Source: a virus (lineage: Duplodnaviria; Heunggongvirae; Uroviricota; Caudoviricetes). Taken from it: a stretch of DNA of 64,000 nucleotides. The notes under the pieces were generated by a model. The model had not been told where the DNA came from and did no database searches. It was given only the letters and a program-made list of their open reading frames with translations. The translations under genes were made by a program, and so were the position numbers. Location: IMG/VR virus record IMGVR_UViG_3300028886_000053; one strand, 5' to 3'. Below are positions 1 to 64,000 of the stretch, piece after piece. Positions within the stretch are counted from its first letter, which is position 1. Every line of letters begins with the position of its first letter.

Positions 1-2
1 TC

Positions 3-3000
3 CAAGATATTTTAAAAATTTATCCTGAATTAGAGAAACAAGTAAGTATTTTAAATAATACTCAACTGGCTGGAACAAGAGATTACGAATCTGCTTTAAG
101 GGATGTAAAATTAGCATTAATGTCATCTTATCTTGCTATGGGAGAAATGGGCAAAATAACGTCTTAGGATTTTACTAATCAAATGATGACATTAGTGACT
201 GATACAGAAATGTTTCAGAATCTTTATTAGACAGGTGCATTAAACAATGAACAATTTAGTGCAATTCTTCAAAATTTAGCTGCTCAATATGAAAGTTGTA
301 AAGATGAATTGGCTAAATATAATACATAGTTAAGAACTGGAACTGAAGAAACTAAGAATGCCGCAGCTTTTAATTTAATGTTAGCAACTCGTTCTGCTGA
401 AAATGCAGATAAATACGGTATTCAAGCTTAGCAAATTTCTGCCTTAGCAAACCATTATGTAGAGTTAGCTCGTAGTGGAAATTAGGCTTATCAAGGCATG
501 GATTAGAGCAGCGAGTTGGCAGTAGATGCTGCTACTCGTTATATTAGATTGAATGAGGCTGTTTAGACTTTACAGAAAGACTATGCTAAAGTTAGTGAGA
601 CTCTATCTGCTTTACAAAATTATGATTTTGGTGAAGTTTTAGGTGATGCAGATTATGCAAAAACTTTTGTAGAAATTAAAAAAGCAGTAGAAGATATTAT
701 TGGTATAGAAGAAGGTCTTCTTGATGATGATTTTATAAAATAGCATACATAGGAAATTAAAGAAGCCGCAAATGGATCAGAATAGGCTATTATATCCTTA
801 CAAGAGGCTGCCGCAGAAGAAATTTGGGTAAATGTTAATTTAGATGATGAAAAATTTAGAGAAGCTACTTAGATGTCTAAAGAAGAATTTGCAGACTGGA
901 TTAATAATTTACCAGAAGGTGAGTTAAGTCTTGATGATACTCAAATGTTAGAAACTTTAGCTAATGCTTTACTTGAAGCAGGGTATTCAGTAGCAGATCT
1001 TTAGAATATGTTTGAAGCAGCTCATTTAAATATAGATATGGAGGCGGATCCTTCTAATGTAATCGAAGCAGCAAATCAAGCTATTGCAGCAGTAGATTCT
1101 ACAGCGTATGATGCTTAGTCTGTTTCATCTTCTCAAACTCAAACTGACCAACAAGAAACAGGAGGGTATGAATTAATTCCTCATGATTAGCAAGGTCATT
1201 TTGAAACTCCTCTTTTTAGAGAATCTGTAACACCTTTTGGTGTTATTCCTGAATATGGAGGAATGTAGAGTCACCCTTTCACATATACTGAATTTACTTC
1301 TAAACCAGACAAACAAACTCAAGATATTTCTAATGTCAATACTGTTACTGGTGTAAAAATTAAACATGCAAACAAAGCTCCAGTAGGTGGTCAAGTTAGC
1401 CATAAAAATAAAAATGGTGGAAACAAAAAAAATACTGGTGGCGGCGGTAAAAAGGGTGGCGGTGGCAAAGGCGGTAGTAGTAAAGCCAAAGAACCTAACA
1501 AAGCTAAAGGGGCTACTAATAAAGCTGACCGTTATCGTAATAATACTGTTAAAGCTAATAAACTTGCTAATTCAATGACTAAGTTAAATAAATAGCAAGA
1601 AAGATTAACTGGTAAAGATTCTCTTAAAAACTTATAGAAACAACTAGCAGTTCTTGAAAAACAAAAAGATGTTATCAGGGAGCGTTTAGGTCTTCAAAGA
1701 GATGAGCAAAATGAGTTAGCTAATAACCTTAAAAAATATGGGGCCACCTTTGATAAAGATGGTACTTTAAATAATTATTTTACTACTCATGATAAGATTC
1801 TAAAAGAATACAATGATAAAGTTGCTGAGTGGAATCAAATGACAGCAGAGCAACAAGAGAGTAATAAAGATTATTTAAATAATGCTAAGGAGATAATGGA
1901 TCAAGCCTTTAAAGATTTAGAGCGTTATGATAAACTCCAACAAGAAATAGCTAAGACTCAACAAGAGCAAATAGATAAAGTTCAAGAACAAATTAATTTA
2001 AAAGTTAAATAGCTTGATTTGAAGATTAAGGCGGAGCTTGATTTATCCGAGGCTAAACGAGATTGGAATAAATTCCAGAAAGATATTGTTAATGAGATCA
2101 GAGATGATGATATTTTAGGTTTAAATAGATTTAGATTTGCAGATATTGCTTCTTACTATAATAATGCGGGAACCGGTTCAATCCAGAATTTGACTAATCG
2201 CTTAAAAGAAGTGATGGGAAATCAAAATGGAATCTTCTCTGGTTCTTATTTTACATAGCAACTAGCTAAAATGTCTATAACAGACCGGGCCGCGCAATTA
2301 GAAAAAGTTAAAAAAATCTTTGATGATCTACAAGATCAAATGGAAGGTTTTAAAGAGATTGCCGATGAAATTAAGGAGTCTATCTTTGATGCTATTGATG
2401 CTACTCAAGATGCTTTTGACGAGCAAATGGATGAATATGAATACTTAGGTGATTTGATTGATCATAATATGAAAATTACGGAAATGTTCTTCGGGGATGA
2501 AGCATATGATCAAATGGCTAAATTCTATGATAGAATTGAAGAAAATAATAATGCTCAATTAGATTTCCTTGCAAAACAAAAAGATTTGTGGTATAGCCGT
2601 ATGGCGGAAGAACAGGCTCGTATGAATCAGCTAGCTCAGACTCAAGGAACAGATTCTAACCTTTATAAAGAAGCGAGAGATAGATTTGAAGAATATAAAA
2701 AACATTGGATGGATATTGTAAAAGATTTAAATTCTACGGTTGAAGATGCTCTTGATAATATTATGGATAAATATAATAATGCTATCAATAAGATTCTTGT
2801 AAATTTTGAATTAAAACTTGGTGATGGACACACTTTAGATGATATTGAAGATGAATGGGATATATTAAACGATCAAGCAGATAGATACTTTGATAAGATC
2901 AATGCAGCATATGAAATTGATAAATTAGAAAATACCTTTAACGATGCTATTAATGATAATGATGGGGACATAGCTGCTCAACAATCTTTAAATGATTTAA

Positions 3001-4448
3001 TGGAACAGCAATTAGCTTATTTAAGAGATAAATAGAGATTGACTCAATATGATGTAGATAGAGCAAACGCATTACTTCAAATTGAAATGAAACGATTAGC
3101 TCTTGAACAATCTCGTTCTAATAAGAATAGATTGAGATTAAGAAGAGATTCTCAAGGTAATTATACATATCAATATACTGCTGATACTGAAGCTATTAGC
3201 AAGGCAGAACAAGAACTTGCTGATGCTCAAAATAGTTTATATAATAGTGATAAAGCGGCTTATGTAGATAATTTAAGTGATATTCAAAAGTCTGCTGAAA
3301 ACATTAAAAATAAATTAGAAGATATTTGGACAGATGAAAATCTATCTAAAGAGCAAAAACTTCAAAAGAGTTATGAATTAGAGAAATATTATGGAGATCA
3401 AATTAATAAATTATTAGAGGATAATGCTAATATAAGAAATAATTTAATTCAATCTAGTACAGAAGAATTAGCAAAGATTTATGGAATTAATATAGAGCAA
3501 TTCCAAGCATTATCTGATACAGAACAAACTAATATTTTGAAAGATTTAATTCCTCAGGCGGGTTCTTATTTATCTAAAATGACCGAAGGATTAATTGGAG
3601 ATGGTGGAATCGGTAAATTATTTGAAGATTCTATTAATAGATTTTTATAGGCAGAAGATGAAAGAATTAATAGTATTGCCGAAATTGAAAGAAATGGTCA
3701 AATTAATTTTGAAGATATTATAAGTGATACTAATACTGTTATCGGTCAAGCAGAACAATTATTAGATAATAACGAAGCTTTAATCAATAGTTACGAGCAA
3801 GAATTAAATGCAGTGCAAAATACTATAAATGGTGTAAATGATTTGATTCAAACTTATGAAAGAGCTAAACAAGCAGCAATATAGGCAGCAACTGCTGCTA
3901 ATAATTTTATTAACCAAGAAAATGTAGAATTAATCGGAAGCTCTTTAAGTCGAGAGGCAGCCGCACAAAGAGCTAATGATAATATTCTTAATTCTTGGGT
4001 AGCAAATGGAAATTCATATGGAGATTTACAAAATTACACTCCTTACGAACCTAATTGGCACAGCTCTGATTTTGCTGCTATATTTGGTAGTTCAAATGTT
4101 GGTTTAGCAGATTTGGCTGCTCATCAAGAAGCATTACAGAATACAGGAAGTACTACTGGTAATATTATTGGTCAAAGTGAATATACTCCTATCAATGTCA
4201 ATAGTATATTAGATACTATATAGTCTAATGTATCTCATATAAATGATATATTGGAAGCACTTTACACTGAAAGTTCTAACTATTATACAAATGCTTTAAA
4301 TAAAGCGAAAGATATAGAAAGAGCTATTATTGCTAACCAAACTGTACATATAGATGCGGACTTCCCTAATGCTAGAGATGTTTCTAATATTATAGATGCT
4401 ATTAATAATTTAACTTTAGTAGCTGCTCAAAAAGCGGGAAAGATTTGA
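3..4448 (+). CDS. Tape-measure-like long helical structural protein, 5'-partial, TAG read-through
   Basis: One frame (positions divisible by 3) is open from 3 to TGA 4446-4448 with only TAG interruptions (165, 228, 327, 429, 483, 504, 2256, 3033, 3648 and others). It joins track ORFs 2019, 2271, 3039 and 4251. Ala/Glu/Leu-rich helical composition with a Gly/Lys linker; lies upstream of tail genes. Function is inferred. Confidence 0.7.
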
Positions 4449-4455
4449 GATTAAG

Positions 4456-4479
4456 CTGTGGGGGCTAATGCCCCCACAG
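4456..4479. other. GC-rich intergenic hairpin without U-tract
   Basis: CTGTGGGGGC-TAAT-GCCCCCACAG, a perfect 10-bp stem between the tape-measure stop and the next RBS. Confidence 0.7.
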
Positions 4480-4502
4480 TATATAAAAAGGAGGGATTAT
4501 TA

Positions 4503-7500
4503 ATGTTAAATAATTCAAACCAAATATCTGAAGCTATATTAGAAGCAATTAATATAATTTCAGATAAAAAAATATCTAAAGCAGAATTTTCTTCAACTAT
4601 ACAAGGTACAATAGTTGAATGTAAAGATGCTTCTTTAGGTAAATATCTAGTAAAATATCAAGATAGTTTATTAGAAGCATATTCAACTTCTCCTTCAGTA
4701 TCTTATAGTAAAGATAGTTTAGTTTATATTTTTGTTCCAGACGGCAACTTAAAAGAATATAAAGTTATTTTAGGAACAACTAAACAACTAGGAACAAATT
4801 ATATTGAAGAATTTACTGGAGAAGAGTATTTTGACGCGGGAGAAAATTTTATTTCTAGCGATTATACAATAGCAATGAGTTCATATTAGACTAAATAGCA
4901 TGAACTTTTTAATAGAAACGGTGAAAATAATATTATTACCTTATCTGAAAATATAGCTAATGAAATTAGAAATGCAAATTATTTAAAAATGACTGGCACA
5001 GTTCAGACTGGATTGCCATATGATCAAAAAAGAAATGGGCATTATGGAGTTAGAATAACTCTAATAATGAAGAATAGTGCCACTGGCGTTGAAGAACCTC
5101 AAGATTATTATTTCGATAATAATAACTTCTTTGGTAATCCATATGAATATACAACAGCATCTAATCAAGTAGTATCTTGTTAGATTGATAGTGATAATTT
5201 TGTGGCGGTCGACCGTATTGTATGTTTTGTCTAGGATTTCCCGAATCAGGTAGAGTAGGGAGAGGAACCACCGGCCGCAGATATATTTATTTATAATTTT
5301 GCAATTAATGGGAGTTATAAATTAAATGACAGTGAAAAATCTTCAGTTGCTATTGTTTTAAAAGCGGAACGTGGTTATACATTTGGAAAAGATTCTAGTG
5401 ATGATGATACTCGTTCTATTGTTGCTAATCTTAGAGTAAAAATGAAAGAAGTAAATTTAGAATAGCAGAATGTTCAGATTTACTGGTTTATACAAGATTT
5501 AAAGATAACTTCTCGTAGCCCATAGTATTTAAATTATGGTGGTATGGGATGGAGATGTATTAATGAAAAAGTTATTTCTGATAATGAAACACCAAATAGA
5601 TTTAATCCTTCTCCTTCTATTGAAATAAAGAAAGAAGATGTTGCTTTTTCTAAGCAAACAAAGTTTAAATGCGTGGCTGTATATGATAATAAATCTTATT
5701 CTAAATAGTTTTTAATTTTTAATCAAGGAGCAACTTATGAAGTTACATTAATTTCTTCTGAAGGAACATCTTTCCATCATTCGGCTGGGCATCCTAATCT
5801 TATTTGTCAAGTCTGGAGTGAAGAAGATGGAGAAAGAAAAGAAATAACTGATTAGGAAAATAAGATTTTTAAATGGCAAGTTTGTAATTATCAAAATAAA
5901 ACAACAGATATAATAGAAGATGATGTTTTATATGTAAAGGCTTTAAAAAACAAAGCAGAAATTGAAGATGCTGTCGGAGTTGAAACTTATTGGAACTAGA
6001 CATGTGAAGTAGATAAATATTATGATGATTTTGGACTTTCAAAACAAGATGGTCTAAAAACATATAAATAGTTTTATGATTTATATAATAAAATTATATT
6101 TAGTTATGAGAATAATCAACATTTAGAAAGAAACATTTTATATAATGTAAATTTACAAGAAATTATTAATTCTAGTACTTTCAGATGTTCATGTTACGAA
6201 AAGAAAGATAATGGTATCTAGCAATTAATTGGAACTGCTTCTATTGAAATTAAAAACACTCCTACTTCTTCTAATGGATATGCATTAGTGATAAATCATG
6301 GAGATCAAACTTTTCTTTATAATGAAGAAGGTGCTTCTTTACATAGCAATGCTATTGATGAACCATATCAACTTTTTGATTTATCTTATACATTATATTA
6401 TAATGGAAATGAAATAAAACAAGAAGATTTACAAAATGGAACTACTGTAACTTGGAAAGTTCCTATTGAAAATACTATGTTAGATATGGGTAGTAATGAA
6501 TATATTACTGATACTGAAAATAATTTACCGATAGGTATTAAAAATACATATGATAATAATTTAAGTAATAATGATATTTATTTAATTATGCAATATAAAG
6601 ATCAAACCTTTATTACAAAAACTAATTTTACCTTTAGTAAGTAGGGATAGAATGGAACTAATGGTACAAAATATCAATTTAAATTAAAAGTAAAAGATAA
6701 TAAAGAGCCTGTTATTACTTATAAAAATGGATAGTGGGAACCAGAAAGTTTGATTGTTGAACCTGAATTATGGAATAATGGAATAAAAACAGAGATTAAC
6801 GGTATTTTAAATTGGAAGATTTTAAAAGATAATTTAAAAGGTAGTTCTTCGATGTTAAGTAATGATTTTAAGCCAGTAATTCAGAAAGGTAGTAATTTAA
6901 AAGATAGATAGTTTAATTTACAAGAAAGACCTTCGATCGTAGAAGGTTTATCAAATATTATTGAAGCGTAGTATTCTAGCGGACCAGATGGATATAAATA
7001 TTATGCAGATTTACCTATTTCATCTATTATACAACAAAGTGAAGATGATAGATATAACGTAAGAATAAAACCTGGTACTGGTTTTAGATATGTTACTTAT
7101 AGTAATGATGGAACTAAACCTTCTTATAGAAAAGGAAATCCGTTTGAAGTAAATATTTATAAAACGATTATAAATGATATTGAAGAAGAAGTTACTAATT
7201 ATTAGAATGAAGAATTTACTTATGAGTGGGAAGTTCTTCCAAGAGAAAGTAAATTATTATAGATTGTTTCAAAAAATGATGAAGATGATGAAAATATTTG
7301 TACTGTTGTTCCTGTTGATGTATTTACAAAAGGAAATCAAGTAGATAATGCTTTATTATTAACAATTAAAAAAGGTAAAGAAGAAGAAAAAGAATTATTT
7401 GCACAGGTTCATATCCCAATCCATTTTATGTTAAATAGATATGAGAATAGAGCTTTAAATGATTGGAGCGGGACTGCAATTGAAATAAATAATGAAGATG

Positions 7501-8969
7501 GATATATATTAACTCCTCAAGTTGGTGCTGGTAAAAAGGATAATTATAATCGTTTTACTGGTATTATCATGGGATAGACTAAAACGAAGGATAAAAATTA
7601 GATTGGATTCAAAGATTAGACTGGGTTATTTGGTTATGCGGCCGGTGCCCGCAGTATTTTCCTAGATGCGGAGACTGGTAATGCCTAGTTCGGTTTAGCT
7701 ACTAAAGGCCAGATTAAGATTGATGTAGATGGTCCTGCTGCAATTAGATCAGGTGATTATCCTAAAAAAGAAGAAGATCCGAAGAAAGGAATGTAGATTC
7801 AATTTTCAGACCCGCCGCATATTAAGTTTGGTTCAGGCAATTTTGAAGTCAATCATGAAGGTCATATCCATGCTGTTGGGGGTGGTGACATTGCAGGATG
7901 GCAAATTAGTGATGATTCTTTATCTAAAGGATACGTTACATTAAGTTCTAACAATGATAAACCTACTAATTAGGCAATTAAGGTTACAAATGGAGAAAAA
8001 AATATTTTCTCTGTTGATTATCGTGGTTACTTACATTCAGAGCAAGGTGATATTGCAGGTTGGACTATTGAGCCAAATAGATTATTTAAAAATAATGTAG
8101 GTATGGCTTCTACTGGAGAGCATGCTTTTTGGGCAGGAGATAGCTTTTATGTAAATCATAATGGAACATTACATTCTTCTCAGGGAGATATTGGTGGATG
8201 GCAAATAAAATCAGATAGATTAGTAAAAAATAATGTTGGTTTATCTCCTGTTCGTACTGCTAATACACCTAATGCATTTTGGGCAGGAAATGTTTTCCAT
8301 GTAACTCATGATGGGTATTTGTATGCTAAAAACGGTAATATTGGTGATTGGTATTTTGGAAATAAAGGTCTTTATAGCAATGGAGGAACTCCTTATTGGG
8401 ACATAAATGGAACTGGAGTTTATGTTGGTGCGGATGGAATAAGATTAGGAAAAAATTTTTACGTTCAGTCAAATGGTTATTTATACGCTCAATCTGGAAA
8501 AATTGGTAACATAACAATAAGTGGAAGAGGATTATCTGGTGATAATTTTAATATTGATGGAGCTGGTGTAGCAAAATTTACTGATGTTATAATAAATGGT
8601 GCTAGCGTAACAGGAATGATGAAAGCTTCTAACTCTGGAGGTTTTAGTGGAGGAGGAGGATTTACTAGTACTGGAAGTGGAACTAGATTTGATCCTAGCT
8701 CTGTCACAACTACAAAAGGAGATACTATTGATAAACATACTGAAAATTTAATTATTAATAAAATTACAGCTAATTATATATCAAGTAAATTAAATGAGTT
8801 AGAATCAGTTTATGTGCAAAGATTGTCTTGTACAGGATCTATGACAGCAAAAGATTTTAATGCAAGAACATTAACAAAAGATGACGCTGATGTTGCAACA
8901 GAAGATTATGTAAATGGTCTTTTTAATTCTTTATTAAGAAGGATTGAAGCTTTAGAAAATAAATCTTAA
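4503..8969 (+). CDS. Large tail/baseplate-associated protein (1488 aa), TAG read-through
   Basis: AAGGAGGG RBS, then ATG 4503. I read the frame through the gaps between track ORFs 4458, 4989, 6288 and 8103 and found only TAG until TAA 8967-8969. C-terminal G(D/K)I(A/G)GW-type repeats are typical of tail fibre/spike proteins. Confidence 0.75.
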
Positions 8970-8983
8970 TGATTTTTATTAAA

Positions 8984-8999
8984 GGACAAATTTAATTAA
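8984..8999 (+). promoter_or_regulatory. Candidate late-promoter motif GGNCAA-N7-TAA
   Basis: GGACAAATTTAATTAA; similar 16-mers occur at 47213 (+), 59603 (+), 45794 (-) and 39331 (-). Confidence 0.35.
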
Positions 9000-9000
9000 A

Positions 9001-9060
9001 AATTCCTTCCTTTTTATAAAAAATATTATAATATAAAACTTTTATAAAAAGGAAGGAATT
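9001..9060. repeat. Perfect 21-bp inverted repeat with 18-nt AT spacer
   Basis: AATTCCTTCCTTTTTATAAAA (9001-9021) pairs with TTTTATAAAAAGGAAGGAATT (9040-9060); the spacer contains TATAAT. Confidence 0.85.
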
Positions 9061-9084
9061 ACCTTATAAAAAGGAGGGATAAAT

Positions 9085-10734
9085 ATGAGAGAAAGATTCT
9101 CAGAAATAAATATTACTGGAACAGCTAATCCTATTCCAGTAGGAGCGGAAGCAAAAGACATTACTTTAAATGATGGCAGTATTTTAGAGGAAGCTCTTGG
9201 AGATATAAACTTTCAAGAAAATGGAAGTATTATTGACCAAATTAATAAAATAAGTATGAAAATAGAAAAAGATACGAGTTATGCTCCTTTATCAGCACCT
9301 CGTATTAAAGATGCTTTTTCAGTAAGACGATATAATAAAGATAATATATTAGCTTCTGTTATGGCTACAGGAGGAACAAAGAGAGGTATTACAGCTAGTT
9401 ATAATCTTTATCAATGGAAAGTAACTGGAGCTATTTTAGCAGGAAATAATGATACAATAGTATTATTTGGATCTGATGATCACTCTAAGAATTTAGCAGG
9501 ACCATCTAATTATCTTGTTACAATAAAAAATAATATAAATAATGCTTTACTTGGAGATAGTTCTAATCCTATTATTAGTTTGAGATTTGACATATATAAT
9601 TCAACATCAGGAACTACTAGTACAGTTTATGTATATCAAGGAGACGAAACAAAAGATTTTACAATTCCAGCAAATTGTTTTCTTTATCGAATTAGTTTAA
9701 ATATTCATGCTGGAAATGAAAATACTATAATTGAAGAGGGTATTTTAAAATTTGAATTAAAAAATTTAAATGATCAACAAGAAGATACTTATAATGTTGT
9801 TTTTGACGTACAGCAAAATTTAACAAATAAATCATGGACAACAACCGTTGCTGAAAATTTTGTTGTGAGTAAAGGACTGCAATCAGAAGCAAGAAGTTCA
9901 TTAGGAACTATTTATAATTCTAAATGGGAAGGAAATTTTGATATTTCTGGTCGTATAAATATAACTCAAGCTCCTACTGGTAAAACAGGAGTCTTAGTAA
10001 ATGACGGTTCAGTAAGTTTTGGGATGCAAAATATTAATAATTATACAGGAACAACAATTGCTCAAAAAGCGGCAAATCAACGTAGTAAATCACTTCCTTT
10101 CACTTCTTATTTTATTGCACCAATGTATTTAGATGATGGATTAGGATTATTACGATATGGTGCTGCAGGAGCACATGATTTTTATGTAGGAACAAATACT
10201 TTTGGGGGAACAGCTCAATTTACTATTACAGCAGGTTCAACTAAAATAAGAAACACTTTAGAATTATGGAATCAAAAAGTTATTTCATCACAGTTAAGTT
10301 TATGTAAAGAATTAATGTCTTTTCAAGATATTGAAAATTTATTATTAGATAATACTATTTATCAATGGCGTCCTATGCTTTTCATTACTGGTCACGTTTT
10401 AGGAAGTTGGTTAGCTTGGAGAGATCAATATACGAACGTCTCTGTAGGGATAGGATGGAGAGTTATTAATCCAGATAATGAATATGTTTTTCAAGGTTTT
10501 GCTATGTCTGCTATGGATAATCATGATAATTTTACTGGAAATCCTGGATTATTTAAATTTAGATATAGTTTTTATCCAAAAGCAGCTAATAAAAGAAGAA
10601 AATTTATATCTTATAAAGTATTTAATGCTAATCCAGCTACTATTAATCAATATGTTCAAGTTAGAGTAGGCAATGGAATGGGCAGTAATGGTTTCTGGTC
10701 ATCTTATTCAAGGGCAAATAGTACAGCAGGATAA
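9085..10734 (+). CDS. Putative virion/receptor-binding protein (549 aa, no TAG)
   Basis: AAGGAGGG RBS and an intact ORF ending in TAA. Beta-rich N/T/G composition. The N-terminal IP..A..I...DG..L....GDIN motif resembles the protein at 47291. Confidence 0.55.
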   Translation: MRERFSEINITGTANPIPVGAEAKDITLNDGSILEEALGDINFQENGSIIDQINKISMKIEKDTSYAPLSAPRIKDAFSVRRYNKDNILASVMATGGTKRGITASYNLYQWKVTGAILAGNNDTIVLFGSDDHSKNLAGPSNYLVTIKNNINNALLGDSSNPIISLRFDIYNSTSGTTSTVYVYQGDETKDFTIPANCFLYRISLNIHAGNENTIIEEGILKFELKNLNDQQEDTYNVVFDVQQNLTNKSWTTTVAENFVVSKGLQSEARSSLGTIYNSKWEGNFDISGRINITQAPTGKTGVLVNDGSVSFGMQNINNYTGTTIAQKAANQRSKSLPFTSYFIAPMYLDDGLGLLRYGAAGAHDFYVGTNTFGGTAQFTITAGSTKIRNTLELWNQKVISSQLSLCKELMSFQDIENLLLDNTIYQWRPMLFITGHVLGSWLAWRDQYTNVSVGIGWRVINPDNEYVFQGFAMSAMDNHDNFTGNPGLFKFRYSFYPKAANKRRKFISYKVFNANPATINQYVQVRVGNGMGSNGFWSSYSRANSTAG

Positions 10735-10738
10735 AAAT

Positions 10739-10772
10739 AAAGCCGTTCAATTTTTTACAATTGAACGGCTTT
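10739..10772. terminator. Bidirectional intrinsic terminator between convergent blocks
   Basis: AAAGCCGTTCAATT / AATTGAACGGCTTT 14-bp stem with A/T tracts on both sides. Confidence 0.8.
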
Positions 10773-10781
10773 TTCTTTTAT

Positions 10782-11270
10782 TTAAAATGCACTTGCATGC
10801 TATTTAACATAAGCAAGACCTAAACCAATAGCATCACTTATATCATCGTTTACTTTGATTCCATACTAATTTTTAACTAACTACATACTTGCTTTTTTCA
10901 AACCTTCTCTTTTTATACCGCGGCCGGTCTTTATCCCGCAGATTCTACGCCAATGACTAGCAGTATAGAACTAAACATTCTATAAACTATAAGTCTAATA
11001 TAAACTTAATACAATCATAGCTTGTAAATATATTAGCACTTTATATACAGATTGATTATGTTTTACATCCTATGGCAAAACATCTTCCATAACAATATTA
11101 GTTGGCTTATATTTTTTATATATTTCTAAAATCCTATTCTTCATTTTAATAATTCTTTTAAAAGAACTACTATCTGTAGCAATAATACACTAGTAATGAA
11201 TTAACTTTTCATCCTAGAAAATTGCTATACCTGTACTTTTACTACTTGCATCTATCGCTAAAACTTTCAT
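10782..11270 (-). CDS. ruvC: RuvC-like Holliday junction resolvase (162 aa, 9 TAG), absent from ORF track
   Basis: MKVLAIDASSKSTGIAIF*D...IVMEDVLP*D...VNDDISDAIGLG shows the RuvC catalytic D, E and D/D motifs; ends in TAA. Confidence 0.8.
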
Positions 11271-11303
11271 ATTATTAATATACCTTTCTTATTTATTAAG
11301 TCC

Positions 11304-11332
11304 AGTATATCATAAAAATTTTTAAAAGTCAA
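11304..11332 (-). promoter_or_regulatory. Sigma70-like promoter
   Basis: TTGACT-17 nt-TATACT upstream of the RuvC-like gene. Confidence 0.7.
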
Positions 11333-11381
11333 ATTTAGGTAAAAAAATAAATGCAACAAGATAATACTTGTTGCATTTAAA

Positions 11382-11840
11382 TTATTTTCCAGTTGAACCG
11401 AAACCGCCTTCTCCACGGTCAGTTTCATCTAATTCTTCAACTTCTTCCCAATCACATAAAAATCTTTCCATTAAAACAAATTGCGCTATTCTATCGCCAG
11501 GATAAATAATTTGATAAGAATGACTATCATTATGAATAGCTACGATTATTTCTCCTCTATAATCGGAATCGATTATACCCGTGCAATTAGCAGGCCGCAA
11601 TCCTTGTTTAGTAGCTAATCCACTTCTTGGATAAATTCCACCCCAACAATTATTAGGGATAGCCATTGCAATACCAGTTCCAATTTTTACTGTTTCATGT
11701 GGCGGAATTGATATAGATTTATCTAGACATGAATACAAATCATAACCGGCTGCCGCGTCGCTTCCATGAGTTGGAATAACTGCTTTGTCATTTAGCCTCT
11801 TGATTTGAATAGGAAAATGTCTTACAATTCTTTTATCCAT
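11382..11840 (-). CDS. dut: Trimeric dUTPase
   Basis: AAGYDL, PRSGLA, GIIDSDYRGEI, RIAQ and RGEGGFGSTG motifs. Confidence 0.95.
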   Translation of the reverse strand: MDKRIVRHFPIQIKRLNDKAVIPTHGSDAAAGYDLYSCLDKSISIPPHETVKIGTGIAMAIPNNCWGGIYPRSGLATKQGLRPANCTGIIDSDYRGEIIVAIHNDSHSYQIIYPGDRIAQFVLMERFLCDWEEVEELDETDRGEGGFGSTGK

Positions 11841-11842
11841 TA

Positions 11843-12088
11843 TTAAACCTCCTCGTAAGAAACAACAACTTGTTCAGCTGGTTCTTTTTCAGAAGTGAAT
11901 TCTTTAGTAATAAGAACTCGTCTCCATTCATCTACTACTTCACCTTTTGACTTTTGTGTTTTTATTTCACTACTTGATTTAATCACAGTATATTGACCGT
12001 CTTCTTTAGCTTCATTAATAAGGGCCTCAGCTTCAGCTTCTGTATCACATCTATATTGTTCCGTAACTTTAATTAAATAACGACTCAT
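11843..12088 (-). CDS. Hypothetical phage protein
   Basis: RBS AGGAG; 81-aa ORF ending in TAA. Confidence 0.7.
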   Translation of the reverse strand: MSRYLIKVTEQYRCDTEAEAEALINEAKEDGQYTVIKSSSEIKTQKSKGEVVDEWRRVLITKEFTSEKEPAEQVVVSYEEV

Positions 12089-12120
12089 TTCAAAATCTCC
12101 TTTTAACTCTTATTAAAATA

Positions 12121-12149
12121 ATTATATCATATTTTTTTATGATTGTAAA
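12121..12149 (-). promoter_or_regulatory. Sigma70-like promoter
   Basis: TTTACA-17 nt-TATAAT with extended TG. Confidence 0.5.
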
Positions 12150-12379
12150 ATAAATTTAATAGGTTTAGTTCCATTAATTTGATATTCTGTATCTTTCTGA
12201 ACTTTCTTAATATAAGTATCTGGACCTTTTAAAGTAATTTCATTTACTTCTTTTAATTCAGAAAAGAAATTTGGTAAATCAGGAGTAGGTACTTTTTCAA
12301 TTTTAACCAACCCTTTATCATCTATAATACTTACATTTTGCATATAATTTCCTAAACAAACATTACAAAAAACTTTCAT
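12137..12379 (-). CDS. Hypothetical protein
   Basis: RBS AGGAG; 80-aa ORF ending in TAA. Confidence 0.65.
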   Translation of the reverse strand: MKVFCNVCLGNYMQNVSIIDDKGLVKIEKVPTPDLPNFFSELKEVNEITLKGPDTYIKKVQKDTEYQINGTKPIKFILQS

Positions 12380-12390
12380 AATATTTCTCC

Positions 12391-12783
12391 TTACACTTCT
12401 ATAACAGCATTATCATATGGAAATAGATAATAAGCATAAGGTTCATCATTTATCCTAATCCATATTTCAAAATTACCATCTGATTGTTCTTCTATTGATA
12501 ATAATTCTCCTCGATCTGTACAACATCCAATACATTCTTTTGCTGCTAAAGCAGGTGGATTAGGATTCTGATTGTCATACATATGAAATATTGTTATATC
12601 ACTTCTATCTTTACAATATAACATTGCATAAGTATCACACTTCATATTAAAAAAATCTTCAAGTTTAACTTGTGCTCCACCTATTTCCAATACATTCATT
12701 GGTTTAAATATTTCTTTATTCGACATTAATCGCTTATTAGCTTCATATAATGTCCCCAAAGTAAGTTGACTTTTAGTCTCCAT
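12391..12783 (-). CDS. Hypothetical protein
   Basis: RBS AAGGAGG; 130-aa ORF ending in TAA. Confidence 0.7.
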   Translation of the reverse strand: METKSQLTLGTLYEANKRLMSNKEIFKPMNVLEIGGAQVKLEDFFNMKCDTYAMLYCKDRSDITIFHMYDNQNPNPPALAAKECIGCCTDRGELLSIEEQSDGNFEIWIRINDEPYAYYLFPYDNAVIEV

Positions 12784-12798
12784 ACATGATAGACCTCC

Positions 12799-12984
12799 TT
12801 ATACTTCTGTCTTTATATATAATCCACAATGACATTCTCCAATATCTTGTTCTCTAAATTCTTTACACATACATAATGTATCTTCATTTTTAATTATTTT
12901 ACATGGGCAATACCCAGAGTTTTCTCTGAGTTTTGCCCTAATCTAATTAGCTAATTCTATATCTTCCGTTACTTTTACTTTCAA
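12799..12984 (-). CDS. Ferredoxin-thioredoxin reductase catalytic-subunit-like Fe-S protein (61 aa, TAG at codon 14)
   Basis: MKVKVTEDIELAN*IRAKLRENSGYCPCK...CMCKEF...ECHCGLY; the CPC/CxC/CHC spacing matches the FTR catalytic chain. Absent from ORF track. Confidence 0.7.
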
Positions 12985-12988
12985 TGTT

Positions 12989-13471
12989 TCACAACCTTTC
13001 TGCATATTGATTATCGGAAGCAAGATTCACACCTAATACTTCATCATAATGAGGAGTTTGATTTGGAATATATCGGCCGTATTTGATAATTATATTTTTA
13101 TATTGATTTTCTTTAATAAATTTTATAAGAGTCTGTGGACGCTCTTCTTCTTTATTATATCCAGTATATATTACAAAATCATCATTGGAAAATTCTCTAA
13201 ATTTTTTTATAAAGAGGAATAACATAACCATGGTATCAAGAGGTTCAAGTCCTTGACAAACTATTGCTTCTGTTATAGGATTTTTTAAATATTTTTCAAT
13301 AATATATTCTTCTTCAATTTTAATAGGACGAACCTTTGTGAGAGGACTGTTTTGACAAATTGGTTTTCCATATTCTTTATCACATTTAAAATCACAACAA
13401 GGGAACTCAATCACCATAGCAGGCTTTTTATAATTAACAAAATCTTCATCAATAATTCCTTTAACAAACAT
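12989..13471 (-). CDS. nrdG: Anaerobic RNR activating enzyme (radical SAM-like)
   Basis: Cys-rich N-terminus (CCDFKC...C), GLEP, and IYTGY motifs; directly downstream of nrdD. Confidence 0.75.
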   Translation of the reverse strand: MFVKGIIDEDFVNYKKPAMVIEFPCCDFKCDKEYGKPICQNSPLTKVRPIKIEEEYIIEKYLKNPITEAIVCQGLEPLDTMVMLFLFIKKFREFSNDDFVIYTGYNKEEERPQTLIKFIKENQYKNIIIKYGRYIPNQTPHYDEVLGVNLASDNQYAERL

Positions 13472-15426
13472 TAATTAATCTCCTCGGCTGTTTTATTTAT
13501 TGCTTCCCATCTTCTCATACCATATTCTTGTTTTCTTTCTCTACTCCAAGTTTTAATAGGAGTATAAAATCCTACGATACGAGTATATTCTGTATATATT
13601 GGTTTACCACAAACTGGACATGTAGTTCCATAAAAAGCATGATTATCTTCACATGCTTGAATTTTAGTATTAAATGCAAAATAAGTTACGCCTTGATCTG
13701 CAATATAATTTACCATCTTCCATGCCTTATCAAAAGAATCAAAAGGCGCATCAATGTTAGCATGAAGAATTGAACCACCATTACAATACTTATCAAAAAT
13801 AGCTTGTACTCTTATTCTTTCTTGAAGTGTTGTTTTAATACCAAGAGGCATAAACTGATTTCCATAAAGAGGTAAATCGTATATATTTGCATTAGGATAA
13901 AAGAACTTATCTTTCTTTGTAAGTTTTGCGGCCGCTGATTCACCGGGGATTTGTTCAGTATTAATCATGTAATCACACTGGTTTCGTACGATGAAATCAT
14001 CCGCCACCCGCCTCATTGTTTTAAAAATCTTTTCTCCAAATGCTAAAGCCTCATCTGTATAGAAAGTATTTCCGAATTCATCTACTCTTGTGTATCCAAA
14101 CTTTTTCATTGTTTCGTACACTCCAATAAAGCCAATGGTGTTGTATAAGTGTTCGAAATCTACAAGTTTGTGTTTAAAATTAGGGAGTAACCCTTTTTCT
14201 ACATTTCTTTTGATAATATGGCGTACTACATCTAAACCTTGTAAATTTGTTTCTAATCTGCGCTCAAGTTCGGCTAAATATTCCTCCTCAGAGGTTGTAT
14301 CAAGAGCTAACCTTGCAAGATTAATTGTAGAAACTTTGACACTTCCTACTTTAAGAGCCGTTCCCCCGATGCTGTTGAAATAACCTAAATCTCGTATATC
14401 ACTTTTTAACCTACAACAATTACTTAAACTATTAACACTATCATCTACAAAAATATTACTATCATTCCAAATCATATTATGACGAATCGCCCATTCTGCA
14501 AAGTTTTTATCTACAAATTCTCCATTCTGTCTTAATAAAGAAATTGTACTCACAGGAAAAGTAAACATATTTTCTTTTCTAATATGAGCCATTTCTTCCA
14601 TATATATTTTTTGGAAGTTAATAATTTCTTCCTCATAATCAATCATAAAAGTTCCATCTGGAAATTCTGAGCCGCCAAACAAAGCTTCAAAATAAGGTCT
14701 ATCAAAAATAGAGGTATTAGTAAATGCCGATTGTTGTCCATCTCTTGTATAGGGTTGGTTTACAGCATAGATAAAGCGTTGAAAATTTTGTCTTGCATAG
14801 TTCTCTGCATTTCCGCTAGAATCAATTCCGAGATAATTATTTTCTACATCTTTTCTCCAAAAATAATACATATAAGGAATTAAATTGGGAAGACCAACTG
14901 CTCCTGAACTTCTATTACTAGCGAAACCGATAAATTCTTTTACGAAGTCTACAAATACTTCTAAGTGCTTTGGAGGTTTAGCATTAAAAGCTCCATCAAT
15001 AAAATAAAGACCTTTTTCTGCCAAATCTTTAAGATCATAAGCAAAACAATAATGTTTAAATGTCGATGTGTCTGCATCATGCATATAAAGCTGTCCCATC
15101 CATTCCATTCGTAACCAAGTATTAGCAGCTTTAAAACCATATTTTTTTTGAATCTCATAATAAATTTTATTAAAAGATAATAACTTTCTATGAGGTTTTG
15201 GCATTTCTGATAACAATGTAACTATATCTTTTTTAGTTACGTTACTATTACCATCAATAGAAGCATCTGCTACTGTAGTCTAATCAATAAAGTTATCAAT
15301 AAAATCAGTATAACTAAGTTGAGCATCGTCAAATCCGTTAATTCTAGCGATGTCAGTCCCGAACTCTCCCTGTAGTTTATTATATTGTGTCACAAAGTTC
15401 TTACTTAATTTAATATCAATTTTCAT
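13471..15426 (-). CDS. nrdD: Class III (anaerobic) ribonucleotide reductase, 651 aa, single TAG at codon 49
   Basis: Glycyl-radical loop YTRIVGFY, SNCCRL Cys pair, and CPVCG zinc site. The frame extends past the track start (15216) through TAG 15280-15282 to ATG 15426, which overlaps the upstream stop. Confidence 0.9.
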
Positions 15427-15661
15427 TCTTCTCGTACTCCTTTAACCATTTAACAGCTTGAGAGAAATCTAATAAAGTTGTAAGAGATGAAGAATCAAAT
15501 AGCTCTTCTTCAATTCTTAATGTAGGAACTGTTTGAACTCCCCATAGCATCATTTCTTCTATATCATCCTGTAATTCATATTCAATTCCTAGACTATCCA
15601 TTTTCTTTTTTAAGACTTGACATCTAGGACAATTAGTTGTATAAAAAATAATCTTCTGCAT
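15416..15661 (-). CDS. Glutaredoxin/NrdH-like redoxin
   Basis: YTTNCPRC CxxC motif plus VPTL; sits upstream of nrdD. Confidence 0.8.
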   Translation of the reverse strand: MQKIIFYTTNCPRCQVLKKKMDSLGIEYELQDDIEEMMLWGVQTVPTLRIEEELFDSSSLTTLLDFSQAVKWLKEYEKNEN

Positions 15662-15731
15662 AAAATTTCTCCTTCTGTTTGATATTAATATTTTAAAATG
15701 ATAAAGAGTTTATTATTTCATTCTGTCCTTA

Positions 15732-16310
15732 TCATTTTAAAATATTTTCTTTAATATAAGAAATAATATCATTTAACAATGTGAATTTATTATCATTATT
15801 TTCAATGGTGATAAAATCAAAACCTGTAGTATTATATGTCACTGGAATAAAATCTTTTTTATCTGCAATAAAACGTCTAATAATCTCATCACAATCAGGA
15901 GATTCTTCTCGTTGTAATTGTCTTAGTAATCTAGTTTTATCAGATGATTTTATATAAATTGGATAACATTCAATGTTTTCATTCTTTATAATTTGTTGAA
16001 TACGTCGAATATCATATATACCTATATTAATTTTATCTTTACTTAAATTATCAATAGCACTACCATAGAACCAGTTCCGAAACTCAACATGCTCGATAAG
16101 TTCTTTAGCAAAGAAATCTGCGGCCGTTGGTAAGAAGTGATAGTTAACTCCAGCTTCTTCCCCCTTTCGCATCGGCCGCGTAGTATAAGAAACTACTCTA
16201 AATAAATTTTCTTGTCCAAAATTAGTTTGGAGAAGTTCTCTGAGAGTGAAGTCTTTTCCACTCCCAGACTCTCCAAATAATGCTATTAACTTATATTTCT
16301 AATTACTCAT
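15732..16310 (-). CDS. Guanylate-kinase-like nucleotide kinase, TAG at codon 4
   Basis: MSN*KYKLIALFGESGSGKD...VVSYTTRPMRKGE...YHF. The P-loop lies upstream of the track start (16172), and the ATG overlaps the dnaE stop. Confidence 0.8.
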
Positions 16311-19300
16311 TATTTTCCTCCATTCCGTAACGAGTGGCTGTAAGAGAAATATCTCTACCGACTACTTCAGTAATTTTATATAACTGATGCCCTCCAGTAG
16401 ATTTATATTTTTTTGCTACAAAGGTATCATCTCGTCGATATCCAGTAACTAAAAGTTTTACTCCTCTAGTAAACCAACCTTTTTCTTTAACTTTCTTTTC
16501 ACCCTTTTCATTTACTTCACTAATCTGACGATTGAACATTGCATAATAATCTCTAGTCAGCTTTACGTTCACAACTCCAGATGTAGTGAGCAATACAACC
16601 GAATGCCGCGTATCATTCTTACCAATCACTGTCCCTGCAATTCTACATAATTTATAAATAGGAATTTGAACTCCATTTCTTTTAAAGAAATAATCTACTT
16701 CAGGAATTACGGGAAGATTATTAAAATCTATAATTCCATATTTCCTATTATTAATATTTTTTAACTCATGGTCATGATAATAAAAACACAATGAAGACAT
16801 TTCCCAAGCAGAAATATTGCCCATTGCATATTTATCCCATTCTGCTTTAAACAGTTTTTGGTTTACTTCTTTTAATAACTGCTGTTGATTTTCTTTTAAC
16901 CAATCTCTAGCAGTATCCATTATCTTTTGATAAATTTTTTCCCAATTTTTTTGTTCAATCATAGGGATACCATTTGAAACTTTATCAATAGTATCTGGGT
17001 CAAAATTATTAAGATAAAATTTAATTGCATATTCATGTGGAATATAATAATAATTTATATTATCTTCTTTCCATTTATACGCTTTCAAATATTTATTAAA
17101 ATTGAACACTCTTTTTTGAAAAGAAAGTTCTTGAGGTATTAAATCTAAATTAATTAAACCACTAAAATTCTGTAAGTTTAACTTCTTTTTTGGTTCTGAA
17201 GTTAATGACAAATAGTATGCCATTATAAAAATTCTAGGTTCAATCTCTTTTGTGTCTTGTTCAAGATTATCAAATGCTCCAGCTTTAATTAAACTTATCA
17301 TTGCAGTTTTATTAAGGGGACATTTATTAAGAAAATCTTTAAAAGACATATAAGGTCTATTTGCTTTTATTTGTTCGATAATCGGAGAACCCACTCCATT
17401 TAATGCTTTCATACCAAATAAGATTTGATTATTTTTTACATCGGGTTTGAATCCATAATCAGATTTGTTTATATCAATTAAAGAAATTTGAATACCATCG
17501 TTAATTATTTCACCGATGGCTTTCGCAATTTTACCATAATCAGTAGATTGCTCTTTCTTTTTTACTGGTTGTCCATCTTCGTCATATTCATTATCATCTT
17601 CATCTTCAAGACTACCACTATTAACAACAAGACAAGCTGTGTCCCAATAAATTGGATTCCATTGTGTTGCAATATAAGCAGTTTGGAAACCTATAAAACT
17701 ATAAGCAAGAGCATGAATAATAGAGAACGAATAACCCATCTGAGGACCAACTCCATTTTCCCATACATACTTACCAAGTTTTGAAGAAGATGCTTTATCT
17801 AATATTTTTTGATGCAACTCTGGAATCTTACTCATTTGCTTTTTACCGACTATTTTTCTGGCGGCGTTTGCTTCTGCCAAGGTAAAACCGCAAATATTCT
17901 TATCCATTAACATTAACATCAACTGTTCCTGTGAAGGAGGTACACCATATGAAGATTTGAAATATGGTTCAAGATAATCTCTTTCCTTAGGAGTTAGTCC
18001 AAAATCATACATTTCTTTATACCATAGGTCAAGATTATTTTTAAATCGAATATATTTTTCCATTGGAGTTTCAGCACCTTTTTCTGCGGTCATTAACCTC
18101 ATAAGACCATTGGCGTCTGATAACTCAAGAATCGTTTTCGGTTTAATCTTTTTAGCAGCTTGACTTCCTACTTCAGAGTCAAACTGAAATACATTTATAA
18201 CACTGCCATTTTGAATTGCATCCCAAATTCTTTTATCATTTAAAGGTAAAACATTAGGATGAAAATATTTATCATATACAGGACGAAGATTAATTCCATA
18301 ATCTTCAATTACTCCATCTTCCTGTAAAAATCTAATTGCTTGTGCAAGTTTATCCTGCACTTCAGTTACAAGGAAATCATACTTGGTAAGACCTGCTGCT
18401 TCACAATCATGCAAATCATATTGAGTAATAATTTCACCCTTTGGAGTTCTCATAAAACATCCAAATTCATAAGGATCCTCATCAAAAAGAATTACACCTG
18501 AAGCGTGGCTACTACGTTTATTTACAAGTCCGACAATACCAAAAATAATATCAAGGAGTCCTGGGTAGGTATTTACCTCTTTTACAAATACATGAACAGG
18601 TTCTCTTCCTTTATCTTTATTACCATTGATTACATCTTCAAGCGGCCAGAGGAAACCACGTTCAGAGGGGATTAATGATGCTATATACTGAGCTTCATCA
18701 TTATCAATACCGTCAGGATAATCTTCACTTCTATATCCGCGGCAAGCCGTAAGAACTGCGGACTTCGTCTGTTCTGTACCATATGTAGCTATTAAAGTAC
18801 AACCTAGATTTTTTCGAGAAAGCTCGTCTATATCTGGATTGAACCGACTTCCGCGCTCTTCTTTTATCTTCTTTACTATTGTGCCTTTTTTAGATGGACA
18901 TATATCTATGTCAATATCACCTAACTCAACACGTTCTTCATTCATATATCTAAAGAATGGAAGATTCCATTCAATTGGGTCGAGCTGAGTGATACCAAGA
19001 AGATAGTGATTTAATGCGGCACAACTGGAGCCTCTTCCTGCTCCAACCAAGCTCCCACACTCCCACATCATATCAATATAATATTTAAGAGTAATAGGAT
19101 ATTTAAACATATTGGTTCCAAGTTTTTCTCCTATTACTCTTTTTACTCTTGCTTCTTCTTCAAGTTCATCCCAATATTTTTTAGTTAAAAGTTTTTTATT
19201 TGTCATCTCTGATAAACATTTATGTACCCAATATCTATCATAAATATCATCAGATTTATACATATCTTCTAAAGTAGGATAATCTTTTGAATACCATTTA

Positions 19301-20241
19301 GGCTCTTGCTTAGGATAATCTTTAACAGGTACACTTGGAATTGTTTGGTTATGAAGTAAATCATATACTTCAATTTTATTAAACATTTCCATACTATTAG
19401 CATACATTTCTTCAATTAACATACCAATAGAAGGTTCTAAATTAATTCTTATATCCTCATCAGACTGAAGATATGTGTATTCATAAAACGCGTCTGTTTC
19501 TCTCTCTCCACCTTTTGAATTAAGATAGGCTTTATGAATATATCTATCGTCCCGTTTTAGATAATGAGCGTCATCGCCTATTACCAATTTTTTATGAAAT
19601 ACTTGTGCTATCTGTGCCAGTTTATTATTTGCAATAATTTGATCTTTAGATGCACCTGGTGCAACTTCCACATAAAAATCATCACCAAATAAATCATCAC
19701 AAAAGAACATAAAATCTTTTATCTGTTGATGTTTTTTATTTGCAGTTTCAGTATCTTCAATCTTTCTAGCATGTTCCATTTCTACAATACAACTAGAAAG
19801 TTCTCCGCCTAAACATGCGGATGTTGCTATTAAATGACCTGGGTCTTTTTTGACAACCGCCGCAAGTTCCGATTTTAAAGTAGGAACTCTTTCCATACCG
19901 CGGTCCCAATATGAATTCATCCAGGCTATCGAAGACAACTGCCGCAATTGGTTATGTCCAATTGCATCTTTTGCTATTAATATAAAGTGATAATATTTAA
20001 TTCCTTTATCACGAGTATTTGTTAAATAAATTTCATCACCTATTCCAATTTTAAAATCTGGATTTTCTTTTTGTAATTTACAAATACGAATAGACTGCGC
20101 TATTGTTTCGTGATCCGTAACAGCTAGCCCAGCCAATCCAATATCTTTTCCCCTCTTAACGAGATCGGGTAATTTATTTATGCAATCCAGTAAACGAAAA
20201 TTTGACATTTCCGTATGGTTGTGAGGAGAAAAACGTTGCAT
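16303..20241 (-). CDS. dnaE: DNA polymerase III alpha subunit (family C), no TAG
   Basis: PHP domain (HNHT, TDHE), GAGRGS, DIDID, SSHASGV, KYDFL and GYSFS..HA.AY motifs. Confidence 0.93.
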   Translation of the reverse strand: MQRFSPHNHTEMSNFRLLDCINKLPDLVKRGKDIGLAGLAVTDHETIAQSIRICKLQKENPDFKIGIGDEIYLTNTRDKGIKYYHFILIAKDAIGHNQLRQLSSIAWMNSYWDRGMERVPTLKSELAAVVKKDPGHLIATSACLGGELSSCIVEMEHARKIEDTETANKKHQQIKDFMFFCDDLFGDDFYVEVAPGASKDQIIANNKLAQIAQVFHKKLVIGDDAHYLKRDDRYIHKAYLNSKGGERETDAFYEYTYLQSDEDIRINLEPSIGMLIEEMYANSMEMFNKIEVYDLLHNQTIPSVPVKDYPKQEPKWYSKDYPTLEDMYKSDDIYDRYWVHKCLSEMTNKKLLTKKYWDELEEEARVKRVIGEKLGTNMFKYPITLKYYIDMMWECGSLVGAGRGSSCAALNHYLLGITQLDPIEWNLPFFRYMNEERVELGDIDIDICPSKKGTIVKKIKEERGSRFNPDIDELSRKNLGCTLIATYGTEQTKSAVLTACRGYRSEDYPDGIDNDEAQYIASLIPSERGFLWPLEDVINGNKDKGREPVHVFVKEVNTYPGLLDIIFGIVGLVNKRSSHASGVILFDEDPYEFGCFMRTPKGEIITQYDLHDCEAAGLTKYDFLVTEVQDKLAQAIRFLQEDGVIEDYGINLRPVYDKYFHPNVLPLNDKRIWDAIQNGSVINVFQFDSEVGSQAAKKIKPKTILELSDANGLMRLMTAEKGAETPMEKYIRFKNNLDLWYKEMYDFGLTPKERDYLEPYFKSSYGVPPSQEQLMLMLMDKNICGFTLAEANAARKIVGKKQMSKIPELHQKILDKASSSKLGKYVWENGVGPQMGYSFSIIHALAYSFIGFQTAYIATQWNPIYWDTACLVVNSGSLEDEDDNEYDEDGQPVKKKEQSTDYGKIAKAIGEIINDGIQISLIDINKSDYGFKPDVKNNQILFGMKALNGVGSPIIEQIKANRPYMSFKDFLNKCPLNKTAMISLIKAGAFDNLEQDTKEIEPRIFIMAYYLSLTSEPKKKLNLQNFSGLINLDLIPQELSFQKRVFNFNKYLKAYKWKEDNINYYYIPHEYAIKFYLNNFDPDTIDKVSNGIPMIEQKNWEKIYQKIMDTARDWLKENQQQLLKEVNQKLFKAEWDKYAMGNISAWEMSSLCFYYHDHELKNINNRKYGIIDFNNLPVIPEVDYFFKRNGVQIPIYKLCRIAGTVIGKNDTRHSVVLLTTSGVVNVKLTRDYYAMFNRQISEVNEKGEKKVKEKGWFTRGVKLLVTGYRRDDTFVAKKYKSTGGHQLYKITEVVGRDISLTATRYGMEENNE

Positions 20242-20274
20242 TTTAATCTACCATCCTTTTTTATTTTATATATA

Positions 20275-20303
20275 ATTATAACATATATTTTTTATTATGT
20301 CAA
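20275..20303 (-). promoter_or_regulatory. Consensus sigma70 promoter for dnaE-RNR operon
   Basis: TTGACA-17 nt-TATAAT with extended TG. Confidence 0.85.
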
Positions 20304-20506
20304 TATTTCTCAACAAACTCAATTGTCATACCGCATTTATCACAATAATAAACAAAATTTGTAGAATAACGATGACCCACAGCAGTTTCATATACCCAGT
20401 GTCCTCCGCATCCTTCATGGATACCATTATTATATATTTCCGTTGAGACAGTAACAGAACATGCGTATATTATAAATAGATTTCTTTAAAAAGAGATTCT
20501 AATTTT

Positions 20507-20962
20507 TTAGATTGGATATTCCAATTCTTTGCACTCTATTCCATGTTCATTGAAATACTCCTGTAAATATTTTCTTTCACTACATAAATTATTAGGTGCT
20601 TCATATACAATTAAAACAATAGTATCTTTATTAAATTTATTTAAACAATATTCAAAAGCTTTCATCATTTTATCAAAGTCAATAGTTTCAAGTAATTGCT
20701 TATATTCTTGCATAGCTAAACAATTCCCTTTAAGAATGTTTTTATTTTCGCAGGGGCAGCTGCATGTTCCATATTTCTGGACTATAAGAGGTTCATAACG
20801 AAGCCCGCATACTATTCCTCTTTTATCTCTATAATATTCTTCGCCTTGAGGCGGGCGGTACCAGTCTGGATCGCGGAGGCAGGTTGAAACAGGTATGAGA
20901 TTAGGGGTAAAGTTCCTAATCTGATAAAAATAGCTAGTTTTTATTTTTATCATTATATTCAT
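20507..20962 (-). CDS. Hypothetical protein (DUF488-like character)
   Basis: IKTSYF...LIVYEAP...CSERKYL pattern; family assignment is from memory. Confidence 0.55.
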   Translation of the reverse strand: MNIMIKIKTSYFYQIRNFTPNLIPVSTCLRDPDWYRPPQGEEYYRDKRGIVCGLRYEPLIVQKYGTCSCPCENKNILKGNCLAMQEYKQLLETIDFDKMMKAFEYCLNKFNKDTIVLIVYEAPNNLCSERKYLQEYFNEHGIECKELEYPI

Positions 20963-21139
20963 TTATCGCTTTCTTTAAAACTTCTTTTGGTATTATTTCA
21001 TAATTTCTTTTATTAAACCAATAATATCCAGGTTTATCTTCTACTGTTTCAAAAGTAAAAATTATTTCAATTTCCTTCAATCAATCTTCTTAATTCGCTT
21101 TCTTCTACTAACCTATATTTTTTCATAAAATCCCCTTAT

Positions 21140-21493
21140 TTAATAATATCCTACTTTATCATACATTTGAGCATATGTTTTTACATGATTATGAGTTAAA
21201 ACACCTAATAATGTTTCTTTATCATCTTCTTCTTTTATATATATACGTGCTGTATCTGTAGTGATAGCAGAACGTCCTTTAGGTCTAGTTAATCGTTTAG
21301 CGCAATTCTCAATTTTTTTCATATCAGTCGTGTTTAACTCCATCCGACCTTCTGTTCCCACTACTACAAAGATAGGTTTTCCATTTTTAAATATAGGTTT
21401 GGTGTCTTTTATTTTACCGCACCATTTAATACTATATTCTTCATGCACGTCTGTTACTATAAGGTGACTCTTTATATTAATTTCTTCTATCAT
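21140..21493 (-). CDS. Hypothetical protein
   Basis: 117-aa ORF ending in TAA. Confidence 0.65.
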   Translation of the reverse strand: MIEEINIKSHLIVTDVHEEYSIKWCGKIKDTKPIFKNGKPIFVVVGTEGRMELNTTDMKKIENCAKRLTRPKGRSAITTDTARIYIKEEDDKETLLGVLTHNHVKTYAQMYDKVGYY

Positions 21494-21494
21494 T

Positions 21495-21680
21495 TTATTT
21501 CTCCAAAGAATTAAAAAAATCCATTATATCATTACTTACTTCTCTTGTAATTATGTTCTCACTTCGAGGAGCATCTTTAGATTTGTGATAAGGATGAATT
21601 TCCTTCCAGCATTTTAGCATATGCTTTCTAACTCCATCTTCTATTTTAAATTCTTTACTACAAGTTGGACATACATACAT
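21495..21680 (-). CDS. Small zinc-finger protein
   Basis: YVCPTC...HMLKC...H, a C2H2-like pattern. Confidence 0.6.
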   Translation of the reverse strand: MYVCPTCSKEFKIEDGVRKHMLKCWKEIHPYHKSKDAPRSENIITREVSNDIMDFFNSLEK

Positions 21681-21739
21681 TTTATTATTTTCCTTTTCCT
21701 TTTTTATTATATAAATATTATGACCTCTTTTTATAAAAA

Positions 21740-22915
21740 TTATCTAATCCAAATAACTTTTTGAGAAGCGCGCGTAATAGCTGTATACATTGCTCTAGCG
21801 TGAGTTTCTTTATCATAAGGGAAGCCCTCTTCCATTACTATTACCTTGTCCCATTCGCTGCCTTGCGCCTTCCAATATGTAATAGCATAGGCATAAGTAA
21901 ATTCCATCGGTACAAGATGTTGTGTAGGTCGTCTTGAATTTAATTTATAAATAGTTCTTGCATCAAGACTTCTTTCGCCTGTTATAATTTGATGCTTGTC
22001 CATATCTAGTGTACCAAAATCAGCATCACTATCAGACATAAAGTCAGCATATAATACTGGAATAGTTTGACCTCCACAATAAGGTGGAATATGATTATAA
22101 GATGTATATAAATTTGAAATATATCCTACCGTTCCATTTACAAGAGGGTCATTATTTGTGGCTAAATTATTCCAGTAATTTCTTAAGCAAATAACTTTTT
22201 CACCTTCTTCTGGTTCAGGACCTCTTCCTTGCATATTACGCAAAGTTTGATTAATATTAATTCTAGTTTTATTCGTTCCAACTAAAATTTGGTCTCCCCA
22301 TTTTAGAACTCCAGTAGTTAATTTATCATATGGCATAACAATAGCATCATCTTCTTTTCCATAATCAATTCTATCTTGATGCCTAATTTTCATAGAAAGA
22401 CGAATAATATTAGAATCTAAAGCTTGCCGCATAATTTCATCTAAAAAAACATGAGGATGAGCAAGGAGACCATTATCCTGGTCTTTATCTACAGGTGGAA
22501 GCTGGAAGGGGTCTCCAAGGCAAATAATAAAACAATCATGTTTAAAAAGAAGTTCCATTAGAAATCTTGGAGCCATAGAAACTTCATCTACTACAACTAT
22601 ATCATAATCAATTTCATCTTTGGGTTTTCTAAAAAAAGTCCCATCGGGCTTTGGAATACTTTCATAAAGAAGTTTATGTAATGTAATTACATTTCTATTT
22701 CCTTTTTTAAGAAGAACCTGCGCGGCCTTGCCTGTATAACAAGCATAAACTACATCTTGCTCAGGGTCAATTCCAGGAAGATTATCAATAATAACCTTGA
22801 CTAATGTTGATTTACCGGCGCCCGCATAACCTGAGATTACACAATATTTTTCTCCATTCTTATATCTTTCAATACATTCTTTTAATCCCTGTTCTTGCTT
22901 TAACGTTAATATCAT
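21740..22915 (-). CDS. RecD/Dda-like SF1B helicase
   Basis: GYAGAGKS Walker A, YTGKAA, VVDEVSM, LGDPFQLPPV, KAQGSEW and YTAITRA motifs. Confidence 0.88.
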   Translation of the reverse strand: MILTLKQEQGLKECIERYKNGEKYCVISGYAGAGKSTLVKVIIDNLPGIDPEQDVVYACYTGKAAQVLLKKGNRNVITLHKLLYESIPKPDGTFFRKPKDEIDYDIVVVDEVSMAPRFLMELLFKHDCFIICLGDPFQLPPVDKDQDNGLLAHPHVFLDEIMRQALDSNIIRLSMKIRHQDRIDYGKEDDAIVMPYDKLTTGVLKWGDQILVGTNKTRININQTLRNMQGRGPEPEEGEKVICLRNYWNNLATNNDPLVNGTVGYISNLYTSYNHIPPYCGGQTIPVLYADFMSDSDADFGTLDMDKHQIITGERSLDARTIYKLNSRRPTQHLVPMEFTYAYAITYWKAQGSEWDKVIVMEEGFPYDKETHARAMYTAITRASQKVIWIR

Positions 22916-22946
22916 AATTTCTCAACTCCTTTTATCGTATATTATA

Positions 22947-22975
22947 ATTATACCATAAAAATCTTAAAAAGTCAA
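22947..22975 (-). promoter_or_regulatory. Sigma70-like promoter
   Basis: TTGACT-17 nt-TATAAT. Confidence 0.8.
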
Positions 22976-22976
22976 A

Positions 22977-23015
22977 TTCGGATTGAAAAAGGCCAAAAGC
23001 CAAATTCAATCCGAA
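22977..23015 (-). terminator. Hairpin abutting the -35 box
   Basis: TTCGGATTGAA / TTCAATCCGAA 11-bp stem with a 17-nt loop. Confidence 0.5.
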
Positions 23016-23044
23016 ACACGGCCCTCCGCGCGCCAGCAGATTAA

Positions 23045-23239
23045 TTAATCATCAGCTCCCGATTTTATCATCTTTTGAACTTCTTTTCCTAGTTTTGTAT
23101 AACAATTTATACAAACACTATAGTCTGGAGTAGAAAAACCATAAAGATTATTTAAATCAGGAACTTTAACCTTATATAAATCTTTTTCTTTTGATACTGT
23201 TTGTTTACAAAAATCACATATATAAATTGTTTTTATCAT
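23045..23239 (-). CDS. Small Zn-binding protein
   Basis: CDFC...CINC. The likely start is ATG 23239, in a TAATG overlap with the read-through RecJ stop. Confidence 0.6.
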   Translation of the reverse strand: MIKTIYICDFCKQTVSKEKDLYKVKVPDLNNLYGFSTPDYSVCINCYTKLGKEVQKMIKSGADD

Positions 23240-25032
23240 TAAAACCATCCTTCCTAATAATCAACAACTTCATAGTCTTCAATAAATATCTGAGCACTCA
23301 CATGTCCCATCCATTCATTCTTATTTGCTCTACCAATAATATCTAAAGTATAATATCCATCACTATTTTGTAACATTTCACACTACTCATCAGTAGCTTT
23401 AAATTTCATTAAACTAATACCATTAGATAAAGTTATTTTAAGCGTATTATCTTTTTTCTTGTATACTGTTACCATATCAGAATTGATACAAATATTTTTT
23501 ATACAAAGATAAGGTTCATCAATATCTTTACCCCATAAATCCTACATATCTGCAATTGTTAAAATATCAATAGGTTGAATATTATCTCCATCATAAATAT
23601 AATCAACATAATAAACGGCTTCATCTTGCATATCAACTAAGGCGGCGTCGGTTTTCTAAATAAAAGCTGGGATGTTCTATTCTAATATACCTAATCCAAA
23701 TGCGTTAGGGTGACCAGTCTAATACATTGTTACACCAGTGTCCGCGCATATACTTTTAAAATCAGTAACTCCAACTTTCTAACATCCTCTTGCTGAACCT
23801 TGATATGAAATAATTGTAGCTGATTCATTTACTTCCCAAGGTGGAATATCCGATTTTTCATATTCTGTTATTTTTGTTAATAAACAAACAGGTCTTTGAT
23901 ATTTTGCCATAATTTTATTAGCAATTAAACCTGCTATATTCCGATCTACTTGGCCAGGTTCTAGCAAGAATAGAAGAACTTTATGATTTAACAATCCTTT
24001 TTGTTCTATCAGACTTTCTATTGTAGCTAATCCAGCATCTTGTGCTTTTGTTTGTCTATTTTTTACATTAGTAACAACTCGCATTGCTTGTTCAACTAAT
24101 TGCTCTTTCTATCCAAGTAAATGTCCTCGTTTAGTAGATAAAACTTCTTTAAAAGCCTAATACTTTAACATTGATTTAAATACTAATGCTTTCTATTCTA
24201 TTGTTCCACTTCTACATATAGCATTTACATAAGGGGCTACATAAAAAGCTACACTCATATGATTAACCTTATTCTTCATAGAATACTCATTTTTCTTAGC
24301 AAGAGAAGCAAAGAAAGGGTTTTTAAGATTTTGGAAACCTTTATTAATAATATGTTTTGTTTCAATAGAAGTCATAGACATCATATCGGCACAGTTCCCA
24401 AGAGCAACCAAATCTAAATAGTTATCTGCATTAGATACTTTTAAAAGTTTATCTAAATATCTACAAAACTGCCAAACAACTCCTGCTCCCGAAAAATCTT
24501 TATTTGGATAATCTGAAAGCTGATTATTAATAACAATGGCGTAATCGTTTTTTACATCACATAGGTGGTGGTCTAATACAATTATTTTACTGCCATATTT
24601 AGAAAATGCCTAGCACTAATTTACATCATTAGAACCTGCATCAGGTACAATAAGTAAGTCATATTCTTTATCTAAGTGGCGGACATCTGCTAATCCATGT
24701 TGTTTTCCCTAATGAAGATAATAATCTATATTATGCTACACCCAAGTAGGGAAGAAGTCATGTAAATAATTTAGTAAAATTGCAGAACTGGTAAAACCAT
24801 CACAATCACTATCAATTACTAATAATGCAATACCTTTATTTGAAATGGTTGAAATTAATGCGGCAGCTGCTTGTCGGAGTTTATCCTAGCCTAAAGCTTC
24901 GGGGGGAGCAACGTCCGCATCACTTGTAAATAAATAATCATTGATTTTATCAACTGGAATATTTCTATTTGTTAAAATTTGTTGAATAACTGAATAATTC
25001 TAATTTATGGGTTTTATTAACTAGTATCTCAT
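23239..25032 (-). CDS. recJ: RecJ-like DHH ssDNA exonuclease (597 aa, 17 TAG)
   Basis: DSDCDG, H*GKQHG, LDHH, NNQLSDYPNK, ADMM, SARG and GHPNAFG motifs in one frame ending at TAA 23239-23241. Confidence 0.85.
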
Positions 25033-25065
25033 ATTTATTCCTTCTTTCAATTTTTCGTTTTTTAA

Positions 25066-25094
25066 ATTATAACAAAAAAAATAAGAGTTGTCAA
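25066..25094 (-). promoter_or_regulatory. Consensus sigma70 promoter upstream of recJ
   Basis: TTGACA-17 nt-TATAAT. Confidence 0.8.
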
Positions 25095-25109
25095 GTGAAC
25101 AACTCTTAT
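25081..25109 (-). terminator. Intrinsic terminator of primase overlapping the recJ -35 box
   Basis: ATAAGAGTTGT / ACAACTCTTAT 11-bp stem followed by a T-tract on the - strand. Confidence 0.7.
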
Positions 25110-26257
25110 CTAGGTTTTTTCCTATTGTTAAATAATTCAAGGAAAATGTCTGGTCCTTTATCTATTGGTGAATCTTTATACCCTAATAAGTTTCCTGTAT
25201 CTAACATAAAACTTATTTGAATAAAACTTCCGTATTTTTTATATATATTTATCAGTTTCTCTTCCCATTTAATATACTCCGCATCTTTATACTCTTGATA
25301 CTGTTTATCAAATGCTATTATAATTTCTTCAACTCCAAGTGATTTTAACATTTCAACTTGATAATTAATTAAATTACTTCCACATACTGCTACACTAATA
25401 TCATTTTTAATCCCAAAAAAACTACTAAATAAAAGACAAGATTTTTCACCTTCAAATACAATAACCTTTTTCATTCTTTTAATATTTTCTTTTGAGAAAT
25501 TAATGTTATATAAATTAAAACTTAAAGGATGGTTATACATTTTACCAGAAATAATAGCGGGTCTATATTTTCCTTTAACTTCATTTTCTCTTATTAAAGT
25601 TCTTTCTCTAATTCCAATAAGTTGATTATTGATATTATAGTGTGGAATAACAATTCCTTGATTGATTGGATCATAACAGATACCATGAGCATCCATGCTT
25701 TCTTTTGTTATACCTTCTCTTTCCCAGGGTAAAAGTCTTGGTCTAGGAAAGTTTTTCAAAAAAGAATCATCATATTTTTCAAAGGAAACTGTTTGTTGTT
25801 TATTTGATTTAATTGATTGTTTTCTTAATTTTTCAGATGTATATTTCTCATCAGGAAGTTCTAATCGTTCTTCTGAAAAATTTTCATTTTCTTCTTCGAT
25901 GCCATAATAAGTAAGAATGTAATGTAGAGCATCTGGTAAATCCCAGGGTCTAGTCTTTAATTCTCCACCTTTTGCCCAGTATGTAATTCCACTTTTACTC
26001 AGATGTTTTACTTTTAATATTAATTGGAATATATCAAAAGCATCATTACATTCAGTATAACATCGAAAAAGTTTTGTATTATCATAATAATATAATTTAA
26101 ATGAACCTTGACCTGGAGGGTTATGGCATATGGTCCTTGAGATGATATAAGAACTATTAATTATTTGTGGTTCTCCGCCCAGGTCAACAAGTAATTGATA
26201 TACTTGGTCTAAAGTTAAATCATTTTTAATATTTTCTAAATATTCTTTTTGATTCAT
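25106..26257 (-). CDS. DNA primase (DnaG-like)
   Basis: N-terminal Zn-binding region (CHN...C..C), IVIPHY...IGIRER, and Toprim FEGEKS...IIIAFD. Confidence 0.85.
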   Translation of the reverse strand: MNQKEYLENIKNDLTLDQVYQLLVDLGGEPQIINSSYIISRTICHNPPGQGSFKLYYYDNTKLFRCYTECNDAFDIFQLILKVKHLSKSGITYWAKGGELKTRPWDLPDALHYILTYYGIEEENENFSEERLELPDEKYTSEKLRKQSIKSNKQQTVSFEKYDDSFLKNFPRPRLLPWEREGITKESMDAHGICYDPINQGIVIPHYNINNQLIGIRERTLIRENEVKGKYRPAIISGKMYNHPLSFNLYNINFSKENIKRMKKVIVFEGEKSCLLFSSFFGIKNDISVAVCGSNLINYQVEMLKSLGVEEIIIAFDKQYQEYKDAEYIKWEEKLINIYKKYGSFIQISFMLDTGNLLGYKDSPIDKGPDIFLELFNNRKKPR

Positions 26258-26637
26258 TTTTCTATTTCATTTAAAAAATTCGTTACCCAAAAAGGGGTTC
26301 CATCATTAGGATTATTTTTCCAAGGATCTAAAGAAAAATTATCTATTAATTTAAGAGATTCGCTTCCTTTTCCAAACCAATAAAAACCGCCTCCATAATC
26401 AGAATATATTTCTACATCATCTAAATCTTTTTCTTGAGAAAGATTCCGATAAGAATCTGAAGTATTATAAGTTAATTTTCTACAATAATCTATTGGATTA
26501 TAATAATCAGACTCTTTATCATAACATTCTTCTGGTAAGCAAATTACAGGCAATAAAAGGTCAACAACTCCTACATATGCTCCATAATAAATATTTTTAG
26601 TTTTATTAAATCTTATTAAAGCAAAAGAATCACTCAT
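26254..26637 (-). CDS. Hypothetical protein
   Basis: ORF between helicase and primase; the start is placed at the ATG overlapping the helicase stop region. Confidence 0.6.
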   Translation of the reverse strand: MSDSFALIRFNKTKNIYYGAYVGVVDLLLPVICLPEECYDKESDYYNPIDYCRKLTYNTSDSYRNLSQEKDLDDVEIYSDYGGGFYWFGKGSESLKLIDNFSLDPWKNNPNDGTPFWVTNFLNEIEK

Positions 26638-28168
26638 TTTTTTCTCCTTCAATGACAATCTTTAAATCCTCCATATCAATTAATTGATAATTATAATCAG
26701 TAGCAAAAATAGGATTAATTCTACAAATACCTAAATCTGCCTTGCACCAAAGTAGGATATGATTGTACTTGCCTCGTCTATTTTTATAAATTGAAATTTT
26801 AAGATTAGGTTGTTCTAATCCTTTTTGATTTACCATTTCGTCTATATTATCATGATCTTGCTGATTTAATTGTAACATAATGCTACCGGCATCAATTTTA
26901 TCGGCAATAGCTTTAGCACCTCTTAATAGATTTTGATCATAAACAGAGGCGTGCTGATAGTCTGCATTTAACTGTGTACTAGATAAAATAAAAATACCAT
27001 TATCAGTAGCCAAGTCTTTAAGACGAACACTAATCATAAATAATACATTATCTTCTCTTAAATTTTTAACCGATGCTTTAGAACTAACTTCAGATAATAT
27101 TTTCATACTTGAATGGATATAATCAAGAAAGAAGTATTTTACATTAAATTTTCTAACGCTAAGTTTAACTACATTTTCAATATCTTGTAGAGAGAAATCA
27201 TGTAATTGTTTTAAATATAAAGGACTATTTTTAATCACTTCAATAGCATGTCTAACTCTTTCAAGTTCATTTCCTTCATATCTATTTGTTAAAATATGAT
27301 CTTCGGGAACTCCAGATAAAAATGCCCACATCATAGTTTGAACTTCACTAAAAATCTGTTCAGTCATAACATATATAGTAGGCTCAACTGTATTTCCATT
27401 TTGAACCCATTCTCTTTTTTCTAGGTCATAAATTTCATTACAGGCTATATTGCAACAATCTGCTACCATAGCTCTGGATTTACCAACATTCGTAGCCGCG
27501 GACCGCAGATAAAACTTGCCAAGTCTAGCCCCTCTAAACACAGTATTGATTAGATTTCCATATAAAGGATAACCTACATCAGGAGTTGTTTGAAGTTCAG
27601 TTAAAAGATCGTCACTACCAACGCCCGCTTGAATAATATCATCAACTGCACCATTAAGGTATTTAAGTTTTATATCTTCTATTTTATTATCAATAGTTTC
27701 AGCAATTTGCTCTTCGGTAGTATTATCTAACCATTCCTCTTGACGTTGTTTCTTCTTTTGATCGAATATATTATTTATATCATATAACCATGCTAAATCA
27801 AGACCAGCTCTTTCATTATACATACGAAGAAGTGTCATTTTCTTCATTTTATGATAATAATAATTAAAAGCATCTGGCTGACAAATTGAAACGGCCTTTG
27901 CTAGATAACCAGTACCATCATAATTTTTATAGACTGCCATTTTCTTAGGTTTTTGTTGAAGATAGTCTTCTATTACTGAAGTTGTGATTTTTTCTACACC
28001 AAGATTATGAAGATTATAAATGGCTCCAAATACAACTTTATGTAAATCTTCTGTAAAATCTTCTGCTGTAAAACTATATCTTTCGTCATCTATAAGATTA
28101 GGATTTCGATAAACGCATCCTATAACCTGCACAATAGCAGGAATATCTACATATCTTATTTTACTCAT
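26630..28168 (-). CDS. Replicative DnaB-like helicase
   Basis: SAATNVGKS Walker A variant, FFLDYI, STQLN and KNRRG; adjacent to primase. Confidence 0.8.
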   Translation of the reverse strand: MSKIRYVDIPAIVQVIGCVYRNPNLIDDERYSFTAEDFTEDLHKVVFGAIYNLHNLGVEKITTSVIEDYLQQKPKKMAVYKNYDGTGYLAKAVSICQPDAFNYYYHKMKKMTLLRMYNERAGLDLAWLYDINNIFDQKKKQRQEEWLDNTTEEQIAETIDNKIEDIKLKYLNGAVDDIIQAGVGSDDLLTELQTTPDVGYPLYGNLINTVFRGARLGKFYLRSAATNVGKSRAMVADCCNIACNEIYDLEKREWVQNGNTVEPTIYVMTEQIFSEVQTMMWAFLSGVPEDHILTNRYEGNELERVRHAIEVIKNSPLYLKQLHDFSLQDIENVVKLSVRKFNVKYFFLDYIHSSMKILSEVSSKASVKNLREDNVLFMISVRLKDLATDNGIFILSSTQLNADYQHASVYDQNLLRGAKAIADKIDAGSIMLQLNQQDHDNIDEMVNQKGLEQPNLKISIYKNRRGKYNHILLWCKADLGICRINPIFATDYNYQLIDMEDLKIVIEGEKNE

Positions 28169-28656
28169 TCATCATCCTCCCAATCAAACATTTGCGGCGG
28201 TCGCTTCCATGCTCGGGGAGACTTAGATTTAATCTCGATAACCGGTTGCCGCATTTTAATTTCTTCATTTTTCTTTTTTGTCTTTTCTATCTCTTGATAA
28301 TATTCTTTAGCTTTATCATAAACATATGGAATAATACCTACTCCATCATTACTCTTTTCAGTTGTTCCATTATTTACAAAATAAAACCATTGTAATCCTT
28401 TTGTCATTCCATACCAAGTATATCCATAAGTTTTAATAAAATACTCAGCTTGGCTGTTTATCATTTGATATTCATATTTAGGCCCATAAATAGATTTAAC
28501 GCAACTAAAAAAATCTTCTCGATCTTGTAATTCTTTTATTTTTTTAGGATTTGCTATTGCACATTTTTCGTGTATATATCTATTTCCTATTTTAATACAA
28601 GCTATTTTTTCTCTATCGAAAGTTTTATTACAAATTAAACATTTTGCAGGTATCAT
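28165..28656 (-). CDS. Hypothetical replication-associated protein with N-terminal Zn motif
   Basis: CLIC...HEKC; its stop overlaps the helicase start. Confidence 0.55.
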   Translation of the reverse strand: MIPAKCLICNKTFDREKIACIKIGNRYIHEKCAIANPKKIKELQDREDFFSCVKSIYGPKYEYQMINSQAEYFIKTYGYTWYGMTKGLQWFYFVNNGTTEKSNDGVGIIPYVYDKAKEYYQEIEKTKKKNEEIKMRQPVIEIKSKSPRAWKRPPQMFDWEDDE

Positions 28657-28687
28657 TTTATTTTCCCTTTTTTATTCTTTATATTTT

Positions 28688-28716
28688 ATTATAACATAAA
28701 AAAAATAAGAAGTCAA
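28688..28716 (-). promoter_or_regulatory. Sigma70-like promoter for helicase-primase operon
   Basis: TTGACT-17 nt-TATAAT. Confidence 0.8.
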
Positions 28717-28736
28717 GGATCAATCCTTGACTTCTT
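28707..28736 (-). terminator. 13-bp hairpin containing the upstream stop codon and the -35 box
   Basis: AAGAAGTCAAGGA-TCAA-TCCTTGACTTCTT, followed by a T-run on the - strand. Confidence 0.7.
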
Positions 28737-29715
28737 CTTCAAAAAGTTCTCTTAAATCATATACAATTAATGATAATTGCTCAACTTGATTTCTTGTAAT
28801 TTGTGAAATCTTTTTTCCTTTACCTAAATTACGTCCAATAATTTCTTCAATTCTAGGACGGTAATATTCTTTTTTCTCTGGTGGGATAGATCTCACTAAT
28901 TTAGAACATTCTTTATATAAAGCATCAAAATCAAGTTCCTCAGAGGATGTTGATGTATTTCTTTCATCTGTAATAAATTCTTTACCAGCTCTTTTAGCCT
29001 CTTCATCTATTGCATTATTTAAAGCATCAACTAAAGAATTATATGAAAATTTAATTTCAGGTTGCATATATCTAAATCTAGAACCACAATCTATAGTTCC
29101 ATCAAAAGAACGTAAAGTTAAAACTCTCGCGGGAGTTCCATCTTTTACAACAAGATGAGCATAACCATATATATCAACCATATTTTTAATTATTTCATTA
29201 TAACTATTACTTAATGTAGGTACTACCTGATTATATTCTGTTCCATCCTGTCTTTTAAATGTTTTATCTTTATCATGTGAAATAAATAAAACTGCATAAC
29301 CAAGTTGAGTAACTGCTCTAAAAGTACTTTCAAGTTCTCTTTTGACTTGTACCCAACCTTGTCCGTAAGGGATTTGGTTTAAAGTATCTACATTATTTTG
29401 ATCTATAATATATTTTTCACAAGCAGCCGCGGCAATATCAATAGTATCAACGATAATAGACTGAAATTGTTCTTTTACCTCAGGTCTTTTCAATTGTCTT
29501 AAAATTTGTTTCATTTCAGACCATGTTGAAACATCCTGCGGATAAATATTAGGGATTGCGTTATATCCTTTTTCAAATGCTAAAAGTAATGCACCTGGCA
29601 TTTGTGAGCCAAAAGTTGTTTTACCAATTTTACCTGGGCCATATAAGTAAGTAATATATCCGCTTAAATCTCTACTTACCTTATGTGGCTAAATTTTCAT
29701 TAAATCAATTGCCAT
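28720..29715 (-). CDS. AAA_24/Sak4-like P-loop ATPase, TAG at codon 9
   Basis: MAIDLMKI*PHKVSRDLSGYITYLYGPGKIGKTT; the Walker A lies upstream of the track start (29601); IIVDTID Walker B. Confidence 0.78.
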
Positions 29716-29760
29716 TTTTATACCTCACTATTTTCTTTTTCCATACTCATAGTTTAAAAT

Positions 29761-29783
29761 GGCAAGTGGCTTAACCACTTGCC
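29761..29783 (-). terminator. Intrinsic terminator-like hairpin
   Basis: GGCAAGTGG-CTTAA-CCACTTGCC. Confidence 0.6.
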
Positions 29784-29789
29784 TTTAAA

Positions 29790-30719
29790 TTAAAAATCAT
29801 CAAAATCTCCTTCAGGAACATTTGAAATTGGACCTGACATTGTATTAGGGGTTGGAGCTGCGGCAACTGCATTTTTCTGATTCTCAGCATATGCAATTGC
29901 AGAACTCTTTACTTCTTCAAGATGTACGTTTCTATCAGCAACTTTCTTCTGAAGTTCTGCTCTGTCCTCTTCTGTAAAATCATAAACCTGAGGTTTAGAA
30001 CCTTCAATTACCCATTCTCTACGAGTTCTTTCAGAGTATTCAATTACTGAGTCACCCCAAGCATTTTCAATTTCTCTCTTCTCTTTTACAGTTGTATTTC
30101 TTACACTTCCCCAAACCTGAGTATAAACAGGATCTTTTGAAGAAACTCCAAGACCTTCAAAATACTCAATTGCCTTAGGATTATAAGCAATTATATCCCA
30201 AGGAAGAATTGCTTCTCTGAAATTAAAAATAACACCATGAATTCTTGCATGAAGAACGTCATCTGTTCCCTCTTTAGGTTCTACAACAGTTACTTTATTA
30301 ATAACCATATCATAAGTAAATTTATTTCTAGCAGAACCTTCGGGAGAAAGCTCTTTAATGAAAGTAATAAAACCACCTTCATTTCTTTGAGCAGATACCA
30401 TTCTCTCATCATTTACCATATAAAAATCATTTAGATCTCCAGAAGGAGTAAGTCTGATCTTTTCAGCTTCATCTTTACCAACTTTCAACCAAGTTTTTTC
30501 TTCTGCTACAATTTTTTCAAAAGCAGAAAATCTACTGTCTGGCTTACCACTTCCAAAAGTAGGAAGTACGAAAGTATAATGTACAGGAATAACATTCAAT
30601 CCTGCTTCATCAGTTGCAATATGAAGAGTTCCTGACCAAAATTCCTGTCCAAAATAATTTGAAGATTGATTCTTTACTACTTTCTTTGCTAAATCAAAAT
30701 CATAAAGTCTACCTTCCAA
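29790..30719 (-). CDS. Putative ssDNA-binding protein
   Basis: Beta-rich body with an acidic C-tail (PEGDFDDF); upstream of the Sak4-like ATPase. An in-frame upstream ATG may extend the start slightly. Confidence 0.55.
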   Translation of the reverse strand: MEGRLYDFDLAKKVVKNQSSNYFGQEFWSGTLHIATDEAGLNVIPVHYTFVLPTFGSGKPDSRFSAFEKIVAEEKTWLKVGKDEAEKIRLTPSGDLNDFYMVNDERMVSAQRNEGGFITFIKELSPEGSARNKFTYDMVINKVTVVEPKEGTDDVLHARIHGVIFNFREAILPWDIIAYNPKAIEYFEGLGVSSKDPVYTQVWGSVRNTTVKEKREIENAWGDSVIEYSERTRREWVIEGSKPQVYDFTEEDRAELQKKVADRNVHLEEVKSSAIAYAENQKNAVAAAPTPNTMSGPISNVPEGDFDDF

Positions 30720-30778
30720 AACCTATCTATTCATCTTATTTTTCATTCTTTTTTACCTCTTTATTTCTTTATACATTT

Positions 30779-30807
30779 ATTATATAATAATTTTTTAAAT
30801 TTTTCAA
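30779..30807 (-). promoter_or_regulatory. Sigma70-like promoter
   Basis: TTGAAA-17 nt-TATAAT. Confidence 0.6.
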
Positions 30808-30808
30808 A

Positions 30809-31630
30809 TTATCCTTCATAAGTAATTAATTCTTTTGCATATGGAAGTGACTCAATCCATTCACAAAATTGATGCCATTCTGATAATTTATGATAACGGC
30901 GTTGAAAGTATATATTTCTTAATATTTCATAATTAAGAGTGACAGTTCTTGTTTGTAACCATCCTTCAGGAAGAATACGAATTAATTCTTTCCAATATCT
31001 TTTATCTTTTGTTTCATTATATCTTTGACGTAATGTTTCACAAACATTAATTAAATCTTCTAAATGATCATCTATAATACTATCTATATTATAAGGTTCA
31101 TTATCAAATACATTTAAATTAGCTTGATAGTCATCCATTTCAAAGCAATCCTTTGTAATAGGAGTTGATGCTAATTTATGCATTGTTGAGGTACTATTTG
31201 CAACAGTACCTACTTTGTAGGTATCAAATTCCTTATACCAATATAACGGAGCAGTTATATCAACAGAAACAAAAATTTGACGTAAAAATTTTCTATCACT
31301 AGTCCCCGCTTTTATCATACGTTGAGCAAGATCTAAATCCTTTGGGCCAAGGTATGCATACTCAAATAAACCTCTATCAAATTCCCAATTTATAATACCA
31401 TTTTTTCTTAACCAAGCTGCATATTTATCTGCTTCTTGGTCATAATGGTCGCCGTCTTCTACAGAAATATTATTTTTAATACAATAAAGATGCGCTATAT
31501 CCCAATCTTTTGTATCATTAACATTTCCTAATCCAAAACTACTATCAGATTTTTTCCAGCTTTCAAGAGGATTACGTAATCCTCTAAATGCTCCTTCAAA
31601 ATTCATAACTCGTGTCTGTTCAAATTTCAT
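30809..31630 (-). CDS. Thy1/ThyX-like protein
   Basis: RKFLRQI.VSVDITAPLYWYKEFDTYKVGT..NSTSTMH, TRT..LNYE.LRNIY.QR..HKL.EW resembles the flavin-dependent thymidylate synthase fold; assignment is from memory. Confidence 0.5.
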   Translation of the reverse strand: MKFEQTRVMNFEGAFRGLRNPLESWKKSDSSFGLGNVNDTKDWDIAHLYCIKNNISVEDGDHYDQEADKYAAWLRKNGIINWEFDRGLFEYAYLGPKDLDLAQRMIKAGTSDRKFLRQIFVSVDITAPLYWYKEFDTYKVGTVANSTSTMHKLASTPITKDCFEMDDYQANLNVFDNEPYNIDSIIDDHLEDLINVCETLRQRYNETKDKRYWKELIRILPEGWLQTRTVTLNYEILRNIYFQRRYHKLSEWHQFCEWIESLPYAKELITYEG

Positions 31631-31871
31631 CTTTTATTACCCTTATATTATCAGATATTGGTGTAGTAATATTTTCAAGTGTATTAATTGTATAATTTGG
31701 AGTTCTCTAATTAGGAATTTTACAAGTCCAAGCAGGAGTAGTCGTATAAGTCCAATTATGATAAGCATCATTGCGTCCCTACCAATAGACTTCATTTAAA
31801 AGAGTTTCTAATTCTTTTTTAGTAAACTCTATTTTTCCATTATTATTTTTTTAAAATACTTTAACTATCAT
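31620..31871 (-). pseudogene. Small conserved-looking gene with 2 TAG and one in-frame TAA at codon 7
   Basis: MIVKVF[TAA]KNNNGKIEFTKKELETLLNEVYW*GRNDAY...; the ATG overlaps the upstream TGA and the ORF ends in TGA 31620-31622. Confidence 0.45.
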
Positions 31872-32806
31872 TTATTTACTCCAATATTACTATTATATCC
31901 ATATGTATCAGCTTGATACAATGATATAAAATATTTTTCTTTTTCGTTTAATTCATCTCGATTACATTCTAAAAGAATTTCAAAAGTAAAGTTCTATAAC
32001 CCGTATTCTTGTATAGCTTTATAAAGTTTATTACCAGGCGGTGTATCAATACCCAATCCTGCTTTACAATGCTAACTCCATCTTTTATATATATCAACAG
32101 CTTGTCCAATATAACATTCGTTAGTTTCAATGTTTGTTATCTTGTAAATTCCCATTTTAGTTTTATCTTTTAAGATAACTGGAAATTTAACCTTAGCAAG
32201 CGGTTGCCAGTATGTCTGCCATATTAACATAGATAAGATACGAGGTTTAGCTAATTCCATTTTAACTTTTTCTAATTTCTTAATATCAGAAAGTTCTATA
32301 TTAGATGGGACTAATCTATAGTCATCTGCTTTACTTTTTATTTCTTTCTATCTTAATAAGGACTAGTATGCGGCCTTGCGTGTCTACTTTAATGTCTAAA
32401 GTGAAGCGGCGGCCGCCTAAACTTCCTGTCTAAGCAAGTCTAACTAATACTCATACTAGTCTTTTTGCTTTTGACATTCTAGTTTCTTAAATTCTAGTTG
32501 TTGATCTATTGATTGACGTTTTACATTTTCATAATCTTTTAATCGAGATTGAATAGCCTATTCTTCAAAATTATATTTCTAATTAAATTGTTTTTCCTTT
32601 TGCTATATTTTTTCTTCTATCGAGGTTAATCGTTGCTCAGCTTCCTTTATTTTTTTTGAATTGCCTTGCTATATATCCTATTCTTTCTTTTGAAGTGCTA
32701 ACTATCTTTCCTATACTCTTTTTAGACAGTAAGCTAAATAAAATAGCAACATACCTAATATTACAAAAAATATAGTTAAAGTTAATATAAGTATATTTCT
32801 ATTCAT
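31868..32806 (-). CDS. Membrane-anchored coiled-coil GIY-YIG nuclease (312 aa, 16 TAG)
   Basis: Hydrophobic N-terminal helix (ILILTLTIFFVILGMLLFYLAYC), a charged coiled coil, then GIYKITN...CYIGQAVDIYKRWS*H...YGL*NFTFE...EKYFI...YGYN. Confidence 0.8.
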
Positions 32807-32815
32807 AATAAAAAT

Positions 32816-32842
32816 ACCTGGGCTATTTTATTTAACCCAGGT
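32816..32842 (-). terminator. Terminator-like hairpin
   Basis: ACCTGGG / CCCAGGT stem followed by ATTTTT on the - strand. Confidence 0.5.
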
Positions 32843-32853
32843 GATTCCTTTCA

Positions 32854-33180
32854 TCAAGCTTCGTAGTTGTAAGTTCTACCATAATCAGTGAATTCGATGA
32901 ACTTAACACTCTTATGAATCTTCTTACCAGTATCTTTATCTGTATCTTCAATTTCACCAGGGACACGAACCATAAGAGGTTTTACTTCCTTTACTTTCTT
33001 ACCATCTACTTCTTCACCAGTTTCTTCCTTGTGATTTGTAAAAGCAGCTGTAAGAGTTGCATTAACACTCTTTGCACTCAAACCAAGTGCTTCAGCAATA
33101 TCATTAGCTGTAATACCTTCTGATTCATGTTCCTCTACATACTTCTTAACTAGAAGTGCCTTCTCACTAAACTTACCCAT
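32854..33180 (-). CDS. HTH-type DNA-binding protein
   Basis: ITANDIAEALGLSAKSVNATLT; has its own promoter and a strong RBS. Confidence 0.6.
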   Translation of the reverse strand: MGKFSEKALLVKKYVEEHESEGITANDIAEALGLSAKSVNATLTAAFTNHKEETGEEVDGKKVKEVKPLMVRVPGEIEDTDKDTGKKIHKSVKFIEFTDYGRTYNYEA

Positions 33181-33221
33181 TTTTAATTTCTCCTTTTTTA
33201 AATCATTTATTATTTTATTAT

Positions 33222-33250
33222 ATTATATTAAAAATTTTCTAAAAAGTCAA
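33222..33250 (-). promoter_or_regulatory. Sigma70-like promoter
   Basis: TTGACT-17 nt-TATAAT. Confidence 0.8.
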
Positions 33251-33429
33251 AAACATTTTAGTTCTTGTCTTATATATTCATCTAACTAGAATAATTCTTC
33301 TATGGAAAGTGAGCCTATAATATTTTCAATTTTAGAATCAATCTCTTCAAGATTATTGTCCTTATTCCGACTTTCCATTTCTATTCTAGCTATCTTTTTT
33401 GCTTTTTCTTTTAATTCTTTTTTATTCAT
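33247..33429 (-). CDS. Small helical protein (60 aa, 1 TAG)
   Basis: MNKKELKEKAKKIA...LSIEELF*LDEYIRQELKCF, ending in TGA. Confidence 0.6.
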
Positions 33430-33435
33430 AATATT

Positions 33436-33464
33436 ATTATACCAAAAAATTTTTAATAAGTCAA
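33436..33464 (-). promoter_or_regulatory. Sigma70-like promoter
   Basis: TTGACT-17 nt-TATAAT. Confidence 0.8.
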
Positions 33465-35431
33465 TTTATTAGGTTCAAGAAATCTTCTTCAGTAAGGATT
33501 GGAATATTTAACTTTTTAGCTTTTAAATTCTTACTTGAAGTAGAATCTACATCATTATTAATTAAATAATCCGTTTTTGAACTTACTGAATCAGTTACTT
33601 TTCCGCCCTCTTTTTCAATTGCGGCTTTTATTTCATTACGGTTTTTAAAAGTTTTTAATTTACCTGTAATAACAAATGTTTTACCTTCTAATTTTTTCGA
33701 TACCGAAATAGAAACAACCGGCCGCATCTCTATTATATATTTTTTAAAAATAGAATCTGCTTCAGTAAAATCATAATCAAGTAAAGTTTGAATCATAACT
33801 TCACCGATTCCTGCTATCTCATAGAGTTCTTGACTATTGTTATTAACAGCTTCTCGAAAAGTTTTATAATTTCCAAACTTTTTAGATAACGCTTCAGAAG
33901 CCACTTTACCAATTAATGGAATACCAATAGCACAAATAAATTTAGCAGTAGGACTTTTTTTACTTCCTTCTATTGCATTTAATATTTTATTAACAGATAT
34001 TGTACCAAAACCAGGTTTATTTGCCCATTCTGTTTTATGCTCTTCTAATTTAAAAATATCTTCGATACTATCGAGCCAACCATAGTTAATAAGTTTTTCA
34101 AGAGTAACTTTAGATAATCCTTTTATATCTAATCCTTTTTTACCACAAAAATGGTCTAAACGATTAATTAGTTTTCCATTGCAGTTTGGATTTTCACAAT
34201 AGGCTCTTGTAATACCATTTTCTTCTTTAAAAGCTATTTCTCCATGACAAATAGGACAATATTCGGGAGCATCATTTGCAGAAATTCCTCCCTTTGCAAT
34301 AATTTCTCCATAATCATATTTAGGACCAGCAGAATAAATCTGAGGAATTATCATGTTGCTTTTATAAACTTCAAGAGGCTCTCCAACATATGCACAATCT
34401 CCTAACGTTTCTTTCATAATACTAACATTATGAAGAGAAGCACGAGATACTTCTGCTCCATCTATCTCAATAGGGTCAAATACTGCTACAGGAGTTAAAA
34501 CTCCTGTTCTGCCCATTGTCCAATCAATATGGCGGAGTCGTGTTGAATATGTTTCATCATAAAATTTATAAGCTAATCCACCTTTAAAATGATGGTCAGT
34601 GCGGCCTGCTTTATCATATTCTGCAATATTATCGTATTTAAAAACTACTCCATCAATAGGATAAGAAAGTTGTTCACTCATTTTCTTAATACTATCAATA
34701 TAATTTTCAACTGGAGTTAAATCTGTTCCATCACCATTTATAAACATTGGAACAACTTCAAAATCATATGTTCTTAATGTAGCTAGATTATTAGATAAGA
34801 ATTCATATTTTCCACCTTTTATCATATCCCAAGCTACAAAAGTAAGATTTCTTTTTGCACATTCTTTTGAATCAAGTAATCTAATACTGCCGCTTGCAAA
34901 ATTTCGTGGATTTTTATATTCATTTTTAAAAAATTCAAAATTATCATAAGTGCAAATAATTTCTCCATCAATAATAATATCTTCTTTTCTTTTAATTGTT
35001 TTTGGGATAGAGGGAATTACCAATGCGTTATGAGTAATATCTTCTCCTTCTATTCCATTACCACGAGTTTCCGCAGATATAAGTTTACCATCTAAATAAT
35101 GTAGTGAACATGTTAAACCATCCATTTTTGCCATAATAACCCAATCATGTCCTTTAATAAATGATTTAACCGTCTCTATATCTTTAGTTTTATCAAGAGA
35201 AAGCATGGGGTGATTATGTTTAACTTTTTTAAGTTCTGAAACTTTCTTATATATAATAGTTTGAGTAGGAGAATTAGGTAAAGTATACCCAAGTTCCTTT
35301 TCAATATTTTTTAATTCATAATACCATTCATCCCATTGAGAATCTGTTAAATAAGGCTCTCCTTTTTCATATGCTTCAGTAGCTTCATTCATTTGTTCTA
35401 CTAACCACATCATTCTATCTTTTTTATCCAT
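33461..35431 (-). CDS. ligA: NAD-dependent DNA ligase with BRCT domain
   Basis: HPMLSLDK, AKMDGL, TRGNG..GEDIT, DGVVFK, GRTGVLTPVA, a Zn finger and a C-terminal BRCT; start placed at MDKKDR. Confidence 0.93.
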   Translation of the reverse strand: MDKKDRMMWLVEQMNEATEAYEKGEPYLTDSQWDEWYYELKNIEKELGYTLPNSPTQTIIYKKVSELKKVKHNHPMLSLDKTKDIETVKSFIKGHDWVIMAKMDGLTCSLHYLDGKLISAETRGNGIEGEDITHNALVIPSIPKTIKRKEDIIIDGEIICTYDNFEFFKNEYKNPRNFASGSIRLLDSKECAKRNLTFVAWDMIKGGKYEFLSNNLATLRTYDFEVVPMFINGDGTDLTPVENYIDSIKKMSEQLSYPIDGVVFKYDNIAEYDKAGRTDHHFKGGLAYKFYDETYSTRLRHIDWTMGRTGVLTPVAVFDPIEIDGAEVSRASLHNVSIMKETLGDCAYVGEPLEVYKSNMIIPQIYSAGPKYDYGEIIAKGGISANDAPEYCPICHGEIAFKEENGITRAYCENPNCNGKLINRLDHFCGKKGLDIKGLSKVTLEKLINYGWLDSIEDIFKLEEHKTEWANKPGFGTISVNKILNAIEGSKKSPTAKFICAIGIPLIGKVASEALSKKFGNYKTFREAVNNNSQELYEIAGIGEVMIQTLLDYDFTEADSIFKKYIIEMRPVVSISVSKKLEGKTFVITGKLKTFKNRNEIKAAIEKEGGKVTDSVSSKTDYLINNDVDSTSSKNLKAKKLNIPILTEEDFLNLIN

Positions 35432-35436
35432 TATAT

Positions 35437-35616
35437 TTACTCCGTATAAACTGTTTGATTGCAGTAGGGGCATGCACAATAGTAATATTCTTCATTATAT
35501 TGACTGCCCCGTTTATATTCATCTTTTTCTGCTTCAAAAATACAACCACATTCTTTACATTCAAAACGTTTAATTTTTTTTAATTTTTTTAAATCGCCTT
35601 CTTTAATAATTTTCAT
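35437..35616 (-). CDS. Zn-ribbon protein (59 aa)
   Basis: FECKECGCIFEA...CPYC; absent from ORF track; ends in TAA. Confidence 0.65.
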   Translation of the reverse strand: MKIIKEGDLKKLKKIKRFECKECGCIFEAEKDEYKRGSQYNEEYYYCACPYCNQTVYTE

Positions 35617-36185
35617 AATCTAATTCCATTCTTTTCAACTCTTTTTTCAATAGTAGCTCTATGCGCAGTAGTAATATTTTTTAATATCCCACTTTCAATA
35701 AGACCTTTTAAGTTTAAAGGGAAATATCCAAAAACATTTTGAGCTAAATTTAAATGGTAAGAATCTCTGTAAAATTCTCCGCTATGGTCATGCCCATGAA
35801 TATTTAGACAAACTGGCGTCTGAAAACCAAAAGTAATTTGCAATGGTTCGTGAGATAAAACAATTTTTTCTGCAATCCAAAGAGGACCAGTATATACTTC
35901 TTCAAAATATTTTTCCATTTGAGTTGGAGCAGTATCATGATTTCCCGTTAAAAGAATTTTATGACATTTTAATTTGTTCATATATTCTGGATTTCCAACA
36001 TCTCCTAAATGAATAAAGGTGTCATTTTTATGACAATATTCATTTAAAAGATAGATTTGTTCTTGTTCAGAGATTTTATATCCCATAAATTCTCTATCGT
36101 CATCCTCAAAGTGTGTATCTGAAACAAGATACACACTTCCTTTTTCAGACCAATGCTGAAATGGTTTATATAATGTTTTAATCAT
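35613..36185 (-). CDS. Calcineurin-like metallophosphoesterase
   Basis: SDTHF, HLGDVG, GNHD, LSHEP and NIHGHDH motifs. Confidence 0.85.
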   Translation of the reverse strand: MIKTLYKPFQHWSEKGSVYLVSDTHFEDDDREFMGYKISEQEQIYLLNEYCHKNDTFIHLGDVGNPEYMNKLKCHKILLTGNHDTAPTQMEKYFEEVYTGPLWIAEKIVLSHEPLQITFGFQTPVCLNIHGHDHSGEFYRDSYHLNLAQNVFGYFPLNLKGLIESGILKNITTAHRATIEKRVEKNGIRL

Positions 36186-36194
36186 CTTTTCTCC

Positions 36195-38534
36195 TTAAAC
36201 AACAATAGCAGATTCAACTTGACTTCTTTCAATAATTTTAGTTCCACTACCTAATTTAGATTGAATTGAAATTTCTTTTACTGGAACACAAATTGAATTC
36301 GGCTTACCTGCTATTAAGATAGCATCTTCTTCTGAAGCTTTAAGTGCGGCCGCCACATAATCATCAGAGTCTAGCTTCAATGCCATATTACCACGACCGC
36401 CGCGGTTCTGAATAGTAAAATCAGAAATAAGCATACGCTTACTCTTTCCTTTTTCTGTAATTAATACAACATAATCATCTTTAGAAGAAAAATTAATTGC
36501 TCCAGTAATACCATCTCCATCTCTTAAATTAATTCCTTTAACTCCACTGGTTAATCTACCAATAGGTTTAATATCATTAAAAGTAAATTTGATAGCATAT
36601 CCCTGTTCAGTAACAAGAATAATTTTCTCATTATCATTCATAAAACGAACAAAGGCAAGTTCATCATTATCTTTTATTTTAATAGCTTGAATACCTGTTG
36701 TCTTTTTAGTATTAACATATTCTTCAAATTTTGTCTTTTTTATAAGACCATTTTTAGTAAAGAATACCACATAATCTGCGGGTTTTTCTCCTTTGGCAGA
36801 TGCAATTTCTTGGATGATTTCCTTATCATCTAGTTTTAAAATAGTTTTAAGATTAACTCCCCTAGATGCATTAGTTCCTTCAGGAATTTTGTCTACATTC
36901 AAGCGATACATTTTTCCTTCAGAAGTAAAAATCATAAGGGTATCAACAGTATTTGTTGCTAGCATTATTTTAGTAGATTCGGAAGCTGTTTTAACACCTA
37001 CTCCACGTCTGTGTTGTACTTTAAAACTTTTCTTAGGAATACGTTTTACTTCATTTAAATTATTAATGATAACGACAACATCCTCAGGTATAATTTCAGC
37101 CTTTTCTTTTTCTTCTTTTGTTACTTCAATTTGAGCAAGTTCTGTTCTACGAGCATCTCCATATTTATTCACTAATCCTTGCAAACGAACTTTTAATATA
37201 CCAATTTGTTCATCTCGATTATCTAAAATTTGATGAAACATAAAAATTTTATCATTTAAATCTTCTGCTTCTTTATTTAATTCTACTTTTTCCAGTTTAG
37301 CAAGAGAAGATAATCTCATTGCAAGAATTGCTTTAGCCTGGTTCTCTGTAAAATTATATTTAGCTATAAGATTGATTTTAGCGGCTGCCGCACTTTCAGA
37401 TGCTTTAATTAAAGCAATAATATTATCAATATCTTCAAGTGCTTTAAGTAGTCCATTAACAATTTCTAATCTTGCTTCTGCTTTTGTTAAATCAAAATTA
37501 CATTCTTTAACAATACAATCCAGATTATGGTCAACATAAATTTTAATTGCATCTTCAAGATTTAATTCTGTAGGAGTTTTATCTATCAGAGCAACTTGAT
37601 TATAACTGAAAGAAGATTGAAAATTAGTTTTATTATATAATTTTGCAACAATAGAAGAAGGGTCAACTCCTTTTTCACAAGTTACAACAATTCTAATCTT
37701 CTTAGAACTTTCATCATGTATATCTGAAATGCCTTCAATTTCTTTATCTTCACAAGCTTTACCTACTTGTGCTATTAACCCTTCTATTGTTTCTCCATAA
37801 GGTACTTCATAAAAGATAATTTTATTTCCTTCAATATTATATCTGGCTTGAATTTTAACTGTTCCATGACCAGTTTTCATAATTTTAGGAATATCATCTT
37901 TATTAATTATTAATCCGCCAGTCGGAAAATCAGGACCGTCCAACATAGGAGTAATGCCATCCAAATAATCAAACACTGCTTTTGCGACATCATTAAGATT
38001 ATGAGGTGCCCAATTGCATGCCATAGCGACTCCTATGCCCGTGTTAGGATTACATAAAAGGTTTGGAAAAACTGCTGGAAGTGTTACAGGTTCCCCCAAT
38101 GTTTCATCATAATTTGGAATAAAATCTACATTATTCTTTTTAATTCCATTTAACATTCCTTCTTCTGCTATTTTGCTAAGGCGGGCTTCGGTATAACGAG
38201 CGGCAGCTGGCCCATCTCCTGCAATATTTCCATTATTACCATGCCAATCAATTAGAGGGTATCTCATTACCCAAGGTTGAGAAAGTCGTACCATTGCTCC
38301 ATAAATACTGGAATCGCCGTGAGGATGATACGCGGCCATTGTATCTCCTACAATCCTAGCTGCTTTTACATGAGGCTTTGAAGAGAGACGTTTATTTTCA
38401 TAAGCACTCCATAGAATTCTTCTAGCAACGGGTTTCAATCCAGATTTAGCATCAGGTAGAGCTCTATCGCAATTTACGGCTGCGGCGTATTCGATAAAAT
38501 TTCTTTTTAATTCATTTTGTATATCATTAAACAA
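36195..38534 (-). CDS. gyrA: DNA gyrase/topoisomerase IV subunit A
   Basis: RALPDAKSGLKPVARR, YHPHGDSSIY, AAARYTEARL catalytic Tyr, and C-terminal beta-pinwheel repeats. Confidence 0.9.
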   Translation of the reverse strand: MFNDIQNELKRNFIEYAAAVNCDRALPDAKSGLKPVARRILWSAYENKRLSSKPHVKAARIVGDTMAAYHPHGDSSIYGAMVRLSQPWVMRYPLIDWHGNNGNIAGDGPAAARYTEARLSKIAEEGMLNGIKKNNVDFIPNYDETLGEPVTLPAVFPNLLCNPNTGIGVAMACNWAPHNLNDVAKAVFDYLDGITPMLDGPDFPTGGLIINKDDIPKIMKTGHGTVKIQARYNIEGNKIIFYEVPYGETIEGLIAQVGKACEDKEIEGISDIHDESSKKIRIVVTCEKGVDPSSIVAKLYNKTNFQSSFSYNQVALIDKTPTELNLEDAIKIYVDHNLDCIVKECNFDLTKAEARLEIVNGLLKALEDIDNIIALIKASESAAAAKINLIAKYNFTENQAKAILAMRLSSLAKLEKVELNKEAEDLNDKIFMFHQILDNRDEQIGILKVRLQGLVNKYGDARRTELAQIEVTKEEKEKAEIIPEDVVVIINNLNEVKRIPKKSFKVQHRRGVGVKTASESTKIMLATNTVDTLMIFTSEGKMYRLNVDKIPEGTNASRGVNLKTILKLDDKEIIQEIASAKGEKPADYVVFFTKNGLIKKTKFEEYVNTKKTTGIQAIKIKDNDELAFVRFMNDNEKIILVTEQGYAIKFTFNDIKPIGRLTSGVKGINLRDGDGITGAINFSSKDDYVVLITEKGKSKRMLISDFTIQNRGGRGNMALKLDSDDYVAAALKASEEDAILIAGKPNSICVPVKEISIQSKLGSGTKIIERSQVESAIVV

Positions 38535-38537
38535 TTT

Positions 38538-39260
38538 TTAATATTCTCCTTCTTGACAATATTGAAAAATATATCCTTCTTGAGATTTTCTTTTTTTATC
38601 TAAAACTTCTCTAATATGATTTGATTTAAGATTTAAAAATTCTTTACATTTTGTTTTATTTGTAAAAGGTCCAAAAACTTCTCCTGTTTCTATTTTTCTA
38701 GCAATAAAAGGAGTAGTTTTCCCTTTAGCAACCTCTACGCATTCTTGAAGTCTCTATTTTGTAAAAGAATCTTTGCTAATACATATAACTCCATTTGAAT
38801 AATATAATTGATTATTTAACATTCGGTAAATATCTCCTTTACTCATATGATGCTATCTAGCAAACTCTCTTTGATTAAGAAATTCTCCAAGTTTATTACC
38901 TTTTAAATCAAAGGCGTAGAAGGGATGGCTCCCACACTGTTTTAAAAATTTTTCAGTGACTACTATGGTTTCACCACCGTCTTTTGTATTATAACCTTTT
39001 TCAATACTATTGTAATAATTAATCCAATATTTCTCTTTATTATTTAATTCATCTTGAGACTAAGCTTCATCAATAATTTCCCAAATAAAAGATTCTTTAG
39101 GATACTTCCTTAGAGCATTTATAAAATGAGTGTTATATTCATTTATTTGTCTTGCTTTATAATAATGCTTATTTCTTCTTTCTGCTAAAGTTTGAACTGT
39201 TTGACCAATATAAATTTTTTTATTCTATTGGTTTGTAACTTTATAAATTATACCATACAT
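38538..39260 (-). mobile_element. Free-standing GIY-YIG homing endonuclease (240 aa, 4 TAG)
   Basis: MYGIIYKVTNQ*NKKIYIGQT...EKYWINYYNS..KGYN..DGG with C-terminal DNA-binding repeats; inserted between gyrB and gyrA. Confidence 0.8.
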
Positions 39261-39317
39261 AATAAAATTTCTCCTTTTTATTTTTCTAATGTATATAATT
39301 TTTATACAAAGTTAATT

Positions 39318-39350
39318 ATTAATTTTTACCCAATTTGGGTAAAAATTAAT
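39318..39350. repeat. Near-perfect 33-bp palindrome
   Basis: ATTAATTTTTACCCAA-T-TTGGGTAAAAATTAAT at the gyrB stop / endonuclease upstream junction. Confidence 0.85.
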
Positions 39351-41266
39351 TAAATTAAATAAACAGCTTCTTTGCTATGCTCTTTAATGAAAAGCTTTCT
39401 AGGTTCAATTTTAGTCCCCATCAAGTCTTCAAAAAGGTCATCAGTCTCATTTATATCTTCAACTGTAATTTGTTTAATGATTCTAGTTTCAGGATGAATT
39501 AAAGTTTCTTCTGTTTCTTCAACAGACATTTCTCCAAGTCCTTTTAAACGATTTACTATGTATTTATCAGTATGAGTTTTTCTATACTGTTTTAACTCTT
39601 CATCATTTTTTAAATATTTATAACCTTTATTATTAGGTAAAGTTATTTTATAAAGAGGAGGAACTCCTGCATATATATAACCATCATAGATTAATTCTGG
39701 ACAGAAATTCCATATAAATGTGTAGAAAAGATTTTTTATATGACTTCCGTCAACATCGGCATCACTCATTATAATAATTTTACCATACCGTAAATCAGTT
39801 TTATCGTAAGTTACTTTCATTGTTTTAGTATCAATTTTTAAACCAAAAGCTTCAATCATTGTCATAATTTCAGCATTTTTTTGAATTTTATCTAATGTAG
39901 CTTTTTGAGTATTAAGCACTTTACCTCTTAAAGGAATTACAGCTTGAAACTCATTATTACGAGCAGTTTTTAAATTACCCCCAGCGCTATCTCCTTCAAC
40001 TACATATATCTCACATTTACTACGGTCTTTACTATAACAATCAGCTAGCTTACTATCAAATTTAAGAGCCTTCTCTTTTTTCTTACCCTGTTCTCTAGCT
40101 TTTTCTCTAGCCTTTTTTGCGGCCTCCCTAGCCTTTTTAGCATTAATAGCCTTATCTGCAATTAATTTAACTTCTTTTTCGTTATTATTTAACCAATAAC
40201 TTAAATTCTCAGATAAAGCTGCGTTAAAAGGTTTCATATCAATTTTAGTGATACGGCTCTTAACTTGAGCATCATATGATACATTTGGAGCGGTAATATT
40301 AAAGATAATATACATTCCTTCTTGTATATCATCACCACTTAAATTTTCATCTGTAGCTTTTAACCATTTTTTCTCTTTAAAAAACTTATTAAATTCTCTA
40401 GTAATAAGAGTTTTAACTTGAGTAATATGAGGACCATTCTCGGTAAGACCAGTATTGACATATGGAATAATAGTTGAAGAATAATTAGATGTATAAGTAA
40501 GAACCATATCCATCTTATTCTTACCTTCGGCATAATTCATATCGAATCTAGAATCAATCAGTTCTTTAGCGCCGACCGCTGTATCAACTAAATCATGTAA
40601 TCCTCTTGTAGATACATAATCATATATTCTACCATTTTCATCAAGATGTATAGTTAATCCAGGGCATAAACATACTATTGTTTTAAACAAATCATGTACT
40701 TTTTTACTTTCCACTCCAGTGTGAGTAAAAAATTCTTCCGAAGGTTGCCAACTTACATATGTTCCATCAGGTTCATTACTTTTTTTGCCTATTGTATCAT
40801 GTCTTGTATGTAATTCACCCTCTAAGAAAAATAAAGCTTCAGTTTCTCCATCTCTCCAAGTTTGAACTTCCATTTTATGACTTAAAAAATTAGTAATTTT
40901 AGAACCAATACCAAAAGAACCAAGAGATGTTCCTTCATATGTACCATCTTCTCTATATTTACCAGAAGTGTTGAGAACACTAAAAGCAGCTTCAAGAATT
41001 GTTTTACCATCTTCTCTAAAGCTGTTTGGAATAAATCCTTGTCCATAATCTCTTACTGTTATACGATTATTAGCATCATCTATTATTACATCAATCCTAT
41101 TTCCATGTCCAAGTCTGTATTCATCAACTGCATTAGAAATAATTTCAACTAGCAATTGAGTCGAATATGTAGTATCTCCTGCATAAACTCCAGGACGAAG
41201 TCTAGTAAATTCAAGAGGAGATAATGACTCAATTGAATTTTCATTATATAAAGTTTTATCTATCAT
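39350..41266 (-). CDS. gyrB: DNA gyrase/topoisomerase IV subunit B
   Basis: RLRPGVY, EIISNAVDE, VRDYGQG GHKL domain, VEGDSAGG, PLRGK, DADVDG and RLKGLGEM motifs. Confidence 0.9.
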   Translation of the reverse strand: MIDKTLYNENSIESLSPLEFTRLRPGVYAGDTTYSTQLLVEIISNAVDEYRLGHGNRIDVIIDDANNRITVRDYGQGFIPNSFREDGKTILEAAFSVLNTSGKYREDGTYEGTSLGSFGIGSKITNFLSHKMEVQTWRDGETEALFFLEGELHTRHDTIGKKSNEPDGTYVSWQPSEEFFTHTGVESKKVHDLFKTIVCLCPGLTIHLDENGRIYDYVSTRGLHDLVDTAVGAKELIDSRFDMNYAEGKNKMDMVLTYTSNYSSTIIPYVNTGLTENGPHITQVKTLITREFNKFFKEKKWLKATDENLSGDDIQEGMYIIFNITAPNVSYDAQVKSRITKIDMKPFNAALSENLSYWLNNNEKEVKLIADKAINAKKAREAAKKAREKAREQGKKKEKALKFDSKLADCYSKDRSKCEIYVVEGDSAGGNLKTARNNEFQAVIPLRGKVLNTQKATLDKIQKNAEIMTMIEAFGLKIDTKTMKVTYDKTDLRYGKIIIMSDADVDGSHIKNLFYTFIWNFCPELIYDGYIYAGVPPLYKITLPNNKGYKYLKNDEELKQYRKTHTDKYIVNRLKGLGEMSVEETEETLIHPETRIIKQITVEDINETDDLFEDLMGTKIEPRKLFIKEHSKEAVYLI

Positions 41267-41508
41267 ATATCTTCTCCTCTTTCTGAAGCAAGAATTTTAT
41301 TTAAATAAGAAATTAAAAAACTTTTTACTTCTTCTCTTGTTTTTTCATTAGAATGATGTACACAGTTAGGAAGAATAATACAATCTATATTTTTATCTTT
41401 AAAAATTTCAACTAATGAATTAGTTACATCTTGTAGCACATCATAAGATGGAATTGGAAATCCTTCTTCATCTACATCATAATAGAAAATCATATATTTC
41501 TTTTCCAT
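41263..41508 (-). CDS. Hypothetical protein
   Basis: RBS AAGGAG; 81 aa; its stop overlaps the gyrB start. Confidence 0.65.
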   Translation of the reverse strand: MEKKYMIFYYDVDEEGFPIPSYDVLQDVTNSLVEIFKDKNIDCIILPNCVHHSNEKTREEVKSFLISYLNKILASERGEDI

Positions 41509-41537
41509 ATTAAAACTCCTTTTTATTTTATAAATAA

Positions 41538-41566
41538 ATTATATCATAATTTTTAAAAATTTGCAA
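41538..41566 (-). promoter_or_regulatory. Sigma70-like promoter for gyrase operon
   Basis: TTGCAA-17 nt-TATAAT with extended TG. Confidence 0.7.
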
Positions 41567-41638
41567 ATTTCATTCTTCTGTTCATATGTATATAAAAATC
41601 TTGCATTATTTTAGCTCTTGACTTTATATCACATTGAC

Positions 41639-41667
41639 TTGACAACTCTGAAAATTTTTCATATAAT
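41639..41667 (+). promoter_or_regulatory. Consensus sigma70 promoter on + strand with no obvious downstream gene
   Basis: TTGACA-17 nt-TATAAT. Confidence 0.65.
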
Positions 41668-41733
41668 ATAAAAAAGGAAATAAGTCAGAGAGGTGACACG
41701 TATCCGTTTAAATTATATATAGACAAAAAAATA

Positions 41734-41756
41734 GGAGGTAGCATTACACTACCTCC
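41734..41756. terminator. Bidirectional intrinsic terminator after holin
   Basis: GGAGGTAG-CATTACA-CTACCTCC with T-tracts on both strands. Confidence 0.75.
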
Positions 41757-41769
41757 ATTTTTTATTATT

Positions 41770-42063
41770 TTATCCCACATTAGGATTTGCAATTCTACTT
41801 AGTAAATCACTTGCATAATTAGAACCTCTACTTATTACAATTCCTGTTAAGAAAGTTCCAATTATAGGATTTACCATCATTCCAAGAGCTTCAAAGGCAT
41901 TTGCTCCAAAAGCAAAAGCGATAAGAACTCCAATTATAATACTAATTAATTGAGTAATTCCTGTTTTCTTTTCTCCAGTCTCAAAAGCCTAAGCAATTGT
42001 TTTACCATACTAGATAAGGCCTTCTACAAGAACGGCCGCCGCGATAATAACTCCAAATTCCAT
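41770..42063 (-). CDS. Holin (97 aa, 2 TAG)
   Basis: Three hydrophobic segments and a GIVISRGSNYASDLL motif; last gene of the lysis cassette; absent from ORF track. Confidence 0.75.
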
Positions 42064-42077
42064 AATTATTTTCCTCC

Positions 42078-42491
42078 TTAATTACCTAATTTAAAATCAT
42101 TCTTTTCTAAATGTTCTTGATAATCATTCTTAATATATTCAATTGTTGCTTCAGTTTGATGATTTTTAAATCTAGGATGTAAATCACAATAATTAATATA
42201 ATTTGTAATATCTTGCATAACTTGTGTATAACTATCAAAACTATGATTCCATCCTTCAAGAATCTCATCCATAAATTTAAGAATACGGACACGACATGCG
42301 ATTGCGCCTCTTTCACTTAATTCATCATCAAGTTTATCAATTTTTTCATCTAGTTTTTTAATCATATTAAGAATCTTTTTTGAGCAATCTTCTTTATTAT
42401 CATTGCGCTGAACAAGAAATTGTATAAATCCCCATAAGGCATTTGAACCTATTACAGCAACAATGATTGCAATAATTATCTACTTATCCAT
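42078..42491 (-). CDS. Single-TM lysis-cassette membrane protein (holin/antiholin-like), TAG at codon 4
   Basis: MDK*IIIAIIVAVIGSNALWGFIQFLV followed by a coiled coil and R.RILKF.DE; lies between lysin and holin. Confidence 0.6.
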
Positions 42492-42512
42492 TTTATTTCC
42501 TCCTATTTATAT

Positions 42513-45500
42513 TCATTTCTTTTTTACATAGGAAGAATAAACATAGCCATACTTCCCATTATATTTTATTAAATACCAATCTCTATCTTGGTAACATACG
42601 CCTATTTCTGTGCCTTTACGAAGAGGACTGAAACTACAAGTTTTTGCGGAAGTCATAGGCTGAATTCTAACATTTAATGTTCCACCATTTGTATTAACAA
42701 TTCCTGTCCATTTAACTGTATGAATATCATCAATTACAGGGTCAGGATTAGATACTTCACTTATTTTAGTTTTACCAATATATTGCTTCTGAACATATCC
42801 AAACTTACCATCGTACTTAATAAGATACCAATCACCTTGCTCGTAAGATACACCTACTTCAGTACCTTGTTTTAAACCACTAAAAGAACATTCTTTGGCT
42901 TTTTCATTAGGTTGGAGTCTAACAGCAAGTTTAACATTATTACCAATATTAACATAACCTTTCCATTTAACACTATGCATATCATCAGCAACAACAACTT
43001 TATTTGTATCAGATGTGATAGCAGTAGAAGAGTAAGCTGGACGACAGAATTTTGTGCCAGGTAATTTAGAATTATAATATGTTTTCTGACATACTCCACC
43101 ACCATTATCTACAATAGAAGATGCTCCACTTGTATTACCTTCGATTGTGGTGAATTTATCACCATCAACAGCAATAACAAAACCTGTATGAGCAAATGTT
43201 TTATTTTTATAGAAAATTACAATATCGCCGACTTGAGGATCGGCATATTTTGTAAATAAACTACCAAGAGTAGGACAATAAACATATGGATAATGTTTAA
43301 GTAACTATTTAGCTCTTTCCATACCTAATGCTTTAGTAATACACCATGTAACAAAACCTGCACACCAAGGCTGAGCTTGATAATTCTTACCACACCAACT
43401 ATTAATATCTCTCCAATATTTAGTGTAATTATTTGAACCAGCGTTACCTGTTTTACTATCTAAATCGGCATTAGATTTTTTCTATAAATAACCTAATTCT
43501 GCTTTAGCAATTTCAAGAACTTTTTCCCATTCTGACTTTTCAATAGGTTTAGATTCTTCTTTTTTCTCAGGCTATTTTATATTTATAGCATCCATATTAA
43601 ATTGTTTTATAAGGCGACTTAAATCAACGCGGCCGTTGATACCATCTACAGAACCATCTGAAGTATATTGCCATAATACTTGGTTACCAGAATATTTATT
43701 TTGAGATACTCCATATTCTGCAACCCAGGTATTGTATTCTGCGGGCGCCGCTATTTTAGACATATCTAAGTTATTATACAGCCAAGATCTAGATGCATAT
43801 ACCCCGCATGGGACGCCCGCCGCAAGAAGTTTATCACAGAGTATACCTAACATCTCTGTTCTCTTTTCTTTTGATAATTTATCTGAACGTCCACTTTTAT
43901 CTCTTTGAACAACTTCACTATCGAAATAAACTGGCATACAAATATTGGCATTTTTTACTTCATTTATAACAAACTGACCCTCTTCCTAAGCTTCTGTTTT
44001 TGTTATAGAACAAGGGAAGAAATAGAAAGAATGTGGAATACTATAATTTTCACAAGCTGTTCTATATTCTTTATATTTTGGATCATAAGTAATAAGTCCA
44101 GTCTTACTTCCTCTATAACCAATTCTAATAATAACAGGATAACCAGTAGCTTTTACTTTAGTCCAGTTTGTAACAGTATTAAATTGTGAAATATCAATTA
44201 CTATTTGACCTGTTGTAAATTTAATTGTAGGAATTGAATTAGATTTTTTTGTTGCATGGCATCCATTATCAAATACCCAAACTTCATCATCTATAACAGC
44301 AGTCATATTTCTATACGCATGACCTAAATTATTATTTGCATTTGGTTCAAGATAATACATTCTGCCATTTTCTTCTAACCAACCTGTTGCTAATTCTCCA
44401 GATGTTCTATTGAACCAATACCAATTATTATTATCAAGAACCCATCCTTTTTTCATAGCTCCAGTTGATTTGTCAAAGAAGAACCAGGCATCTCTATTTC
44501 CAAATCTATCTGTAATTTTTGCCCAACCAGTCATCATATTTCCGTAGATAGGATCAAGATAAAACCAATCTGTTCCTTGACTCCATTGTAGCTCTTGCCA
44601 ACCCGTTAACATAACTCCAGTTGTTCTATCAAAGTAAAACCAATCTTTGCCTTTACTCCATTGTAAATATTGCCAACCTGTAACCATATATCCATGTTCA
44701 TTAAAGTAGAACCAATGCTCACCTTTAGACCATTTAAGTTTTTTCCAACCAACAGCCCATGTACCATCTTTATATCTATACCACCAACCAGTAGAGTCTT
44801 TTACCCATTCTTCTTGATATTCACCACCATAAGGAATATCATATGACCATACAGAAGAACCTTTTGTTACAATGGCTTTTTTATTAGCAAAAGACATTTC
44901 AATATCAGAACCAATACAATTTAAAACCATTGTTCCTGCTTCTTTACATCTTCTAGCCCCATACATAGTAAATTCATTAGTACCAATTCCTTTTGGTTCT
45001 AAATCATTGTACCAACATAAATTAGCGCCTTGTGCTTTTAAGCCGTTTGCTTGTGATTGAGGACAGTTATTTCCGTGATGAGGTATTTTAAAGAATTTTA
45101 CTTTTATTCCTAGTTTTTTGATTAAATCATAAATACGGTCTGGACCATCTCCGCTAGTCCAATAAAGCAATTCATAAAAATAAAAACATAAACTACCATC
45201 ATTCATATACGCCCAACCTTCTGTATCATTATTCTCTACTACTGAAGGCTGTTCTCTATAAACCTTAAATTTAATATCCCCTACCTAAACTTTATCTCCA
45301 TGTTTTAAAAAAGTAACAGGAACTTTTTTATTTCTAGCTTTAGAAATAATATCATTTAAAGAAGCTATATCACTACGTACTTCTTTACTACCTGCATTAT
45401 TTCTAAGTCCGCTTTTTAAAGTTTCTGGGTCATAACAATAAAGACCTACAACAGTAAAATAACTATCTTCTAAGATTCGTTTTATACCATAAGTATGGTC

Positions 45501-45701
45501 ATAATGTGCATGACTGATTACTAGATAAACTTTTTTAATTCCTTTATTTTTTAAATAAGAAATAAGTCTATCAGTAGCTTTTTCACAACCTCCATCAATG
45601 ATAAAACAGATATTATTTTTTGTATCTATAAAGACCTGTGTATCACCATATCTGGTTTCTTTACTAGGTATACCAAAACTAGGTATCCAACTTTTTATCA
45701 T
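42513..45701 (-). CDS. Multidomain endolysin (1062 aa, 5 TAG): MBL-fold hydrolase + cell-wall-binding repeats + GH25 + CHAP + 2 SH3b
   Basis: SHAHYDH and KIPHHG (MBL); WYYRY/WFYF repeats; IDISQFN...IIRIGYRG...YFDSE (GH25); QPWCAGFV...HTGFV...TIEGNT (CHAP); two SH3b-like repeats. All are in one frame across TAG 45285, 43986, 43572, 43482 and 43305. Confidence 0.85.
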
Positions 45702-45720
45702 ATTTTCACCTCCCTAAATA

Positions 45721-45766
45721 AAAAATCACTATTAGTAGTTTTTAGGTTCTACTAATAGTGATTTTT
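45721..45766 (-). terminator. 18-bp hairpin directly upstream of the lysin RBS
   Basis: AAAAATCACTATTAGTAG / CTACTAATAGTGATTTTT with a 10-nt loop. Confidence 0.65.
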
Positions 45767-45778
45767 ATTAAGAAGTTT

Positions 45779-46210
45779 TTATGAATTTTTGACCTTGTTA
45801 AAAAGTTGTTCTCGAATTTTTAAACTTTCTTTAATTTCCTTTTTTATAGCATCATATTTTTCCCAACAAATTCGTTTTTCTTTCCAATAATATGTAGTAT
45901 GTTGCTGTATTTTCTTTAAAATTAATTGTGTGCCTTCCTGCTCTCGCAATTCTTCAGGGATAGTATTAATTAAATCTTTCTGGAGGCTTTGTAATGCTTC
46001 TTGTTTAATTCTATTTATATTTTTCTTTTCTTTCCAATATTTTATCATAGCCCTTTTTTCAGCCAAACGTTGACCAAAAAAAGAATTAGGAGGATTTTTT
46101 TCCTCCTCTTCATTATAAAAAGCATTACCTATATAGGTTTTTCCATTATGTTTTAAAATCACAGTAGAAAATCCACTATTCGGGTAATATTTTGATTCTA
46201 AAAGTTTCAT
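45779..46210 (-). CDS. Hypothetical protein
   Basis: 143-aa basic ORF ending in TAA, no TAG. Confidence 0.65.
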   Translation of the reverse strand: MKLLESKYYPNSGFSTVILKHNGKTYIGNAFYNEEEEKNPPNSFFGQRLAEKRAMIKYWKEKKNINRIKQEALQSLQKDLINTIPEELREQEGTQLILKKIQQHTTYYWKEKRICWEKYDAIKKEIKESLKIREQLFNKVKNS

Positions 46211-46515
46211 GTTTCATTTTCCTTCTTCTTATAGTTTGCAACAAAAATTTTCCAAGGCTCGATGCGGTCGCCGCCTGGTGTAAAGTTACCTTCCTGGTAT
46301 TCAATCCAGAAATCATCCAGAGTATATTTCCCCCTTGGACGGACTTCCGCCATATTAGTTTCTTCTTGGCAATGTAAACAAAAAAGTTTCTTTAAATGAC
46401 CAGGTTCTCTTTCTTGACCTATTGTTCTAAATACAGGGATACCTTTCATTCCACATTTAGTACAATAAAAGTCACTCAAGGTGATATTTCTGACATCTTT
46501 TGTTTTTCTTGCCAT
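46207..46515 (-). CDS. Zn-binding hypothetical protein
   Basis: FYCTKCG...LFCLHC. Confidence 0.65.
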   Translation of the reverse strand: MARKTKDVRNITLSDFYCTKCGMKGIPVFRTIGQEREPGHLKKLFCLHCQEETNMAEVRPRGKYTLDDFWIEYQEGNFTPGGDRIEPWKIFVANYKKKENET

Positions 46516-46516
46516 A

Positions 46517-46747
46517 TTATATCACCTCTTCCTTAATATTAAAGTATTCTGACCAAGAACCTACATCAATCCAAATTCCATTTTCATCTTCCCACATTCT
46601 TTGGTATGGAGACTTATAATTATGATTATCTAAAAATCGGGAAATAATTTTACGAGCTTGATTTAAAGTTCTTCCCTTTCCAATCTCTCTTGAAGTTTGT
46701 CTTGAAGGATTAGTAAAGTAAATTTTGTAAATATTCATTTTTATCAC
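46517..46747 (-). CDS. Hypothetical protein
   Basis: 76-aa ORF with overlapping start/stop junctions. Confidence 0.6.
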   Translation of the reverse strand: MIKMNIYKIYFTNPSRQTSREIGKGRTLNQARKIISRFLDNHNYKSPYQRMWEDENGIWIDVGSWSEYFNIKEEVI

Positions 46748-46878
46748 CTGCTCTCTTTTTTAATTTCAATTTGAATCTTTTGTATAATTTCAGCAATCCA
46801 CCTTTTTTGAATCATTCCCATTTCTACAGGATATTTTTTTAATTCTTTGTAAAAGTCTTCAACTTTTACTACTTTCAT
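46744..46878 (-). CDS. Small hypothetical protein (44 aa)
   Basis: MKVVKVEDFYKELKKYP...; ATGA overlaps at both ends. Confidence 0.5.
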   Translation of the reverse strand: MKVVKVEDFYKELKKYPVEMGMIQKRWIAEIIQKIQIEIKKESR

Positions 46879-47084
46879 TTTAAATCATCTTCCATTTTTT
46901 CTTCTATATCTTCATATTCTGCTAACCTATTAACAATTTCCATAAATGGACAATTATCACACGCTTCTCCTTCCCAAATTACATAAGATACTCCTGTAAC
47001 GTCCATCATCCATTCTTCTGCTGAACAGTGACCTTTAAAACGACAAGGAAATTCATCTTTATGTCTTGTTAATCTTTCTTTCAT
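46875..47084 (-). CDS. Cys-containing hypothetical protein
   Basis: KERLT...CRFKGHC...CDNC...RLAEYED; first gene after the promoter. Confidence 0.6.
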   Translation of the reverse strand: MKERLTRHKDEFPCRFKGHCSAEEWMMDVTGVSYVIWEGEACDNCPFMEIVNRLAEYEDIEEKMEDDLK

Positions 47085-47117
47085 TTTTTTTATTCCTTTC
47101 TTTTTTTATATATTATT

Positions 47118-47146
47118 ATTATATAAAAAATTATTAAAAAAATCAA
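47118..47146 (-). promoter_or_regulatory. Sigma70-like promoter driving the leftward block
   Basis: TTGATT-17 nt-TATAAT. Confidence 0.65.
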
Positions 47147-47212
47147 TTAATGCGGGAGCTTGGTTAACCTGAGGTAGATCTGGAGTAATGTTGCATATAG
47201 CGGCTGCCGCAA

Positions 47213-47228
47213 GGTCAATTAAAATTAA
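47213..47228 (+). promoter_or_regulatory. Candidate late-promoter motif
   Basis: GGTCAATTAAAATTAA upstream of the structural operon. Confidence 0.35.
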
Positions 47229-47290
47229 TAAAAAAAACAAGATTTTTATTTTATTTATGAAATAATATAAAAAGAAAGGGGAGATTTTTA

Positions 47291-48028
47291 ATGAGTGTAA
47301 ATAAACTTGAAAGATTAAAATATCTTCGTATTTTATAGGAAGATGGCTCATATTATGGTGACATACCCCTTGCTATTGATGCACATAATGTTTCTATGTA
47401 GAATGGATTTGATCTTCAATCAACGGTTGGTGATATAAATTATGTAGAGGAATAGGATATTACAACCAATTTAAGAAAAATAAAAGATAAGATTGAAGGT
47501 ATAGATGAAAATTTACTTTCGATTGAAGAAACTAAGGCGGATTCCGCCCAAATTAATAGTAAGGTGGATAATCTTACTACTTTTGTATAGAGTTTAGATT
47601 TAGATATAAATAATTTAGGTTTATATCAAGATTATGAAACAGGTTATGTTTATTTAACATATAAAGGACAAAGAGGTACTCAAGGTATTCCTCTTGCTAT
47701 TTTAAAAGGTTAGATTAATCAAAATGTAGATGAATATGTAGATAAACAAATTGATAAAATTGATAAAGAATTACCTATTTCTGTTTATATAGATTCAAGT
47801 GCAGGTAATATTTTTACTGATCCTAATATAAACACAACTTTAACGGCAACTGTTTATAAAGGAGGTACAGATATTACAGATCAAGTAAAAACTTTTAAAT
47901 GGTCTAAAAGAGATAAGAATGGTTTTTTAGATGAAAACTGGGGAAGATTAATTTAGGGAAGAACAATAATAATTTCTCCCGCAGATGTTATTCAAAAGGC
48001 GGTTTTTACTTGTTAGGTAGAAATTTAA
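47291..48028 (+). CDS. Minor tail protein (245 aa, 7 TAG)
   Basis: One frame to TAA 48026-48028; C-terminal Ig-like segment (TTLTATVYKGGTDITD...FKW...AVFTC*V); absent from ORF track. Confidence 0.7.
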
Positions 48029-48044
48029 AAAGGAGGAATGAAGA

Positions 48045-50711
48045 ATGGCACAAATAAGCTATGGTTCAATAACTATTGTTGATGTAACTGATATTGGGTA
48101 GTTTAGTGTATATCCAAGAGCAAATTCATCAAAAACACAAATATATAACCCAGATGCTGATTCTTATATACCAGACTGGGAAACGAGCAATGTTGTTATT
48201 TCTCCTGTTACTTATTATGCAGGTAGAAACATTACTGCTTTAGCTACTTATACATGGCAAAGAAGAAATGGAGGAGGAACAGCTTCTGCACTAATAACAG
48301 GAGAAACCGTTGTAGGAAATACTTTAGAAATCTCTGAAAATGTTTTAGCAGCTGCAACAGGTGGATTAATTACATATGTTTGTACTGCTCATTATACAGT
48401 AGATGGAATAACCTTATAGGCAATAGGTTAGATTGATTTTTCTTTGGTTAGACAAGGAAGTGCGGCTAAAGTTGCAAAAATAACTGGAGATAACATTTTT
48501 AAAATTAATTCAAACGGAAATTATCTTAATACTTCTATCACACTAAATGCAACTATTAATAATACAAGTATTTCGGCTTGGAAATATTATAAGCCAAGTG
48601 ATAGTAATGCAGATGCTTATGGATATGTAACTTATCCTGGTAGCGGAACTGCAACAACTTTAACAATTAATAATACTGATGCTCCTATAGTGGCGGCCGC
48701 AGGAGAAAATGGAAATAGTATGGTAAAAATGAAATTAGTAACAACTGATACTAATACTTTTGATATTTTTACTATTACAATTTTAAGAGATGGTGCTGAT
48801 GCACAAAGTTCTATTTCAGCAGTTTTATCTAATGATAATCAAATGATTCCAGCAGATAAAAATGGAACTCCTGTAATTGGGGCTTTTGCAGATGCAAAAA
48901 CAACATTAACAATTTATGAAGGTGGTCAAGATAGAACTTCTACTTGGACAGTTGTAAAAGTTTCTACTGGAGTAACAGATAGTGCTCCTTAGAATAATAA
49001 AGCTAATATCACAGCAATGTCAGGAGCTACAGGAAATGTTACATTTACTTGTACCAAAGCAGGAAAAATGCCTAATTTAGATGGTACTTTATCAGATCAA
49101 GATTATCCTACTTTTACTAAAGTATTTTCTTTATTAAAAGTTAAAGCAGGAGCAGATGGTATAAATCCAACTATTTATTCATTAGAAGCTAGCTCTGTTG
49201 TAGTAAATGAAACTTATACTTACACAGGAGATACAAATATAGTAGCAACTACTACTAGAACCCCTGGAACAGTAACATTTAAAGCATATCAATGGAATGG
49301 AACTACAAAATCAGATTATGATGGTAGAATCCAATTTTATATAAATGGAAGTAATGCTTTTTCAAATGAAATGATCACTGATGATAATGAACGTAGTTAT
49401 GATTTTTCAGCTAATACTAGTACAACTAGATTAAGAGCAGTTTTATATGCAGCCGGTTCTAATAGTACTGAGCTAGATAGTCAAACAGTTATTGTAGTTA
49501 GTGATGGTTCAAAAGGAGCACAAGGTATACAAGGTGTACAAGGAATAAATGCAGTTAGTTTGGTTACACAGAATGAAGCTGATGTAATTCCTTGTGATAC
49601 TAATGGTCATCCTTTTCAAAATTTTCTAATTGATATTCCTTTTGAAGGCTATCAAGGTACTTCTAAAAAGGCAACATCTGTTTCAGCCCCTGCTTTAAGC
49701 AAAGATGTATGGGGAACAGCAGCAAATATTACAGCTTCTACTAAAAATGCAACAGCCTCTGAAACTGGATATGTAAGATATACTATTCCAACTACTGCAA
49801 CAGTTCCAGAAAATGGTAAAATAACTTTAGATTTTTCTGTTACAACAGATAATAATGAAACAGTTTCTATTTCAAAAATATATACTTGGACAAGAAGTAA
49901 AGCGGCTAATGATGGAGCAAATGCAGTGATTTTAACAGCTACTACTCCTGATGGAACTGTTTTTGAAAATGGAGAAGGTATTTTAACAATTAAAGGTACT
50001 TTGTATGATGGACCTGCTGAAGCTACTGGTGTCACTTATAAATATTATAATTATTCTACAACAGCTTCTCCAGCCAGATATGTAGAAATTACAACAGTTT
50101 ATGATTCAAAAAATCCAGCTCCTTTATCAATAGCAACTTAGAATGGTAAAAAAGTGTTAAAGGTTAAAGGAACAGCAGTAAATGGATATGCTTCTTTTAA
50201 AATAGATGTAACTTATAAGGGACATACTTATGAATAGTATGTATCTTTAATTGATAAAACAGATCCTTTACAAGTTAGCGTTCATTCAACAATAGGAACA
50301 CAAATTAAAAATGCTCAAGGGGTAGGTTGTTTATATGTTAGAGTAACAAGAGATGGCACTGAAATTGACCCTGTCCCTGATAATATTACGGCAGGAATAG
50401 ATTTCCCTTAGAGTCCTAATAACGGAGATTATTTTATTAAATTAACAAGACCTACTGGGACAGGAACCTTTCAAAATAATGCTAGTTATACAGGTACTGC
50501 CCAATTAGCAAAATATGATGGTTCAAGTTGGGTTTCTCAAACTTCTAAATGTAATTATGAATGGACATATAGAAATGTTAATAATGTTCCACTTACTACA
50601 AATGATAAAAAGCCTGCAACAAGTGGACAATTTATTTATATAGATGGCAGTTTAATTCAAAATAAAATTACAGCAGATGTAAAAGTAACATTAAATGAAA
50701 ATAATAGTTAA
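48045..50711 (+). CDS. Tail/baseplate protein with Ig-like repeats (888 aa, 7 TAG)
   Basis: AGGAGG RBS; joins track ORFs 48444 and 49017; ends TAA 50709-50711; short collagen-like GAQGIQGVQG segment. Confidence 0.75.
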
Positions 50712-50726
50712 TAGGGGGGTGGCGAA

Positions 50727-53700
50727 ATGGCTCAAATAAGTTATGGTTCAATAACTATTGTTGATACTAATGACATATAGAGATTTTATGTTTAGTATGC
50801 TAAAAGTGATAGTTCTGCGGCCGCCCCTACAACTGGATGGAGCTAGGATAGACCAACTTGGTAGAATGGAACTTATATTTGGCAACGTACAGTTGCTAAA
50901 AGAGAGGGAGTTCCATTAGCAAATTCAGATTATGGCAATCCAGTATGTATCACAGGAGAAAAAGGTGATACTGGTCAACAAGGAAATACTGGTAATGGTA
51001 TTTCTTCAATTATAACAGTATATTGTAATTATGGAAGTGGAACTCCAGCAGAAAGTTATTCTGGTTGGAGTTCTGATGTTCCAGAATATGATAGTGATAA
51101 ACCTAATTATTGGGTAAAAACAACTGTAAACTATACTTTTGGAAGTCCAAGTATAACTATTTATAAAGATTTAGGTATTACAGAAGCAACCGAAAAAGCA
51201 AATTTGGCAGTTGTAACAGCACAAACTGCTAATGCAAATTCTATTGAAGCAATTAATATTGCAGGAAGTAAAAATAAAATATATTATAGTGATGGTTTTC
51301 CTACTAGCGGGACTTATATAAATGGAGATATTTTATTTAAATAGTCTACAACTGGAACTGTAATGTATATTTATGATAATACATATACTGATGCTACTAG
51401 TGGACATTGGAAATTAGAACAGTTTGAAGAAAATGCAATTGCGAATTTAGCAATTACAGATGCTAAAATTGCAAATTTAAGTGGTAATAAAATTGTTGCT
51501 AATACTATTACTGCAACTCAAATTTATTCACATACAATTACTTCTGCTGAATTAGCAACAAATGCAATTCAATCAACTAATTATAGACAAGGAACAGCTC
51601 CTTATTCATTAGAAGGAACTTTTCTCGATTTGTCTAATGGTAATATATATAGTCCAAATTTTGGAATAAATAATACTAATGATAATATTACAGACGGCGC
51701 TTATATAAAAGGTTCTATTTATGCTTATAATGGAACAATAGGTTAGAGTAATACTAACTATTGGTATATAGGTAATTATCGTGGTTACGATCAACAACCT
51801 TCTGCATATATAAAAGGAAATGGAACTGCGACTATCCAATTGGGAAGTAGTAGTACATGGAGATTAAATACAAATAGAATTCATACTGCATGGAATGATG
51901 ATAGTAATTCGGGCAATGCTTATAGATTACATTATCCTGTTTTTGAAGATAAATATTGGGATATGGGAGTTCATGTCCCAACTAGTAAAATAGATAAGTT
52001 TTTATATATTAGATCTTCTGACCCAAATAATGCTGCTATTTCAAATTCAAATACTTTAGAAAATCTTTCTAATGATATTAATGATGCGATTGGAGATTAT
52101 TGGAATTATCAATTTTATGTAACCAGTGAAGGTAATTTATATGCTAAAAATATTTATATATTAGACTAGTATAATAACCCTATTCAAATTGGAGGCTCTG
52201 GCGGAATAGCTGGAGTTTTACCAATTTATAGCGGAGGCACGGGAAGTATTAGTTTTACATCAAAAGGAATTGTATATGCTAGTGATACAAATCCTCAAAC
52301 CTTACTTTCAACTGCGGCCGGTACGTCTGGACAACTTCTAAGTTCAGGAGGGAGTGATGGTACACCTTCTTGGATAAATGCATCTAGTTTAAGCGTGAGT
52401 CATGCAACGACCGCAACTCAAGATGGAAGTGGTAATGTAATTACTTTAACTTATATGCCTTTAAGCGGAGGTACTTTCACTGGTTAGGTTACTATTGAAG
52501 ATTCATTAACAGTTTAGGATGGAATTACAGGAGATTTAACAGGTAAAGTAAATGGTTTTACATTAGAAATGAATGTTCCTAGTGGGTCAAAATTAACTGA
52601 TACAGTGACAACAGTTACAACAACAGGAAATGGAAATGCTATTACTTCTATTTCTGCGACTAATGGTGCTATTACTGCTACTAAAGGAAGTACTTTTTTA
52701 ACTTCATATACTTAGACAGACCCTATTTTTTCAGCAAGTGCAGCAGCAAATATTCAACAAACTGACATAAGTAATTGGAATAGTAAAACAGATAATATAG
52801 GTACTGTAACAAGCGTAAAGGTTCAAGCTTCAACTCCATTACAATCTAGTGTAAATACTGCTCAATCTGGAACTTTAGATACTACAATATCTTTTATTAA
52901 TCAGAATGTAAATACAGTATTAGCTGGACCAAGTAGTGGAACAGCGGCTGCCGCTCCAACTTTTAGAAGTTTAGTGGCTGCGGATATACCAAATTTAGCT
53001 TGGAGTAAAATTACAAGTGGAAACGATGACTTGAAAGCAATTGAAGCTTTAACTGGTACGACAGGATTATTAAAGAAAACTGCTGCTAATAAATGGGCAT
53101 TAGATACTACTTCTTATGTTCCAAGTTCTCGAACTATAAACGGGCATGTTTTAAGTGATAATATTAGTATAACAAAAGCAGATGTAGGTTTAGGAAATGT
53201 TGAAAATGCTTTACAAATTATAGATATTGGTTCTAATGATGCTGGTCAATTAGTTTTAACTTTTGGAGATAATTCAACTGATACTAGAACAGTTTCAATT
53301 ACAGCAACAACATCTTCATCTGTTGCACAAGCTGAAGCTCTTAATACAAATGGTGCGAAAATAGGTGATTCTAATCAACCTGTTTATTTTGGAACAGATG
53401 GGAAACCTGTTGCCATTTCTTATACTATTGAAAAATCTGTTCCGGCAGATGCAATTTTTTCTTATACTTTTGATGGTACATACAATGCTTCTACAAATAA
53501 AGCTGCTACTGTATCCACAGTGACAAATGCTATTAATGCACTTGATGGAGGTACAATTGGCACAGGAGGGACTGGAAAAACAATTACTTCTCTTTCTCAG
53601 ACTAATGGTCAAGTAAGTGCTACATTTAGTAATATTAGTATTACTAAATCTCAAGTTAGTGATTTTTCTCATTCACATGGTAATATTTTAAATGGAGGAA

Positions 53701-54362
53701 CTATTACTTCTACAGCAATAGCTTTAGGAAATGGGGATAGTTTATTATTTTCTGATTCTTCTAATAATGGAAAAATTGAAAAAAGTTCTATTACAATAGG
53801 AACAGGAACTACTAAATATTTAAGATAGGATGGTACATGGGGGACTCCTGAAGGAACTTATTCTTTACCTCTTGCTGCAAATGGAACTAGAGGTGGAGTA
53901 CAAATAGGTTATTCTAGTTCTGGTAAAAATTATGCAGTTCAATTAAGTAATGAAAAAATGTTTGTAAATGTACCTTGGATTGATACTACTTATGAGGCAG
54001 CTACAACTAATCCTTTAATGGATGGTACTGCGGCGGTGGGTACTTCCGAGAAATATGCTAGATAGGATCATAAACATCCTAGTGACACTTCTAGAGTACC
54101 TACAACTAGGACCGTAAATGGACATGCTTTAAGTGCAGATATTACTATTAGTAAATCAGATATTGGGTTAGGTAATGTTGAAAATACTGCACTATCAACT
54201 GCCTTATAGGATTATGTAACATTAGCTACTACACAAACTATTTCTGGAAGAAAAACTTTTAATGATTTAGCTTCAACTGTTTTTAAAGGTAGTACAGGAA
54301 GCAAATATTGTAATATAAATTATGATTAGACGCTAAGTGCTTTAGTATTTAGCTTTGGATAA
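50727..54362 (+). CDS. Tail fibre protein (1211 aa, 14 TAG)
   Basis: Joins track ORFs 51363, 51840 and 52974. Contains a GEKGDTGQQG collagen-like piece, *TDP, AR*DH.HP, and two RT(I/V)NGH.LS...GLGNVEN repeats; ends TAA 54360-54362. Confidence 0.8.
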
Positions 54363-54367
54363 AATTA

Positions 54368-54406
54368 GCGGACGTTGGTTTATGTCAGGATTTGACCAAC
54401 GTCCGC
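54368..54406. other. GC-rich intergenic hairpin without U-tract
   Basis: GCGGACGTTGGT / ACCAACGTCCGC 12-bp stem. Confidence 0.7.
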
Positions 54407-54428
54407 ATATGTTAGGAGGGATGAAGAT

Positions 54429-55664
54429 GTGAGTTTAAGAGTTTGGTTACCTCTTAATGGGACTCTTGATAATCAAGGGTTAGATGATGTGGTTGTGACT
54501 AATAACGGAGCAACTATTGATAATAGTGGGAAAATTGGAAAGTGTTATAATTTTGATGGAAGTAATGATTATATTTCTTTTCCATACTCTTTTCCTAGTG
54601 AAGATTGGTCTTATAGTATTTGGTTTTATACAACTTCAACTAATACTCAAACATTAGGATGTTGTAGAAATGGAGTTGGTTTTGGATTTTCTATTTTTTT
54701 AATTTCAAATAAAGTAAGGATTGATGGAATTATTGGAAATGATAATCAGCAATGGACAACTATTTATACTTATCCAACTGATACTTGGACAAATTTAATT
54801 GTTACTTCTAAAAATGGTTTAATAAAATATTATATTAATGGAGAATATCAAACGAGTAAAAATATTACAGTAAATAATACTAAATTAGGAAATGTTTTTA
54901 CTATTGGAGCAAGCCAAACTAATGGAAATAATTTAGGAAATTATTTTAAAGGTAAAATAAATGATGTCCGTATATATGACCATGCTTTATCACCAATGGA
55001 GGTAAAACAAATATCACAAGGTTTAATATTACATTATTTATTGAACGATAAGGGATTTAATAATAATATAGAATATGATTGTTCTGGATATTGTAATAAT
55101 GGAACAAAAATAGGAACTTTTCAATATCAAAATGATACTCCCAAATATGATACTAGTACATATGCACAAGGGGGTGCTTCCACTCATTTGGAAGGTATTA
55201 TTCTTCCATCTGAAGTAAAAACAGTTTCTTTATGGATAAAATGTGCAAAAACTGTTAATTCCGCTATTTTTAATGATCGAATTACTGGGTTACAAATAAG
55301 TTTAATAAATTCTTTATTATATGTAAATTCTTTAGCTTCAACAAAAGGTTTTACTACAACCCATTGGAAAAATAATGAATGGAATCATGTGGTAGTAATA
55401 AATAATAATGGAACCCGTTTTTGTTATGTAAATGGGTAGGCAGAAACTCAATCTGGATCCTCTAATTATTATATACATAATACAGATAAGTTTTGGTTAT
55501 GGAATCGTTCATATGATAATAATTATCCTTTTAAAGGGAATCTATCTGATCTTCGTATCTATTGTACAGCTCTATCTTTAGAAGATATACTTTTATTATA
55601 CCATAATTCAGTTTATATAGATAATTAGGGCAATATATATGGAGCAATGTATGAAGAGGTGTAA
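54429..55664 (+). CDS. Tandem LamG/concanavalin-like domain protein (411 aa, 2 TAG)
   Basis: SLRVWLPLNG...GKIGKCYNFDG...INDVRIYDHALS, and a second copy W.HVVV...YVNG*...LSDLRIY.TALS; ends TAA 55662-55664. Confidence 0.75.
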
Positions 55665-55666
55665 AA

Positions 55667-55837
55667 ATGGATTTAACTAAACAAGGAAAATGGGTTTGTA
55701 ATGGTACAGAAAAAACATTAACTATTAATAATCAATAGACTAATATAATATCTGGTTTCACCGAGGGTGACTTGACAAAATAGGTAAAATTTTATAAAAT
55801 ATAGGAAATAGAAGCAAAATGCTTTTATTAGATTTAA
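55667..55837 (+). CDS. Small tail-region protein (56 aa, 4 TAG)
   Basis: MDLTKQGKW...AKCFY*I, ending in TAA; starts 2 nt after the previous stop. Confidence 0.55.
55772..55800 (+). promoter_or_regulatory. Internal sigma70-like promoter
   Basis: TTGACA-17 nt-TAAAAT inside the preceding small ORF. Confidence 0.5.
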
Positions 55838-55860
55838 TTGAGTAAAAAGGAGATTTTATT

Positions 55861-56340
55861 ATGACTAAAGAACTTTTAGTAATGGAATGTATTAATATAA
55901 ATGGATGGTACAATCAAGTTAGAGCAGATAAAAATAAATTAAATGGTTTATCTGTTCCTACTTTATGGGCATTAAGAAAGAATATGAAAAAGATTGCAGA
56001 AACAGTAGAATCTTTTAACGATCTTAAAGCATCTTTAGAAAATGAATTGCAAGAAGAATTTTTTAACGATGAAAAGAGTGAAGAAACGACTATTAAAGGA
56101 ACTAATGGAGAAGATACTCCTGCAAGAAAAGTAAAAGATGAATATTTTAATGCTTATCAAAATAAAATTAAAGAATTAAATGGAAAGTTAAATGAATTAG
56201 CAATAACTAAAGAAAGTTTTGATTTTACTCCTATTAATATGGAAAAAGAAATAGAAAGATTAAATACAGATTGCAATTTAAATATGGATGATTTAGATAT
56301 GTTATCTATTTTTGAATAGAATGAAAAGGATGCTGAATAA
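55861..56340 (+). CDS. Helical protein among tail genes (possible chaperone); single TAG near C-terminus
   Basis: AAGGAG RBS; the track ORF ends at TAG 56317-56319, and read-through adds *NEKDAE to TAA 56338-56340. Confidence 0.65.
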
Positions 56341-56375
56341 GCCTCCTTTTTTAAATTTTGAAAGGAGGTTTAAAC

Positions 56376-59300
56376 ATGGCAATTTTAAAAGATTTAATTG
56401 TTCATGGCTCAAGCCGTTTTTTAAATAAGATTTATGCAAGTGAAATATAGACTCCATTAATTGAGGCGGAAGCTGGTATATTTAAAAAGCTAAAAGCAGA
56501 TGATGCAACGATTGTAGGTTTATTAGATGTTCAAGGATAGATGCATACTAATAGTTGGACTAATTCTAATATAGCTACAATTGATGGGAGTTTTTATATT
56601 ACACCTACATTATCCAGTAGTTCTGGAACCGTATCATTCAGTAGTGCGACTGCCGCAACCTTTACAGGGACATATTCAGCTGTATCAAGTTTATATATAG
56701 GAAATGATACAGCTAGTACAGTTCAATGGACTTCAGGATCTAAAATTTTAATAACTGGAGAAGTTCAAGTAGATGAGGAATGGATTCCTTTAGGAACTTT
56801 ATTAGGAACTTTAAATAGTACTAATCCTACTACTTCTATGCCTATTGTTAATATTACAGATAATAGAAATAATACTTCTAATATTTTAACTAATATATAT
56901 AGTTTAAAAAGTAATACTTCTTTAAGTTATCGTAATTTAAAAATTTCTTTATATCAAAGAGCAGATAATTCTGAATATTATCCTCTTGGTATTTTTATGA
57001 CAGCCTTAGGCCAAAATGGAAAAACTTTTCTTGATATATATGGTGGAGTTAATGCTTTAACAACTAGCTATGGAGGATATGCAAATCCTAATGTTAGAAT
57101 AGGTAATTTATCTGGGTTACCTGCTATAACAACGGCCGCAGGAAATTTTTCACCTGTTGGTTGGGGTATATATACAACTAATGGTTATTTCAGTGGTACT
57201 ATTGTTTCTAACACAGGTGTGATTGGCGGCTGGAAGCTTGGAGCAAGTAGTTTATATAATGGAACTACTGGATTAAATAATACTACTGCTGGTATTTATT
57301 TAGGTACCGATGGTATTAGAAATTATAAAGATACTAATACTTATGTAAATATTATACAAGGTGTAATTACGGCTAAAGGAGTTAATTTAACTGGAGAAAT
57401 AACAGCTACTAGGGGTACTATTGGTGGTTGTACTATTACAAATGGGACTTTAATAATAGGAAATGCTAATATTAATGATATAAATGCTAGTAAAATAAAT
57501 GCAGGTGATATTGCTGCTGCTAGAATTGAAACAAATCTTATTTCTGCTATTAATGCAAAAGTAAGTGATTTATCTGCTCTAACTGCAACTATAGGTGGTT
57601 TTCAAATAGATTCATCTTCAATTCATACAAATAATGTAGTAGTTACTTCTAATGCTGATAATTCAATTGCTTTATCTTCAGCAGATTTTACAAGAACTAT
57701 TAATAGTATATCAAGAACTGGCTTAAGACTTGCAATAGGAGATAAATTTGGTGTTACTGGAGATGGAACTGTATATGCTTCTGATGTTGATTTAACTGGT
57801 AAAATTACTGCAACATAGGGTGAGATAGGTGGAATTAATATAATAGATGGAGATTTAGATGTTTCTTCTATTAATATTGGAGATTTAAATGGAGCTAGTA
57901 ATTATGCTCTGAAAACAGAAATAACAGATGCTGAAAAAGTTGCAACTTCTTATATTACATATATAGATTCAACAGAAGGTATAAAAATTCATAATATATC
58001 AGATCAAACTAATTATCTTAAACTTAATTCTTCTGCGATAAGTATGTATCGTAATAATATTGAAACTTTAAATATCAGTAATAATGAAATAAGAATTGGT
58101 AAATTCAGTGATAATAATGTTTTTATTGACAATGACTCTGTTGATATAAGAAATGGTACAACAACCCTTGCCAGTTTTACTGGTGATAATACTAGGTTCT
58201 ATGACCCTATATATAAGAAAGAGTTGGCTACATTTGGCGCAAGTGGTGCAATTATTGGAGCGAATAGCGAACAAAGATTTATAATTGAAAAAGACGGAAT
58301 AAAATCAATTAATGATAGTGGAGCAACGGTATTTTCTGTTAATTCGACAGAAGGAACTGTTGTTACAGAAGCACAAGTTGCTTCTGGTGGTGAGACTATT
58401 TATTATTCTTCTTCAAGTAAAACTGTAGTGTTTGATACTGTTGGTACTGGGTTTACTACCAATACAACCTTTTATACAAAAAAACTTACGGCTATCATCG
58501 AAATACGTAATTCAGCTAAACCACTAACGAATGTTAAGGTGAATTCGGTTACCGCTACATCGATATTGGTTAATAGCTATAGTGGCTATTGGTATAGTAG
58601 TACACACTCTATTGATTTATCCCCCTTTACTTTTACATATGGAACGTCTAAAAGCGCAACATATCAAATAACCGCATCTTTTGTAAATGATTATGGTGAT
58701 TCTTATAATTTAACCGCACAAGCTTCAATTAACTATGATGGAAATGTAACCCTTACGGTGCAATCATTGACTGGTGAATGTGTTAGAACAAGTGGTAACA
58801 ATGAAGATATAGCTAGAATGGATTTGATTGGAAGTAAGGTTGTTTATGGTGAAATTTATCAAAGTTCCGCTTATACAAAAGCCCCTGCTATGACATTCGG
58901 AACAAGGGGCAAAAATGCAATATTAGCCCCGTTCTCTGTAACCATAGGAGAAGATTTATATGCTAATAATGATAATCAATTATCTATTGGTAGATATAAC
59001 TTAAATAATGATGAGTTTTTCCCACTTGCTTTTGCTATTGGTAATGGCGTAAATGATACCGATAGGTCAAATGCATTTAATGTAGATTGGGATGGTAATA
59101 CTGAAATAGCCGGTAAGGCAGAAATAGCTGGTAATTTAACTGTTGGGGGTAACGAGACTATTACTGGAGGTTTAACTGTCAATGGTATAATAACTGATTC
59201 TTCTAATAGTTATAGTACAATTAAATATTTAAATGTTGGATATTTAACAGTTAGTACTAGAAAACCTTTTTCACTTGTCCAAAAAACATATACTAGAACT

Positions 59301-59552
59301 ATTACTGCAAATTCTGCTTGTTATATTAGTTAGAGATACACTTCACCGACAGGGTATATTCCAGTTGGAATAATTGATTGGGGAACTTTTAATGGAACTA
59401 ATGCCGATTATTGTGTAATGTGTCATGCTTATATTTGGAGAGGAAATCCTAATACAATAGATATATATGTATGGAATCAACATCCAAGTGCATCAGCTAC
59501 TAATGTAGTAATATATGTAAATATTTTATGTATAGCAAATACATTCTTATAA
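56376..59552 (+). CDS. Tail fibre/spike protein (1058 aa, 4 TAG)
   Basis: AAAGGAGG RBS; joins track ORFs 56541 and 58044; ITAT.G.IGG repeats and AFAIGNG...RSNAF.VDWDG motif; ends TAA 59550-59552. Confidence 0.78.
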
Positions 59553-59598
59553 AAAAAAATGAATCTTTATAATTTTTTATAAAGATTCATTTTTTTTT
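59551..59598. terminator. 21-bp hairpin terminator
   Basis: AAAAAAAAATGAATCTTTATA / TATAAAGATTCATTTTTTTTT with a 6-nt loop. Confidence 0.75.
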
Positions 59599-59602
59599 AT
59601 TT

Positions 59603-59618
59603 GGGCAAATATAAATAA
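59603..59618 (+). promoter_or_regulatory. Candidate late-promoter motif
   Basis: GGGCAAATATAAATAA immediately after the terminator. Confidence 0.35.
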
Positions 59619-59679
59619 AAAATAATATTCTTTTTTAAATTTATTAAGATGATATAAAATAAAAAAGGGGGAATGTTCT

Positions 59680-62600
59680 ATGGCAGGTTTAGGAAATAAC
59701 TTATATCCGCCAATCTTTAAAAATGCTTATGCTCCAGCATTTGATAAAACAAATCCACAAGGATGTAGAATATACTTTTCCTTATCTCCATATAATTCTC
59801 TAGGAGATTTTGCTAAATATGAAAGCTCAGGAAAAGAAGTAATAGCAGATTTAGTACAGGTATCAATTCAAAATCAAAATACAAATTATTCTGCTTTAAA
59901 TTTAAATAAATATCCATCTGGTATTATGAATACTAAAATGTATGAAGATAAAGAACGTACTACAGATGATAAATATTACATTATTATAAATAGTTTTAAT
60001 ACAGGAAATGAAGCAAATTCTTCAGAAACGTATGATAATATGGCTGATTTAGCTGAAGGAAATGTTTTTAATGCAGGAGAATTTTATAAAGTTCAAATCC
60101 GATTTACAAGTAATCAAGTAGTTCTTCCAACTCAGTATTCTTTAATAGAAGAAAGTTGGTATAATTCTAATATAAGTTATTTTTCATAGTGGTCTCAAGT
60201 AGTCTTAGTAAAAGGTATTACGAAACCAATATTAGAATTAAATGATTTTTCAAAAAACTTAGATGAAGAATCTTTTACTTTACAAGATATATATGTAGTA
60301 GGAAGAGTAACTTTCCCAGATAAAAATGATAATGAATATTTGAAAAAATATAAAATTTAGTTATATGATTCAAATAATAAAAAAATCTAGTCAAGTGGAG
60401 AAATTTATTCTAATGCTTATAATAATATTAATGGAATAAATTATAAAATTAAATATAACCTAGATAATAATAATGAAGAATCATTTTTATTGATAGTTTA
60501 TATACAAACTAATAATTTATATGAAGAAAAATTTATTTTTCCATTTAAAGTGGATTTAATTCAATATACAGTATTAGGTTCTGATATACAAATTGAGGCG
60601 GCCGGTGATAAAGAAGGCGGCCGCATTAAAGTTCATGCTTATTCTAGTAGTAATATAGATAAATTAGGAACTAATTTTATTATTAGAAGAAGTTCTAGTA
60701 AAAACAATTTTGAATATTGGGAAGACATGTATACTTTTTTAGCTCCAATAGGAAAGAAACTAGATCAAGTTTGGATTGATAAAACAGTAGAAAGCGGAGT
60801 CTTTTATAAATATTGTTTACAACAAAGAAATATTCAAGGTTTTAGATCTAATTTTATTCAAATTAGACAACCTATAATGATTGTGTTTGATGATATATTT
60901 TTAATAGATAGACAACAACAGTTAAAAGTTAAATTTGATCCACAGGTAAATAATTATTCTCATGTTGTTTCATAGACATTAACTCAAACGATTGGTTCCA
61001 AGTATCCTTTTATTAGACGAAATGGAAATACTGATTATAGAACTTTTTCTTTAAATGGGACTATTTCTTATTTAATGGATTTAAGGGAAGATGGAATGAA
61101 AGCCTCTCCTAGTGAATTATATGGGATGGATCAAAATAAAAATGATATTTATTCAAATTATTATATACCTTTTAATAATTCAAATGGTATTAATGTTTAT
61201 AATGATTCTGTTCGCTAGAGAGATTTTAGAGAAAAAGTTATTTAGTTCTTATATAGAAATACCGTTAAATTATATAAATCTACAACAGAAGGTAATTTAT
61301 TAGTAAAATTAATGAATATTAGTTTTACTCCTAATAATACTTTAAGTAGACATATTTATAGTTTTACTTGTACTGCTCAATAGGTTGATGATTTTAATAT
61401 TTAGAATTGTAATAAATATGGAATTCAAAGTGTAGGTCAGTATACAAATGAAACTAAGGTAAAAATTAATACTCATGGTCAATTATCTGTTCCTAATTTA
61501 AGTTATTATTATACTAAAACAAATAGTTGTGCAAATGAAGATAAGGATACTACAGATAATAAAGATAAAGCTCAAAATGTATATGAAAATAGAAAATATT
61601 TTGGAGTTAATGCAGACTTACATTTTGCTGGTAATGAAAATATTATTGCAAAATATTTACTTCCAAAATATTCTTATTTAGAAAATGACTTAATAAAAAT
61701 TAATATAGATCATTTATCTTATTTAAGAATATAGTTTACTTCCCCTCCTTATTTAATTACTCAAGAAGGAGAATTTTTCAAAAAGACTACAGATAACTCT
61801 AAAGCACAATTTTTAGGTCATATAATATATGTAAATGATAATCCAATTATAGTTGGACCAGAAGGTATTTATGAACTTTCAGATTCTTCTACAAAAATAA
61901 CTAGTTTATCTTTCTTATCAGATCAATAGACTGGTAATATTTCTTATCAAGCTGTTATAGTAGAAGAAGAAAGAGAAGAAAATATTCCTAAAATGTACGG
62001 TACTTTTAAGAGAATAGGACAACTATTTGGATATTTTAATTCCTCTGAATCGGTTTATAAGAAAATTTATAATAGATACTATCAATCTTTTTCTTCACAA
62101 AACGACTCTTCTTCTCAAGTTATTTATTCTCAACATTTACAAAAATTAATGGGAATGAGATTACAAGCTAAACCAGGAACAGTTTTTTTAATTCAATAGG
62201 CACAAGATAGAGTTGACGCTTAGGGTACTACTTTAAGTTATGATTATTATATAATGAATGAAACAGGTTTATTAGATATATACGATGAAAGAACTGATAT
62301 AAGAGGATGTTATGTAATTGGACCAAAATTAAAACCGGTAGAAGAAAAACTCAATGGAGAAGTTGGAGATAATGAATATGTTTTAGTAGATGAAACATAT
62401 CATGATTTTTCATAGATAACAAAACCAAAAAAGAATCATGTATATAAATTAACTGAAGGAAGTGATTCTTTATTTGCTTTACGGAGTAGATTTTATAATA
62501 CAAATGAAGCAAATATGGTAGGATATAATGTAGAAGAACCAGAAGAAATTACTGTGATTGATTATCGTACTATATTAATAAACAAAAAATTAGCAGATAG

Positions 62601-62724
62601 TGTTTATTGTATTTTTTATGGCGGCAGCTGGTATTTATTCTCATTAGACCAGGGTATTGTATTAGGGTATCCAACTGAAGCTATAATAGATTATTATTGT
62701 TAGATTTTAAGGGAGAGATATTAA
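59680..62724 (+). CDS. Large conserved baseplate/distal-tail-like protein (1014 aa, multiple TAG)
   Basis: One frame joins track ORFs 59680, 60490, 61993 and 62515; TIGSKYPFIRRNG and KSTTEGNLLVKLMN motifs; ends TAA 62722-62724. Confidence 0.72.
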
Positions 62725-64000
62725 TGAAAGTTTCATATAGTTATTTAAATGATGTTGCCTTCCTTAAAGAACTTGCTAAATAGCATGTTAAAACATATTA
62801 TGTTAAAATATCTGTTTTAAATTGGAAAGAATAGCCAGTAACTTCAATAGAAGGACAAGTAATTTCTGCTAATTTAAATATAGATGGCCAGAGTTCTTTA
62901 AGGAGAACGGCCAATTTAAGCATTGCAATAGACGATACAATGAATTAGATAACTAATACAGAAAACGTATTGTCTATTAATAAAAAAATGTGTTTAGAAA
63001 TAGGATATGTTAATACTACTTAGAAGTACACTAATTATCCTATTTTGTGGTTTCCATTAGGAATATATGTAATTATATCTTGTTCTATTTCAGAATCTTC
63101 AAGCGGCCTGGTGGCTTCCCTGCAACTCCAGGATAAGATGTGCTTATTAAATGGGACTGCGGGCGGGACCATACCGGCCGCCGCAGACCTTCACATTCTT
63201 GATACTATTGATGAAGATGGAAATGAAGTTACTAATTATGTAACTATGTATCAAATTATTCAAGAATTAGTACATCACTGGGGCGGATAGCAATTAGGTA
63301 AAATAATTATTTCTGATTTAGATAATAGAGTTAAACAGGCTATGAAATGGGGGTTAGAAAAACCTTTATATTATGTAGAGTCTGGAAATCAAGATAGATA
63401 TTTTATGGATGAAAGTGAATATCAAAATTATATAAATAGTTTAGAAAGTTATTCTACATAGATTTTTACAAAAGGACAAGATGTTGGATTTATCTATGTT
63501 GATTTTATTTATCCTGGTGAATTGATTGCGGACGCCGGTGCTTCCGTGACAGATATGCTAGATCAAATCATATAGGTATTAGGTAATTATGAATATTTTT
63601 ATGATTTAGATGGAAATTTTATTTTCCAAGAAAAAAAGAACTTTTTAAACAATGCACAATCTAAATATATTTTAGATGCAAAAAATAATACTAAAAACAT
63701 AAATGGAAATCTTATTCCTGACCCTAAATTAGTACCAGATTATTTAGCATCTATTTCTAATTCTTTATCTGCGTATCTAATAAATATGACTAGTGGTACA
63801 TCAGTATTTTAGTTTGAAGATAGCGATTTAGTAACATCATATTCAAACACTCCTCAATATGGGGCAATAAAAAATGATTTCGTAATATGGGGAGTCCGCA
63901 CAGGAGCAGAAGATGTGGAAACTCCTTTGCGTTATCATCTTGCTATTGATAATAAACCAGTTCTTAAAAATATAACATATAAGATGTTTAATTTTAAAGA
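62724..64000 (+). CDS. Baseplate hub-like structural protein, 3'-partial, TAG read-through
   Basis: TAATG overlap start; IDGQSSLRRTANL, WFPLGIY, LQDKMCLLNG and LGNYEYFYDLDGNF.FQEKKN motifs; the frame stays open to the window end apart from TAG. Confidence 0.7.

Follow-up and report, generated by a model that had tools for sequence, protein, structure and literature searches.

Probable reading of the amber codon as glutamate in a large Caudoviricetes phage

Introduction

Reassignment of the amber codon to a sense meaning has been described in several groups of phages, and the TAG-recoded phages placed under genetic code 15 include the crAss-like and Lak phages together with further gut clades (Borges et al., bioRxiv 10.1101/2021.08.26.457843), with other examples given by Peters et al. 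(2022; PMC9523058) and by phAss-1 (PMC10607447). The first-pass annotation of the DNA considered here was aware of no phage in which TAG stands for glutamate, and the phage literature consulted agrees, as its papers either assign TAG to Gln or apply translation table 15, and no phage report of TAG = Glu was found.

Among eukaryotic nuclear codes, UAR = Glu is known from the peritrich ciliates and from Blastocrithidia (NCBI table 31), in which a dedicated tRNA reads UAG as Glu, UAA is reassigned too and termination is remodelled genome-wide.

The present analysis concerns a stretch of 64,000 nucleotides (hereafter the window) from IMG/VR virus record IMGVR_UViG_3300028886_000053, a phage that is plentiful in publicly available DNA and RNA libraries of the bovine gut.

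TAG as a sense codon

UAG is a sense codon in this phage, with TAA and TGA still used as stops. The in-frame TAGs, which the first-pass annotation had put at more than 100 interrupting genes on both strands, number 160 across the window's 39 ORFs that span 100 aa or more (plus strand 105, minus strand 55), and the 18 peptide motifs that it quoted were all located in position and on the right strand (18/18). Once TAG is read through, table-11 ORF fragments join into frames of 1442, 1503, 1211, 1064, 1062 and 1014 aa, and the proportion of the contig covered by ORFs of 150 aa or longer goes from 0.50 to 0.88. The longest ORF (3005 aa) contains TAGs and closes with TGA; its C-terminal 1481 codons lie at 1..4448 (+), with 23 of its 43 TAGs falling in the window, and a PHROG search gave no match for it. 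The ORFs of the window end in TAA (27/39) or TGA (12/39), a tally forced by the construction of the ORF caller that provides no independent test, and in aligned relatives TAA stands opposite a sense codon in a single case.

Along positions 23239-25056 of the RecJ gene, TAGs included, 0 differences were found against contigs from bovine-gut RNA libraries (two runs of one sample, from a study other than that of the probable source sample), so that the TAGs of the window are neither assembly errors nor edited away. The alternative that TAG still acts as a stop, the genes being pseudogenes, split genes or subject to low-level read-through, would fit with the table-11 fragments, which remain ORFs, and with a contig that lacks a suppressor tRNA. 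We give it practically no credence, as the 160 in-frame TAGs come with no TAA or TGA over frames of 1000 to 3000 codons, homology to dozens of relatives runs on past the TAGs, TAG positions are common to relatives and tRNA(CUA) is encoded in relatives.

TAG is used heavily in the genes for tail, virion and lysis and in several nuclease genes, and hardly at all in the core replication genes. The largely TAG-free replication block, on the minus strand, holds DNA polymerase III alpha (16303..20241, 0 TAGs) as well as the equally TAG-free SF1 helicase (21740-22915), DnaB (26630-28168), NAD ligase (33461-35479), GyrA (36195-38534) and GyrB (39350-41266). Minus-strand nuclease genes with TAGs are a RuvC-like resolvase of 162 aa (10782..11270, Pfam PF02075; 9 TAGs, at which few relatives aligned), a RecJ-like ssDNA exonuclease (23239..25140, Pfam DHH and RecJ_OB; 17 TAGs), which served as the main test gene, a GIY-YIG nuclease of 312 aa (31868..32806; 16 TAGs) and a GIY-YIG/NUMOD homing-endonuclease-like gene (38538..39260; 4 TAGs). 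A multi-domain lysin of 1062 aa (42513..45701, -) combines metallo-beta-lactamase-like, choline-binding repeat, GH25, CHAP and SH3 domains and holds 5 TAGs. The tail and virion module (47291..64000, +), recognised by PHROG tail/virion matches, comprises eight ORFs (245, 888, 1211, 222-411, 159, 1058, 1014 and 724 aa, the last leaving the window end) and 57 in-frame TAGs within the window. Two further minus-strand genes carry one TAG each, namely that for the anaerobic ribonucleotide reductase NrdD (13471..15426, Pfam PF13597; codon 49, 15280-15282) and that for an AAA_24 ATPase (28720..29715; codon 9, 29689-29691), and a plus-strand ORF of about 1500 aa (4458..8969) has 25.

The residue at TAG sites

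Codon-level alignment to 59 IMG/VR relatives placed GAA opposite the TAGs of this genome 259 times, TAG 140, GAT 74, AAA 56, GAG 52, CAA 40 and CAG 11 times. In a Codetta-like, site-weighted test, in which the references were only those relatives that keep TAG as a stop, the residue profile at 79 TAG sites was E 0.54, D 0.11 and Q 0.07, and the log-likelihood for TAG was best for E, D falling 71.8 and Q 81.9 units below it. Glu held the majority at 38 of the 59 sites with at least four references and was found at 24/24 of the TAG sites conserved at 80% or more; it was top in every local-conservation bin and came first in 2000/2000 bootstraps over sites. By calibration, 50/50 testable sense codons were assigned correctly when each codon was left out of its own profile. 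As a positive control, three members of a sister clade (G016, G017 and G018) were run through the same pipeline and returned Gln (Q 0.57, 0.52 and 0.43, respectively), with Q at 13/16 conserved sites in G016, and the test is thus able to separate Gln from Glu. A further eight related contigs come out as Glu in this pipeline. The alignments accordingly carry the evolutionary signature to be expected if TAG = Glu, and the proposal of the first-pass annotation that TAG specifies Glu rather than Gln is supported, since the tabulated homologue residues at TAG columns are clearly Glu and a dominance of Gln, named there as the contrary outcome, was not seen (Q 0.07 vs E 0.54).

Given these results, it is extremely improbable that the phage uses the standard code 15, with TAG = Gln as in the crAss-like, Lak and phAss-1 phages. 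This is the sole amber meaning found reported for phages, CAG-to-TAG is a single transition, and swaps between TAG and CAA/CAG are seen; against this, Gln lies 82 log-likelihood units below Glu over 79 independent sites, it has the majority at 1/59 sites and at 0/24 conserved ones, and the test, which recovers Gln in the sister clade, is able to detect it. Another residue, with Asp as the next-best fit, or a non-canonical amino acid is very unlikely as well. Asp is second both in frequency opposite TAG (0.11) and in likelihood, and TAGs occur at conserved Asp columns in the relatives G001 (5) and G002 (2), but it falls 72 log-likelihood units below Glu. The TAG profile moreover resembles that of GAG, which scores E 0, D -82 and Q -110 and so has the same Asp runner-up, as expected of a true Glu codon.

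Single sites within the genes described above illustrate the pattern. Codon 280 of RecJ (24193-24195) is E in 28/28 TAG-as-stop relatives and GAA/GAG in 50/50 non-TAG relatives, codon 308 is E in 15/16 relatives, and both positions are mostly E or D in cultured Bacillota-phage homologues. The NrdD site is E in 4/4 relatives; in the GIY-YIG nuclease, codon 153 is E in 10/10 and codon 271 (31994-31996) is E in 14/21 with W in 6; and the lysin site 43482-43484 is GAG in two relatives and TAG in one. The sites at 6642-6644, 6648-6650 and 7686-7688, within the ORF of about 1500 aa, have E or D in relatives. GAA or GAG is found in nearly all relatives at four tail and virion sites that, like RecJ codon 280, had been offered as examples of Glu, these being 60187-60189 (12/12), 61216-61218 (10/10), 61381-61383 (8/8) and 63288-63290 (9/11). 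The two sites flagged as ambiguous in the first-pass annotation, 29689-29691 and 1593-1595, are indeed mixed between Gln and Glu in relatives; the former, in the AAA_24 ATPase, is the sole site favouring Gln (Q 10, E 4, T 3).

Exchanges of TAG among close relatives

Among the close relatives G003-G005, TAG is exchanged with Glu codons at 43 sites and with Gln codons at 21. The exchange rate per Gln codon is about that per Glu codon, and the swaps with Gln are far above what is expected from the share of TAG among Glu codons. The swaps with Glu fall in columns where Glu is conserved, many with E at 100%, and the swaps with Gln are at variable sites wherever there are outgroup data (6/6, with 15 further sites having no outgroup). 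We attribute the latter to easy CAG-to-TAG transitions where a change from Q to E is tolerated. The bulk composition relative to orthologues is ambiguous: set beside 21.2 TAG per 1000, the deficits per 1000 are 7.9 (E), 6.5 (Q) and 3.2 (D).

These observations bear on a reading in which UAG is decoded sometimes as Glu and sometimes as Gln and TAG settles where either residue is tolerated; such ambiguity could arise if GluRS and GlnRS both accepted the suppressor, or from partial amidation of a Glu-charged tRNA. The frequent swaps with Gln, a few Gln-leaning columns such as 29689-29691 and a composition deficit spread over both E and Q are consistent with it, and a GlnRS-type domain is encoded by 5/5 gut and rumen Clostridia genomes tested, so that a Gln-charging host enzyme may be present. 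We nevertheless regard it as unlikely, because 21 TAG sites are at columns of at least 95% E (one of them 28/28), and no TAG is at a column of at least 80% Gln in this genome, G001 or G002, over about 230 sites with reference data and with conserved-Q columns about half as common as conserved-E columns. In the mid-conservation bin, too, the TAG profile is close to that of true E sites (E 0.48 vs 0.47, Q 0.07 vs 0.05). Some Glu/Gln ambiguity in the decoding of UAG may nonetheless exist.

Suppressor tRNA and proposed decoding

No tRNA(CUA) was found in the 111-kb contig, which is without any tRNA. The contig (G000) is 75% complete, is collinear with its closest relative G003 and begins just downstream of the position of the tRNA array of G003, and we ascribe the missing tRNAs to an array located in the missing quarter. 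Genes for tRNA(CUA) are present in the relatives G001, G002 and G003; besides the collinear G003, these comprise one complete genome and one that is about 93% complete. In each of the three suppressors the variable loop is 4 nt long and the D region 16-17 nt. The variable loop is likewise 4 nt in 80/80 tRNA-Glu genes of Bacillota, and in Bacillota tRNA-Gln it is 5 nt in 19/22 genes, with a D region of 15 nt in 18/22, the D-region comparison being partly circular as the Glu reference set was chosen via the D-arm pattern of one suppressor. By both loop and D-region length, a tRNA-Gln-type body is not borne out. The D-arm motif of the G002 suppressor matched 112 tRNA genes in 120 bacterial loci, and 112/112 of these are tRNA-Glu; as read from the structures, the D-arm pair is U11-A24 in G002 and G003 and A11-U24 in G001. 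In overall identity the G002 suppressor is closest to Glu (0.74), that of G001 is equally close to Glu and Arg (0.68, with Lys at 0.67), and that of G003 is not Glu-like overall (Arg and Thr 0.68, Glu 0.62), while Gln is never the top isotype for any of the three. GluRS/GlnRS or release factor domains were not found in G000-G003, nor was a synthetase domain found in G006 or a release factor domain in G016.

We consider it probable, at roughly 0.8, that UAG in this phage is read at least predominantly as Glu through a phage tRNA(CUA), a view built on comparative sequence evidence. The phage would be one of about 140 kb with a Gram-positive, Bacillota-type host in the cattle gut, and its UAG reader a phage-encoded tRNA with anticodon CUA from the tRNA array missing from the contig. 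This tRNA would be charged by the host glutamyl-tRNA synthetase, as suggested by the tRNA-Glu-type features of its body and by the lack of a phage synthetase. Both a purely Glu decoding and the identity of the charging enzyme are points that we infer.

Phage family and comparison with known systems

On a tree of RecJ, members of TGA-type, standard, TAG = Gln and TAG = Glu codes are interleaved within one phage family. TAG = Glu would be the commonest amber form of the family, at four separate positions on the tree, and so would have been gained or lost repeatedly. We think it somewhat probable that, within a single family of large phages of Bacillota found in ruminant and other guts, stop codons have taken on at least three new meanings (TAG as Glu, TAG as Gln and TGA as Trp), that the meaning evolves fast and is set by the body of the phage tRNA, and that TAG = Glu is an unrecognised code of prokaryotic viruses with no NCBI table.

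Recoding-aware phage pipelines, including prodigal-gv, Mgcod and translation-table prediction of the kind used by Cook et al. (2024), allow for no reassignment beyond TAG = Gln under table 15 and TGA = Trp under table 4. If TAG = Glu is true, table 11 truncates the proteins of this lineage and table 15 mistranslates 2-5% of the positions of those genes that are richest in TAG, conserved acidic positions included, with homology search, structure prediction and metaproteomic identification degraded. It would also follow that amber reassignment in phages is not bound to the easy tRNA-Gln(CUA) route, and that one codon can have different meanings in closely related phages. The system would then offer a natural case of synthetase acceptance of a tRNA with a replaced anticodon. 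For GluRS, the anticodon is normally a major identity element.

Amber suppressors of E. coli were reportedly built from tRNA-Glu in the Abelson/Miller suppressor series of 1990, as engineered molecules whose charging specificity is said to have been partly lost. They share a tRNA-Glu-type body and a CUA anticodon with the suppressors considered here, whereas the phage tRNA is natural and kept under selection in many phage lineages. Relative to the peritrich and Blastocrithidia codes, UAA is not reassigned and TAA is the main stop (27/39 ORFs), and the change is borne by a virus whose host is presumed to use the standard code. The TGA-to-Trp Firmicutes phages (such as the Agate clade, Borges et al.) likewise switch codes over short distances within a family and have close standard-code relatives, but they differ in the stop codon and the amino acid, and TrpRS and RF1 are encoded by some TGA-recoded Firmicutes phages, in contrast to the present case, in which neither a synthetase nor a release factor was found. 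The code 15 phages are similar in using amber as a sense codon concentrated in late, structural and lysis genes with replication genes nearly TAG-free, in keeping TAA and TGA as stops, in having no phage synthetase and in placing a phage tRNA(CUA) within a tRNA array, which here is seen in relatives. They differ in their residue, which is Gln and here probably Glu, in the body of the suppressor, which here has features of the tRNA-Glu rather than the tRNA-Gln type, and, for the crAss-like and Lak phages, in a Bacteroidota host as against the probable Bacillota-type host of the present phage.

Contig and gene content

The window corresponds to bases 10827-74826, on the reverse strand, of a linear viral contig in IMG/VR (G000) with a length of 111,389 bp, a GC content of 31% and a completeness rated at about 75%; a complete genome of the phage would measure about 135-140 kb. 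Near-identical DNA is present in bovine-gut metagenomes and also in RNA libraries of a second study. Replication genes are grouped on the minus strand and encode Pol III alpha, DnaB, an SF1 helicase, NrdD, NAD ligase, gyrase A and B and a RecJ-like exonuclease, and the tail and virion genes form a block on the plus strand of the window. Among cultured phages, RecJ homologues were found only in those that infect Bacillota, namely SPbeta-like Bacillus phages, Geobacillus virus E3, and Enterococcus, Staphylococcus, Lactococcus and Enterocloster phages. A multi-domain lysin of 1062 aa (42513-45701, minus strand) joins metallo-beta-lactamase-like, GH25, CHAP and SH3 domains with choline-binding repeats, a combination that is intact only with its five TAGs read through.

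A PDB sequence search with the RuvC-like protein, run for a check of catalytic residues, returned no match. The frame at 91364-91723 of the contig was considered as a DUF559 nuclease with TAG at the catalytic Glu and was rejected, as its translation with X at TAGs had no Pfam DUF559 match, only sub-threshold matches to DUF2726 and DUF7255, and PDB matches at the level of noise; its codon 56 is E in 6/6 relatives.

TAG as a sense codon

TAG is confirmed as a sense codon in this phage. Translation with table 11 breaks the long genes, and reading through TAG yields frames of 1000-1500 codons within the window, together with one frame of 3005 codons that extends past the window edge. Long ORFs cover 0.50 of the sequence under table 11, 0.88 once TAG is opened and only 0.56 once TGA is opened. 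In-frame TAGs number 160 across 39 window ORFs, and the region 23239-25056 showed 0 differences from independent RNA-library contigs, TAGs included. All 18 of the motifs that the first-pass annotation had offered as examples were recovered in place.

The codon is unevenly distributed, being absent from core replication genes and present 17 times in RecJ. Its density is extreme in two nuclease genes, above that of the tail genes, with 16 TAGs in the 312 codons of the GIY-YIG gene (31868-32806, minus strand) and 9 in the 162 codons of RuvC (10782-11270, minus strand). Three otherwise TAG-free genes of the replication module, all on the minus strand, carry a single TAG near the N-terminus, at codon 9 (28720-29715), codon 8 (29790-30746) and codon 49 (13471-15426), and translation of these three could depend on a suppressor tRNA, that is, a tRNA with anticodon CUA.

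Meaning of TAG from alignments

The contig yielded no usable tRNA, and ARAGORN at lowered thresholds or with introns allowed returned noise only, so the meaning of TAG was derived from alignments. With the RecJ-like protein as query, 59 related IMG/VR loci of 42-93% identity were found; all contig ORFs, with X at TAG, were aligned to these loci, and the subject codon opposite each TAG was read under a context filter blind to the focal position. These codons were GAA (259), TAG (140), GAT (74), AAA (56), GAG (52), CAA (40) and CAG (11). Since related sequences are otherwise counted many times, we also performed a site-weighted test in which each TAG site had a weight of 1 and only records with TAG still a stop served as references. 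Related loci obtained via a tail protein (1211 aa) and a 1503-aa protein were too few for use, and 16 related records were taken whole instead.

Over 79 sites, the weighted proportions were 0.54 for E, 0.11 for D and 0.07 for Q. Log-likelihoods scored against empirical substitution profiles of the same alignments favoured Glu, relative to which Asp stood at -71.8 and Gln at -81.9, and Glu was the best fit in each local-conservation class; in the medium class, the TAG profile hardly differed from the profile of true Glu codons. Where at least four references were available (n=59), Glu held the majority at 38 sites and Gln at one, and the sites conserved at 80% or more were Glu in 24/24. When each codon was left out of its own profile, 50/50 testable sense codons were assigned correctly, and GAG, the rare Glu codon (91 sites), gave a score pattern nearly equal to that of TAG. 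Bootstrapping across sites returned Glu in 2000/2000 replicates. In the RecJ homologues of eight cultured standard-code Bacillota phages, the TAG columns of better conservation are mostly occupied by Glu or Asp, and Gln dominates in none. Compared with orthologues, bulk amino-acid composition was uninformative as to Glu or Gln. The evolutionary signature of TAG is that of glutamate, and the homologue residues tabulated at TAG columns support the first-pass reading of TAG as Glu and not as the Gln of code 15.

Exchange of TAG with glutamine codons

A minority of UAG codons may be read as Gln. Among the closest relatives (G003-G005), TAG is swapped for a Glu codon at 43 sites and for a Gln codon at 21, compared with three sites for Asp and one for Lys, and per codon TAG exchanges with Gln as often as with Glu. 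Direct Glu/Gln exchanges occur at 30 sites in the same genomes. The TAG/Glu swaps fall largely at columns that are invariably Glu in outgroups; the TAG/Gln swaps with outgroup data all fall (6/6) at variable columns mixing Glu, Asn, Ala and Gln, and the remaining 15 lie in regions too variable for alignment. Furthermore, no TAG of G000, or of two other relatives (G001 and G002), was found at a column where Gln is conserved at 80% or more. Most simply, the TAG/Gln swaps would arise because CAG-to-TAG takes only one C-to-T transition and is the easiest mutational path from Gln to Glu at tolerant positions; a direct change of CAA to GAA requires a C-to-G transversion. Judged from these alignments, TAG would be read mainly, and perhaps purely, as Glu.

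Other codes within the phage family

The same pipeline assigned Gln in the three records of a sister clade (G016, G017 and G018), where 13/16 conserved sites in G016 were Gln, and Glu in eight other related contigs. The method therefore discriminates Glu from Gln within the family, and both amber meanings occur in it. In-frame TAGs of the sister clade (L047, L048 and L054, from G016, G018 and G017, respectively) stand opposite Gln codons of the studied phage, for example in the conserved motifs VWQF and NRQTKAQ. The suppressor tRNA of this clade was sought as a contrast, and its three IMG/VR contigs, all fragmentary, contained no tRNAs.

In other relatives, TGA stands opposite TGG of the studied phage in 48 cases (L026, L035, L036, L041, L043, L049 and L052; e.g., G008), which indicates a putative recoding of TGA to Trp, and one relative, G007, carries a tRNA(UCA). 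Many family members have no in-frame stops at all. In the RecJ tree, the members with TAG read as Glu are split over four places, with standard-code clades between them.

Candidate decoder

Three relatives, G001 (complete, 142 kb, with terminal repeats), G002 (133 kb) and G003 (the closest of all relatives), each contain a tRNA array with one CUA-anticodon tRNA adjoining a tRNA-Ser(GCU), and the three suppressors are mutual closest matches. The studied contig is collinear with G003 and starts at about position 8,000 of it; the array of G003 spans 74-5,743. On the G001 map, the segment absent from the studied contig is about 33 kb long and holds the tRNA array. At gathering thresholds, Rfam reported no theta ribozymes adjoining the suppressors.

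Other RNA elements accompany these arrays. A ROOL RNA (RF03087, 276.7 bits; L092 5545-6139, minus strand) in G001 and a tmRNA (RF00023, 75.8 bits; L091 1032-1310, plus strand) in G003 were found, and none of either in the studied contig. ARAGORN also reported two G001 tRNAs with 8-nt anticodon loops and four-base 'anticodons', tttg and gcat (L092 c9936-10007 and L093 c3052-3127), which may be odd forms of tRNA-Gln and tRNA-Met or program artefacts. The single Rfam tRNA match in the studied contig (29.9 bits; 107895-107956, or L001 1501-1562) was rejected as a suppressor, as a 3-nt loop replaces the anticodon loop. It is a degenerate tRNA-like remnant outside the window, with intact acceptor, D and T arms and a second T-arm-like hairpin just upstream.

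In each of the three suppressors, the variable region is 4 nt long and the D region 16-17 nt. Among Bacillota tRNAs gathered from bacterial loci for comparison, the variable region is 4 nt in 80/80 distinct tRNA-Glu sequences and 5 nt in 19/22 tRNA-Gln, and the D region of tRNA-Gln is 15 nt in 18/22; as the Glu set was selected with a D-arm pattern, only the variable-loop comparison is non-circular. The G002 suppressor has a D-arm motif that matched at least 120 bacterial loci, almost all from Bacillota among the matches listed, and 112/112 motif-bearing tRNA genes among these were tRNA-Glu. The G003 suppressor has U11-A24, U13-G22 and a 4-nt variable loop, three features that act as GluRS identity elements in E. 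coli tRNA-Glu; its overall identity is not Glu-specific.

No GluRS/GlnRS catalytic domain is encoded in G000-G003 or G006, and no release-factor domain in G000-G003 or G016. With no phage synthetase found, a host enzyme must charge the tRNA(CUA). One explanation would be a host devoid of GlnRS, in which a Gln-type suppressor is left charged with Glu. A GlnRS-type C-terminal domain was present in 5/5 gut and rumen Clostridia genomes, and the controls B. subtilis and L. lactis were negative as expected, so that this explanation is not supported as a general one. The probable reader of UAG is a phage tRNA(CUA) whose body resembles tRNA-Glu and which a host enzyme would charge.

Relation to known recoding

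To our knowledge, TAG as Glu is otherwise known only from eukaryotic nuclear codes. In these codes UAA is altered as well, whereas TAA is still the main stop in the studied phage. No relevant report emerged from our search for literature on glutamate or glutamic acid in phage recoding. Among gut phages, reassigned stop codons have been described many times, and in every case the change was TAG to Gln or TGA to Trp. Code 15 was validated through proteomics (Peters et al., PMC9523058), Gln was assigned to phAss-1 via TerL alignments and tRNAscan-SE (PMC10607447), only tables 15 and 4 were predicted by Cook et al. (2024), and glutamate is not mentioned by Borges et al. (bioRxiv 10.1101/2021.08.26.457843). 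Amber recoding itself is already known, and what is new relative to the amber-recoded phages is a different amino acid for TAG.
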